In this document: piece by piece, positions 1-64,000 of the stretch
Position numbering within the stretch: position 1 is the stretch's first letter
Layout: every line of letters starts with the position of its first letter
Assembly (NCBI GenBank): GCA_002269645.1
Contig: NIVC01001204.1
Location: 124,001 to 188,000, forward strand
DNA length: 64,000 nt
Direction: 5' to 3'
Source of the DNA: Macrostomum lignano
Taxonomy: Eukaryota
The notes under the pieces: generated by a model
What the model was told of the DNA's origin: nothing
Databases searched by the model: none
Seen by the model: only the letters and a program-made list of their open reading frames with translations
Program-made: the position numbers and the translations under genes

Positions 1-1099
1 TGTACTGCTGCAGGGTGATGGCGCCAAGGCGGTCCTGCATGATGCGGCTTGCTCGGGGCAGCGACCGCAAGCTCTCGAGTCGGGACAGCGAGTCCAGGCC
101 CAGCATGATGACGTTGCCGAGCTCCGAGCTGTCGGTCGGCGACCCCCCGCGACTGCCGGCTGCAGACGACGTCGCTCGCTTCACTCCGTAGTAGACGGAG
201 CTGTGGCGGCTGGCGCGGTCTGGCGACTGGCAGGAAGCTCGGAATCCCAGGCTGGGCAGCTCGTCTCCGCTGCGGAGCGGCCTGGCGCTGCCGAACTCGC
301 TCGACTGGTCGTCCAGCCGCACGACGGGCTCCGCGGTGCAGTTGGCCGACGAGTACTCCGGCCTGAGGTAGACCTTGGACTCGGACACTCTCAGCCAGTT
401 CTTCGAGGTTCCACGCTGACAGACATCGGCGGGAATCGGGCGGGGTCTGTTGGCTCGGACGAGCTGGTTGGTGACTGGCAATTTGGGTGAAACACACCGC
501 TGCGACTCGTGAGTGAGCTCGGGCAGGCTGAAGGTTATTCGATGACAATGATAAGGAGAGTGCGAAATGTTCAATTTTAGTCAGCCTTCGATTTTAACTC
601 ACCTGCTAACACAACGTACTCAATTATCGAGCCAGCTACTCAACAACAAAATCCCGGTTTATTCGACCCAAGCAATCACCTTGTAACCAAAATAAGCACA
701 TAGCAACAAGAATCAATCATCTAGCAACCAACATAATCACTTAGCAACCAATCCATTACCTAGCAACCGCAACCTCAATCAGGAAATACAGTATCATCCG
801 ACTCAAACCTCAACCGCTCACCTCTGCTTGATTCTATCGAAAACCTCCAAGCTAATCTGACCATTCTGTCTGCTATTGTCAAATTTTCTGACACTGCTGA
901 TCAACGCGACAGTCCAGGTGACGCAAGCGAACGTAGCGATGGTGGCCAACATCAGACGGATCCGGCCGTTTCTGGGAGAAGCCAACCTCAGCTGTCTCGC
1001 TAGTGGAATCATTTGCTGCATCCGCTTCGAGGGAGTATGTCCACTGCGTTGGTGATGTGGCTCTGCGTTTTTTCCGAGTTTTTTCTGAGCTCTATGCAA
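1..1099 (-). CDS. DUF229-family (alkaline phosphatase/sulfatase-like) protein, paralog A; 5' part only, runs off the left edge
   Basis: Exon 1 is about 1099-822 (MHRAQ..., hydrophobic segment LMLATIATFACVTWTVALI, donor AG|GTGAGC at 821). Exon 2 runs from 527 to beyond base 1 (acceptor CCTTCAG|C, phase 2 matches) and encodes ...GNVIMLGLDSLSRLESLRSLPR..., nearly identical to paralog B. The start codon is uncertain. Confidence 0.8.
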
Positions 1100-2319
1100 G
1101 CTTGATTGAGGTAGCTTGGTCAGTCTGTGTGATATTTTGGTGGTTGTTGTAGACAGCTAGGCAGGAGAGGCTTGGTAGAACTACAGGCTAGCTTGTCTCT
1201 CTATGCGGAAATGTTGAGACGATTTGAGCTAGTAGCATGGAGCCAGTTATTTTTGTCTCCCTTGATCTTCACTTTTAGCATCGTGATGACTGCGATATTG
1301 CTACTTTCAGAGGGGAGACGAAAAGGAACACGATACGAAAACGACTTTGTCTATGGCAGTCACGAGCCAATAGGACGGAACGGGGAGGAAAGGGAATGCT
1401 TAAAGGGAAGATAATGTACATCAGCAATAATGTACATTTTAGCCAGTCCACTGAAATGTACATGGCGCTTTAGGCTGGAATTCCGAGAAAGACAATAAAA
1501 ATTAGGGTGGGGCGAAGGGTCGTATGGAAAGGCGCTGTTGGAGGGTTTCAGCTTGGGGGTAAAAACCAATAAATGAGCCTTGGTGTTAAAAATACATTAA
1601 AATGGTTCTGTTTAACTTACTACTGAACCAAAAGTAGTTTACACGCAAATGTGCTGAGTAGCCCATCCAATTATTATAGTATCTGCCCTGGGTCTTCCCT
1701 GGGCCCCTGGCGAGGTGGGTGGAGAGAGGAGGTGGCCGTTGGGTTTGTTTACAAGCTGTCGTGGTGTGGAAAAAGTATAACGTGTAAACTAAGAAAGCCT
1801 GATTGTCTATGGCTAACGCTTCTCTTTCATCATTTCTAACCTAAATATCACGTGATGTATAATCGTACAGTCATGCAGTCCCTCGGCGAGTGCTCAGAAA
1901 CGCAAGGAATTCACACATGAAATGCACAGCAGCTTTCGTTTTCCGCTTGCCATACCATTTTCAACCGTTTTTGAAGTGACTTTTCAAAAAAAAACTTTTG
2001 ACAAGCTGTAAATTGTTCTTTCGGATGGAAAAAATAACCATCCAGATCAGACTAACAAAAAATATTCTGGAATTAAACGACATCACAACATCGCTATTTA
2101 ATGGGGGTCCCTCATTGGCGGCCATGTTATTTTTTATTAGAGGCAGGGGGGTTGTGTGCACCCGGGCGCACTTTAAGCGACATAGGCCCACAACCGGCAA
2201 GAGGCATTACTGCCCATTCCGCCGACTTCCCTGAGCAGGCATACAAGCGCGCGGATACGTGCGCAGGCACACACTCACACAGGAGTGTACAGCGGCCCTA
2301 ACTTTATATTATCGTTAGG

Positions 2320-2485
2320 CATGTACACTTCACTGCGCCTTGGGGGGTTGGCTCTCAAGGCCGTTAATTGCACGAGCAGAGCCAAGCCGAGATTCCAATT
2401 CAGCCCCAAATTAATGTGACTGCACTTGGAATCGAGCCTGGGTCGCTGGCACACCAGAGCAGCTGCGCTACCGCTGGGCTACGGC
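2320..2485 (-). mobile_element. tRNA-derived SINE, family 2
   Basis: The minus strand reads GCCGTAGCCCAGCGG (A-box-like) ...GGCTCGATTCC (B-box-like). The body matches a degenerate plus-strand copy at about 55985-56125 (ttggaatct.ggcttggc.ctgctcgtgcaat...gcagtgaagtgtacatg). Confidence 0.65.
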
Positions 2486-3236
2486 CCCCCTTGGCGGCCA
2501 TGTTGATCCGGTCTACTTTAAAATGGTGGGATCCCCAGAGTTGCTATGACTACATTTGTGGTACAACTGGGATTTCTGGCATTGTTTAACCAATGAGCGA
2601 ATCGTATGTATTATTCATGTATTACTATTCAATATTTCAATACATTTATTTATTCATTCAGGCAGCCAATAATGTTAAATAGTAAAAAACAGGTGCTTGA
2701 AGATTAATTAAGGAGGAAATAATGGGTCAGCTGGTTTAGAGGCCGCCTCTCCAATACATTAGATTAAAATAGGATATTTATTTAATTGGGATGCTGATTA
2801 TATATGCTTATCTCATCCCATTGGAATTACTACGTTTATGCAGTTATGTAACTAAAGAGACTATTTTCTTAGTAATCCTTGAATGTCGCAGAGGGGACTA
2901 CCTTTCAGCTTTGCTAGCAGAATATAGAATGAAGTTGAGTTTGATTCTCTAGAAGCTAAGGATCATTTTAACCAAACTATTTGGCATAACCTTTTAACCG
3001 AACCTATCCTAAACCCTAAACTTGATCAAAACAAGGTACCCCTTGTTAGTTGCACTCAACAAGCCTTTGCATATATTTTGTACAAATTTTTCGACTTCAA
3101 ATCATTTTAAGCTTCAAAACGAGCCCTTACTTAAAAAATCGATTGCACAGTTAAAAGTCTTTAGGAAATACCTCATTAAATTAACTGTCTGGTGTTTTTT
3201 TACAATACACAAAGCTGCCTGTCAACTCGAAACGAC

Positions 3237-6200
3237 TCATGAAGGACTGTCACTGACGCCAGTACGGCACAGGCAAAACTTTCGCAGGTGAGGCGCGACC
3301 TCAGTGACGCAGTGAGCCTGACTGCCGTACCGGTTGATACGCGAGGCCTCCGAAGTGGAGGACAGCAGCAGCAGCGGACTGCCGAAACGCGATCGCTGCA
3401 GGCCGAACTGCACCGACGCCTCAAATAGGCCTCCGTTCGGCTCTGTGACGAGGCGGAGCGTCAGGTAGCCGGCAGCGAGCAGCGCCGAGTTCTCCGCGTT
3501 GTAGGCCACGTAGCGCCAGCTGACGTGGCGCTCGCGGCGAGCCAGATCCTCGCTTGCCTGCGGCGTTGCAGAGGGGGGGGGAGTAGCTCGGGGGTTGTTC
3601 GAATCTGTGCTCGTCTATTTCAGGCTGGTGCACAAAAAATATGTCTCAGGAAGACTCGAGCGGTCACTCACCAAGCTGACATCGGCCTCCGTGACATTCC
3701 CCAGCTGCAGCTCATGGCACAGGTGTCGGAACGGCTTAGTGGCCGAGTTCATCTGGTTCACTGCGAACCGAGCGGCTCTCACGGCCAGCTCGTTCGAGCT
3801 CGGCTCTTGAATCTTCTTCAGCCGCAGACACGAGCACCAGTGAGTCGGAATGCCCGCATCTGAGCAGCTGCGAGTCTCCGGAACGGCCTCATCGATCAGT
3901 GAGTACGACGTGAGGCTGGCGCCACCCGCTGCGAGCGTGGTAGAGTCTCTGAGTCCAGATAAGTTCAACAGAGTCCTGTGAATGTCGACAGGCGTTGTGA
4001 GTCTATTTGCGTTGGTCCTCAACATCTCTGCCGCATCTTTCTTGCGGCTCATCAGCTGCCTGCTCAGCGCGATGCTCATGAGCGGTAGCGACTCCTCCAG
4101 CTTGCCCTGCATGGAGTTCCTCAGCGGTCCGTGCCGCTGGCCGTGGTCCGACATCAGAATGATGCTGGTGTTGCTGCTGAGGTTGGCGGCCTCGAACCAA
4201 TCCAGGAACTTGACGAGCTCAGCGTCCATGGGAGACAGGTCTTGATTCTCGTGCGACAAAGAGCTGAAAAAGGTGAAGGCGAACTTGGGCCTGTCCGGGT
4301 ACAAGGTGAAGAGGTCCTTGACGGTTGAGAGCATTCTGGCGCTGGCGATCTCGTCTCCGATGCAGATGGCGTTGGTCTGCAGCCGCTCCTGCTGCAGCAG
4401 CGCCGGTCTCAGGTAGAAATCCGTGGGCTCGCGTCTGAAGCCGTGAAACCGCAGCTGGAAAGTGCCTGAAAATTTACGATATTACGAGTAAATTCCATGT
4501 CAAGACCAGCAGCGGAGCAAGTGAAATAACTCAATCCTGACTAACTGACTAGCAACAGAATAAGGACTTCGCTGCAAGGTGAAACGAGTGGTAAGAAAAG
4601 CTCAACCAATAGTTATTAGGCAAAAATCACGCCAGAAACGAACAGTGGGTAGGTCAAGAAATGTCTCTGCAAGTCACTAATTACTTTACTAAAGCCTCCT
4701 TAACTGCGAGAGGCCTAGAACTTCTTGCTCCCCACTGAAGTCCAGGGGAGTTCAAGGACCGAATGGCTTGTACAGAGTACAGAGGATCGACTGAAGGACT
4801 AAGCCAAGAACTTCTACTCGGAGACAGGGAGTTCTAGAGCAGCTGCAGAGTAAAGTTTTGCGGTTTGTGGGGATGGTGAACCGCTGGGTAATCTTTTAGC
4901 GCTATAATTGCAGTGCCATTTGTCATAAGTTGGAGTTCAAAAGCAATTGCATTGCTGAGCCCCTCTGAGCCATAAAAGTCGCAGAAGCCTGCAGACTCCA
5001 ATTTTTACAGACTACTCTAGGTCCAGACGCCGCCTGTAAAAAATAACAAAGCAGATCTTCGCGCCCTTTGTTGTGAAAATGCGAAAATTTGTTGTTAAGC
5101 ATTCGCTGTCATGTCTTTGTTATGGGCGTGGTTTTTTATCTTTGCTGTATTGTTAGCTTACTGACCCATACACCCCAGTCAGATGCGATTTGTGTTTTTA
5201 CTAAGTCATTAGATCCCGCAATGGTTGAATTGTTTGCTAGTAATGTGGACAAGGCGTCTATGAATTGCATTTCTGTTTTACACTAGTGTGGATTAGTTGG
5301 CTGAGCCACCCTCTGCAAATAAACTAACGAAAAATAGTAGCTCGTAAAACTGATCGATTTTTTAAGACAAAGAAACCAACGAAGCCACAAATTAACCCTG
5401 AGCTTAAGCCGGTTACCAGTGAGTGACCTACTGGGCTCTCAATCGCTAAAATAGATCCCGCTTTTTGCAATGTTTATTCTACTGGCTGGCTAGTTTATGA
5501 CGTAGGGTAAATGCATACAATTTATATTTTTCATTAGATATATGTTGTCGAACGCAAGTTAAGTTTTCAAGCTAAGTGTAGCACTATACTTGTGTTGAAT
5601 TAATTTGCAAAGGCACACTTGGCGCAGAGCGTCTTCAACTAGTTCAAAGAATTTGCGCATGTTAAAGAATTTTTTTATTCTAGCCTACCAGATATCTTTT
5701 AGGTTTCAAATTTGGTACATGTAAGATCTCCGATTCGTTCTCTCCACCAGGGTCAGGGGGGAAATGATTGCCTCTTGTTTCCTCCGGTTCCAATATTTGT
5801 TTCCGATTATACTCGTAATTGAGGCGCTTCACAAAACCGATAGTAAAAAATCAGTTATAAAATTCGTTTTTAAAAAGAGCTATTACGTCAGATGCAAGGC
5901 TTGGGGGTTGCCCCATGCACGCACCCTCAATAATTACGTCATCTTATGCTGGCACCCATTTTACAGCTGAGGAAACTAAATCAATGCAGAGTTAAGGGTC
6001 TTGCTCAAGGACACAAATTGCTCTGAGTGGGTCGAGAGTCGAACCTCACACTTTTTAGCCGTCGCCTATTCAGAATGGTGAATAAATTTGATAGTCTGAG
6101 TGTCATAGACAGAGTTCACTGTTCTTAACAGTACTTTGCTTAGGGCACGAACCCATAGTTAAACAAGAGGTTTATGTAGCATACATGTAACAGCATGTGG

Positions 6201-7652
6201 TTGTGTGACTAAATGCACTACACATACACCTACGCTATTGTGACTGCGCGCTTATTCCAATGCACTCTTTTGACTGTTGAGTCTTATAATTTGCGCTCTT
6301 TATTCAGACCACCCTACACAGCTTATTTTAGAGAGCTTGTAATGAGACACCAGGCACGTTGCAATATCTTAGGCGCGAGTTTCGTTTCTCTGCACAAAAA
6401 GGTACCCTGAAATCTAACCCTGAGGGTGCAAAATTACAGTCAACATCCAGACGAAAGAACTCTATGAATTGTTACAAGAAAGTCAGAATTCACTGTCATT
6501 TAAACTAGGCGATGCAGTTCGTGTTCAATTCATTGATGCCCACTTGTCACAAGTCGGAAGATTTGGTTGTCATTTCACTTTTTCAGGGCGAATGCTTCAG
6601 ACCTCAAGCTGACAACTCAAAAAACGCGCTCTCACCGTATGCAGACTGCTCCTCCCCGTACAGAGTGACGAAGCCCCGGTCCCGCAGGTCCTGGAAGATC
6701 CACCGAAGCGAGTCGTCCAGAAATCGAGCTCCAGCGAAGCCCTTCCGAGACTCGGGCATGTCGGCCTCCCGAACCCCCGTCAGGATGGGCAGCAAAGCGG
6801 CGGGCGTACCGTCTCCCATGATGTTGTACTGCTGCAGGGTGATGGCGCCAAGGCGGTCCTGCATGATGCGGCTGGCTCGGGGCAGCGACCGCAAGCTCTC
6901 GAGTCGGGACAGCGAGTCCAGGCCCAGCATGATGACGTTGCCGAGCTCCGAGCTGTCGGTCGGCGACCCTTCGCGACTGCCGGCTGCAGACGACGTCGCT
7001 CGCTTAACTCCGTAGTAGACGGAGCTGTGGCGGCTGGTGCGGTCTGGTGACTGGCAGGAAGCTCGGAATCCCAGACTGGGCAGCTCGTCTCCGCTGCGGA
7101 GCGGCCTGGCGCTGCCGAACTCGCTCGACTGGTCGTCCACCCACACGACGGGCTCCGCGGTGCAGCTGCTGCCAGAGAACTTCGGCTTTAGGTAGACCCT
7201 GGACTCGGACACTCTCAACCAATTTTCGGCACTGCCGCCCGCCTTCGAGCAGAAGTCAGCCGGCATCAGGACGGGCCGGTGATCGTGGATGAACTTCGTT
7301 TCCAACGGCAGGTTCGGGGACTGACAATTTCGCTTACTGAATTCTTCTGTCTTTGGTGGCAAGCTGTTAAGACGAATTGTGTTATTCCATTCATGAGCTG
7401 CAATATTTAAGAAACATATTTAAAAGATGCTAGCAGCAAAATTCAAGCTTACCTATTGATTATGGCGTTAAAATGTTCTTCTTCCAGCGCCTCTGCATAC
7501 TGCATATAGTCCGACGGCAGTGCGTGGTTAAAGAACCAGAGAATGGTGGCAGTGCAGGACAGACAAGCAATGGACAGGATCACCAGCGACCACAGGGAAA
7601 ATCTCGTGTTGAATGTTAGTCGCTTGAATATTCGCCTGGTTTTTAAAGACAT
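3237..7652 (-). CDS. DUF229-family protein, paralog B; complete 4-exon model of about 699 aa, probable type II membrane protein
   Basis: Exons 7652-7453, 7363-6636, 4465-3672 and 3614-3237 total 2100 nt. All introns are GT-AG with consistent phases, including a 57-nt intron (3671-3615, GTGAGT...AAATAG) that removes the apparent TAG. Motifs: N-terminal TM helix, GLDSLSR, YNIMGDGT, SDHGQRHG, LTTPVDIHRT, CSDAGIPTHWCSC, SRINRYGSQAHC..LRKFCLC. Confidence 0.88.
5955..6050 (-). mobile_element. CORE-type (MIR-like) SINE fragment
   Basis: CCCATTTTACAGCTGAGGAAACT...GAGTTAAGGGTCTTGCTCAAGGACAC...GTCGAACC follows the CORE/MIR consensus in antisense. It shares a block with 45441-45560. Confidence 0.65.
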
Positions 7653-8949
7653 TTCCTACTGTCACAGTGTAATGGTATTCTCCTATAATGGTATCTCTAT
7701 TGGCTTATATTAGAGTTAACTTGCTTCTGAAGTTGCTATCAGTGGCGGTAAGGTCTATAGGGAGTCATATACACTCGGAGAAAGTCCCGAATATTTGACT
7801 CACTGTGTGCGTGAGTGTAGTGTACAGCGGTGCGGAGCTTGTACTGCAGTCCTGCGTACACGCTATCTATGCCTGCCCTAAATAAACGCGTGCAAGGGTT
7901 GGCCGGTCCAACTGCCTCGGTTGGGCGGAGGTGGGCGGCGCAACGAATTGGAAACAGCATGGCTGGAAGGCTTTTTGGAAGAACTGGTTGGGGGATATTG
8001 CGCGAACCATAGGAGCGAAACCCAACCAACCAAGTTCATTCTTACCCTTATATGCAGGCAGGGAGGAAATTCCGGAAAGGGCACCACACAGGCCTCTCTT
8101 TCTTGACTCACTCTCTTGGGTTTCGAATCGCCTCACCAGGCCCAGCATCCCAGACCCCTAAATTTCTCTCGCCTCTCGTCTCTCTACCCTCGTCCCCAAT
8201 TCCATGTCCTTCGTGGTTGGGCCAAGGAGTCTCGTAGCCAGAATCTGAAGTGGCAGCTCTAAATTGAAGCCATATTTTTGCTAAAGAATTGATCAAGGAA
8301 TAAAAGAAGCTTTTCTGCATCATAAATTTTTGACGTATAAACTTTTGTAATAAGACTACATGTTGACTGCTAGGAAAAAGCACACAAAACGGTTTAAGAC
8401 TGAGGCTGAGTGTTTTGAGCAATCTTTGACCAACGATACTAGTGACAATATGAGCCAGCCTTAAGTATCGTCCTTGATCGTCCAGCAGTCGGTCTTATGA
8501 AGCCCCTAATCTGAAAATTGGGTTCTGAAGCTGAGTTTGTCACTCCAAATACTGATTCTGGTTCTCTTTGGCTGGGTCAGTACTGCCGCTATGAAAGGGT
8601 AAGGGGTGGGCAACCAATCCCAGTTCCATCCCTAGCCCAGCTGCCATTGGTTCGAGCTCCGAGCCCTGCACACTAAAGCATCCAAATGTGCTGGGCAGCT
8701 TCTCTTGTTGGCATTCGCAGAACATTTTCCAAATTTAACATTGCAGTTCAACTGTTTGCTACCAGGTTTATGAAACTAAATAGAGCAGGGTTCAACATAC
8801 TCGGGCCCTCGGGTCCTTTGAGTTGAAACTTTACAAAAGCAATCCGGCCGGCTCAAGGTTTTTGTTTCTTTTCAGCTCTCTTCTCTCTAATCTCCTGTCT
8901 TCTTTTTTCTCTTCTCTCTTCTCCCTTCTTTCCCTTCTATCATTTCTCT

Positions 8950-9123
8950 TCTCCTCTCCTCTCTCCTCTCCTCTCCTCTCCTCTCCTCTCCTCTCCTCTC
9001 CTCTCCTCTCCTCTCCTCTCCTCTCCTCTCCTCTCCTCTCCTCTCCTCTCCTCTCCTCTCCTCTCCTCTCCTCTCCTCTCCTCTCCTCTCCTCTCCTCTC
9101 CTCTCCTCTCCTCTCTCCTCTCT
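8950..9123. repeat. (CTCTC)n pentanucleotide microsatellite
   Basis: Perfect tandem run of about 33 units. Confidence 0.97.
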
Positions 9124-9645
9124 CGCACGTTTAGACACAAGAAGATCCCTATCTTGTTTATGGAATCCAGCACTGATCTCATTAGTTGGTTTTTAGTGTG
9201 AGTAGCCCGGTCGCGTATGCCCCCTTCCTAAAAGACAGCCTACGATATTCTGTGGAAAGATTCAAAGTAATTTTAGCGGTCGAACTCTAGTGAACCAGTC
9301 TGCAGACACCCGAGTTTCGATTTTCAATAATCGAGCCTCTACCCTGGGACGTCCTTAGTCAGAAACTAGGGCTTTCTAGCTTCAAGATTTCCTGCCCTGG
9401 CCTCTTGCCGTTTTGCGCCCGTTAAGAACAGCAGATTATTCACAAGGCTCGACTCGCTTCTACTTTGATGAATACAAATCTGACTGAACTGCATTCGCGA
9501 TAAATTATCATGCCCGAAAATCTTGCATGCCACCCCCTGGTGCAAGTGTGCATTTGCAGCGACTTATGGAAAGTGGAATATCTTTAAACAGACCGATTCG
9601 TTTCCAAGAATAGCTTGGCAGGACAAGATAGAAGCGGGTAAAGTT

Positions 9646-9776
9646 GCTGGCGCCCCTTGGTGCTGGCGCCCCTTGGTGCTGGCGCCCCTTGGTGCTGGCG
9701 CCCCATGGTGCTGGCGCCCCTTGGTGCTGGCGCCCCTTGGTGCTGGCGCCCCTTGGTGCTGGCGCCCCTTGGTGCT
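9646..9776. repeat. 16-bp minisatellite (GCTGGCGCCCCTTGGT)n
   Basis: About 8 near-perfect copies. Confidence 0.95.
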
Positions 9777-10212
9777 ATTCTTTTTTTCCATTTAAAACTT
9801 GAAAACATAGAGTTAACAAACATACTCGCTTAAATGCACTTTTCAATTTCATTGAATTTGAATTTCATTGCGTTTCAAAGTCTGGTAGCTCGTAATTTCT
9901 ATAGTACGTTGAAATTTTTATCGCACAAAATCAAAACTTAGATAGATTCTCATCTCAGTTTAGTTCAGTTTTCTGCCGGGGGGAGCCGGCCGGGCAACTG
10001 AGAGGAGGCTGCGACTTGGGGGGAGGGTTGGCTCCCATGTAGATCGCCTGACAAGCGCTCTTAATCGAGTCAAATCAAGGGAAATAGAAGGACGCCATAC
10101 TCGACTTTCTCGACACTCCCAGGGGTTGTCGCTACCGGGGGGGGGGGGACAAAAGAACATTCAGGACCTGATAAAGAAATTAGTAATTTTGATTCAGGCC
10201 GACAAAATATAG

Positions 10213-13200
10213 CGCCTGTGACTCCAAAATGAGTGCCTGTGGCTCCAAAATGAGTGCCTGTGACTCCAAAATGAGTGCCTGTGGCTCCAAAATGAGTGCC
10301 TGTGGCTCCAAAATGAGTGCCTGTGGCTCCAAAATGAGTGCCTGTGGCTCCAAAATGAGTGCCTGTGGCTCCAAAATGAGTGCCTGTGGCTCCAAAATGA
10401 GTGCCTGTGGCTCCAAACTGAGTGCCTGTGGATCCAAAATGAGTGCCCGTGGCTCCAAAATGAGTGCCTGTGGCTCCAAAATGAGTGCCTGTGGCTCCAA
10501 AATGAGTGCCTGTGGCTCCAAAATGAGTGCCTGTGGCTCCAAAATGAGTGCCTGTGGCTCCAAAATGAGTGCCTGTGGCTCCAAAATGAGTGCCTGTGGC
10601 TCCAAAATGAGTGCCTGCCTGCGGCGCCAAAGGCAGTGCCTGCGGCGTCAAAATGAGTGCCTGCGGCGCCAAAATGAGTGCCTGTCTGCGGCGCCAAAAT
10701 GAGTGCCTGTCTGCGGCGCCAAAATGAATGCCTTCGGCGCCAAAATTAGTGTCTGCGGCGCTAAAATGAGTGCCTGCCTGCGGCGCCAAAATGAGTGCCT
10801 GCCTGCGGCGCCAAAGGCAGTGCCTGCACCTGCGGCGCCAAAATGAGTGCCTGCCTGTGGCGCCAAAATGAGTGCCTTCGGCGCCAAAATTAGTGTCTGC
10901 AGCGCTAAAATGAGTGCCTGCCTGCGGCGCCAAAGGCAGTGCCTGCACCTGCGGCGCCAAAATGAGTGCCTGCCATGAGTGCCTGCCTGCGGCGCTAAAA
11001 TGATTGCCTGCCTGCGGCGCCAAAATGAGTGCTTCCCTGCGGCGCTAAAATGAGTGCCTGCCTGCGGCGCCAAAATGAGTGCTTCCCTGCGGCGCCAAAA
11101 CGAGTGCCTGCGGCGCCAAATTGAGTGCGTGTCTGCGGCGCCAAAATGAGTGCCTGCCTGCGGCGCCAAAGGCAGTGCCTGCACCTGCCGCGCCAAAATG
11201 ATTGCGTGCCTGCGGCGCCAAAATGAGTGCGTGTGGCGCCAAAATGAGTGCCTGCATCGCCAAAATGAGTGCCTGTCTGCGGCGCTAAAATGAGTGCCTG
11301 CCTGCGGCGCTAAAATGAGTGCCTGCGGCGCTAAAATGAGTGCGTGTCTGCGGTGCTAAAATAAGTTCCTGCGGCGCCAAAATGAGTGCCTGCCTGCGGC
11401 GCTAAAATGAGTGCCTGCCTGCGGCGCTAAAATGAGTGCCTGCCTGCGGCGCTAAAATGAGTGCCTGCGGCGCTAAAATGAGTGCCTGTCTGCGGCGCTA
11501 AAATGAGTGCCTGCCTGCGGCGCCAAAATGAGTGCCTGCCTGCGGCGCTAAAATGAGTGCCTGTCTTCGGCGCCAAAATGAGTGCCTTCGGCGCTAAAAT
11601 GAGTGCCTGCCTGCGGCGCCAAAATGAGTGCCTGCCTGCGACGCTAAAATGAGTGCCTGTCTGCGGCGCCAAAATGAGTGCCTGCTTGCGGCCCCAAAAT
11701 GAGTGCCTGTGGCTCGAAAATGAGTGCCTGTCTGCGGCGCCAAAATGAGTGCCTGCGGCGCTAAAATGAGTGCCTGTGGCTCCAAAATGAGTGCCTGTGG
11801 CTCCAAAATGAGTGCCTGTGGCTCCAGAATGAGTGCCTGTCTGCGGCGCCAAAATGAGTGCCTGCGGCGCTTAAATGAGTGCCTGTCTGCGGGGCTAAAA
11901 TGAGTGCGTGCCTGCGGCGCCAAAGGCAGTGCCTGCACCTGCCGCGCCAAAATGATTGCGTGCCTGCGGCGCCAAAATGAGTGCGTGTGGCGCCAAAATG
12001 AGTGCCTGCATCGCCAAAATGAGTGCCTGTCTGCGGCGCCAAAATGAGTGCCTGCCTGCGGCGCTAAAATGAGTGCCTGCGGCGCTAAAATGAGTGCGTG
12101 TCTGCGGTGCTAAAATAAGTTCCTGCGGCGCCAAAATGAGTGCCTGCCTGCGGGGCTAAAATGAGTGCGTGCCTGCGGCGCTAAATGAGTGCCTGTCTCC
12201 GGCGCTAAAATGAGTGCCTGCCTGCGGCGGCAAAATGAGTGCCTTCGGCGCTAAAATGAGTGCCTGCCTGCGGCGCTAAAATGAGTGCCTGCCTGCGGCG
12301 CTAAAATGAGTGCCTGTCTGCGGCGCTAAAATGAGTGCCTGCCTGCGGCGCCAAAATGAGTGCCTGCCTGCGGCGCTAAAATGAGTGCCTGTCTTCGGCG
12401 CCAAAATGAGTGCCTGTCTGCGGCCCCAAAATGAGTGCCTGTGGCTCGAAAATGAGTGCCTGTCTGCGGCGCCAAAATGAGTGCCTGCGGCGCTAAAATG
12501 AGTGCCTGTGGCTCCAAAATGAGTGCCTGTGGCTCCAAAATGAGTGCCTGTGGCTCCAAAATGAGTGCCTGTGGCTCCAAAATGAGTGCCTGCCTGCGGC
12601 GCCAAAGGCAGTGCCTGCGGCGTCAAAATGAGTGCCTGCGGCGCTAAAATGAGTGCGTGTCTGCGGCGCCAAAATGAGTGCTTGTCTGCGGCGCTAAAAT
12701 GAGTGCCTGCCTGCGGCGCCAAAATGAGTGCCTGCCTGCGGCGCCAAAGGCAGTGCCTGCACCTGCAGCGCCACAATGAGTGCGTGCCTGTGGCGCCAAA
12801 ATGAGTGCCTTCGGCGCCAAAATTAGTGTCTGCGGCGCTAAAATGAGTGTCTGCGGCGCCAAAATGAGTGCCTGTCTTCGGCGCCAAAATGAGTGCCTGT
12901 CTGCGGCGCTAAAATGAGTGCCTGCCTGCGGTGCTAAATGAGTGCCTGCTTGCGGCGCCAAAGGCAGTGCCTGCACCTTCGGCGCCAAAATGAGTGCGTG
13001 TCTGCGGCGCTAAAATGAGTGCCTGCCTGCGGCGCTAAAATGAGTGCGTGTCTGCGGCGCCAAAATGAGTGCCTACCTGCGGCGCCAAAGGCAGTGCCTG
13101 CACCTGCCGCGCCAAAATGAGTGCGTGCCTGCGGCGCCAAAATGAGTGCCTTCGGCGCCAAAATTAGTGTCTGCGGCGCTAAAATGAGTGCCTGCCTGCG

Positions 13201-13418
13201 GCGCTAAAATGATTGCGTGTCTGCGGCGCCAAAATGAGTGCCTGCGGCGCCAAAATGAGTGCCTGCGGCGCCAAAATGAGTGCCTGTCTGCGGCGCTAAA
13301 ATGAGTGCCTGCCTGCGGCGCCAAAATGAGTGCTTCCCTGCGGCGCCAAAACGAGTGCCTGCGGCGCCAAATTGAGTGCGTGTCTGCGGCGCCAAAATGA
13401 GTGCCTGCTGCGCCAAAA
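10213..13418 (+). repeat. 3.2-kb minisatellite with 21-25-bp units (GGCGCCAAAATGAGTGCCT[GCCT]GC); first 400 bp are the subtype GGCTCCAAAATGAGTGCCTGT
   Basis: Direct tandem repetition. The many ORFs here are repeat artefacts. Confidence 0.97.
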
Positions 13419-14127
13419 CAGTGCTGACAACACCCGATTCTGAAAATAATTTACATGTCGGAATTTACTTTATGGACTACTCTAGTAATAAGACAGGAAC
13501 TTACATTTCTTAAAAAATGTTAAGGAGACTGGTTTTTGCCGAAAAATACACTACGGAGTTAGGAACTTTTCACTGTTTCAGATTAAAATTGTTATTGCTT
13601 TTGATAGGAGGCAGGCACAATGTTCATCTTTTGATGCCTATGTTTTGCTGTGTACTGTGTAACAATTTGTAACAGAGATGATGAAATAGATTCATAAAAC
13701 CAAATATTCGAGCTGTGCCATGCATTTTTATAGGAAAGATAAAACATATCAAAAGATGAACATTGGGTCTGCCTTCTATCGAAAGCAATAACAATTTTAT
13801 TTGAATAAAGTGAAAACTTTCTATCTCCATAGTGTATTTTTCGGCAAAAAAACTGACACTAACATTTTCTAAGAAAATTATAGCTTCACGTCCTTCTACT
13901 TAAGTAGTCCTTGATTTAGTCATGTGCCTATGCATATGTAGAATTCTTGGCTTTGTCCCTCCACCCGCCCACCACAAGATCCATGGCGCATTGGCGAAGC
14001 CCCTGGATTTTCCTGATGGCAAGTGCAATTACGTTCGTAGAATGCTCTGGAGAACGCTTCGCGCTGCGCTCAGGCAGTTCAATAGGACAGGTTTCTTAAT
14101 TGAAACCTGTCCTATTGAACAGGTCCT

Positions 14128-14465
14128 ACTTGACCACCGCCTGGAACAGCGCCGCCCTCTGGCGATCAGGTAGGGCCTCGGACTGCAGGACCGCCCTCAC
14201 AGAGCGAAAGGCACCCCAAGCGAGCCCACGGCGACGCCGCAGATCTTCGCCGACGTCAGGTACCAGACCGCCGATGTAGACGAACTGCTGACAGCGCGGA
14301 AGCTCCGTTGCCTGCCCGTCAGCGCCTTTGCAGAAAATTGCGGCCTTGATGTTCGCCCGGCACGCAGAGCACAATGGTCTTCTTCGTGTTGACCACCAGG
14401 CTGACGCTCGCTGCAGCGCTAACCAGCTTGTCCAGCTGGCGCCGGGCGGCCTCTAGGTACTGAAC
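14128..14465 (-). mobile_element. Degenerate non-LTR retrotransposon RT fragment (RTE-like, post-YADD region)
   Basis: Frameshifted translation LEAARRQLDKLVSAAASVSLVVNTKKT...CQQFVYIGG...EDLRRRRGLAWGAFRSVRAVL...RAALFQAVV resembles the RT thumb region of LINEs. The clade assignment is tentative. Confidence 0.7.
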
Positions 14466-15381
14466 TGCCGTACCTACACAGACCTTAGACAGTGTTTTGA
14501 CCATAGACGAAAGTCGAAACATTAATTGAATGATTGGCATGTCTCTTAAATGAATATTTGAGGCCTAACAGATGGTCCATTTGGACACTGTCTGTCCATT
14601 TGGTCAGGTTTGTCAAAAGAGCAACCAAGGTTCGAGACTTCGAGATCCGGAGCTCAGAAGAAGACAAGAAGACAAATGAGTTTTGAATAATAATTTTTAT
14701 TCTGCTTTTTTCATATTTCAAAGCAAACCACTGATTTCACTTAAAAGGCAGGAACAGTTTGACATTGCGCCAAAAATTTGCTTGCTTACGGCTCGTATAA
14801 CTCTTAGAGATTCCTTTACACATTCTATTCATACTACTGTTTAGTAGGCGATTTCCTATTCCTAATTTCACATAGCCTCAAAGTCCTTGTCATTCACTTG
14901 ACACAGGCCTCTACATGTACATTGCGGTTGAAGCGCACTGACACAGGCCTCTACATGTACATTGCGCGGAAATGCTTTGACACAATGAAACTGCGCTCTC
15001 AGAAGCGATACTTGCCCAATCTAGATTGCAGCTACCAAAGTCAAGGCAACACTGAGAAAACCAACACAAAATGATTAAAATATTTTTCATTTAAATTCGT
15101 AAATTGAGCTACATGTACACTTGACAACTCCCTCTCTCTCTCTTCCTCGGTTGCAGACTCCTACCTTTTTAAAAACAAAATCTTCCTAACCCTACTAATA
15201 GTAGCTAAATAAGTAGCCATATTGTGATTCTGATTATTGTTAATAAAATCATGATAAAACCGAGTTCCGATTTTCCGATTTTCTTAAAATATGCATATAA
15301 GTAGTAAACAACTAAGTCATAGATGTGGCTCGTATAGCACACACACGTACAGCATCTTGTACTGCAGACACACCAAACTAG

Positions 15382-15850
15382 CACTCTGCAGGACAGCACT
15401 CTGCAGGACAGCACTCTGCAGGACAGCACTCTGCAGGACAGCACTCTGCAGGACAGCACTCTCCAGGACAGCACTCTCCAGGACAGCACTCTCCAGGACA
15501 GCACTCTCCAGGACAGCACTCTCCAGGACAGCACTCTGCAGGACAGCACTCTCCAGGACAGCACTCTGCAGGACAGCACTCTCCAGGGCAGCACTCTCCA
15601 GGACAGCACTCTGCAGGACAGCACTCTGCAGGACAACACTCTCCAGGACAGCACTCTCCAGGACAGCACTCTCCAGGGCAGCACTCTCCAGGACAGCACT
15701 CTCCAGGGCAGCACTCTCCAGGACAGCACTCTGCAGGACAGCACTCTCCAGGACAGCACTCTGCAGGACAGCACTCTCCAGGGCAGCACTCTCCAGGGCA
15801 GCACTCTCCAGGACAGCACTCTGCAGGACAGCACTCTGCAGGACAGCACC
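15382..15850. repeat. 15-bp minisatellite (GGACAGCACTCTGCA / GGACAGCACTCTCCA)n
   Basis: About 31 tandem copies. Confidence 0.97.
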
Positions 15851-16912
15851 ATCGACTAAATCACTCTCCACTATACAGTAAATTGCGTTGTCCAATTTCA
15901 GTAAAAACAATATCATCCCTTGACCAGTTGTGACAGCTGCTGTTACAGTAGACAAGAACACTACTGTCAAGTATCTTCGGCAGACACTGCACACTGCACT
16001 GATAGAGGTGACGTGTCTGCAGAACGCCAGAATCGAACCCACAGGCCCCTTGTGGCAGCCGTCCCCCCCCCTCTGCCGCAAGGGTCCATCAAAACTTTCG
16101 TTTGGCTAAAAACAGCTCATAAAACAAGGAAGCCGCCACGTTGTGCCCGACACCAGCATAGCAACTGTTCTGGGCGATTATAGCTTATAGAAACACACAG
16201 GCAGCCGTGAGGCTGACAGACGGACAGGCGGACAGCAAAACTGGGGTATGTTGGTAGACAGACAGACAGACACGGACACGCTGTCAAGGGATAGGGGAAG
16301 AGGTGGCTTTGGTTAGACAAATATCCTTCGCACTGACGCACAGATATGCATGTGGCAAAGTTTTTTTTGTGATCAACACTTAAAATTTTGGCAGTAGGTC
16401 TGGCCAATGTTGCGATCGGTGCATGGTGGACCGAGCCCTGCTCTGAGCTCAAGATAGTATATATAGGTTCTCTTTATTTAGCAGTCCATCGTGCTCAAAG
16501 CTTGTGCGAGAAAACGCCCATAAAGATCGTTATTACTAAAGTCAGGTTGCCTTTTTAGGGGACATTGAAAAACTTTTAACATCTGCACCCAGCCAGCCAG
16601 TAGCTTAATGGGATTCGGCTGTTTATTGCACCTTCTTCTCTAGAGATTGTAAAACCGACCGACCCCCCCCTTAAGTCCGAGTGCGAGTGGGGGTGAGCTC
16701 GAATCAAACTTCGAGTTTTATCATCGCGAAGGTGGCTGGCCTAATTTAGAAATAGAAGTGGCGGGGACGGTGGTGGAGCTTTGATTGACCGGTTCTTACT
16801 GGCAAGGCAAGTTCTGTTGTCTGGGATTTACGAGACTGATTCACTTGAGAAAGGTTGTCGAGTCAAGAGTGAAAATGAAACCAATGTGGCATAACCAATA
16901 TGGCATTAGAGA

Positions 16913-17600
16913 AAAAGAGAAAGAGAGGGAATGGAGAGAGGGGGAGAGAGAGACCGTCAAAAGAGAAAAGGAGATGTACATGTATCGATAGAAGCGCTGG
17001 AGAGAGAGGGAGAGCGGTAGAGAGAGGGGAGAGAAGTAGAGAGACAGAGAGAGAGAGAGAGCGAGAGAGGTAGACGGAGGGAAAGAGGTAGAGAGAGGTA
17101 GAGAGAGGTAGGGAGGTAGAAAGAGGTTGAGAGAGGTAGAGAGGTAGAGAGAGGTAGAGAGAGGTAGGGAGGTAGAAAGAGGTTGAGAGAGGTAGAGAGG
17201 TAGAGAGAGATAGAGAGGCAGAGAGAGAGAGAGCGAGAGAGGTAGACGGAGGAAAAGAGGTAGAGAGAGGTAGAGAGAGGTAGGGAGGTAGAAAGAGGTT
17301 GAGAGAGGTAGAGAGGTAGAGAGAGGTAGAGAGAGGTAGGGAGGTAGAAAGAGGTTGAGAGAGGTAGAGAGGTAGAGAGAGATAGAGAGGCAGAGAGAGA
17401 AAGAGAGAGGTAGAGAGATGGAGAGAGGTAGACAGAGATAGACAGAGAGAGAGGGGGGTAGAGAGGTAGAGACAGAGAGAGGCAGAGGGAGGGAGAGAGG
17501 TAGAGAGAGAGGTAGAGAGGCAGAGAGAGAAAGGGAGAGATAGAGGGACGGAGAGAGGTAGACAGAGATAGACAGAAGAGAGAGAGAGAGGTAGAGACGG
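16913..17600. repeat. Purine-rich (AG/AGGT) low-complexity tract with higher-order repeats
   Basis: Blocks such as GAGAGGTAGAGAGAGGTAGGGAGGTAGAAAGAGGTT recur 4 times. Confidence 0.9.
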
Positions 17601-18614
17601 AGTCTGAGGTCACCGCCAGATCAATTACAAAGTGCCGCAACAGTGAAGCGCAATCCTTGTGCAGCCAGTTGCGCATCCGGGAGAGTGAAGAAGCAGAGAC
17701 GCTAATTTAAAGCCTCGTGTACGACACTCCAACACCTTCGGAAGCAGGCAGGCAGGCTGCCGCCTTTCGCTGGCCGCTGTTTAAAAATGGAGATTGCTGT
17801 CCCAAGATTGGAAGAAAATAGACAGAAGAAGGCAGGATAAGACAGTGGGGAGAAGGGGAAGAGGGTAATAGGAGATAAGACCAAAGTGAATTTGCGAATC
17901 TCCACGCGGGACGGGCCGGTCGGTTGGTGCCTCGGAGACAAGACTTCTGTGTCCCCCTCTGGCCCAGTGATGAATTGCTCACCTGCTGCTGCCCCCCCCC
18001 CTACGGTCGTGCACCAGCTGACGCGAACTGACTGCTTCAGCATGCCGCCGCGACCAGAAAGATGCAAATCTCCCCAACATAAACTCTCCATCCGGTGCAA
18101 TTCTCGCTATGGCCCATTTTATGCAGGCGGGGGGGGGGGGCAAGTGCCCTCTGATAGCGAGTAGCCACTGCTGTCTCCGAGGCACCGCCGCTACCCTCCG
18201 TCTGCACCGGATTCGAACAGGTGACTCCCAGGAAGAAGCGATTATTTTCAGGCATAGCTACTTTCAAGAGGGAGCGTGACGTATGGGCGCGCGGGAGGCT
18301 GGGGGTCCGACATCTCCCCGTCAGGTGGTCTCCTTCACTCCCTTCCATCGTGTCCCCTTTATTCCGCGTCTCTTCTACCTGGCGCTGGTAGTGCCGGCTC
18401 CTGTCTTTAGTCGTTCTTTCTCCCGTTGCAAGCATTCCTTTCATCCACCTTGAACTGTTGCCATAGTTCACGGGGGCGCAGCTGTGACTTGCAGGCCGCC
18501 TCTGGGCCTGCCCGGTGTCAGTTGATGCGATATATGATGCTGCCGCTCTGAGGGCACCGGGGCTCTGTGAGGTGCTTGGAGCCATTAGTTAATGCTGTAG
18601 TGAATTCAGATATA

Positions 18615-19374
<760 letters not shown>

Positions 19375-19940
19375 TTCCCAATATTTCCCAAATCTCTGCT
19401 CACTTTAACAATCGAATGTTTTCATTCGCCCCCATCGCCGCAGGCGAAATCCCAGCAGTTAAAAAAACAGTCACCAGAAATTTCTGAAGCGGAAGAAGAC
19501 CGAAGACGCGGCTTCAGCTTTTATTGCCCGAGTGGCCCAGCCATTGCTTTGAGCAATATTTTTACAGGAAGGGGATTAAACGAAAATAAAAACGCAGCAT
19601 TTCAGTTATAGAAATCTGGGAAAAGTTTAATGATCCCCATAGAGTTCCTTCCCCGGGGGGTTGGTTAGAGGGGAGATTTCTCCCACCTCCGGCTGCAGCA
19701 CCAGCTGGAGCAGCCCAGGTGAGAAGTCGAGGTGAAAATGTGAGGCGCAGCGGGAGGTGGCGGAGGCGGTTGAAAGCCAAGGAGATCCACAACCAGAAGC
19801 TGGAGTGCCGATTGAAGCTCAAATTTGAGCTTTTGAATTGGGGTGACCAAAGCAGAACTTTTGAGGGGGGCAAGGCCAAGTTAAGAATTCTACGAGACAT
19901 GAAAAAATTCCTACATTGTTTTGAGAATGTGTGTTGTTAG

Positions 19941-20710
19941 CACTCGTTTTGGCGCCGCAGACACTCATTTTGACGCCGCAGACACTCATTTTGGCGCCGC
20001 AGACACTCATTTTGACGCCACTGGCACTCATTTTGGCGCCGCAGGCACTCATTTTGGCGCCGCAGGCACTCATTTTGGCGCCGCAGGCACTCATTTTGGC
20101 GCCGCAGGCACTCATTTTGGCGCCGCAGGCAGGCACTCATTTTGGCGCTGCAAGCACTCATTTTGGCGCTGCTTGCACTCACTTTGGCGCCGCAGTCAGG
20201 AACTCATTTTGGCGCCGCAGACAGTCACTCATTTTGGCGCCGCAGGAAGGCACTCATTTTGGCGCCACAAGCACTCACTTTGGCGCCGCAGGCGGGCACT
20301 CATTTTGGCGCCGCAGGCACGCACTCATTTTGGCGCCGCAGACACTCATTTTGACGCCACTGGCACTCATTTTGGCGCCGCAGGCACTCATTTTGGCGCC
20401 GCAGGCACTCATTTTGGCGCCGCAGGCACTCATTTTGGCGCCGCAGGCACTCATTTTGGCGCCGCAGGCAGGCACTCATTTTGGCGCTGCAAGCACTCAT
20501 TTTGGCGCTGCTTGCACTCACTTTGGCGCCGCAGTCAGGAACTCATTTTGGCGCCGCAGACAGGCACTCATTTTGGCGCCGCAGGAAGGCACTCATTTTG
20601 GCGCCACAAGCACTCACTTTGGCGCCGCAGGCGGGCACTCATTTTGGCGCCACAAGCACTCACTTTGGCGCCGCAGGCGGGCACTAATTTCTGCTGTATA
20701 TTTTGGCGCC
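19941..20710 (-). repeat. Inverted second copy of the GGCGCCAAAATGAGTGC minisatellite family
   Basis: Units read ACTCATTTTGGCGCCGCAGGC. There is an internal duplication of about 340 bp, and the flanks are homologous to those of the 10.2-13.4 kb array. Confidence 0.95.
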
Positions 20711-21352
20711 CTAAAACAAAATTATTGATTTTTTATGCATTTTTAATACACTAGAAAGAAGAAATGTGTACCAAAAAAAATGTGCCATTTTCGTTTGGTT
20801 ATTTTGGACCAACAGATGAAACCAGGGTTTGGTGAGGAACTGTCAGTCCAGGATCTTTAGTTCCTTTGATATCCTTGGTTTTGTGAAATGAAAATAATTT
20901 TCAACGCTTAAACAAATTTGGAATCCCCGGCTCTCAGCCCAGTCTGCGCAGCAGCAGGAGAAGTGGATAAGGGAAAACAATAAACTGAAAAAGGAAACGG
21001 GTGGCCCAAGAAGGTTGAGAAAGGTGAGAATATGGGGATCTGGGATTAATGCCCCACTTGGGGGAAAGGGAAAAGCCGGAAAGGCAGTGGAGTTGAGCTG
21101 TCAAAGCTGCAGGCAGCGCCACTCCACTTCAACTGTTTAAGAACTGCTGCTGTCTTCAAGCTGACACGTCGAAGCCATCCGCGAATGGAAAGTCCTGACA
21201 GATTGTATGAAAGTGGAGTTGGCTGCCCAACCAGCTGTTGCTAGCCGTGCGGCCTTGGTAATCCACTCTTGAGATTTGCAGGCGGTTCATAATATGGTGT
21301 TTGTTTAATAATCTCTTTTTAATGACTCGCATGGTGACGCTTTCGTTACTCC

Positions 21353-21838
21353 CACACCCTCCGCCTCAGTCTTGTCTCCCCTCTCTCACACCCTCCGCCT
21401 CAGTTTTGTCTCTCCTATCTCACACCCTCCGCCTCAGTCTTGTCTCCCCTCTCTCACACCCTCCGCCTCAGTCTTGTGTCCCCTCTCTCACACCCTCCGC
21501 CTCAGTCTTGTGTCCCCTCTCTCACACCCTCCGCCTCAGTCTTGTGTCCCCTCTCTCACACCCTCCGCCTCAGTCTTGTCTCCATTCTCTCACACCCTCC
21601 GCCTCAGTCTTGTCTCCATTCTCTCACACCCTCCGCCTCAGTCTTGTCTCCCCTCTCTCATACCCTCCGCCTAAGTCTTGTCTCCCCTCTCTCACACCCT
21701 CCGCCTCAGTCTTGTCTCCCCTCTCTCACACCCTCCGCCTCAGTCTTGTCTCCCCTCTCTCACACCCTCCGCCTCAGTCTTGTGGCCCCTCTCTCACACC
21801 CTCCGCCTCAGTCTTGTGTCCCCTCTCTCACACCCTCC
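21353..21838. repeat. 34-bp minisatellite (CACACCCTCCGCCTCAGTCTTGTCTCCCCTCTCT)n
   Basis: About 14 copies. Confidence 0.96.
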
Positions 21839-22234
21839 TTTAATCCTCTTTATCCAACAAATTCCATCGCATGCAACCTCAGCAACATCTGACTCCATGT
21901 GTGAGGCGCGTGAGAACGAAACGCCCATCCAAAAGTTTGAGCACTGTACTCTAATTGGACACACATGCATTTGTTCTGACTGGACCTGGATGATGGAAGC
22001 TGCGCACTCTGCAGTGCATGCTTTTGCAGGTTCCCATGCAGGAACGAGAAAATGACGGAATATGAAATACATTATTGTTGTCGTTTCTCCCACGAGTGGT
22101 CTCTCACGATCACGTCTCTCACGGGTTTGCCACCTCCTCTTATTGAGACTTTTTATTGTCTTGGTAACTAATAATAGTAGCACTAATTCGAAAAAGGCTC
22201 TGCATGCTTGGGAATTTGTCTGTATCCCAAGTGT

Positions 22235-23270
22235 CCCATGTGTTTTGGAGGCATCACAGGTATCCCAGGTTTTTGGAGGCAGCACAGGTATCCCAGGTGT
22301 TTTAAGTAGTTTGGAGGCATCACAGGTATCTCATGTGTTTTAAAGGGCATCACAGGTATCCTAAGTGGTTTGGAGGCATCACAGGTATCCCAGGTGTTTT
22401 AAAGGGCATCACAGTTATCCTAAGTGGTTTGGAGGCATCACAGGTATCCCAGGTGCTTTGAGGGCATCACAGGTATCCCAGGTGTTTTGAGGGCATCACA
22501 GGTATCCCAGGTGTTTTAAAGGGCATCACAGGTATCCCAGGTGTTTTAAAGGGCATCACAGGTATCCTAAGTGGTTTGGAGGCATCACAGGTATCCTAAG
22601 TGGTTTGGAGGCATCACAGGTATCCTAAGTAGTTTGGAGGCATCACAGGTATCCCAGGTGTTTTAAAGGGCACCACAGGTATCCTAAGTGGTTTGGAGGC
22701 ATCACAGGTATCTTAAGTGGTTTGGAGGCATCACAGGTATCCTAAGTGGTTTGGAGGCATCACAGGTATCCCAGGTGTTTTAAGTAGTTTGGAGGCATCA
22801 CAGGTATCCCAGGTGTTTTAAGTAGTTTGGAGGCATCACAGGTATCCCAGGTGTTTTAAAGGGCACCACAGGTATCCTAAGTGGTTTCGAGGCATCACAG
22901 GTATCCCAGGTGTTTTAAAGGGCACCACAGGTATCCTAAGTGGTTTGGAGGCATCACAGGTATCCCAGGTGCTTTGAGGGCACCACAGGTATCCCAGGTG
23001 CTTTAAGGGCATCACAGGTATCCCAGGTGCTTTGAGGGCATCACAGGTATCCCAAGTGGTTTGGAGGCATCACAGGTATCCCAGGTGCTTTGAGGGCATC
23101 ACAGGTATCCCAAGTGGTTTGGAGGCAGAGGCTCCACAGGTATCCCATGTGTTTTGGAGGTACCCCAGGTATCCCCGGTATTTTTGGGGGTGGCACCACA
23201 GGTATCCCAGGTGTTTTGGAGGCCCAATGGTATCCCGGATATTTTAAAGGCACCACAGGTATCCCAATTG
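22235..23270. repeat. About 29-bp minisatellite (GGAGGCATCACAGGTATCCCAGGTGTTTT and variants)
   Basis: About 33 copies with a conserved CACAGGTATCC core. Confidence 0.95.
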
Positions 23271-26200
23271 GTCCCAGTTCTCCAAGTTTCCCAGGTAAAC
23301 TATATATTTCAGGTTTTGTTGGTAAGCAATACTCTCCAATGAATACGAGTACTGTCTGTAAAAGAGCTTACCATGATTCTTGCAAAAGCGCATACTTGCG
23401 GTTCCTGCTGTCAGAAGCAAGCGATGTGACCCCTCAGTCAGCCCACGGATACCAGACCGCAAAGCTGACGATTAGCCCGCATTAATCAGCATGTTAGACG
23501 GAAAGAAATACCAAAGACGAGTTTCGAGTTGAAGAGAATTTTTTACGTTGAACAAAACTGCCGCCTGTTGCTGTTATTTATGTTTGAAATGAAGGGGGTG
23601 GTTTGCTGTCCCCCCGGTGCCTTACGCGAGAGCGGGTCAATTGCTTTTTTTCCTTCAAGTCTTCTTCTTCTAAATAGGGACGGTTTACAATAGAAGACTC
23701 CGACAGACGCGTGTATAGAAACCAAGAGATCTGGCATGCGATATCTGCACTAGATAGTTTCCATAGGCTTTTGTTGCTGATGATATGCCTGATGTTTAAC
23801 AAGGACGTATAGCAAGGTAACCATGCAGCCACGCACACTGCAGCTTGCGCAGCAGGCAACACATGTGGCCATATGTAGTGAGCGAGTGAGTGAGTGCCGT
23901 TTGCAGGTAGCGAGAGCGAGATGACACTTGCGCAACAGCTGACGCCGTAATATGACCCAGAAGCCACCAAGGCTTGAATTGTTTTCAAACACACTGCACC
24001 GCCCAGGAGATGCCTGTAAAGACCTCTGCACCATGACGCGTTGAAAGTATTTCTTTGCTTGTTTCTTAGAAAGCTTGGAAAACTCGAATCAAACTCGAGA
24101 TTTAGGTTTTTTTCAATTTTGAAACATGAAGCTCAGTTCTATTGAAGAAGCTCCAATGAGGTTCCATCGGTAACTAGAGCCGATTTCAATCCGTTAGACA
24201 TGCGGTTGATGCACTGCATGCTGCCGCAGTATAATGGAGCGGACGAGCGGTTCGGTTTGGGTTGGTAAAAGCTTGGAAAGTTTAACACCAACCTTCCTCC
24301 CAACAGACCCCCCCGGGCTGACTTCTGCCAACACCTGACACTCTTAATCAAAATGTTTGCAGGCTTAAGCTTCCATCCGAGTGGAAGTCCCTGGGGGTGG
24401 AAACCGGCAGCTCCTCTTCTCCGCCATTCTCCCCTCCTACGCACACAGGTATTTTGTTACCCGGGGCGCCAGCCAATAGCGATAAACGCCGAGCCGCCTC
24501 ATTGGCTGTCCCGTGAGCTGCGGCCCACCCTGGTCTTCATTTATTCTCCTGAATCTCTTCGGTTTTGCCCTGATATTCATCTCTTCCTCATTGCTTAGGA
24601 AAATATCTTCTAATTCATTTGCCGAGGTTTTTTCGACACTATGCGAAAACGAACTGTAACTTCGAATCCCAGCGTCAGATCTGGTGGAGCATTCAGTCCA
24701 GTTGCTGGGTCCTTGGATGCCACTTGGCAACAGACTTCTTGCGATACTGGTGAGTCTTCGAGATGTTAGTTCGGGTGTGATGCTTGGTCTATGGTGAGAC
24801 AAGCGAAACTGAGAGATGGAGAGAGGGAGGTAGAGACGGTGAGAGGGAGGTAGAGACGGTGAAAGTGACAAAATTCATTGAGGAGTATAGATGGTAGGTT
24901 GAGAAAAAGCATCTAAAGATGATTCAGTATAGCTACCAGCGTATAATAGGCCTTAGACGACCTAAGATCAGGCTTCACGGTCGGAAATGCGCCTTGCACC
25001 TGTTCCGCTGACAGAGAGGCACGAGAGGGTTGCACCCCGAATACAACTTCTTTCTCCTTACTCCTACGAGCTATATACATTCCGCGGTACACCGTAAAGC
25101 CCCGTGATTCCTAGAATTTTTTCCTACCTGCATTAGTTATTGATTGGGTTGTAATGCCATTCAGTCTTCTTCTTGTCTTCGTGTCACTCGGACGAACCCA
25201 AGATAAGTAATGAGGCGCAGGTGCAGAATGAATGCAGACTTTGGGCCATAGACAGTTCAGATTGCTTACGAGTATGTATAGAATATTTGGTTGCTTTTGT
25301 AAACAAAACGACAGAATCTTCTGGCTGGGAATTTTTCCTTTACAATCTACGAGTGTAAGTGGCCTCTGGGTGTGGGTGTGTAGGGGAATTCGTGACTGAA
25401 AGTAGCTCTTTACAATGTTGCCACCTTGTTTATTAATGCAAAGTTTGAGTGCGTCTGCCAAACAGACACTGAATCATTATAATGGATAGCTCTGCTCAGA
25501 AACCTGCTGGATTCTTCCTAACGAAAGCATAAGTGTAAACAATCGACAAAAAAGAACAAAGGGTGAGACCGCGGGTTCGCTTTCACACCTTTTTCGTTAA
25601 CCGGAACCCGGATCCAGCAGATTGTTGTCTGCAGGTTGGTCGAAAGAAAAATCAATGGAATGGAAAACAAGATTTTGGCTCCGATTTTGTGTGTCCAACG
25701 GAATTTTACTTTGTGCGTGACTTGCAACAACTTGTTGACTGCTTTGCCTGTTATTTGCATTGCTCATGTGCCTGTGTCTAAGCTATGTCTTAGTCTGTCC
25801 CCGTGTCTGTGTCTGTAACGCACTCTCCCTTTGCCTCTCTCTCCCCCTCTCCCTCTCCCTCTCCCTCTGCTACTCACCCTCCCTCTCCCTTTGCGTCTCC
25901 CTATCCCTCAGTCTTTCCGTGTTCCTGTATCTCCGTCCCGATCCCTTATCTCCAAACTCATTAACCAAAATAAGTTTTTTACAATAATTCTGATTTGTTA
26001 AACATTTCAAGCTTAATTCAGGAAGCCACAGCAACATTACAGTATTGCGGGCCTGTGAGCTGTGAGCGGAACACCCACGGAGATACTCCACCCCCGAGAG
26101 CCCACCAAGATCCCGCAGCGATATTGTTTTGTGTTTTCCTCTTTTGTTAGAAGGAATCCCCTTTTGGCAATTGATATATCTATATGCATGTGAGATCCCC

Positions 26201-26539
26201 GGGCCCCAGCACACTTTAACAATCAAATTTCACTCAACACTAAGTGAGTATTGGAATCCAGGACTAATCAGTAATCTTGCCAGTTGGGACTCGGAACTTT
26301 CCAATTTTTCTGTCCGGGACCGCCTCGAGCTCATCACGCCCCCCACTGAGCTCTTCTTAGAAATAGAAGCTTCGCTTTTGACAAATTTTCATTACAAGCT
26401 GTTGCCAAATCAGAATTCATGACTAATTATTTATGAGAAATTTTGTGCATCGATCTGGTTTGAGTTGTTATTGAGTTGACTTTGTTAGAAATTCAATGCT
26501 TTGAGATCAATATGGAGTCAGCAAAGTTCAATTCTAAAA

Positions 26540-27950
26540 TGGCACCACTCAAATCTCAAAATTGGCACCACCCAAATTCAAAATTGGCACCACCCAAATC
26601 TTAAAATCAGCGCCACCCAAATCTCAAAATCGGCGCCACCCAAATCTTAAAATTGGCGCCACCCAAATCTCAAAATCGGCGCCATCCAAATCTCAAAAAT
26701 AGCACCACCCAAATCTTGAAATCGGCGCCACCCAAATCTTAAAATCGGCGCCACCCAAATCCTAAAATCGGCGCCACCCAAATCTCAAAATTGGCACCAC
26801 CAAATCTCAAAATTGGCACTACCCAAATCTTAAAATCGGCGCCACCCAAATCTCAAAATCGGCGCCATCCAAATCTCAAAAATGGCACCACCCAAATCTT
26901 TAAATTGGCGCCACCCAAATCTCAAAATCGGCGCCACCCAAATCTCAAAATTGGCACCACCCAAATTTCAAAATTGAAACCACCCAAATCTCAAAATCGG
27001 CGCAACCCAAATCAAAATTGGCGCCACCCAAATCTTAAAATCAGCGCCACCCAAATCTTAAAATCAGCGCCACCCAAATCTTGAAATCGGCGCCACCTAA
27101 ATCTTGAAATTGGCGCCACCCAAATCTTAAAATCGGCGCCATCCAAATCTCAAAAATGGCACCACCCAAATCTTTAAATCGGCGCCACCAAAATCTCAAA
27201 ATCGGCGCCACCCAAATCTCAAAAATGGCGCCACCCAAATCTTGAAATTGGCGCCACCCAAATTCTAAAATCGGCGCCACCCAAATCTCAAAATTGGCAC
27301 CACCAAATCTCAAAATCGGCGCCACCCAAATCTTAAAATTGGCGCCACCCAAATCTCAAAATTGGCGCCACCCAAATCTTAAAATTGGCGCCACCCAAAT
27401 CTCAAAATTGGCGCCACCCAAATCTTAAAATCGGCGCCACCCAAATCTCAAAATTGGCACCACCCAAATCTCAAAATTGGCAGCACCAAATCTCAAAATC
27501 GGCGCCACCCAAATCAAAATTGGCGCCATCCAACTCTTAAAATCGGTGCCACCCAAATCTCAAAATCGCCGCACCCAAATCTTGAAATTGGCGCCACCCA
27601 AATCTCAAAATCGGCGCCATCCAAATCTCAAAAATAGCACCACCCAAATCTTATAAATAGCATCACCCAAATCTTAAAATCAGCGCCACCCAAATCTTAA
27701 AATCAGCGCCACCCAAATCTTGAAATCGGCGCCACCTAAATCTTGAAATTGGCACCACCCAAATCTTTAAATCGGCGCCACCCAAATCTCAAAATCGGCG
27801 CCACCCAAATCTCAAAATCGGCGCCACCCAAATCTCAAAATTGGCGCCACCCAAATCTCAAAATTGGCGCCACCCAAATCTTAAAATCGGCGCCATCGAA
27901 AATGCCAATCGGCGCCACCCAAATCTCAAAATCGGCGCCACCCAAATCCA
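26540..27950. repeat. 23-bp minisatellite (GGCGCCACCCAAATCTCAAAATC)n
   Basis: About 60 copies. Confidence 0.96.
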
Positions 27951-28458
27951 GAAAAAGAATCTGCTTATTTCCTTGATTGATTAGTATCGGATGCTTTAAG
28001 AAAACTATTTCAGCTTGAAGTTATCTTCTCACCAATATTTGGAAGGTGCACGAGTATCCCACATCTCCATTTCTCTGGCCAAAGCAAATCTACAAGTAAA
28101 TAATTATATTTAAATGTACCGCATTTCCACCTATAGGGCCGTTTTCAAAGAAGAGTCGCAGTCAAAAAATACCAGATCGAGGCGGAAGTAGCAGCCAAAT
28201 TTTATATCAAAATACGTTTAGTTCAGCGCTGCGATAATGGAGCGGCGCGGTCGAGAAGAAGGGGATTAAAAAAAGTCACCGGAACTGTGCGCTGTAGAGC
28301 GATTTATAGAAATACTTGCCACCAAACCCTGTCGGTAGATCCAAGGAGGCCCAGAAACAAAATTCTGGAGTTGACAGCTCTTACCCTGAACCCCGATAGG
28401 CTGACTGAAGGTTCAAGTTATCATGACTTCAGTTTCGGTTGAACCAGTAGAAGTTTTG

Positions 28459-28675
28459 TACAATAACAACAATAATAATAGTAACAATTACAACATAAAC
28501 AGCAACAACAAATACAACAAAAAAACAACAATAACAACAACAAACAACAAAAACAAAAACAGCAAGAACAACAACAACAACAACAATAACAACACCAGCA
28601 GAATAACAACAACAGTAGCAAAAACAACAACAACAACAACAATGACAACAAAAACAACAAAAACAACAACAAAAG
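28459..28675. repeat. Imperfect (AAC)n microsatellite
   Basis: AAC/AAT-rich run about 0.7 kb upstream of the Snail ORF. Confidence 0.9.
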
Positions 28676-29367
28676 AATCGGTTTTAATCAAACAAAACTG
28701 ACACACCTCGGCAGTCTATACGAACTCTCAACTCCAAGCTTGTGGCTTTCGGGCCTCCTTGGTCGGATCACACCTTCCGAATAGACAGGTGGGAGCGGGG
28801 TGGGGGCGATCCTGACTGCCTGCCGGGGGGGGGGACCTTCCGGAACTTGGCCATTCTTTACGATCAGATCGCTGCTCGAAAAAATATCGGCGGGATTTTT
28901 TTTACGATCTTCGATCTCAAATATCGTATATAAATATCTTATTTTTGTCTCAACGGTTTGTCTCGATGAGCTTTGCGCGCGCGGGTTGTCGGCCGTTTAT
29001 TTATAACAGAGCGCGTTCTTTCAAACACAAAATCGCGCAGGGGATGCACGGCCCATGCACACGAGCGGTCGCGTGGCCTGCAGGGCCTCCCCACTAGCAG
29101 GATAGCAGTAAAACTCTTGGCAGAATTGCCTCAACGGGTCCCGGGGCGCGCACTTCCTTCTCTCGCGTCTCCGACTCCCGCACACCTGTGCAGCCGTTTC
29201 TCGCGCGACATCGCTTCCACGCTGATTTATGACCTCCGAGCTCTGGGACCTGGTTGGGTGGGAAGGGGGGAGGAGACAACAGCCCTTCGGAACCCCTATA
29301 GCTTAAGCCTGCAGACTCGAGTGCGAACACTGAGACACAGCACTGTCTGTTAACTCCCCTTCAAGGT

Positions 29368-30621
29368 GTGCTCGGCCTGTCACCCGCGGTTGTGTCATCG
29401 GCCTTCAAGCCGCCGCAGCTTCTGGCGCCACCACCACCGCCGCCGCTGCTGCAGTCTTCGGCGTCCGCCTGCTGGCCCACCATCGCCGCAATGACCTCCT
29501 CAGGGCAGCAGCAGCAGCAGCTCGCCATGCTGCATCAACTCAGCCGGCAGCTCGGTCTGTCCAGCATCCAGCAGCATCAACTTCATCATCGCGCATTCCC
29601 AACTGATCTCAGCCAGCTGCTGCTGCTCAGCTTCGCCTGCCAGCAGGTCGGAGACAGCGCGCCGCCTCCCCTGCCGCTGCCCTTCCTGCCGCCTCCGCTG
29701 ATGCCCGCTGCCGCCATCTCAGCAGCAGTCGCCGCGGCCGCCTCCTCGCAGTCATCGAGCGCCGCTGCAGCAGCCGAGTTGAAGCCGACGCCGGAGAACA
29801 TCCGCGCCTACCCCGGTCTGTTTGTCGACTTCCAGATGCGAGCGCTGGCCAAGGCTCGAGAGTTGCAGGTCGGCAGCGACAGCCAGCAGCATCAGACGGC
29901 ACAGAAATGCCTGCAGACACCTCCTGCTCACCAGCAGCCGCAGCAGCAGCCGCAGCAATTGCAGCAGACCTCACCTCAGCATTCGACGCTGCCAGCCTCA
30001 GCTTCTGTGTCCGCGGCTTCATCGTCGGCCTCGTCGCCTTCAACGCCTCCAGGCGGCCGGTTCGCCTGCGGCAGGTGCGGCCGGTCCTACACCACCAGCG
30101 CTGGCCTGATGAAGCACCAGGAGGCTGCCAACTGCTCAGACGGAGCCGAGGCCAAGAAGTTCAGCTGCACCCGCTGTCAGAAAGTCTACTACAGCCTGAG
30201 CGCGCTGAAGATGCACATCCGGACGCACACCCTGCCCTGCCAGTGCCGGATCTGCGGCAAAGCCTTCAGCAGGATGTGGCTGCTCAACGGGCACATCCGG
30301 ACTCACACGGGTGAGAAACCGTTCGAGTGCGCCGTCTGCCAGCGGGCCTTCGCCGACAGGTCCAACCTGAGGGCGCACATGCAGACGCACTCGGAGGTGA
30401 AGAAGTACCGCTGCCAGGCCTGCGGCAAGACCTTCAGCCGGATGGGGCTGCTCACCAAGCACCGCGCGGCGGGAGGCTGCGGCAGCGGCAGCAGCCAGAC
30501 TGGGATGGAAGCTGAGGAGGCGGATGAGGATGAGGAATCGGCTGCGATGATGCTGGGCTCCGGGCCGATTCTCGGCTTGGCGACCGCCTCGGCAGCTGCA
30601 TCGAAGATGGAGGTCGAGTAG
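29368..30621 (+). CDS. snail: Snail-family zinc-finger transcriptional repressor with 5 fingers; 5' end uncertain (GTG 29368, first ATG 29491, or an upstream exon spliced at AG|29366)
   Basis: Fingers: [103 protein letters not shown]. The last finger (FSRMxLL) is Snail/Slug-like rather than Scratch-like. Confidence 0.93.
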
Positions 30622-30705
30622 ACCCAGACTCCGCCTGGACTTGACCTTTGTTGTACATTTAGGGTTCCAGTGCGCATTCTGGGAAATCTTTTAACTCCAG
30701 TAGCC

Positions 30706-31110
30706 TCCCATCCGCTCCTGATCCGCCCCCCAGTCGCCTCCCATCCGCTCCTAATCCGCCCCCAATCCCCTCCCATCCACTCCTAATCCGCCCCCAGTCG
30801 CCTTTCATCCGCTCCTGATCCGCCCCCCCCCAGTTGACTTCCATCCACTCCTGATCCGCCCCCAGTAGACTTCCATCCGCTCCTGATCCTCCCCCAGTGG
30901 CCATCCATCCGCTCCTGATCCGCCCCCAGTAGCCATCCATCCGCTCCTGATCCGCCCCCAGTAGCCATCCATTCGCTCCTGATCCGCCCCCAGTAGCCAT
31001 TCATCCGCTCCTGATCCGCCCCCACAGTTGACTTCCATCCACTCCTGATCCGCCCCCCAGTTGACTTCCATCCGCTCCTGATCCGCCCCCAGTAGAATTC
31101 CATCCGCTCC
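30706..31110. repeat. About 32-bp minisatellite (CCATCCATCCGCTCCTGATCCGCCCCCAGTAG)n just 3' of the Snail stop
   Basis: About 12 copies. Confidence 0.93.
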
Positions 31111-31643
31111 GAAAGAAGAAAGATTAAATTAACTAAAACCGAAAGAACCCCAATGTGTTTAGAACTAATGCACACATTAGCTCGTAAAAGCTATCATGAT
31201 ACACTACTGAACTGCACATTCCATGGCTGTCCCCGCTAACTTGTTTTTTTCTAGAACGCAACAATTTCATTTCGCTTGCTTTGGAAATTGGGCCGCCAAA
31301 TTTGTCTGCTAAGCTTGTTTTGCCTTTAATCGCCCCTTTTATTGCCATTGTCGGGGTCGGGGTTAACTTTCTAACCACACTACTGCTGACATAGTCGTAG
31401 TAGTATGATTAAAACATGCTACGTATTTCAGTTTGCTTGGTGTGGCTTTATTATGCAGATTTTAGCTGGAAATTTAGCACGATAAATTTAGTTATTCATT
31501 TAGAGCACTTAACTTCTCTGCACATTGCACTCTGTTAACTATGTGTACCACTCATGTGGCAAACGTAATAAATTTCTGGTGAAGGAGTACTTGTACTGCT
31601 ACTAAATCATAACTCGATCTCTTGTTGCATTTCTATTAATTGC

Positions 31644-32052
31644 AAGATTCGGGGGAGGGGCAAGACAGGAGGCAAGATTCGGGGGGGGCAAGATTCGGGG
31701 GGCAAGATTCGGGGGGGGGCAAGATTCGGGGGGCAAGATTCGGTGGGCAAGATTCATGGGGGGGCAAGATTCAGGGGGGCAAGATTCGGGGGGCAAGATT
31801 CGGGGGGGCAATATTCAGGGGGGGCAAGATTCGGGGGGGCAAGATTCAGGGGGGGCAAGATTCAGGGGGGGCAAGATTCTGGGGGGGCAAGATTCTGGGG
31901 GGGCAAGATTCGGGGGCAAGATTCGGGGGGCAAGATTCGGGGGGGGGCAAGATTCGGGGGGCAAGATTCGGGGGCAAGATTCGGGGGGCAAGATTCGGGG
32001 GCAAGATTCTGGGGGGGGCAAAATTCTGGGGGGGGCAAGATTCGGGGGGGCA
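31644..32052. repeat. G-rich 12-15-bp minisatellite (GGGGG[G]CAAGATTC)n
   Basis: About 29 copies with variable G-run length. Confidence 0.95.
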
Positions 32053-32418
32053 ATTATTTAGCCATAAAATGAGATCCAATATAACAGCGTTTGTGTACTC
32101 GTAAACTGCAAAACTGCAGCCAGATGATAAATAAAGTTTTACTGAAAAATGTGGGACTTCTAGCAGACTTGGCACTCCCAGCTTCTGACTCTGCAGGGCC
32201 TCCTCGACCAAGAAGTCTTGGAAAAGACAATGGATGCCGGAGCAAGGGAAGGGAGCGCTGGAAGCCCCACTGCTACATTTTTGGAGTCTTGGGAAGTTGC
32301 TAGTTAGAGAAGGGTGGCAGTGATGCACGCAGAGGGAGGTCGCGGCCAACTCCCCAACTCCAAAACTAAATGAAGAAGCAACCAAGCATGACGAAAGACA
32401 GGAGCTCAACTTTTAGAC

Positions 32419-33098
32419 GTGGCGCCCACCAAGAGACAGGGGCGCCCACCAAGAGACAGGGGCGCCCACCAAGAGACAGGGGCGCCCACCAACAGACAGG
32501 AGGCGCCCACAAAGAGACAGGGGCGCCCACCAAAAGACAGGGGGCGCCCAAAAAGAGACAGGGGGCGCCAACCAAGAGACAGGGGGCGCCCACCAAAGAG
32601 ACAGGGGCGCCCACCAAGAGACAGGGAGCGCCCAAAAAGAGACAGGGGGCGCCCACCAAGAGACAGGGGGCGCCAACCAAGAGACAGGGGCGCCTACCAA
32701 AGAGACAGGGGCGCCCACCAAGAGACAGGAGGCGCCCATCAAGAGACAGGGGCGCCCACCAAAGAGACAGGGGCGCCCACCAAAAGACAGGGGGCGCCCA
32801 AAAAGAGACAGGGGCGCCCACCAAGAGACAGGAGGCGCCCACCAAAGAGACAGGAGGCGCCCACCAAAGAGACAGGGGCGCCCACCAAGAGACAGGAGGC
32901 GCCCACCAAAGAGACAGGGGCGCCCACCAAAAGACAGGGGGCGCCCACCAAGAGACAGGGGGCGCCCACCAAGAGACAGGGGGCGCCCACCAAGAGACAG
33001 GGGCGCCCACCAAGAGACGGGTGCCCACCAAGAGACAGGGGGCGCCCACCAAGAGACAGAGGCGCCCACCAAGAGACAGGGGCGCCCACCAAGAGACA
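32419..33098. repeat. 20-22-bp minisatellite (GGCGCCCACCAAGAGACAGG[G])n
   Basis: About 32 copies. Confidence 0.95.
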
Positions 33099-33932
33099 GT
33101 TCTTTCCTCAGCTTTCATGTCACGGATGTTTCGCTGTTTCGTGCATCAGGTACGAAGCTTTGGTCTATGGCAATTTGTAGAAGTAGCGCAGGGAGTGGGT
33201 CAGGAAAGTTTTCATATCTCAAGAATGCCAGCAGATACAAAAATAAATAGAAATTCCTTTTAACGGTCAGAAAATTATCTTTTCAACTGCAACAGACTAA
33301 ATATTTCTGATCGGTCAGAAAAGGTTGTATTGAAGAAATTGCACCGACTTCTGGGACACTCCTTTTAGAAGCATCAGTTGGGACAGTTTAAGAAATATAT
33401 TTCTATATCTGTAGACTTTATTTGCGGGTATCAAAAAATATAACTAAGAGAAGCCGTTTCGTATAGGAATAAACGAGTTTGCTACCCCAGACTCTAGTTG
33501 AAGTTCTCCTTGGGCTTCCATTGTCATACAATAGTTGGAGTTATGAGAGTTTGGACACGCAGATAGTTGCTGAGAAGATGGGCCCACTGCTCAAGAACTT
33601 CTAAGTCATTTGGTCTCAAAACCAGCGCTACTTCGCTTCCTTCTTGGAGAAAAAGACAAAAAGTCAAAATGCATTCAAGAATACAAAGCTTTGTTTTGCA
33701 GCTCCAGGCAATTGAATAGACTTGCTCAGCCTCCTTCAGTCGCCTTGCTTGCTGTCTGGCGGCTGCGCGAAAGCTTTTCCCAGGTCAGAAAGTCTTTCGA
33801 CTGTTTTTCGATCGATTGAGTCTTGAGTCCTTGACTATGGGAAGAGCGGGATGGGAAACCATGGCAACACAGGAGTCAGCCTTGGGAGGCAGTTAAGAAA
33901 AAACCAAACCAAACTGGTTTTGAGTCCATAGT

Positions 33933-33941
33933 GTATAAATA
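33933..33941 (+). promoter_or_regulatory. Putative TATA box of PAN-FReD paralog 1
   Basis: GTATAAATA lies about 110 nt upstream of ATG 34048. CATAAATA occurs at similar distances before paralog 2 (about 41665) and paralog 3 (about 50143). Confidence 0.5.
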
Positions 33942-34047
33942 GAAACTTGGAAGCTACTCAGTTGAGGCGCTACTCAAAACCTCCAGTAGACTCTCTTGAA
34001 AACTGAAATTTGCAAAAAAGTTTAAAATTTTACAAACTCTCTCTGAA

Positions 34048-36237
34048 ATGATATTAAAGTTTGTCATCCACTGCATTCTGGTCGGTGCCGCCATGGCCCA
34101 GGCTTTGGATGGTGCAGGTAAGACATTAGATTAAATTTTCTAGACATTTCATCTTTAGCCATAACATCACTGCAAGTTCTCAAATTTTTGCAGAGTACTC
34201 GACTGACCCTGTGGAGTCGCTGAACTCCACAGCTCCGATTACATCAGCTGGTGGCAGCAGCGACATTCACTGCACTGTGCAGTGCTCGGCCGCTGGAGCC
34301 GCCGTCTGCGCTGCCACCGCCTACGTGGAAGAGACTCGGATGTGCCTGTTCTCAGGCGTGAGCAATGCGGACTTCTCTGCTGCTGCTCCGCGTAGCATCG
34401 TCTTCCGAAGGGTAAAAGGTGCGTTGTAAAGATTACGAAGCTTATGCTTAAGGAGTTTAGCTGGTTAGCAAAGGGACTTCCATATCTATGTCCAGCGATA
34501 TCTCTGAGTGCACACGAAGCTTCGGGAGGCACCTTCTTTCACGCAAGGTGTACATTTGCCCTGAATTTCTTGTCTCATAGGCAGTGTACACACTAGTTGC
34601 CTTGAAGGTTAATTTCTGCACCCAAACCTCAAATTGTTCACATTAGGTATTTGAAAACTTGGATGTCTCAGTAACTTTTCATCACCGGTTTTCTGCCAGG
34701 TCCCGAGCCAGATTTTGGATACTACGTGATGCTGAGTAGGACTCGTACGAACGTGAACATGAGCTTTGCTAGAAACTGGACAGAGTACGAAAACGGATTC
34801 GGCGATGGACTCGACGTGTGGCTTGGTGAGCATTCTCTGACGGCGCTACCAAAGCGTTTTTGTGCTTAAGTAATGGTCGAACAAAATGAATATTTTCACT
34901 CATTTTATTCGATTTTCGGTTGTCTTCGATGGGTTAGCCATACCAAGAAGCAATTCCTCTATGATAGATGGGTTCCTGATTGATAAAATAGATTCATAAA
35001 ACTACGAGTAATGTGCCGAGCCGTGCCACTTTAATACTCGTAAAATAGAAAAAACTCTACCTTTCTGTTTCCAATTTTGTTTTTACTTCGCCCAATTTGG
35101 TATTCTGCATAGATTCCAGCAGAGTTCATATTCACCATAGACTAGCCACTGAAATCGCCAGGAAATATAAACTAGTTCACGAACATCAAACTCCAAACAT
35201 CCAGTTACGCATGCATTCACTGTCCTAGCTCTTCTTTCTGTTCACCAGGCTGATTTCAGCGTACAGTCCCCTCTGCGCCATTCTTTACTTAAGCCATGTC
35301 TTCGATGTTCTGTGGCCCAAATTTCTCGCAGTTGAAAACCAAATTGATTTCTGTTGTCTATGGCTTGTCTGTATAAACTATCTGCCACGTCTCAGACTGT
35401 TGACGGCCACTCACCAAATTAACAGTAGAAATACCGTGGGGGGCGGGGATCTGATATTTTTTTAAATTTTTTTTGACGTACAGAGCAATGTAGGCACACG
35501 AAATTCAACAACGCGAGCTAACATTTTGTTGCGCACCTTCTCAAGCGAAAATCAAGATATTCTACAAATCTGCCAGAAGGTCGGATTTTTCCTTAAGCGC
35601 CAGTGTATTCATGACACCCCTGTGAGCACATCAGCACTGCGCTTCAGTACGGCATTGCTAAGTCCCCGGAATCTCTCTCCCCCCCCCCTGGTAGTACGAC
35701 GGGTGGAAAAATGGCTTGGTATTCCTACTTTTAAATGAAAGAAAAAACCAAAGAAGGACGCAAAAAGGTAAATGTTCACATGAAATGACTATTTAAAGCA
35801 ATTGCTATTTTGTTTTAGGACTTCGGAGAATTCATGAACTGACTGAAAACACGCCCAGGAAACTGCGAGTAGAAGCTGTCTTCACATCCGGTGTTCTCCA
35901 CGTATACGAGTACTCCGGATTCTCCGTGGGCAACGCCAGCACAAACTACCAAATGACTTTCAATTCATTTTTGTCGGCGAGCTCCAACTCATCCTATGAT
36001 GCCATGACGCACCACAAGGGAATGCAGTTCTCAACATTTGATAGGGATAACGATATGTTAGCATCCTCTTCATGTTCGCAGTCCAGCGGTAATGTCGGCT
36101 GGTGGTTTAAAAGCTGTTACTATACTCTTCCCACGGGAAAAATGTCCACATCTAATACTGGTGACTACGTTTACATTTACTGGTACGACGAATTCACTTG
36201 CAACCACATTAAAATGTTATTGCTAGACCTAGACTAG
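34048..36237 (+). CDS. Secreted PAN/apple + fibrinogen-related domain protein, paralog 1 (279 aa)
   Basis: Exons 34048-34117 (signal peptide MILKFVIHCILVGAAMAQA), 34194-34418 (4-Cys PAN-like: HCTVQC..VC..MCLFS), 34700-34825 (FARNWTEYENGFGDGLDVWLG) and 35819-36237 (LRVE..YSGFSVGNASTNY..HKGMQFSTFDRDND..C..GWWFKSC). All introns are phase 1 GT-AG; total 840 nt. Confidence 0.9.
35423..35730. mobile_element. MITE with CAGTAG-type termini flanked by TTAA, in intron 3 of paralog 1
   Basis: TTAA|CAGTAGAAATACC...GGTATTCCTACTT|TTAA. The interior is homologous to the outer arms of the 51.1-53.6 kb foldback. Confidence 0.8.
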
Positions 36238-36904
36238 GGCGAACACGCTGGAGTCCAAACATCAAATCACACTACTGGTGTACAAGGCAACAAAGAATAT
36301 GAACAAGCCTTGAAATCACTTAAAAGATTCAAAATTATTTTGATTTCAAGGCGATGTTAACGCTTACACGAAGGTACAGGGCGCGGAGTAAATAAAAATT
36401 AGTAATTCTGGCTGACAATTACCGCAAAGAAATAGTGGATTAAATTACAGCAACATTTAGGTAATGCAAACTGGGATATTTTGGCAAAGTTTACAAAAAA
36501 CCTTAGAAAGTTGAATTGCAGAATTTTTTGTTGTTGTTTCTTATCCGCTGAAACAGTATAAACTGCTATTAAAATTAAGAAAGTAGAATTATACGAGCAG
36601 ATTTAGTTACTGGCCCAAGTTCGATCGGAGTCGATAAAATTCATCAGTGCGTGTTCGAACTCTGGTAAACAGTACGAGAATTTCAAGCAGGAAGTTTTCC
36701 CGCCGAAGTTTGCTCGCAGGGTTTTTACAATCGGAATTTCAAGTCAAATCCAGTCTAAAGACAATGTTGGACTAGATTAGAACTAGCCTAGCCTAGACTA
36801 GATTTGACTAGACTAGGCATAAAGTAGACTAGATTAAAACTAGACTAGATTTCAAATCCGATTGGATTTGACTTGAAATTCCGACAGGAAAAACTCTGCG
36901 GAAA

Positions 36905-37805
36905 TTCTCGCTGTGGGAAAACCTCGCTGTGGGAAAACCTCGCTGCGGGAAAACCTCGCTGCGGGAAAACCTCGCTGTGGGAAAACCTCGCTGCGGGAAA
37001 ACCTCGCTGCGGGAAAACCTCGCTGCGGGAAAACCTCGCTGTGGGAAAACCTCGCTGTGGGAAAACCTCGCTGTGGGAAAACCTCGCTGTGGGAAAACCT
37101 CGCTGTGGGAAAACTTCGCTGCGGGAAAACCTCGCTGCGGGAAAACCTCGCTGCGGGAAAACCTCGCTGCGGGAAAACTTCGCTGCGGGAAAACCTCGCT
37201 GCGGGAAAACCTCGCTGCGGGAAAACCTCGCTGCGGGAAAACCTCGCTGTGGGAAAACCTCGCTGTGGGAAAACCTCGCTGTGGGAAAACCTCGCTGTGG
37301 GAAAACCTCGCTGTGGGAAAACCTCGCTGTGGGAAAACTTCGCTGCGGGAAAACCTCGCTGCGGGAAAACCTCGCTGCGGGAAAACCTCGCTGCGGGAAA
37401 ACTTCGCTGCGGGAAAACCTCGCTGCGGGAAAACCTCGCTGCGGGAAAACCTCGCTGCGGGAAAACCTCGCTGCGGGAAAACCTTGCTGCGGGAAAACCT
37501 CGCTGCGGGAAAACCTCGCTGCGGGAAAACCTCGCTGCGGGAAAACCTCGCTGCGAGAAAACCTCGCTGCGGGAAAACCTCGCTGCGGGAAAACCTCGCT
37601 GCGGGAAAACCTCGCTGCGGGAAAACCTCGCTGCAGGAAAACCTCGCTGCGGGAAAACCTCGCTGCGGGAAAACCTCGCTGCGGGAAAACCTCGCTGCGG
37701 GAAAACCTCGCTGCGGGAAAACCTCGCTGCGGGAAAACCTCGCTGCGGGAAAACCTCGCTGCAGGAAAACCTCGCTGCGGGAAAACCTCGCTGCGGGAAA
37801 ACCTC
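36905..37805. repeat. 16-bp minisatellite (GGGAAAACCTCGCTGC)n, about 56 copies
   Basis: Highly homogeneous array in the right arm of an inverted repeat (36676-36751 vs 36864-37820). Confidence 0.97.
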
Positions 37806-39404
37806 CTGTTGGAAAGTCTCATCGACCCTTTTTTACATGTAATTCAAGAGAACATTTTTTCTGCACCCAAAAACAAAACTCAAACGAAAACAAAATGTCG
37901 AAATATGAATATGAACGAAGACTTCATATTTCGTTTGTGAAAATGTGTCTGCACCAAATTTTCTGACTTTGATAGCTTCTGGCCTTTACCTAGGCGGAGC
38001 TTCTGATCACCTTTAACCTTTTGAAGCTTCAGTATCGATGCTTGATCAGCAACATTAGGCATCTGGTGTCGAACCCCAAATTGTGTGTCCTTGAAATTTG
38101 TGTGCCTAACTTGTTGCAGCAAGAAAATAACTATAATTCTGTTTCACCCAGCTCTGTCCTTGCGACCGAATATCTTTTTCGATTTTGAAATATCGCAGTC
38201 CAACTCAGTGCTAATCAATGATGTAATATCACAACCGTTAGAGTTTCTTTAATCTTTGTTTTCTGGAAGTTTTGATAACAAGAATTTTGATGCTAAGCAA
38301 AATGTTTTACAACTGAAATGAATAATTGGAAAGAGCTTAAGAACTAGAAATCAAGAAAACAAAGCAAATATATGATTCCTTTTCAAAGTTGTACCTTATG
38401 TGTCTTTTTGTACTCTCTATTCTACAGGCCATTTCACTGTAGTTCTGAAAAAAATAATTCTGCTAGATTTAACAATTAACATGTTTGTTTTAATTAAAGA
38501 CAAACTGTAGTTCTGAATTTTTAACAGTTAATAATTGTTCTTTGAACAATAATATTTATATGCGACAAAAATACCGTTACTTTTTGCGTGTAACTTCTTT
38601 TATAATACGGTGTTTAACTGCAATCCCTGCCAATCAGAGTCCATTGTCTATCTTAAAATCGAGAATCTCGACTTTGTTTTTATGCTTTTTTCCTGAAAAG
38701 TACTTTCTATTTAACCAGTTACGAAAAAATTGTTTTTTAAAGAAATATTCTGTACTAAGTTGTACGCCTCTATTCAAAATTTTGTATATTATAAATCTTT
38801 ATATATGTGTAGCACTACTTTATTACGTCAATATTGGCACAAAATCTGATGTATCTTTCTACTTATTGTTACTATTAACCAAACAAAATGCTTTTTAAAC
38901 AAACGGCTTTAATCTCACTATCGTTAATTTTTAAAGTCTTTGAAAGCTTCGTTAATTTGTTCTCTGGCTTTGTTTTGTATTTACCCACACTGAGTTTGTA
39001 CACATTTATTTCATATGGCGGCTACAGCGTGTAGCCAAATGTACTCATATTTCCTGACATACATGTGAATAATGTTTCTGGAGCCTCTGGAGCCTGTTTC
39101 TGGATTAGTGAGCTCGAGGGCAAGGGACCATTTTTTTCAAAGTCAGGAGCCACGAAGCGCGGAATCCCAGCAGTCGTGTCGATTCAGTAGTTTATTCCGC
39201 TTGAGATGGGAGCTCAAATACTACCCTATATGAGAGAAATTATCTCCAAAGAGAAAAGTTTTCAGCATCCCCTGCAAGTCTGTTTTGCCTCCCAGGCCTC
39301 AGGCTCTAAAAACACTGCTCAAGCCGTTTCATTTGCTGTGGATAGATACAAAAACTTGTGGGTAAAACTAAACCACGCATTAATTACTGCCCATACTGCC
39401 CATT

Positions 39405-39830
39405 CAATGCCTGCAGTGACCAATGCATGCAGTGACCAATGCCTGCAGTGACCAATGCATGCAGTGACCAATGCCTGCAGTGACCAATGCCTGCAGTGAC
39501 CAATGCATGCAGTGACCAATGCCTGCAGTGACCAATGCCTGCAGTGACCAATGCCTGCAGTGACCAATGCATGCAGTGACCAATGCCTGCAGTGACCAAT
39601 GCCTGCAGTGACCAATGCCTGCAGTGACCAATGCCTGCAGTGACCAATGCATGCAGTGACCAATGCCTGCAGTGACCAATGCCTGCAGTGACCAATGCAT
39701 GCAGTGACCAATGCCTGCAGTGACCAATGCCTGCAGTGACCAATGCCTGCAGTGACCAATGCCTGCAGTGACCAATGCCTGCAGTGATCATTGCCCCTGG
39801 AGTAAACAATGCCTGAAGTGATCATTGCCG
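39405..39830. repeat. 16-bp minisatellite (TGCCTGCAGTGACCAA)n
   Basis: About 24 copies of two variants (CCTG/ATG). Confidence 0.96.
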
Positions 39831-40025
39831 ATTGATTTTCCAGTAATCAGACAGCTTCATGCGATAGCCAAAAGCTTAAAAACAAAGTACGCCGTCTGGT
39901 TTTTTTAAAACAGCGTTACAGGGCGCGTTTCTGGGTTTGGGGCGAACGTTGGCCGTGGGTGTTCACCTGTGCTGGAGGTGCTGCTGCCAACGATGCACTG
40001 AACAACAGTATATGAACCAGTAGGC

Positions 40026-40110
40026 CAGGGGTCGGCAAACTCCGGCCAGGGGGGTCACATGCAGCCTGAAAAGCTTCTCTCTCCAGCCCTCGGATCTTTT
40101 GAAACTTCAA
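40026..40110 (+). mobile_element. Possible hAT-type terminus (CAGGGGTCGGCAAACT...), single end only
   Basis: Resembles the CAGGGGT-type termini of hAT MITEs. No matching opposite TIR was found. Confidence 0.35.
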
Positions 40111-41757
40111 AATAGCAATCCGGCCCACTCAGGGTTTGCGTCTCTTCTCAGCTCTCCCCTCTTCTCTTTTCCCTCCCCTTTCCTCTCTACTCTCTTCGTT
40201 TCTCTCTTTCCTTTCCTCTCTTCCTTCTCTCTAATCTCTGTTTCCCCTCTCCTCCTCCTCTATCCTTTCATATCTCATCTCCTCCTGTCTTTTCTCTCGA
40301 TCTATTCTCTCTTCTCTCTCTTCTCTATCTTTTCTATCTTGCAACTTGCAGAGAGACGGATTGCATCTGCACTGCTGTTGAGCCCCAGCAGACCAGAGAA
40401 GGAGCTGCTCAAACAGTGACAGATCCTTGAGGCTGTGGAAGTGGGGGTTGAGTGACAGGTGATTCCATTGTTTTTGAGTTTTAGGAGCGAAGAAGAAGCG
40501 CGGAGGCCTAGCAAGTTCATTGGTTTTCTGAGCTGTTGTTGTCTTGTCCCGACTTCTGCTGCTGCTTGAGGTGAGTGCCTGCCTTGCAGACCTGTCAGGG
40601 AGTAACCAACAGCAGGTTCGCATAAGTTGCTACCCACAGACAAGCAACTCTGAGCATGTAAGAAAAATGAATTGGCCAGTAGAGGAAGGAATGGGTAACC
40701 ATATTGCGGAGTCAAGCACTTGTGAACGTGATTATCTCAGTCCCATATGACTAGAAAATTGGCTTACAGCAGTCTCAAGGACTCTAATACCAAAATCTCT
40801 TACTACGAGTATAGAACCTGACTTCATCGATGATTGTTTTATCTCAAAGTCGAAAAAACAGGTTTAATTTGTCTATTAAGCCGGAATTAAACAGAAATAG
40901 CACTCGGTTTATTGCATTTCTGCTCTGGGAAAGCTCAAGTCCTGCTGTCCAAGAGACGAGATCACGGACGAAAGGGATACTCTGCAAGGCCAAGTAAGGC
41001 TTTGAATCCCCAACCCACCAGTTGCAACAGCAGATTCTTCCTACAGAAAGCCGGCCTAAAGTAAAAGTGTCCAGTAAAAAGTTAAAAAACAATAAGGGGA
41101 TCCAAAAGAGAGGCGCGGAGTTGAAGAAAGCAGAGGTTCATTGTTCCAGAGAGACGGGATCGGGTTGGCAAACTGGATTTGCTGGCTTCTTTCCCAGGTG
41201 GCAGCTGCTTCTGAACGGAAAAACTGCGAGGCCCTCCCCTCCTTTGGAAGCCATGCAGTTCTGGAAATCCAGAAAAGAAACTGGTGAAGCTAAAACAACT
41301 TCACATTCACTCATTACTCCCAACTACACCGACTAGCTGCCTGGTGCATGAAAGATTCAAAGCTCCACTGTTGGCTTTTTACGCGACTCTTCAGCGTCCA
41401 TGCTCTGTCGACTGTGGGTGAGCTATTAAAACAAAGGACTAGCTATAAGACAATAGGATTGCTAGGAGATGCAGAGAGCGCCAACATGGGATGAGGGTGG
41501 TTGACACTACGAGTTAAGAGTCAAAGTCAAGTTTGGCAAGAAAATAGCCTCAGCTACTGTTGCTGCGCTAAAAACACGTTGCTAAGAGACGCAATGCTCA
41601 GATCCTAGGGCAGCTCCAATGTCTGAGCATCTGGCAGGCTGTTTGAGCGGCATTTGTGGCAGGGCATAAATATGAGTGAGCTGCTCCTCCGGGTGAGACG
41701 CTGCCTCACCGAGACATTCAAGAATCCAGAGCTCACTGATAGACTGAATCTCCTGAC

Positions 41758-44700
41758 ATGATTCGCGAAATTCTTCTCGAATGCGCCTTGGTCTGCGCTG
41801 CTGCAGCGAGTGACCTTGACGGCAAAGGTAACAGCTTACGGTGACTAATTTATTTACCAATTGTAAAAATTCAACGCGAAGGTGAACCAAAAATTCGTTG
41901 CAGAGTACTCGACTGACCCTGTGGAGTCGCTGAACTCCACAGCTCCGATAACATCAGCTGGTGGAAGCAGCGACATTCACTGTACTGTGCAGTGCTCGGC
42001 CGCTGGAGCCGCCGTCTGCGCTGCCACCGCCTACGTAGAGGAGACACGAGTGTGCTTGTTCTCAGGCGTGAGCAATGCGGACTTCTCAGCTGCCGCTCCG
42101 CGCAGCACCGTCTTCCGAAGGGTGAAAGGTTCGCAATTGCTGGGTTTCGGAGCTGATTTCATTCAATTTTTATAAGTGGTTTGGCTATTCTGTAGGACCC
42201 TTTTGTGGCAGCTGATACATTAGTTACGACAGACGTCCGCAAAGTAGTGTTATTTTTCGTGTTGCGGACATTTGGTAAGTTGCACTGACACAAGTTTGGT
42301 GGCGTTCAAAAGCGACAAGCTTTTTTAAAAAATTATTTAAACTTCAATCAATTTGAGTTTATATATCAAGAGATATGTGTATTTAAGTATAAAAAGATCG
42401 GTCATTGACTTACAGAACCTATAGACACCTAAGCTGTCTCGGCAGAACAACTGTCTGAAAAAAATTATCGATTGCCACTGAGCAGAATGCTAATTTTAAC
42501 AGATATTTGAGCTTCTGAAAGTCTACGAGCAATCTCCCTCTACGAGAGCGCGTTAGTCATGTTAGAGAAGAAACTTGCCGCTTTCAAACGACACCAAACT
42601 TGTGTCAATGCAACTTGCCAAACGTCTGCAACACGTAAAAGTAACACTATTTTCCGGAATACCTTTAGTTAGTTAGTTAGTTAACTTCGGACCGCCCTGT
42701 CCGAAGACGCAGCGGGGAGGCGAGCGTCGCCCATTCCGCTAATCCCTGAAAGACCCGCATAGGCTAGGGCGCGGGGCCAGTCAGGGAGGTCTGCCGGTCT
42801 TGTCTGCAGCGTTGTCTTCGGTGGGGAAGACGGAGGCTCGCTTGGTGGCCCATAGGAACCGGATAAGCCGTGGGATATTCTCGGGCCGGCAAGCGTCGTC
42901 CAGGGACGGGTTGGGCCCGAGGTGGTTGAGCCGGTCTCGGTTGAAGGCCGGACAGTAGCAGACAAAGTGCTTGGCGTCTTCGTTCTCGAGGTTGCAGAAG
43001 GGGCAGAGTTCGCTCCGGCGAACACTTCGGAGGAAGCAATGCCTGGCAAAGCAACCGTGACCTGTGAAGGTCATAATGAGAGCCCGGATATCTTTTCGAT
43101 TTTTGTTCAAAAGGATTCTCCGCAGCTTGAGGGACAGATTAGGCACTGCCGCACGGAATTGGCGGCAGTTGGAAATGCCAACCCATCTGCGCAAGTGCAG
43201 GATGTCCGCCCAGCCGTTAATCTGACGATTAATGACCGTAGCGGGGATGGGAGCAGAGGCACGGGGCCAAGGAGCGAGCCAGAACTACCCGCCTTGGCGA
43301 GGGAGTCGGCGAGCTCGTTACCTCTGAAGCCGGCGTGTCCTGTGATCCACGTGAGCCGGACGGAGTTTCTCCGAGCCAGCTTGTTGAGCTGCCCGATACA
43401 GTCGCAAACTGTTCGGGAGTTCGTAGTGGTGTGACAAAGGGCCTGCAAGGCGGCCTGGCTGTCAGAGTGGTAGAAGATTCTGTTGTCCTTGAAGTCCCTG
43501 CAATGGAGCTCAGCTGCACAGGAGCTGATGGCAAACTTCATTCTGGAAGACGCTGGAGAGTCTGCCAGTGTGTTGGGCGTGAGTGGCGATCACGCGGCCG
43601 TTGATAAGGATGCAAACTCCAAAGTCAGATATACCGTCTTTGGAGATCCGTCAGTGAAGCAGTGAGCCTCCTGAGGGGCCCAGCTGTCGTCGGCGTTTTC
43701 CCTAGAGGGGATAGTGACCTTGAAGCGTTGGTAGAGATTGAGGGAGCGCGGCTTACAGTCCGAAAGGACAGCCGCACTCCTACTCTCCTCCAGAACTTTA
43801 AGGCACAGGTCAGAGTGCGGCAGGAGCTTGCGCTTCGCCATCGCTCTTTGTGGCTTGAAGCTAACGCCAGCCTCGATGAGCCGGCGGGTAGTTTTAGCAC
43901 CCTGCGACGGACGAAGATGTCCAGGGGCGGGAGGCAGAGGAAAGCATTGAGGCCGTCAAAGGGTGCAGAAAGCGGGGCATTCAGGATCATGCGACACGCA
44001 CGTCCCTGCACCTTTTTGAGGGCTTCGTGGCAGGTTTTAATCTGCAAAGCGCTGGTCCAGACCAGGCCGGCGTAAGTAACGGCCGGCCGGACCATTGCGG
44101 TATAGATCCACCAGAGCCGCTTCGAAGTGAGGCCCCAGGTGGTGCCGACGGCTCAGCACAACTGCGCAAGAATCGCGAGGGCTTTTTTGGTTTTGGCCTG
44201 AACGTGGGTGGACCAGCTCAGCCTGTGGTCGAGCGTAACGCCGAGACGCTTGCAGGATGGGATTTCCACCCCCCGTAAAGCTTTAGTGGCCGAATACGCA
44301 GTTGACCCTGCTGGTGAACATGATCGCGACAGTTTTGGTCTCAGAGAGTCTGAGGCCGCATCTGTCCACCCATTGTTCAGCAGAGCGAATAAAGTTTTGT
44401 AGAAGATCCCTAAGGGTTTCAGGTGACGGTCCGGATGCCACGGCTGTGACATCATCGGCGTAACCGACCTTAAGGATGGGGTCAAGATGGCTGTCCCTAA
44501 GGAGCTCATCGATGACCATGTTTCAGAGAAATGGAGAGAGAACACAGCCTTGGGGCTGCCTTTGCAGACGGTTACCGTCCGTTGGTGGCCCAGCAGGTGC
44601 GCGGTGGCAGTACGGTGGCTGATCATATACATGATCCACCGGGTGAGGTGCGAGTGGGTTCCTCTAGCACGAAGAGCTCTGTCAAAAGCCTCAAAGAGGA

Positions 44701-46043
44701 CATTATCGAAGGCTCCAACAATGTCGAGGAAGACAGCGAGAGCGTAGTCATTGCCAAGAATGGCTTTCTACAGCATGTCGACCAAGACGTGAAGCGCGTC
44801 TCCGTGGACCTGCCTGCCCGAAAGGCTGAGCGGCTTGTTCTTCAGTTCCACAGAGAGGAGGCGCCAGAGCACCAGTCTCTCCAACAGTTTCACCAGTGAG
44901 GAGGTGAGGCTGATAGGCCTGAAGGATTTAATGGACCGGTAGTCCGGTCGGTTGGGCTTGGGGATAAAAACCACCTTAGCCTCGGTCCAGGGTTTCGGAA
45001 CAAAGCCGAGAACATGGCTTTCAGGAGCCAGCAAAGGTTCTGCAGGAAACCGGTGCATTTCACCACCTCTCGCAGGAAGTAATGATTGAGTCAGCCAGTA
45101 CGTGTCCGCCCACTGAGTGGTCAGGGGGGTCGGGCCTGGCTATCTCGTTCGGGAAAAACGCTGTTAGCATCGCTTCCGGTGTTTCTCCTGGGTTCTCAGT
45201 GAGCGAGCCGTCGGCTCTTTTAAGGATTCCTAGCTAAGTAGCATGAATTTAAATAATTTTAAGTAGCATGAATTCTTCAAATGATGATTCATATTTTTAT
45301 TAAACCTGCCCCAATGGGCAGATGTGCAACCGACAGCTCAGCTCTTGCGCGGCGCATCTGAAGGCTGCGTACGGCTGTTCAGTCCAAGGATGCATGGGGT
45401 CGCCACATACACCTTCAATCACCTTTGAATTGTGAACTGAAGCAATGCAGGGTTAAGTGTCTTGCTCAAGGACACAAATTGTTCCTACTAGTAGGTCGAG
45501 AATCGAACCCCCGACCTTTCAGTCGTAATTGCGACGCAGCAACCACTAGGCTACAACCCCTAGTAGCTAGGCTAGTTTACATGGAACAGTCGCTATAGGA
45601 CTTTTTGAGTTTCAGATCTTCTATCAAAATCACTTGATTCAGGTTTAAAAAAAATACACGAGCTGACTGGGAGCACGCCAAAAAAGCTGAGAGTTGAGAC
45701 TGTGTCCACCACTGGCATTCCATACGTCGATGAGTATTCCGGATTCTCCGTGGGCAACGCCAGCACCAACTACGTCATGACCTTTGATGCTCGATTGACG
45801 GCCAGCTCAAACACAACTGGCGACTCGCTCACCTATCACAAAGGCATGCAGTTCTCCACCATGGACAGGGATAACGATCTAAGTAGCTCGTCTTGTTCTA
45901 ATGGCTATGCGAATGCCGGCTGGTGGTTTAAAAGCTGTCAGCGTACTCTTCCAACGGGAGGAACCTTCTCGTCTTACAATCCCTATATTCGTTGGCAATA
46001 CGCTGGTAATTTTCTAGTGGCTATTCGATTGCTGCTGATTTAA
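41758..46043 (+). CDS. PAN-FReD paralog 2: exon 3 missing and replaced by a LINE; either an in-frame 231-aa product or a pseudogene
   Basis: Exons 41758-41827, 41904-42128 and 45643-46043 are intact and phase 1 throughout (696 nt). No exon-3 homolog (W.EYENGFG) lies between them. Confidence 0.7.
42663..45232 (-). mobile_element. 5'-truncated, frameshifted non-LTR retrotransposon with RT, RNase H and a CCHC zinc knuckle (I-group, LOA/R1-like)
   Basis: WTEAKVVFIPKPNR..FRPISLTSSLVKLLER; AVFLDIVGAFDNV; GYADD; LGVTLDHRLSW; RNase H CFTDGS..SDSQAAL..WITGHAGFRGNELADSLAK; CPFCNLENEDAKHFVCYCP; 3' tail (TAAC)n at 42663-42685. Confidence 0.92.
45295..45560 (-). mobile_element. tRNA-derived SINE (CORE-related) in intron 3 of paralog 2; internally deleted homolog at about 54130-54265 in paralog 3
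   Basis: The minus strand reads TAGCCTAGTGG (A box), GGTTCGATTC (B box), GTGTCCTTGAGCAAGACACTTAACCC and a 3' AATAAA. Confidence 0.75.
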
Positions 46044-47027
46044 ATCCATTTTAGCTTGAATTTGTTACTCTGAAGACCGGGAGTGCTTTGAATGCACATA
46101 CGCTGTTGGTTCTGTAATATTTTGGTTCAATTAAAATTTCTTTCGCGAATACCATTGAGATGGCGGCGTAAGTTTTTCGCAACCTCACCTATAGCTTATT
46201 TTGGTGGTGCACTAACATAATCTATAAAACTAAATCTGTGGATTTCAGTCAGTCCAATCCTAACCTAAATTTACTTTAATCCTACAGGAGACACTTTCTC
46301 CACTTACGATCCTTTATTAAACATTAAAATGTCAAATGAAAATCGATAGTTAGCATTTATCGATCTAGCATTCGTCTGTATATAAGTTTTAAACCGGACG
46401 CCAAGTTAGTCGACTGTCACAAAGATTTCAACACCAACAAGAACTGAGTCTGAAAAAATAATTTTTACAAACTATTAAGCAATAATTTTAACAACTTTTT
46501 TGTTTCTTTTCAATTTGCTAAAATAGCCGCTTAAAGATCTATTTTGATATAATAAAAATCTATTTTTATTATATCCTTCTTTTAATTTTTTCTGAAATCT
46601 CTAGAAAGCGATTTTCTAAAGAGCAGGATCTTCTGGCTTATCCAAATATACTAAATCTCTAATATCCTATACTAAATCCTACATATACGTTATCAAAAAA
46701 CTCCACAATCTAAAATATCAATAGATCGCAATTTCTTTAACGAGCATCTGCTTTATGAAAGCTGAATCCAATCCTAACGTTGTTTTTTAAGATTTTTATT
46801 TTGTCATAGTATAGCGATTGTCGTTTAGAGAAAAATACCGAAAATCACTGCTGCATAGAATATGCAACGACCTTTTGTTAAAGTGGGCAACCAGTTAAAG
46901 AGATCCAAGCCTTAACTGAAACTATAGGCTTTGTGAAATATACATGTAGTAAAAAAAGTAGTAAAAAAATATAATAAAAATAATAATAATTTCAGATAGG
47001 CCCTCATGCAGCGCCTTGGGCGACTTA

Positions 47028-49050
47028 TTGATGGGTTTCGGCCCTTTCGGCCCCTTTCGGGAAGCCTTTGGGCTTCAGGTCTCAGAAATAAATCAATAAG
47101 AGTCCTGGCCCCCCACTCCTGTCAGATGGTCAGCCCCATGGTAGCTTGATCTTGTGGCGAGCAGTCTAGGTCCTATAGCTAAGAGAGGGACAGCGAGAGA
47201 CAAGCAGGGAGAATTTCGAAGGTAGAGATCAGCTAATCCGCAGATTAACTAACCCGCTGCCACCAGCCCGTGCGTCCTGGCTCACCAAAACCGTCCTGGC
47301 TCGCCACCTGCGCCTCACTCAGTGTTGAGGCTGGCGCCAGATGGTCTGAGAGGATGCGGGCGGTAGCTTTTTTCTCATCATTTTTGACAGGCCATCAGAT
47401 GCGTTGCGTTTTACCACTAAAAGTACTTTGGGATTAGCGATTAGCAATTTCTCTTCACCATCTTCACTTTTTACTTAATAAGATCTCTCTAATGTATATT
47501 TTTTCATTAATTTTTGTCATTTCTACGCGAAAGGTCATAAATCATTATGTAGCGATTTTGAGTGATTTATGACCGCACCTGTCGTATTTTTATGCCCCCG
47601 AGGGAACTGATAGGATCTTCAGGTCACGTGAGTTTGGGTGGCAACAAGCTCAGCCAATCAGAAAATTTGACGTCAGTTATAACAAATCGGCTCAGCCAAT
47701 CAGCGTCGGGGTGTTCCATTTTAGCAAATTGCGGTCCAGTTGGCGGCTATATAAACCAGTGTTTTTGGCCCGCTCGGACTTAACGTCCTGGAGCTTGGCC
47801 TAACTTTGGACCTGCTCGGACCCAGCACACAACTTCTGGCTCCCGGGACTCGACCGTCGTCTCTTGATCCCCGGATCGCGACAGCCCGGCCATCATCATC
47901 AAGGACGAATCCCCCGGTCGACGGCATCGATCATCGAGGTTAAGATCATCACCTGCTAGCTATCTGCGAAGACTGCGACATCATCGTCCCAGACCTACAG
48001 CTGCGAAGCACTAAGCCGATTCGGTCACTGTGGATTACCTGGTCTCCGGCTGTTGAGTTTCTGATTGGTTGGGTGAGAGGCTACCTAGTATTGCTTGATT
48101 GGGCGATTCCTTATCTGTCCCCTGTTTCAGTAGCTGGATTAGGCGCACACTTTTGCTCATTTTGTTCAGCAGTGCTGTTATTGGGGCAGAAGTCACTTAA
48201 TAATACTGTTAGTAGTCTGAATACTCCAATTCAATCTGAAGTGTGAAGTGATTCAGGGAGAAGGTTAAATCTGACAGTTATTTTTATCGGTTTTATTTCT
48301 TTTTTCGCTGATGGCTCAGATGAGTAGCTAAGCTAGCAGGCGCCGGTAACAGTGGACCAATGGCAAGGCAGTTCTCAGTCGATCAATCTATCAAATCAGT
48401 TAGCAAAATTGTCAATAGTGCCGAATCGGCGCTAGAGATGTACTCTGTGCACTCTAGATTCGCCAAGCGGCTCGGGTAAAGAATCATGCGGTCTCTGAAG
48501 TTTGAGTTAGTCGATCATCAGCGCTATGAGAGGCTAGTTGGCGCGTTGAAGGCCAAAAGTACATATCTTCGTATTTAGCAATGTAATAGTACATGTAGCT
48601 ACCCCATAGTCTCGCCACTGCAAGAATCCCCTGCAAAAATCCCCTCTGCACCTGCATGGTCAATGTGATCAAGTCCCAGCAGAGTCTCTTATCATCGGCT
48701 ATGACTTCGAGATTGACAGCAAAAAGACACTAGTTGGCAGGTAAGTGCTAAGCCTCCTCTAGTCGGAAGCCCGATTTTGAAAGTTCCGGTTTGGTGAGCC
48801 AGGACGCACGGGCAGGTGGCAGCGAGTTAGCTTAGTCTGCGGATTAGCTAATCTCTACCTTCATTCAAAATTCTCCCTGCTTGTCTCTCGCTGTCCCTCT
48901 CTTAGCTATAGGACCTAGACTGCTCGCCACAAGATCAAGCTACCATGGGGCTGACCATCTGACAGGAGTGGGGGGCTCAAATTGATTTATTTCTGAGACC
49001 TGAGGCTCGGAGCCTTCCCCAAAGGAGCCGAAAAGGCCGAAACCGATCAA
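47028..49050. mobile_element. About 2-kb element bounded by inverted repeats of about 265 bp, with a promoter-like or LTR-like interior
   Basis: 47028-47293 is the reverse complement of 48786-49050 (roughly 85-90% by eye). The interior has CCAAT at 47654 and 47696 and TATATAAA at 47748, with no clear ORF. Confidence 0.75.
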
Positions 49051-50236
49051 ATATTTCAAATTACTTTTATAGTCCTGTGAATAAGCGACATCGCATACTT
49101 GCCAAGCTGTACTTCCCAAGTTGCAGTGCATGTGCCGCAGACCATACTTTGAAAGTCATATAGAAAGTAGCGAGAAACATATAAAACTTTCCAAGTTACC
49201 AGCAAAGCCAACATTGAGTAGCTACGCGTCGTACTTTAAAAGCCAATCCAATACAAAGTACCAGTGCTGACCTTGAAAGTTTTCAACGCTTTTTTGCAAT
49301 TCTAATTCTTTTTTTAGAATTCTAATGAGCCCGGCGCAGAGGCAGCTCCTGGGGAGGAGCTGCGGGCAGGCCCGGGACCAACCCCTAACCCCGACTTGGC
49401 GTGGCAACCGAGAGGGTGGATGCGTGAGCCGGCCCGCACAGAAGGACAGTGAACTGAGCTCCCCCCAGATGCTCTAACGCAACCAGAGTAATCCGCTAAG
49501 TCTAACCGTCCAGCCCCCGCCTCCGTAGTTACGGGCTTGTCTAGTGCTGTTTTAATTGCATGCGCTGTGTTGTGTAAACCCCGCCGTCGTTAGGAAAGCG
49601 TCGTCCGCCAGTCGCAGCAGCAGATCCTAATTCCAGAAGAAAGCAGAGGTTCATTGTTCCAGAGAGGCGGGAGGGTGGGCAAAATGAATTTGCATGCTGG
49701 CTTCATCCCCAGATGGCAGCTTGGCTCCCCTTTGGAAGCCATGCACCTTTGGGAATCCGGCAAAAGAAACTGGTGAAGCTAAAATAGCTTCACATTCACT
49801 CATTGCAAGCTGTGTGAATGATAGACAAATTACTCTCGACTACACCGACTAGCTAAACCTGCTGCATCGCTTCAAAACTTCAAAGCTGCACTGTAGCTTT
49901 CGACGCAACTCTTCAGTTTCCATGCTCTGTCGACTGTGGGTGAGCCATTAAAACAAAGGACTAGCTACTAGACAATGGGACTGCTAAGAGATGCAGAGAT
50001 GCAGGGGAGCAGCCAACATGGGATTGGGGTGGGTGACACTAGGCGTTACAGTAGGAGTCTTTGCTAAGACGTTGCTAATTAAGCGACGCAATGCTAAGAT
50101 CCTGAGGCAGCTCCAACGCCTGAGCGGCATTTTGAGGCAGGGCATAAATAGGGGTGAGCTGCCCCTCCGGGTAGAACGCTGCCTCACCGAGACATTCAAG
50201 AATCCAGAGCCTCACTGATAGACTGAATCTCCTGAT

Positions 50237-53200
50237 ATGATTCGCGAAATTCTTCTCGGCTGCGCCTTGGTTTGCGCTGCTGCAGCGAGTGACCTTGACG
50301 GCACAGGTAACAGCTACGGTGACTAATTAATTTACCAATTATAAAAATTCAACGCAAAGGTGTACTAAAAATCCCTTGCAGAGTATTCGACTGATCCTGT
50401 GGAGTCGCTGAACTCCGCTGCTCCGATAACATCAGCTGGTGGCAGCAGCGACATTCACTGCACTGTGCAGTGCTCGGCCGCTGGAGCCGCCGTCTGCGCT
50501 GCCACCGCCTACGTGAAAGAGACTCGGCTGTGCCTGTTCTCAGGCGTGAGCAATGCGGACTTCTCGGCTGCCGCTCCGAGCAGCATCGTTTATCGAAGGG
50601 TAAAAGGTGCGCAAGTGCGGGTTTCATTCACTTTTTATGGGCAGTTTTTTCATACTGTAGGGCCTTTTTTGGTAACTGAGACTTGAACCACGACGTGTGT
50701 CCGGAAAAAAGTGTTCTTTTTTGTGCTTCTGACGTTTGGTAAGTTGCACTTTGGTGTCGTTTAAAAGCGGCAATTTACGAGCTATTTGTTTAAAATGAAT
50801 CGAATTGCTATTAATATATTTTTATATATTAAGAGACACTTGTATTTAAGTACAGGGAGATTGGTCATTGAAGGTGAGGTGAGAACCTGTATATGCACGA
50901 GCTGTGAGGAAAAAATTATCGATTGCCACTGAGCAGAATGCAAATTTCAACGGATATTTGAGTTTCTGTAAGTCTACGAGCACTCTCTCTCGCTTAAGTC
51001 ATGTTACCTCGCGTACGCTTTCCAACAACTTACCAAACTTAGCAACACAAGTATAACACTATTTTCCGTACAACCCTAATAATTAGCTGATTGATTAACA
51101 GTAGGAATACCAAGCCATTTTTCCGCCCGTCGAACTACCAAGAGGGGGGGAAAAATTTCCCCCCCCCTGACAATTTTTTTTGCTGCGCCGGAACGGAGCA
51201 ACGCAGGCACACAAAATTCAAGAACACGGGCTAACTTTTTGTTGCGCACCTTCTCAAACAAGAATCAAGTTGCCAACCCTCCGGACCGTCGAGATATTCG
51301 ACGATTCTGCCAGAAGGTCAGATTTTTCCCATAAGCGCTAGTGTATTCAGTACACCCCTGTGCGCCAATTAGCACTGCGCCTCAGTGCAGCCTTGCCAAG
51401 TCTCCAAATTTCATCAGCACGTCGACCAAATGTGTCTGCATCAGCCCTGACTTCGTTGGTTACTGGCCTTCACCGAGACGGAGCTTCTAGACCTTCAACA
51501 GGTGGCACCAGGTGACTATGAACACCTTGATGCGAATTTCTCTAGTTTCGCCGATCAAGCCTCGACAGTAGGCAAGCCTCAACTGCCAGACACCCTCAGC
51601 TAGTCTCCTGAGCATTCCTTCATCATCCCGACACCGACGGCACCTTCAACAGGTGGCATCAGGTGACTATGGACGTCCTTTTGCAAATATGTCAGGTCTT
51701 TCTTATCAAGCTTCAATAATGGGCAAACCTCAACCGACGGACATTGTCAGCTAGTCTTTCAAGCATTCCATCATCATCCCGACGCCGTCGGCTCCTTCAA
51801 CAGATTACACCAGGTGACTATGGACAGCCTGATAAGAATTTCTCTAGTTTCGCCGATCAAGCCTCGATAGTAGGCAAAAATCAACTGCTGGACATCCTCA
51901 GCTAGTCAGTCAAGCATTCAGCCATCAACCGGACGCCGTCGGCTCCTTCAACAGATTACACCAGGTGACTATGGACAGCCTGATGCAAATTTCTCTAGTT
52001 TCGCCGATCAAGCCTCGACAGTAGGCAAGCCTCAACTGCTGGACATCCTCAGCTAGTCTCTCAAGCATTCAGCCATCACCCCGACGCCGTCGGCACCTTC
52101 AACAGGTGGCACCAGGGGAGTACGGACACCTGAGCGTGATTTTTCATCATGCTCTTAACATTTCTGAAGCTCTCAAAATTTTTAAAGCACGGACATTGCT
52201 ATAGTTAAGCTTGAACTCATGTTGCTGTATATTATATTATTATTACACATACTTTTATGCATACAAGCTACATACATATTTTATTCGAAAAGCTGTTTAG
52301 TTTATTCAACTAAAATATAGAACCCAATTTTTATGCAGAAAGGGTTATGCTTTTAAGAAGCCAGTAAATTCAATCCGTTTTTCATTTTTTAATGATTCAG
52401 AAATGTTAAGAGCATGATGCAAAATCACGCTCAGGTGTCCTTACTCCCCTGGTGCCACCTGTTGAAGGTGCCGACGGCGTCGGGGTGATGGCTGAATGCT
52501 TGAGAGACTAGCTGAGGGTGTCTGGCAGTTGAGGCTTTCCCACTGTCGAGGCTTGATTGGTGAAACTTGAGAAATTCGCATCAAGGTGTTCATAGTCACC
52601 TGGTGTCATTTGTTGAAGGTGCCGACGTCATCGGGGTGATGACGGAATGCTCGAGAGACTAGCTGACAATGTCCGTCGGTTGAGGTTTGCCCATTATTGA
52701 AGCTTGATAAGAAAGACCTGACATAGTTGCAAAAGGACGTCCATAGTCACCTGATGCCACCTGTTGAAGGTGCCGACGGTGTCGGGATGATGACGGAATG
52801 CTTGACTGACTAGCTGAGGATGTCCAGCAGTTGAGGCTTGCCCACTGTCGAGGCTTGATCGGTGAAACTTGAGAAATTCGCATCAAGGTGTTCATAGTCA
52901 CCTGGTGTAATCTGTTGAAGGAGCCGACGGCGTCGGGATGATGATGGAATGCTTGAGAGACTAGCTGACAATGTCCGTCGGTTGAGGTTTGCCCATTATT
53001 GAAGCTTGATAAGAAAGACCTGACATATTTGCAAAAGGACGTCCATAGTCACCTGATGCCACCTGTTGAAGGTGCCGTCGGTGTCGGGATGATGAAGGAA
53101 TGCTCAGGAGACTAGCTGAGGGTGTCTGGCAGTTGAGGCTTGCCTACTGTCGAGGCTTGATCGGCGAAACTAGAGAAATTCGCATCAAGGTGTTCATAGT

Positions 53201-53656
53201 CACCTGGTGCCACCTGTTGAAGGTCTAGAAGCTCCGTCTCGGTGAAGGCCAGTAACCAACGAAGTCAGGGCTGATGCAGACACATTTGGTCGACGTGCTG
53301 ATGAAATTTGGAGACTTGGCAAGGCTGCACTGAGGCGCAGTGCTAATTGGCGCACAGGGGTGTACTGAATACACTAGCGCTTATGGGAAAAATCTGACCT
53401 TCTGGCAGAATCGTCGAATATCTCGACGGTCCGGAGGGTTGGCAACTTGATTCTTGTTTGAGAAGGTGCGCAACAAAAAGTTAGCCCGTGTTCTTGAATT
53501 TTGTGTGCCTGCGTTGCTCCGTTCCGGCGCAGCAAAAAAAATTGTCAGGGGGGGGGAAATTTTTCCCCCCCTCTTGGTAGTTCTACTGTTAATGCAGAAT
53601 TACAGTAAATCTAAATGACTACTATTCCACGATTTTCAAGATAAATTGACAACATT

Positions 53657-53728
<72 letters not shown>

Positions 53729-54806
53729 TGCTACTACTACTCCTACAACTTCTGCAACTACAAATACTACTCCTACTCCTACTCCCGGATACCATGTGAT
53801 GATGAGTCGTACAGGGCTCACACTAAGCTTTGCTCGAACTTGGACTGAGTACGAAAACGGCTTCGGCGATGGAGTGGACATGTGGCTCGGTGAGACCTAC
53901 GAGAGTATTGGTTCAACAGAAACAGTTTTAACCTATGAGTGGCCTATTTTAGTAATAAAAGATAAAAACATTTAAACATTTGTTTTCCCAAAGTCTTTGT
54001 GACGAAAGATTTAATAACTTACCATCGACCCTTTAGCAGGGCCGTGACTTTTGATTTATGTTATGATGACTCATATGCCGACTTAAAAGTGAGTAAAATT
54101 TTAAGTAGCACGAATTCTTCAAATGATGATTCATATTTTTATTACACCTGCCCCAATCGGCAGATGTGCAACCGACAGCTCAGCCGCAGCTATTGCGCGG
54201 CGCATCTGAAGGCTGCGTACGGCTGTTCAGTCTAAGGACTCTAACCATGCACTAGGCTACAACCCCTTGTAGATTAATTTACTTGTAACAGTCGCTGTTT
54301 GACTTGTAGACTTGTACTAAAAAAGACATTTTTAATCGCCACAGCAAGCTTTATGCTTATCCAATCTTGCATTAAAATCACTTCGTTCAGGCCTGAAAAC
54401 AATAAACGAGCTGACTGGGAGCACGCCAAAAAAGCTGAGAGTGGAGACTGTGTCCACTGCTGGCGTTTCGTACGTCGATGAGTATTCCGGATTCTCCGTG
54501 GGCGATGCCAGCACCAACTACGCCATGACCTTCGATGCTCATTTGATGGCCAGCTCAAACACGACTGGCGACTCGCTCGCCTATCACAAAGGCATGCAGT
54601 TCTCCACCATGGACAGGGATAACGATCAATCTCCCACTTCTTGTACCTCGAAATACGGCAATGGCGGCTGGTGGTTTAATTCCTGTCTGCGTACTCTTCC
54701 CACGGGAGGAGCCTACACAGCGTCCAACGGGGCGATCATCGATCCCTTCATTCGCTGGATATACGCTGATGAACTTCAACAGGCTATTCGATTGCTGCTG
54801 ATTTAA
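50237..54806 (+). CDS. PAN-FReD paralog 3 with a Thr-rich mucin-like stalk (319 aa)
   Basis: Exons 50237-50306, 50382-50606, 53641-53889 (DKLTTL-T19-STTTT...PGYHVMMSRT..FARTWTEYENGFGDGVDMWLG) and 54391-54806. Phase 1 GT-AG introns; total 960 nt. Confidence 0.9.
51099..53588. mobile_element. Foldback-type element: arms of about 1.1 kb with internal 151-bp tandem repeats, spacer of about 225 bp, TTAA flanks
   Basis: TTAA|CAGTAG...CTACTG|TTAA. The arms 51099-52173 and 52398-53588 are reverse complements. Unit starts are at 51492, 51643, 51794, 51945 and 52096, with 5+ units on the right arm. Confidence 0.9.
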
Positions 54807-56796
54807 AACCATTTCTAGCTTTAATTTTTCACTCTTGAGATCAGGAGTGCGGTTAATGGACATACGTTGTTGGTTCTGTAAGACGTGAAAGCTATATTCC
54901 GACGCAATATTTTTTTGGCTTTGTTATAAAAGCATGAAATCTGTTTTCAACATACATGTAGTTGCCGAAGGCCCGAAATCAAAAAAGTCCATTTTCAGAG
55001 GATTCTTAACCATTCATAATCCTGCCCATTTAAACTTTCTTTCATCAATATTATTAGTGACAAAGTTTTTCGCAACATCCCCAATAGCTTTTTTGGCGGT
55101 TCACTAGCAATCTAAAAAGTAAATCTGCGGCTGTCAGTCAGTCCAATCCTATCCCTAATTTTATTCTCATCCTATAGGAGACACTTTCTCCACTTACGTT
55201 TATTGGACATTATATAATGTCAAATGAAAATCGATACTAGCTAATATGGATCTAGCATTCGCCTGCACTGTATTTCATTTTTAAACCGACGCCAAATTTG
55301 TCGACTGCCCACAAAGATTTCAACACCAACAAGAACTGTAGTTTAAAGTCTGGAAAAAAAATAATCTATAATCATTACCAAGCAATAATTTTCACAACTT
55401 TAATTGTGTTTTTTCTTCGATTCGCTAAAACAGCCGCTGAAAAGAGTCTATCTTTGTCTTATCCTTCTCTTAATTTTTTATTTTCTGTACTGTCTAGAAA
55501 GCGATTTTTTAAATAGCAAGATCTTCTGTCATATCCAACTATAGCTACTAAATTCTAAATCCTAAATATACGTTATCAAAAAAACTCACAATCTAAAATA
55601 TCAATAGATCGCAATTTCTTTAACGAGCATCTGTTTAATCAAAGCTGAATCCAATCCTAACGTTGTTTTTAATACTTTTATTTTATCATAGTAGCCATTG
55701 TCGTTTAGAGAGAAAAATGCCAAAAATCACTGCTGCACAGACCATACAACGATCTTTTGTTAAATTGGACAACCATTTAAAGAAATCAGAGCCTTAACTG
55801 AAATCGTATAAAGTCCACCGTATGAAGTCTGTGAGGGCTAAAAGTGCGTTTCGCTTAGTAGTTTTCTTAGGCTTTATTCACGAGGGAAATATTTTAAAAC
55901 TTGATTAGACATTAATTTTTCTTCCGCGGGCAAACTAGTGGGAAAGATACCGGATACTTGTACATGTACATTTATTACATCATTGGGGCCATGTGCCCAG
56001 GCTCAATACCAAGCATGCAGTCACAATTAAATTGAAAATAAATTGGAATCTGGGCTTGGCGCTGCTCGTGCAATAAACGTCCTTGAGGGCCAGCCCTAAG
56101 GCACAGTGAAGTGTACATGTACCACACTTGGCTCCCCAACCCTTGAGAGCAATCAACGCGCTTTGATTTATTTTGACGTTTAGAGTTTTAAGCCAATAGC
56201 TGTTTTTCGTTTGTATCTGTGTATTTTTGCACCATTACAGAGAACTCAATTCATAAATGAACTCAATTGAGCAGACTCAATTCAATAAATGAAAAACCGA
56301 GAGGAAACGGTCATTTGATGAGTTTAACTAATCGAGATCGAGATTAACTAATTCAAATGCAATCTTGAAATCGGCAATAAAAGTTAAACAAATTATCTTA
56401 TGCTAGCATTCACTTGTATGATTACCTGATTAAACGGGGTGTAGAAATATCACGGATTTGTGGTAGAGACAGTCCGTTTTTGGCTAAAATGAGACACCGC
56501 ATAGAGAGGCTGCCATTCGGAGATATACTTCGGAGATGTAATTGGAAATAGCTGTGCCCAAGATAGGCTCGTAGGCACACGTACAACGAAGCTTCAGTTT
56601 ACATCCAGAGCATTCAGGTAACTTGCATTCACTCCAGTTCTATTGAGACTTTTTTCAAAGGTTAACCTACCAAAGCATATTTATGAGTTTGTAATTTAAA
56701 AAAATGGCGTTAGTGCCTTCTCTGGCTAATACATGAAATCAGAAGTTTACGAACTCCAACTTGTCCAGTAGTTAAACCGAATTGCTCTGTCAGGAC

Positions 56797-58019
56797 TCAG
56801 GTGAGATGATAGACCAGAAAGGAATAACGCAGCATGTCAAACTCCGGGCCAAGTACCCAACAGGTGGGCACAAACCAGCACAAATAGGTGCCATAGTACA
56901 GAGCGCCAATCGTGACCGGTAGGAGGTATCTACCTGGCTGGAAATGCTTCCTGCGTTGGTGCAGGCATTCAGCAAATACTCGGTCGCATTCGCAGAAGGC
57001 AAACTGGCAACTGGTCTGGTGATTTGAGCAGCTCACCTGCCTACTGGCTGACAGCCAGCGCCAGTTGTAGGGCGTCTGATAGCCAGTCAGGTGGCTGCAG
57101 CGATTGGAATCATGCACGGCATCGAAACATCTGGAGCGGAATTGATCAAGTTGAATCAGCCTGCTATAGTGCAAACTGTCTCGTTCTTGCTTGGAGGGAA
57201 TTGTTATAATGCTGTGATTCTTGGGGAGAATTACTGAAATGTCAAGGCTTACGGGGGAAGAGTTGATGAAATTTCAAGGCTTTAGGGTTAGGGATAGGGT
57301 TAAGATTAGGGTTAGGGTTGGGCTTAAGGGAAATTGCTGAGATTTCAAGGCTCACGGATGAATAGCTGAGATGTCAAGACCTACGGGGGAATAGCTGAGA
57401 TGTCAAGTTGTACAAGGGGAATCGCTGAGGCTATTGCAAGGAAAAGCTATATATAGTTTATTCAACAATTTTTATTTCATTCTTTTTTGGCTCCCCAACG
57501 GGAAGCGCTAATAACTATAATAGGCAGGCAGGGCTTATCGTAGACACTAAAGAGGTGGCAGTCGACCCGCAGTCAATGAGTCTTTTCCGCTCATCCCTTG
57601 CCCATCCAGCATGCACGAAATCAAACTGAGATGCACAATTGAACTCATGAACCGCTGCGCCACTCTACTGCCATATAAGTTGTCATATGAGCATAATGGT
57701 GATATAGTTTCCATTCTCAGAATTCACATGTACCGGTACTTTAAACAATCTCTCCAACGGTTACCGCACTGACGTACTTGTCGTGCGTGTAGCAGCAGTC
57801 ATCGATTGGATCTAGCACCGGTCCACCACCGCCGTAGCCGCACCAGTTAGCGTAGCCGAGTAGCCGCAGCGGCTCGATACCCGTCGTTGCGCGCACCATG
57901 TTCCTCAGCGTCACAATGCTGCGCTTCGAGCGCTGACTAATAGGCGTTGCTAGGGTCACTTCGGACAGCAGCAGAGTCGTTGACATGACGACTATTGCTA
58001 GCAAGAGCCTGTTCGGCAT
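56797..58019 (-). CDS. Secreted phospholipase A2 (group I/II-like fold, invertebrate type) as a prepro-protein; 3' end uncertain
   Basis: Exon 1 (58019-57778): signal peptide, RSKR, YANWCGYGGGG Ca-loop, DPIDDCCYTHD. Exon 2 starts at 57130 (phase 2 matches): KCF...PY.W....C...CQFAFCECDRVFAECL. It either reads to the stop at 56797 or splices at CCAG|GT 56933. Confidence 0.87.
57282..57330. repeat. Short degenerate TTAGGG-like tract in the PLA2 intron
   Basis: TTAGGGTTAGGGATAGGGTTAAGATTAGGGTTAGGG. Confidence 0.6.
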
Positions 58020-58224
58020 GTTCTTGGTCTATTCAAGCGATGTATCTGTTAGAGAGTTGTGGGCAGTGAGCAACCACTCGAAAGATTCCGTGCTTCCGAG
58101 TTTTCTAGCAGGTACTGCACGCATTAATTATCAAATTGTTACTTCTCTGCTAGGGAATTTAATAAGAGTTTCTCATTAAGTCATGAAATATAACTTCCTT
58201 CTAGGGTTGTAGTAGAGGTTGCAC

Positions 58225-58800
58225 TTAAATGCAGGGTCGTGGGGTTTGTAGGTTCCTGCAAGTTCGTGGCGTTTGCAGGTTCCTGCAGGGTTGCAGAGGT
58301 TGTAGGTTCCTGCAGGGTCGTGTGGTTTGTAGGTTTCTGCAGGGTCGTGGGGGTTGTAGGTTCCGGCAGGGGCATGTAGGTCGTAGGTTCCAGAGGGTCG
58401 TGGTGGAGGTTGTAGGTTCCTGCAGGGTCGTGGAGGTTGTAGGTTCCTGCAGGGTCGTTGTGTTTGTAAGAATTCTTGCAGGGTCGTGTAGGTTGTAGGT
58501 TCCTGCAGGTTCGTGTATGTTGTAGGTTCCTGCAGAGTCGTGGAGGTTGTAGGTTCCTGTAGGGTCGTGGGGTTTGTAGGGATTCCTGCAGGGTCGTGGA
58601 GGTTGTACTTGTAGGTTTCTGCAGGGTCGTGGAGGTTGTGGGTTCCTGCAGGTCGTGGGGTTTGTAGGAATTCTTGCAGGGTCGTGTAGGTTGTATATGT
58701 AGGTTCCTGCAGGTTCGTGAAGGTTGTAGGTTCCTGCAGGTTCGTGAAGGTTGTAGGTTCCTGCAGGTTCGTGAAGGTTGTAGGTTCCTGCAGGGTCGTA
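58225..58800. repeat. About 27-bp degenerate minisatellite (GGTTGTAGGTTCCTGCAGGGTCGTGGA)n
   Basis: About 20 copies just upstream of PLA2. Confidence 0.92.
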
Positions 58801-59699
58801 GAGGCGCTAGTAGTTTCAGTATAGTTCCAGACAACGAAACGCAAGCAAAGTATTCAGAAAAAGAAACGATCAAGCGCTTACAGAAATCCTCTGAATAGAA
58901 TGCAGCTGAGTTTGCAGTATGAAATCAAGCTGACATGACAAATGCTTAGCTTTTGGCTTTATGAAGTCACGTCAGTCTCTGCTGCCTTCACAACGCGGGA
59001 AGAGCATATAGTGTCCTGCTCTACCGGTAAATCTGCTGTATTGCGTAAGCAAAAATTTACTTGTGAAATACATGTAACTAACGCCTGCTTTGGTCAGTTT
59101 TAAACATGATTCATTTTAAATCAATAGGGACTGCCTACTACATTTATCTGAAAAAAAGCAATGAGATAGTGTCAGCTTTCAGGTGAGCACAGATAAGATT
59201 ACCTGCTGAAGTTCGCCGGACAAATTCGTCCTCAAAGAATCCACGCCCCCTCTGTAGGTCAGACGGGCTCTGTAGTTCACATACCAATCTCGGTTGGCAA
59301 AGCACTAATTCGCAAAATTATACCTGACCCACAATTTAAAACTAGTTAGAATGTACTTCAGAAGTACACTCTGTACTTGTTAAGTTTGTTTTAAATCGTC
59401 ATGAAGTCCGTATAACAAAGTAACAAAAAGAGAATAATCTTTTTTGTGCATCAGCTGATAATTTACACTATTTATTAAAATCAGTTTTCAAGTGTATTAT
59501 TTTAAACACCCAATCCTGGCATTGTGTTCCACATAACTATTAGAACACGACGTATACAAAGTATGTAATCTATAACAAATATCAGGTAAAAGATATTGAT
59601 TGTGGGGTAAAAACAATTCAGTGCGAAAATCAAACTTCGTTTCAAAAAGCTGTTGTAAATTTTTAAGCCTCGAAACCATTGTGAAGAAAAAGTGCTGAG

Positions 59700-60250
59700 A
59701 AAATTAACATGTACAACTATAGATATAATTTAGTGGATTTATGTGTAATTTGGAAGACATTGTACCATAAAAAAGTAAATAAAATCAAGGAAGTCATGTT
59801 CGCAGTAAAAGACCACGCTGCCAAAAGGCACGGACAAAAGAAATGATCAGCTGTTGAGCTCGCATGGACAACAGGAATGGAAAAATGGGATGGAAGTCCT
59901 TGATAGTCATGAACAACAGGAATGGAAGTCCTTGATAGTCATGAACAACAGGAATGGAAGTCCTTGATAAACATGGACAAATGGGATGGAAGTCCTTGAT
60001 AGTCAGGGATAATAGGAATGGAAGTCCTTAATTGATTGATTAATTACAGAAAAAGTAGTAAAATGTACAACTGCATAATTTAGTGGAATGTTGTGTAGTT
60101 GGGAAGACATTTTATAACAAAACAATAAAATTTTGCGATAAAAAGTCAATGAAATCAAGGAAGTCATGTTCATAGCAAAAAGATCATAGTAAAAAATCAG
60201 CTGTTGAATTCGCATGGACAACAGGAATGGAAGTCCTTGATAGTTAGGGA
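59700..60250. repeat. Local duplication (about 59715-59900 vs 60060-60245) enclosing a roughly 31-bp tandem (CATGAACAACAGGAATGGAAGTCCTTGATAGT)
   Basis: Direct visual alignment. Confidence 0.8.
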
Positions 60251-60420
60251 AGAACGGAAATAAGGGAAATTCCATAAAAGAATTAAAAAATGTAATATTT
60301 TTTCTGCAAATTAATCGAATAGAACAATTTTACGGTAGGTTCTAATCTAGTCTCAAGGGTAAGTTTAGTCTCGAGAGTTTCGCTTTTGCTTAAATTGATA
60401 ATTTACGTCAAAAAGGCTGC

Positions 60421-61398
60421 TCAGCAGTGCTTGGTTATGAGCCACTCCGCCCCGTCAGCCGCTTGCTTGGAGTCGATGGGGTACAGCAGCAGCAGAGGCC
60501 AGTGGTACCAGTCACCCAGCGCCACTCGCATGTTGTCCCACACGCCAAGATTGTAGCGTCTCAGGTTGCAGCCCATCTCGAAAAAGGTCTGACCTCGCAG
60601 CACTAGGACAGTCTCAAGGAAGAAGTAGACACATGTGACGCCAAGGCAGCCAATCTGCAGGTACACGCTGAGCACCAGGACAACGTTAACCAGGTAGCTG
60701 TAGTCACTAAACAGCCTCCACAAGGTGACGGGTAGGAAGAGATTACCAGGTAGTTGGAACTGATCAGTCAGGTTGATTGACGTCAGGCAGATCCCCATTG
60801 ACAGGCCGATGGTGCTGTAGACGCACATCACCAGGAAGTGCTTCTGGTTGTGGTGCCCGATGCAGCAGCTGGTGAAGTAGCAGTGATGGTCGCGGCGCAG
60901 CACGCACTCGCCGCAGATTTTGCAGTGATGCGACCGCGGCGGAGCGTCTCGCTGGCAGTGCGGACAGGCGCGCCAGCCCTCCTGCATCCGGGTCGGCTTG
61001 GCCGCGGCAGCAGCCGTGACCACCTGATTGGGCTGGTTGCAGTGGAAGCAGTAGACAATGTCTTTGTCATGGTGCCGATTGATGCAGGCCATGAAGTTCA
61101 TAAAGGTCTCGGCCATCACAAACAGAATGATGAAGAGGAATCCGGCAAACTCCACAGCGGTCAGGCCCAGCGTCGGCAGGACGAATATTATGCAGTAGAC
61201 TGGTACAGCCAGCAGGCAGAAAAAGAACGAAAATACTCCCATGCGATGCAGGTGGTAAGGCTTTGTAGTGAAATCGCGATTGTTGTAATGCTCCTTCCAC
61301 TGCTCAATCAGCGTTGGCTCCTTGCTTTGATTGGATTCCACAGATTTGTTGTCATTGCCTGCTGGCCGCTTGGTGACTTGGGAGCTTGTTGAGGACAT
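60421..61398 (-). CDS. DHHC-type protein S-palmitoyltransferase (325 aa, single coding exon)
   Basis: CPHCQRDAPPRSHHCKICGECVLRRDHHCYFTSCCIGHHNQKHF cysteine-rich domain, TM helices on both sides, QTFFE (TTxE-like) and YNLG..N motifs. Confidence 0.95.
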   Translation of the reverse strand: MSSTSSQVTKRPAGNDNKSVESNQSKEPTLIEQWKEHYNNRDFTTKPYHLHRMGVFSFFFCLLAVPVYCIIFVLPTLGLTAVEFAGFLFIILFVMAETFMNFMACINRHHDKDIVYCFHCNQPNQVVTAAAAAKPTRMQEGWRACPHCQRDAPPRSHHCKICGECVLRRDHHCYFTSCCIGHHNQKHFLVMCVYSTIGLSMGICLTSINLTDQFQLPGNLFLPVTLWRLFSDYSYLVNVVLVLSVYLQIGCLGVTCVYFFLETVLVLRGQTFFEMGCNLRRYNLGVWDNMRVALGDWYHWPLLLLYPIDSKQAADGAEWLITKHC

Positions 61399-62650
61399 CT
61401 TCTGAAAGTAAAAGATAAGTTTGCATAGGTAGGTTTAAACTTAATTTTGAGATAATGTGAAGATAGTATCAAATTCCATTATGAGATACTCTAGATAAAA
61501 TTTGGACTAGCTAGTCAAATAATGATAAAAACTATGATATATTTTATTTTTCGCTGATACCTACTTTACTTAAATGGACTTAAATTTAACCTAAATTAAA
61601 TTTATTTGCAATAAGCTAAGTGCTGGATATGGATAGATAGCAACATTTGAGGTGTGGGTAAGGATCACATATATCAAATAGTATGTAAAGCTAAACTGTT
61701 GAGAATCGAAGACATTTTGATATTCCTATCAATTGAATAGTCTTTCAACACATGAAAAGGGCGGTGCTATTGACATTTGATAGATTCTTTTGTATATTTT
61801 TCTTGAGGATATCAAATCTACTTTATATGTTGATAATTCATTGATTCATTATTTTCTAAGCGTGGGAATTTTGAGTACAAAATTTTAATTGCATTCTTTC
61901 TAGACAATTAAAAATGTATTAGTAAAAAGAAAACGCTATCCAAATTGGTAAAATAGTTAAAATTTACAGGGTTGCACACAAACAGACAGACAAATCTTAG
62001 AGGTTTAATAATACATGTCAGAGTTCTTTCATGAAAAATCTCGACTAAACAATGCACGCTCAAAAAATAGTGCACACTAGTTGCACTTAGCATAACAAAG
62101 TTAAAACCCTCGTTTAGACTTTTCTGAAAGCAAAGCTAAGTATTTGCTTTTTTATTTCAAATGATGCTATTTATTTTAATTAAACATGCTTAGGAGTTAT
62201 GTCTTTAACTAATTTTAACTTTTTTAATTTTAAATATCATTTTGCTTAGTGAGGGCGACGATCGATCGATGAATTCACGTGCACCATGCTTGTTTTGCTT
62301 GAGTTTACTTTATAAATATAAAAGTGCTTTGCTGCGATCCCAGTATTTTTGGATTGAGGTTGGTAGGGCCTATTCTGTCCTACCTCTAGCCAAAAATCGA
62401 TTGCATTCTAAGTTAAACAAATCTTGTCTTCATTTATCAAAAAATGATAAATTTAAAATTGGTACTTAGTAGGGATTCAGTGAGATTTTGACTTGAGGTA
62501 GCACCTTTTAAATTTTTTTCTAAGCGTTACCCTCCTGAGTAAGAGACATCCTACCTTTGAAAATTAGTAATAAAAGTTTTGTTTCTTAGGCCTACAACTA
62601 TTTTTGTATAACTTTTTGTCTTTTGTAGTTGGTAGGCCCTAACTTATAGG

Positions 62651-63567
62651 TAGGGATTCCAATCCCAGGATCCCGGGATCCCAGGATTGGGGCCAAAAAT
62701 CTGGGATTTGAATCCCGGGATTTTTTGGGAATCGAATCCCGGGATTAGAAATCCCAAGATTGCAAAAGTCCGGGATCAGGATCCCGGGATTTCAAGGCCT
62801 TAATCCCGGGATTGGTCTAGGATTAGAACAACCTTTCAATGCCTAAATTAGATAATTTAAAGTCTAAACATTTATTTGAATAATAAAACATTTATTTGTT
62901 TTTGCTGTTTCTCAATGAAACGTTAAACATTTGCAAAGCTCCTGTCCTAATTGAGCTAAAAATTGTTAATGTGAACTGTAAATGATAGATAATTTTAACT
63001 TTTTTCATTTTCCACCATGAGACGAGACTGAGGGCCTTTTCATAGTGCTTGTTCTGGTTCCAGAACCAGAACCAATTTGTGAAGTATAACTTTTTGTCTC
63101 CATAACTAGAGGGAGATATGTGCTATAAAGTTTTTATCATTGAATGACAGTCACCAAAAAGAAAGTGAAAAATCGTGCAAAGTGAGGCTGTTAAGGCAGT
63201 CAAATATTAACAGAGTTTAATAGTTATACTGCTGTTTTTCTTGGAATTCCGAACCGATTCTGGTTCTAGAATTGGTAATATGAAAAGGCCCTAAGACTCT
63301 GAGAGTCGCGAGACCATGACTACTACACGCGGCACGCCGCATAGTCCATCTTAGGATTCCAATCCTGGGATCCCAGGATTGGGGCCAAATCCGGGATTTG
63401 AATCCCGGGATTTTTTTGGGAATCGAATCCCGGGATTTTTAATCCTGGGATTGCAAAAGCACTGGGATTCCAGGATTTCGAATCCTGGGATTTCAATTTC
63501 AACAGCATCGGGATTTTGGGAGTATTCAATCCCGGGATTGTAAAATGTCGGGATTTTGGAATCCCTA
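62651..63567. mobile_element. Non-autonomous hAT-type element with an 8-bp TSD
   Basis: TIRs TAGGGATTCC(AA)...(TT)GGAATCCCTA, with CTTATAGG duplicated at 62643-62650 and 63568-63575. Subterminal AATCCCGGGATT palindromes are numerous. Confidence 0.85.
63032..63291. mobile_element. PIF/Harbinger (Tourist-like) MITE nested in the hAT element
   Basis: TIRs GGGCCTTTTCATA / TATGAAAAGGCCC, flanked by TGA and TAA (3-bp TWA-like, one mismatch). Confidence 0.7.
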
Positions 63568-64000
63568 CTTATAGGGCCTATAGGCTATAATATAGACTCA
63601 CTCTAATGAGAATTTTTTTTAGAAATCCCAAGTTTTTATGATACTGATTTTTAGGCCTAGGCTATGTGTTCTGAGTGTAGCAACATCAAACTTTCTAAAA
63701 TTGGTCAAGTATTAAAAATTTATATTTTTATGAGTGCTATCAAAATAGCCAGCACTCTTTTCAAATTATTCATTTAACTTGAAATTGTGCTATTCAAGGC
63801 CATACCCTCTAGTTTAGGTTTTTTGTGCAATAGGCCTAAGGATGCTAGGCCTATCTCAACTCTCCAAATTGTTAGTTTATAGGAGGAATAGCAAAGATGT
63901 CAATGCTTATATTCATAAGGGAATAACTAAAATGTCAAAAGCTATAACTATGTAGTTTATTCAAAACTTTTTATTACAATATTTGTTGGCTCTTCATGGG

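Follow-up and report, generated by a model that had tools for sequence, protein, structure and literature searches.

The Gene Cluster and Its Gene Models

Three predicted tandem paralogs, here termed g1, g2, and g3, occupy positions 34048–54806 (forward strand) of the 64,000-nt stretch of Macrostomum lignano DNA that we analyzed (the window), and they raise the questions of what kind of protein they encode, whether the combination of a PAN module with an FReD is peculiar to this animal, and what such proteins might do. A preliminary description proposed that they are secreted PAN + FReD genes clustered in tandem, and gene models, Pfam matches, and the evidence for the PAN module together bear this out. 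In the gene models that we read from the sequence all introns are GT-AG and, as had been stated, in phase 1. P0002, a GenBank-annotated M. lignano paralog (locus L001), likewise has four exons (70, 237, 120, and 431 nt) with all introns in phase 1. The first two exons are constant in length across g1, g2, and g3, at 70 and 225 nt, respectively. In g1 (279 aa), exon 1 (34048–34117) comprises the start codon and signal peptide (MILKFVIHCILVGAAMAQA|LDG), the hydrophobic core of which has a Kyte–Doolittle mean of 2.5 over 10 aa, and ends in phase 1 as judged from sequence and splice sites; exon 2 (34194–34418, phase 1-1) encodes the PAN/apple module; exon 3 (34700–34825, 126 nt, phase 1-1) encodes a short linker (PEPDFG) and the start of the FReD (…SFARNWTEYENGFGDGLDVWLG); and exon 4 (35819–36237) encodes the rest of the FReD, including the B and P subdomains, the DRDND calcium motif, and a Cys pair, followed by a TAG stop codon. 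The g3 model (319 aa) likewise has four exons encoding a signal peptide that is kept in a second M. lignano genomic copy (50237–50306), the PAN/apple module (50382–50606), a Thr-rich stalk and the FReD start (53641–53889, 249 nt, phase 1-1), and the rest of the FReD with a TAA stop codon (54391–54806).

The layout that had been proposed for all three paralogs, with separate exons for the signal peptide, the PAN module, the linker together with the FReD start, and the remainder of the FReD, therefore applies to g1 and g3 but not to g2 (231 aa), which lacks the third exon and in which the exons for the signal peptide (MIREILLECALVCAAAAS; 41758–41827) and the PAN/apple module (41904–42128) are followed by an in-frame splice to the equivalent of exon 4 (45643–46043, TAA stop). 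The stalks differ as described: a Thr-rich run of ~45 aa, mostly encoded by an (ACA)n run, is present in g3 (53649–53786) and absent from g1. Upstream of g1, a pattern search identified a TATAAA box (33934–33939, forward strand) as a putative promoter element ~110 nt 5' of the start codon. An upstream block is duplicated between g2 and g3 (41123–42540 and 49636–50991), and the TATA-like motif GGCATAAATA that it contains in g2 (41663–41672, forward strand) recurs in identical form upstream of g3 (50141–50150, forward strand). A DHHC gene neighboring the cluster is 99% identical to M. lignano.

A Shortened FReD

All three gene products match the Fibrinogen_C domain model from Pfam (e values of 7e-31, 3e-19, and 3e-31 for g1, g2, and g3, respectively). 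However, the match begins only at position 39–42 of the 221 profile positions in g1 and g3 and at position 78 in g2; the FReD is N-terminally truncated in every copy, and the A subdomain is absent throughout the Macrostomum family. Despite this loss, which might alter or abolish canonical FReD folding, the DRDND calcium motif and the disulfide Cys of the P subdomain are retained. The closest solved sequence is the FBG domain of tenascin-C, to which the g3 FReD aligns over chain residues 46–186 (e value 1e-22); tenascin-C/R are very large EGF/FN3 matrix proteins that have only the FBG core in common with it. A full-length structural model of g1, in which the P subdomain is of low confidence (pLDDT below 50 at residues 213–241), matches ANGPTL2, ficolins, and tachylectin-5A (Foldseek e value ~1e-9). 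With ficolins, tachylectin-5A, and FIBCD1 the three genes have in common the FReD fold (Foldseek e values ~1e-9 to 1e-8; phmmer e value ~1e-18), the DxDxD calcium motif, and the P-subdomain disulfide, but they lack both a collagen-like or coiled-coil oligomerization region and the A subdomain. In tachylectin-5A the position following the second Cys of the P subdomain is a ligand-contacting His. In the Macrostomum proteins this residue varies (Y, Q, L, or F); because it is not conserved, acetyl-group binding cannot be assumed, and ligand binding is only predicted.

Identification of the PAN Module

Profile searches of the spliced models, which had been proposed as a check, gave a clear answer for Fibrinogen_C but not for PAN_1, which remains below the Pfam cutoff in g1, g2, and g3 (12.8–16.8 bits vs. 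21.4 bits). Nevertheless, PAN_1 is the top non-FReD match in every paralog and the sole consistent Pfam match besides Fibrinogen_C, and it reaches 18–20.4 bits in relatives. A profile built from seven PAN exons has as its best PDB match the N-terminal PAN module of plasminogen (e value 0.025), with which its four Cys residues align at equal spacing (C-x3-C-x7-C-x11-C). In structure prediction, the AlphaFold model of the module alone has a pLDDT of 80.8, and the top 50 Foldseek matches are almost all proteins known to carry PAN/apple, including plasminogen, the HGF N domain, SML-2, MIC4, leech antiplatelet protein, factor XI A4, and AMA1 (best e value 4e-3, probability 1.0). Cysteine spacing, model, and fold matches thus support the assignment of exon 2 to the PAN/apple modules. 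The likeness to the N-terminal PAN of plasminogen and HGF consists of the four-Cys spacing and a beta-alpha-beta-beta fold, whereas identity is 12–19% and the kringle or protease domains that follow PAN in those proteins are absent from g1–g3.

Distribution of the PAN + FReD Architecture

Eleven homologs of the cluster genes were identified in M. lignano. A search of 1.84 billion representative proteins with the PAN-exon profile returned 19 matches, 12 of which, including all ten best, are M. lignano representatives. On this count, this type of PAN is almost confined to M. lignano, and the view that the genes belong to a multigene family expanded in this lineage is upheld.

Judging from domain matches, the pairing itself is neither lineage-specific nor undescribed, both of which had been considered possible. 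PAN_1 and Fibrinogen_C are both Pfam-significant in the coral Oculina patagonica (PAN_1 42 and 40 bits), in which three such genes lie in tandem on one strand (L004), in Mytilus (P0135; PAN_1 29.7 bits with a full Fibrinogen_C), and in the annelid Owenia (PAN_1 22.4 bits), and there are sub-threshold cases in the hydrozoan Clytia. In UniProt, relatives from M. lignano are already listed under the names "Apple domain-containing protein" and "Fibrinogen C-terminal domain-containing protein," and the mollusc literature mentions a PAN/Apple-FBG combination in FREP1 of Biomphalaria, in four genes of Crassostrea gigas, and in some FReDs of Lottia (PMC7588048). The mollusc proteins (Biomphalaria glabrata FREP1/Bg179, C. 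gigas, Lottia gigantea, and Mytilus) resemble those of Macrostomum in being secreted, with an N-terminal PAN and a C-terminal fibrinogen domain, and in forming multigene families in a spiralian (PMC7588048). In contrast to the Macrostomum proteins, they have a complete FReD (Pfam positions ~2–220), FREP1 has an additional IgSF domain, and in Mytilus the protein start and PAN share one exon that is followed by an A-subdomain exon, whereas the Macrostomum PAN occupies a phase 1-1 exon of its own. The cnidarian genes, annotated as "ficolin-2-like" and "MFAP4-like" in O. patagonica and also found in Clytia hemisphaerica, have the same domain order as those of Macrostomum, but their FReD is full-length, an EGF-like exon lies between PAN and FReD in Oculina, and the signal peptide and PAN are on one exon. 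Because intron positions differ, the cnidarian and Macrostomum architectures need not be of common descent.

Loss of an Exon in g2 and Unequal Divergence of the Exons

The FReD of g2 skips Pfam positions ~39–77, and neither tblastn nor blastn with a word size of 7 found a remnant of exon 3. At the position of the missing exon, the g2 intron contains a broken non-LTR retrotransposon (LINE) on the reverse strand (42665–45240, right end approximate) with a (TTAG)4 tail found by motif search (42665–42680), an RNase H region (43107–43541; RNase_H e value 2e-8), and the YADD reverse-transcriptase motif (44451–44462), and the homology between g2 and g3 is interrupted here (42540–45255 vs. 50991–54097). 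In P0158, a relative from another assembly, a g2-like PAN is still followed by an exon for a stalk and the FReD start. On this sequence evidence we conclude that the third exon of g2 was lost in a LINE-associated deletion and, therefore, that its FReD is probably crippled. A foldback-type element (51098–53589) is inserted in intron 2 of g3, outside the gene proper; its arms (51129–52131 and 52584–53586) are 1003 nt each, 94% complementary, and contain 151-bp subrepeats. The element is missing from contig NIVC01000558.1, to which the window DNA is otherwise ~96% identical.

Synonymous divergence between g1 and g2/g3 is 0.18–0.25 in the PAN exon, ~1.0 in exon 3, 1.5–2.1 in exon 4, and saturated in exon 1 (Fisher p = 3–5e-9). 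The PAN exon has been homogenized among paralogs and kept nearly identical, most simply by gene conversion; the similarity between paralogs ends within ~6 nt of both exon ends, and such sharp edges are unlike the prediction for a random conversion tract. Omega is 0.05–0.18 for the PAN module, indicative of strong purifying selection, and 0.64–0.96 for the last FReD exon; the overall exon 4 value between g1 and g2/g3 is 0.14–0.23. Between g3 and its second genomic copy there are 6 synonymous and 1 nonsynonymous changes in the PAN exon vs. 3.7 and 11.3, respectively, in exon 4 (Fisher p = 0.02). The exon 4 omega of ~1, as seen between the two g3 copies, is equally compatible with relaxed constraint. 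Variable positions among paralogs concentrate in the P-subdomain loops, and the C-terminal loops differ between genes as had been claimed. Diversification within the cluster is uneven: the sequences show tandem duplication, transposable-element damage in g2, a conserved PAN exon, and a FReD that, above all in its last exon, diverges fast.

Possible Functions

We confirm at the level of predicted proteins that the three tandem genes encode small secreted PAN/apple proteins with a shortened FReD, and g1 and g3 are intact; of the preliminary interpretation, the tandem, lineage-expanded family is supported, the lineage-specific pairing is not, and innate recognition is a candidate role only. We somewhat favor the reading that a signal peptide, a four-Cys PAN/apple module, an optional and probably O-glycosylated Thr-rich stalk, and an A-less FReD make up a family of soluble lectin-like binders that expanded in M. 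lignano. With calcium as a cofactor, the P subdomain of the FReD would recognize a glycan or an acetylated ligand, and the PAN module would provide a second, conserved surface for protein or carbohydrate binding or for anchoring; because the FReD would bind a ligand and PAN would offer this second surface, we propose that the proteins could cross-link targets outside the cell or tag them. That the proteins are secreted, bind calcium, act as lectins, and are O-glycosylated is here predicted by analogy with the properties of FReDs (ficolins, tachylectin-5A, and FIBCD1) and of PAN modules.

What such binders might serve is a more tentative matter. They may be pattern-recognition lectins of innate immunity, released from cells of the epidermis, gut, or glands; the variable FReD would attach to glycans of microbes, and pathogens would drive the diversification of the proteins. 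The parallel with ficolins, tachylectin-5A, and snail FREPs, the tandem multigene organization, the contrast in omega between the last FReD exon and the PAN module, and the clustering of variable positions in the P-subdomain loops are in keeping with this possibility, but fast evolution and tandem duplication are just as typical of reproductive proteins. Our literature search found no flatworm study tying FReDs to immunity, and a full-text search for M. lignano and "fibrinogen" found no paper that dealt with immunity or with the microbiome of this worm.

A reproductive role, to which we assign the same rather low likelihood, is an equally good rival because other M. lignano FReD transcripts are prostate-limited and putatively encode seminal-fluid proteins. 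According to this alternative, prostate gland cells would release the proteins into the seminal fluid, and after transfer they would attach to glycans on sperm or within the antrum of the partner, with sexual selection or conflict making them evolve fast; an omega of ~1 and tandem turnover fit seminal-fluid genes. For FReD transcripts of M. lignano, the only expression data that we found point to gland cells of the prostate and to a putative seminal-fluid function (PMC4490696, PMC5977470); none of these transcripts is tied to the g1–g3 locus. FReD-like entries (RNA815_9549.1-.4, RNA815_11128.1, RNA815_14220, and RNA815_50917) occur in Table S1 of PMC5977470, a table of BLAST results to which that paper refers for its 76 transcripts that are prostate-limited and socially plastic, and the prostate set is rich in further carbohydrate-binding modules such as WSC. 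RNA815_9549.4 was found by in situ hybridization to be tail-specific and prostate-specific (PMC4490696), and the proteins encoded by RNA815_9549.x and others of the Mlig-pro set are small and contain a FReD; the published partial sequence of RNA815_9549.4 translates to a FReD that, like those of g1–g3, starts without the A subdomain (…PAEVVFQRHLDNSLSFAQNWHGYVKGFGD…). However, it shares only ~40% identity with the exon 3 region of g1, has no PAN in the visible part of the partial sequence, derives from a different locus, and does not map to the window.

We consider it unlikely that the proteins are structural components of mucus or extracellular matrix, in which an O-glycosylated Thr-rich stalk and two adhesive modules would cross-link secretions of the epidermis or the rhabdites in the manner of a mucin. 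The g3 stalk, the shorter Thr/Pro linkers of the relatives P0001 and P0158, and the closeness to tenascin FBG domains are suggestive of such a role, but the Macrostomum proteins are small (279–319 aa) and without the repeats typical of matrix proteins. Moreover, g1 has no stalk, g2 lacks the exon that would carry one, and the g3 stalk is short, encoded by a microsatellite, and not the same in both genomic copies, being 3 codons shorter and including a Thr-to-Ala run in the second copy.

Finally, it is improbable that the cluster is decaying and that its genes are silent or functionless duplicates, in a genome rich in repeats and recently duplicated, whose open reading frames persist only because they are young: the loss of a core exon of g2 to a LINE, the 2.5-kb foldback insertion in the g3 intron, the absence of a gene annotation for the g3 counterpart in GenBank (GCA_002269645.1), and the exon 4 omega of ~1 between the two g3 copies would fit such decay, but g1, g3, and the second copy of g3 have kept every splice site and reading frame, the cysteines, and the DRDND motif although synonymous divergence between paralogs reaches 2, the PAN exon and, overall, exon 4 between g1 and g2/g3 have low omega, and with g1 as the outgroup exon 4 of g2 has no more unique changes than that of g3 (3 vs. 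9).

Gene Models and Layout of the Cluster

The gene models bear out the three same-strand tandem paralogs proposed in the preliminary description, which lie on the forward strand between positions 34048 and 54806 of the window, and every intron, as read from the sequence, is a canonical GT-AG intron in phase 1. The first gene, g1 (exons 34048-34117, 34194-34418, 34700-34825, and 35819-36237), encodes 279 aa, g2 (exons 41758-41827, 41904-42128, and 45643-46043) encodes 231 aa, and g3 (exons 50237-50306, 50382-50606, 53641-53889, and 54391-54806) encodes 319 aa. The lengths of exon 1 (70 nt) and exon 2 (225 nt) are constant among the three genes; the common four-exon layout that had been described for them holds for g1 and g3, whereas g2 lacks one exon. 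The N-terminus encoded by exon 1 is hydrophobic and has a cleavage motif of small residues, in which cleavage falls between AQA and L in g1 and between AAS and D in g2 and g3. A pattern search identified a TATAAA box 5' of g1, and a GGCATAAATA box upstream is common to g2 and g3. These last two genes are part of a duplicated block, in which 41123-42540 corresponds to 49636-50991 and 45255-46921 to 54097-55803 with 75-92% identity; homology between g1 and g2/g3 is confined to the coding exons. No further paralogs were found in the window at E < 0.1. Taken with the domain analyses below, g1-g3 are a real cluster of secreted PAN-FReD (fibrinogen-related domain) genes from an expanded family and add three previously unannotated genes to this poorly studied M. 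lignano family.

Exon 2 Encodes a Divergent PAN/Apple Module

We regard exon 2 as coding for a divergent PAN/apple module on the basis of Pfam ranking, cysteine spacing, a PDB profile match, and predicted fold. The PAN_1 model (Pfam PF00024) scores 12.8-16.8 bits in g1-g3, under the 21.4-bit cutoff, and 14-20.4 bits in the M. lignano relatives, but it is the best non-FReD Pfam match in all window copies and relatives. The PAN module claimed for this exon thus falls short by Pfam cutoff and is upheld by cysteine pattern and structure. Searched against the PDB, a profile built from seven Macrostomum PAN exons matches best the plasminogen N-terminal PAN module (E 0.025), with which the four invariant cysteines (C-x3-C-x7-C-x11-C) pair one-to-one at identical spacing. 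An AlphaFold model of the PAN module alone is confident (pLDDT 80.8) and has a strand-helix-strand-strand…strand topology, and almost all of its best 50 Foldseek matches are known PAN/apple carriers (best E 3.9e-3, probability 1.0). P0142 (A0A1I8H7W8), a UniProt relative from another M. lignano assembly, is named 'Apple domain-containing protein' by automatic annotation.

The Fibrinogen Domain Lacks Its A Subdomain

A FReD had been expected in all copies, and Fibrinogen_C (Pfam PF00147, curated cutoff 22 bits) matches g1, g2, and g3 with 108, 70, and 109 bits, respectively, although the domain is truncated in every copy. A complete FReD comprises A, B, and P subdomains in about 220 residues and includes an A-subdomain disulfide. 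Coverage of the Fibrinogen_C profile begins at position 39-42 for g1 and g3 and at position 78 for g2, and the best solved relative, the FBG of tenascin-C (E 1e-22), is aligned from chain residue 46 on; the A subdomain and its disulfide are therefore missing. The match begins at position 33-57 in the M. lignano relatives and covers positions 2-220 in PAN+FReD proteins of other phyla. Judged by this profile coverage, the A subdomain is absent across the whole M. lignano family but not from the PAN+FReD proteins of other phyla. An overlooked A-subdomain exon is ruled out, as the intron between the PAN exon and exon 3 of g1 is only 281 nt and an annotated M. lignano paralog with the same exon set (P0002) likewise has no A subdomain.

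The remainder of the domain retains its landmark residues. A DxDxD calcium-site motif, FDRDND or MDRDND, and the C…GWWF.SC pattern of the P-subdomain cysteine pair and GWW core are kept in g1, g2, g3, and a second genomic copy of g3; in alignment A1, D217, N218, D219, and C226 are invariant and C240 is present in at least 90% of the sequences. The full-length AlphaFold model of g1 has a pLDDT of 66, with the P subdomain at low confidence, and matches ANGPTL2, FGL1, tenascins, ficolins, and tachylectin-5A in Foldseek (E about 1e-9, TM-score by target about 0.6). If the proteins fold and bind ligands, this A-less FReD would define the minimal functional FReD.

Family Members and Second Copies in M. 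lignano

Positions 47423-62650 of the window align at about 96% to a second M. lignano contig, NIVC01000558.1 (locus L002), in which the counterpart of g3, unannotated there, has its four exons, splice sites, and reading frame all intact. The window thus represents another allele, homeolog, or line than this contig. A search with the Macrostomum PAN profile against 1.84 billion representative proteins returned 19 matches, 12 of which, including all ten best, are M. lignano representatives (several of them fused or fragmentary gene models). By these matches, the Macrostomum PAN type is nearly private to M. lignano. The annotated paralog P0002 on contig NIVC01001037.1 (locus L001) has exons of 70, 237, 120, and 431 nt, all in phase 1, and is adjoined by an uncalled paralog at 8097-9098 of L001; such adjacent paralogs imply that a tandem arrangement is usual for the family. 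An isolated PAN-like fragment is located downstream at the same locus (13592-13759 of L001).

Four UniProt models from another assembly, P0158 (A0A1I8H3M1), P0142, P0143, and P0159, are mosaic or fused and may be prediction artefacts; the phase-1 symmetry of all exons accounts for their being in frame. P0158 combines a g1-type signal peptide with two consecutive PAN exons followed by stalk and FReD, and P0143 consists of three family copies strung together in one model.

Transposable Elements and Loss of an Exon in g2

The homology between g2 and g3 is interrupted between 42540 and 45255 of g2, and 42665-45240 on the reverse strand is occupied by a non-LTR retrotransposon whose frame is broken and in which a (TTAG)4 3' tail, RNase H, and a YADD motif are recognizable; no other copies of this element were found in the window. 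Searches of 42129-45642 for a diverged third exon by tblastn (word size 2, E 10) and blastn (word size 7) returned chance 8-12-mers only, from which we conclude that the third exon of g2 is gone. Splicing of exon 2 to the last exon keeps the frame and removes FReD core strands. In P0158, an exon with the stalk and the FReD start is present behind a g2-like PAN, which makes the loss specific to the g2 copy in the window. That g2 is a decaying pseudogene is not supported by relative rates counted in exon 4: taking g1 as the outgroup, 3 unique changes are assigned to g2 and 9 to g3; because exon 4 of g2 decays no faster, this suggests that the exon loss is recent or that the remaining gene is still constrained.

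Intron 2 of g3 contains a 2.5 kb foldback-type element (51098-53589) with 1003-nt inverted arms that are 94% complementary and composed of 151-bp subrepeats. The element is missing from the otherwise 96%-identical NIVC01000558.1, so its insertion is polymorphic or copy-specific. Fragments related to it are found in intron 3 of g1 (35480-35734).

The Exons of the Cluster Evolve Differently

Synonymous divergence (dS) of g1 from g2/g3 is saturated in exon 1, 0.18-0.25 in the PAN exon, about 1.0 in exon 3, and 1.5-2.1 in exon 4, and the contrast between the PAN exon and exon 4 is highly significant (Fisher p = 3-5e-9). In the PAN exon, the divergence of g1 from g2/g3 equals that between g2 and g3. 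At the nucleotide level, exon 4 of g1 and that of g3 are 69-72% identical. When 12 family members are compared, conservation among the examined domains is lowest in the PAN core, whose mean identity is 42%; that of the FReD core is 62-70%. Since PAN is the most variable module in the wider family, its near-identity is local to the g1-g3 cluster and is best explained by gene conversion. Mosaic relatives such as P0142, in which a g1-type signal peptide is joined to a g2-type PAN and intron start, fit gene conversion; against a random conversion tract, the similarity of the PAN exons ends no more than about 6 nt from either border of the exon. Constraint on synonymous sites, which would also keep the exons alike, is unlikely because synonymous differences (pS) between the two copies of g3 are higher in PAN (0.10) than in exon 4 (0.04), and gene conversion is preferred. 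Homogenisation of PAN throughout the family is ruled out both by its low conservation across the 12 members and by the adjacent paralogs on NIVC01001037.1, which differ most in the PAN-holding stretch.

When g3 is compared with its second copy, 6 synonymous changes and 1 nonsynonymous change fall in the PAN exon, and 3.7 and 11.3, respectively, in exon 4 (p = 0.02). Omega of exon 4 is about 1 in this comparison and 0.64 between g2 and g3. The exon 4 changes are mainly in the P-subdomain loops and beside the second cysteine. This fast evolution fits either diversifying selection or relaxed constraint, the counts being too small to choose. The Thr-rich stalk of g3 (53649-53786) is an (ACA)n microsatellite that varies in length and composition between genomic copies; in the second copy (17028-17267 of L002) it is 3 codons shorter and contains an ACA-to-GCA run that replaces Thr with Ala.

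The phase-1 symmetry of every exon means that exons could be swapped or concatenated in frame between tandem paralogs, as seen in the UniProt model P0158 with its two PAN exons. A scheme of 'constant anchor, variable head', in which PAN is held constant by conversion, the A-less FReD and the stalk diversify, and exons are swapped to yield a lineage-specific combinatorial recognition set, strikes us as improbable; if true, such a set would serve defence or sexual conflict. The homogenised PAN exon beside a fast FReD exon is a testable case of exon-level concerted evolution plus diversification, and of all features of the cluster we consider only this exon-limited homogenisation and the A-less FReD worth follow-up.

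PAN and FReD Are Paired in Several Phyla

The preliminary description regarded the pairing of PAN with a FReD as possibly lineage-specific and undescribed, and neither view can be maintained. A search seeded with P0012, a metagenomic protein with PAN and a full FReD, recovered the pairing in Clytia hemisphaerica, Oculina patagonica, Owenia fusiformis, and Mytilus, with PAN_1 above threshold in Oculina (42 and 40 bits), Mytilus (29.7 bits), and Owenia (22.4 bits). The architecture of g1-g3, PAN then FReD in one predicted secreted polypeptide, is therefore also that of proteins in molluscs, annelids, and cnidarians, and the combination is found repeatedly, in Cnidaria, Annelida, Mollusca, and Platyhelminthes. 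PAN/Apple with FBG has been noted in Biomphalaria FREP1, four C. gigas genes, and Lottia FReDs (PMC7588048), and UniProt naming had already recognized the apple domain in M. lignano relatives; a literature search for 'PAN domain' combined with 'fibrinogen-related' returned no paper, and a looser search returned the mollusc mentions. What stands is that the architecture is outside the classical FREP and ficolin types: unlike snail FREPs, which have one or two IgSF domains upstream of FBG, g1-g3 have no Ig-family Pfam match (E up to 10), and unlike ficolins, which have collagen-like Gly-X-Y upstream of FBG, they have no collagen match and no Gly-X-Y run.

Locus L004 of O. patagonica (CM126636.1) contains three PAN_1 + EGF-like + Fibrinogen_C genes of 349 aa each on the same strand (236-3240, 6001-8835, and 12008-14835 of L004), and this tandem trio independently exemplifies a cluster of the g1-g3 kind. 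The exon boundaries of the Oculina, Clytia, and Mytilus genes differ from those of Macrostomum and the Owenia gene is intronless, so that no intron positions common to Macrostomum and these four were found; the Macrostomum PAN profile retrieved no PAN+FReD protein of another phylum. With exon structures that vary from phylum to phylum, the pairing need not be of shared ancestry, and repeated exon shuffling is a plausible origin.

Possible Immune or Reproductive Function

By analogy with other FReDs, the proteins would be secreted, calcium-dependent, lectin-like binders in which PAN would provide a second binding surface. Immune recognition by g1-g3 is a conjecture drawn from the same analogy, and a putative reproductive role in seminal fluid is as well supported. 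In favor of the latter, M. lignano FReD-like transcripts (RNA815_9549.1-.4, 11128.1, 14220, and 50917) are listed in PMC5977470 Table S1, the BLAST table cited for 76 prostate-limited, socially plastic putative seminal-fluid transcripts. One of them, RNA815_9549.4, is prostate-specific by in situ hybridisation (PMC4490696), and its published fragment translates to a FReD likewise without A subdomain; however, this fragment is only about 40% identical to g1 and comes from a different FReD gene outside the window. The prostate-limited set is rich in carbohydrate-binding modules, with many WSC-domain and 'fungistatic metabolite' matches and several FReDs (PMC5977470 Table S1), which suggests a glycan-binding theme in M. 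lignano seminal fluid. Attempts to connect g1-g3 with published transcripts through UniProt and locus-tag identifiers yielded no papers. Although the practical value of the cluster is modest, the family poses the tractable question of whether a classical 'immune' lectin fold was recruited to reproduction, which the prostate-limited FReD transcripts allow to be asked in M. lignano, an animal in which RNAi, in situ hybridisation, and transgenesis all work.

Neighboring Genes and Repeats

Between g3 and a single-exon DHHC palmitoyltransferase ORF (60421-61398, reverse strand; 99% identical to M. lignano BOX15_Mlig020350g3) is a phospholipase A2-like ORF (56797-57174, reverse strand) that scores 31.2 bits, just under the Pfam cutoff of 32.1. 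Upstream of the cluster, a DUF229 (sulfatase/phosphodiesterase-like) gene has two exons on the reverse strand (3615-4334 and 6604-7362; E 1e-46 and 8e-25), and a forward-strand ORF at 29368-30621, in which a Gln/Ala/Ser-rich region precedes several C-terminal C2H2 zinc fingers (zf-C2H2 E 2.5e-24), looks like a candidate Snail/Scratch-type transcription factor. Long tandem arrays of short period flank and separate the genes (36896-37805, 39405-39829, 32421-33099, and 31642-32053), with a 16-bp unit repeated 57 and 26 times, a 21-bp unit repeated 33 times, and a 14/31-bp unit. Much of 10070-21900 also consists of such arrays, and the tandem arrays together give rise to many spurious long ORFs on both strands.
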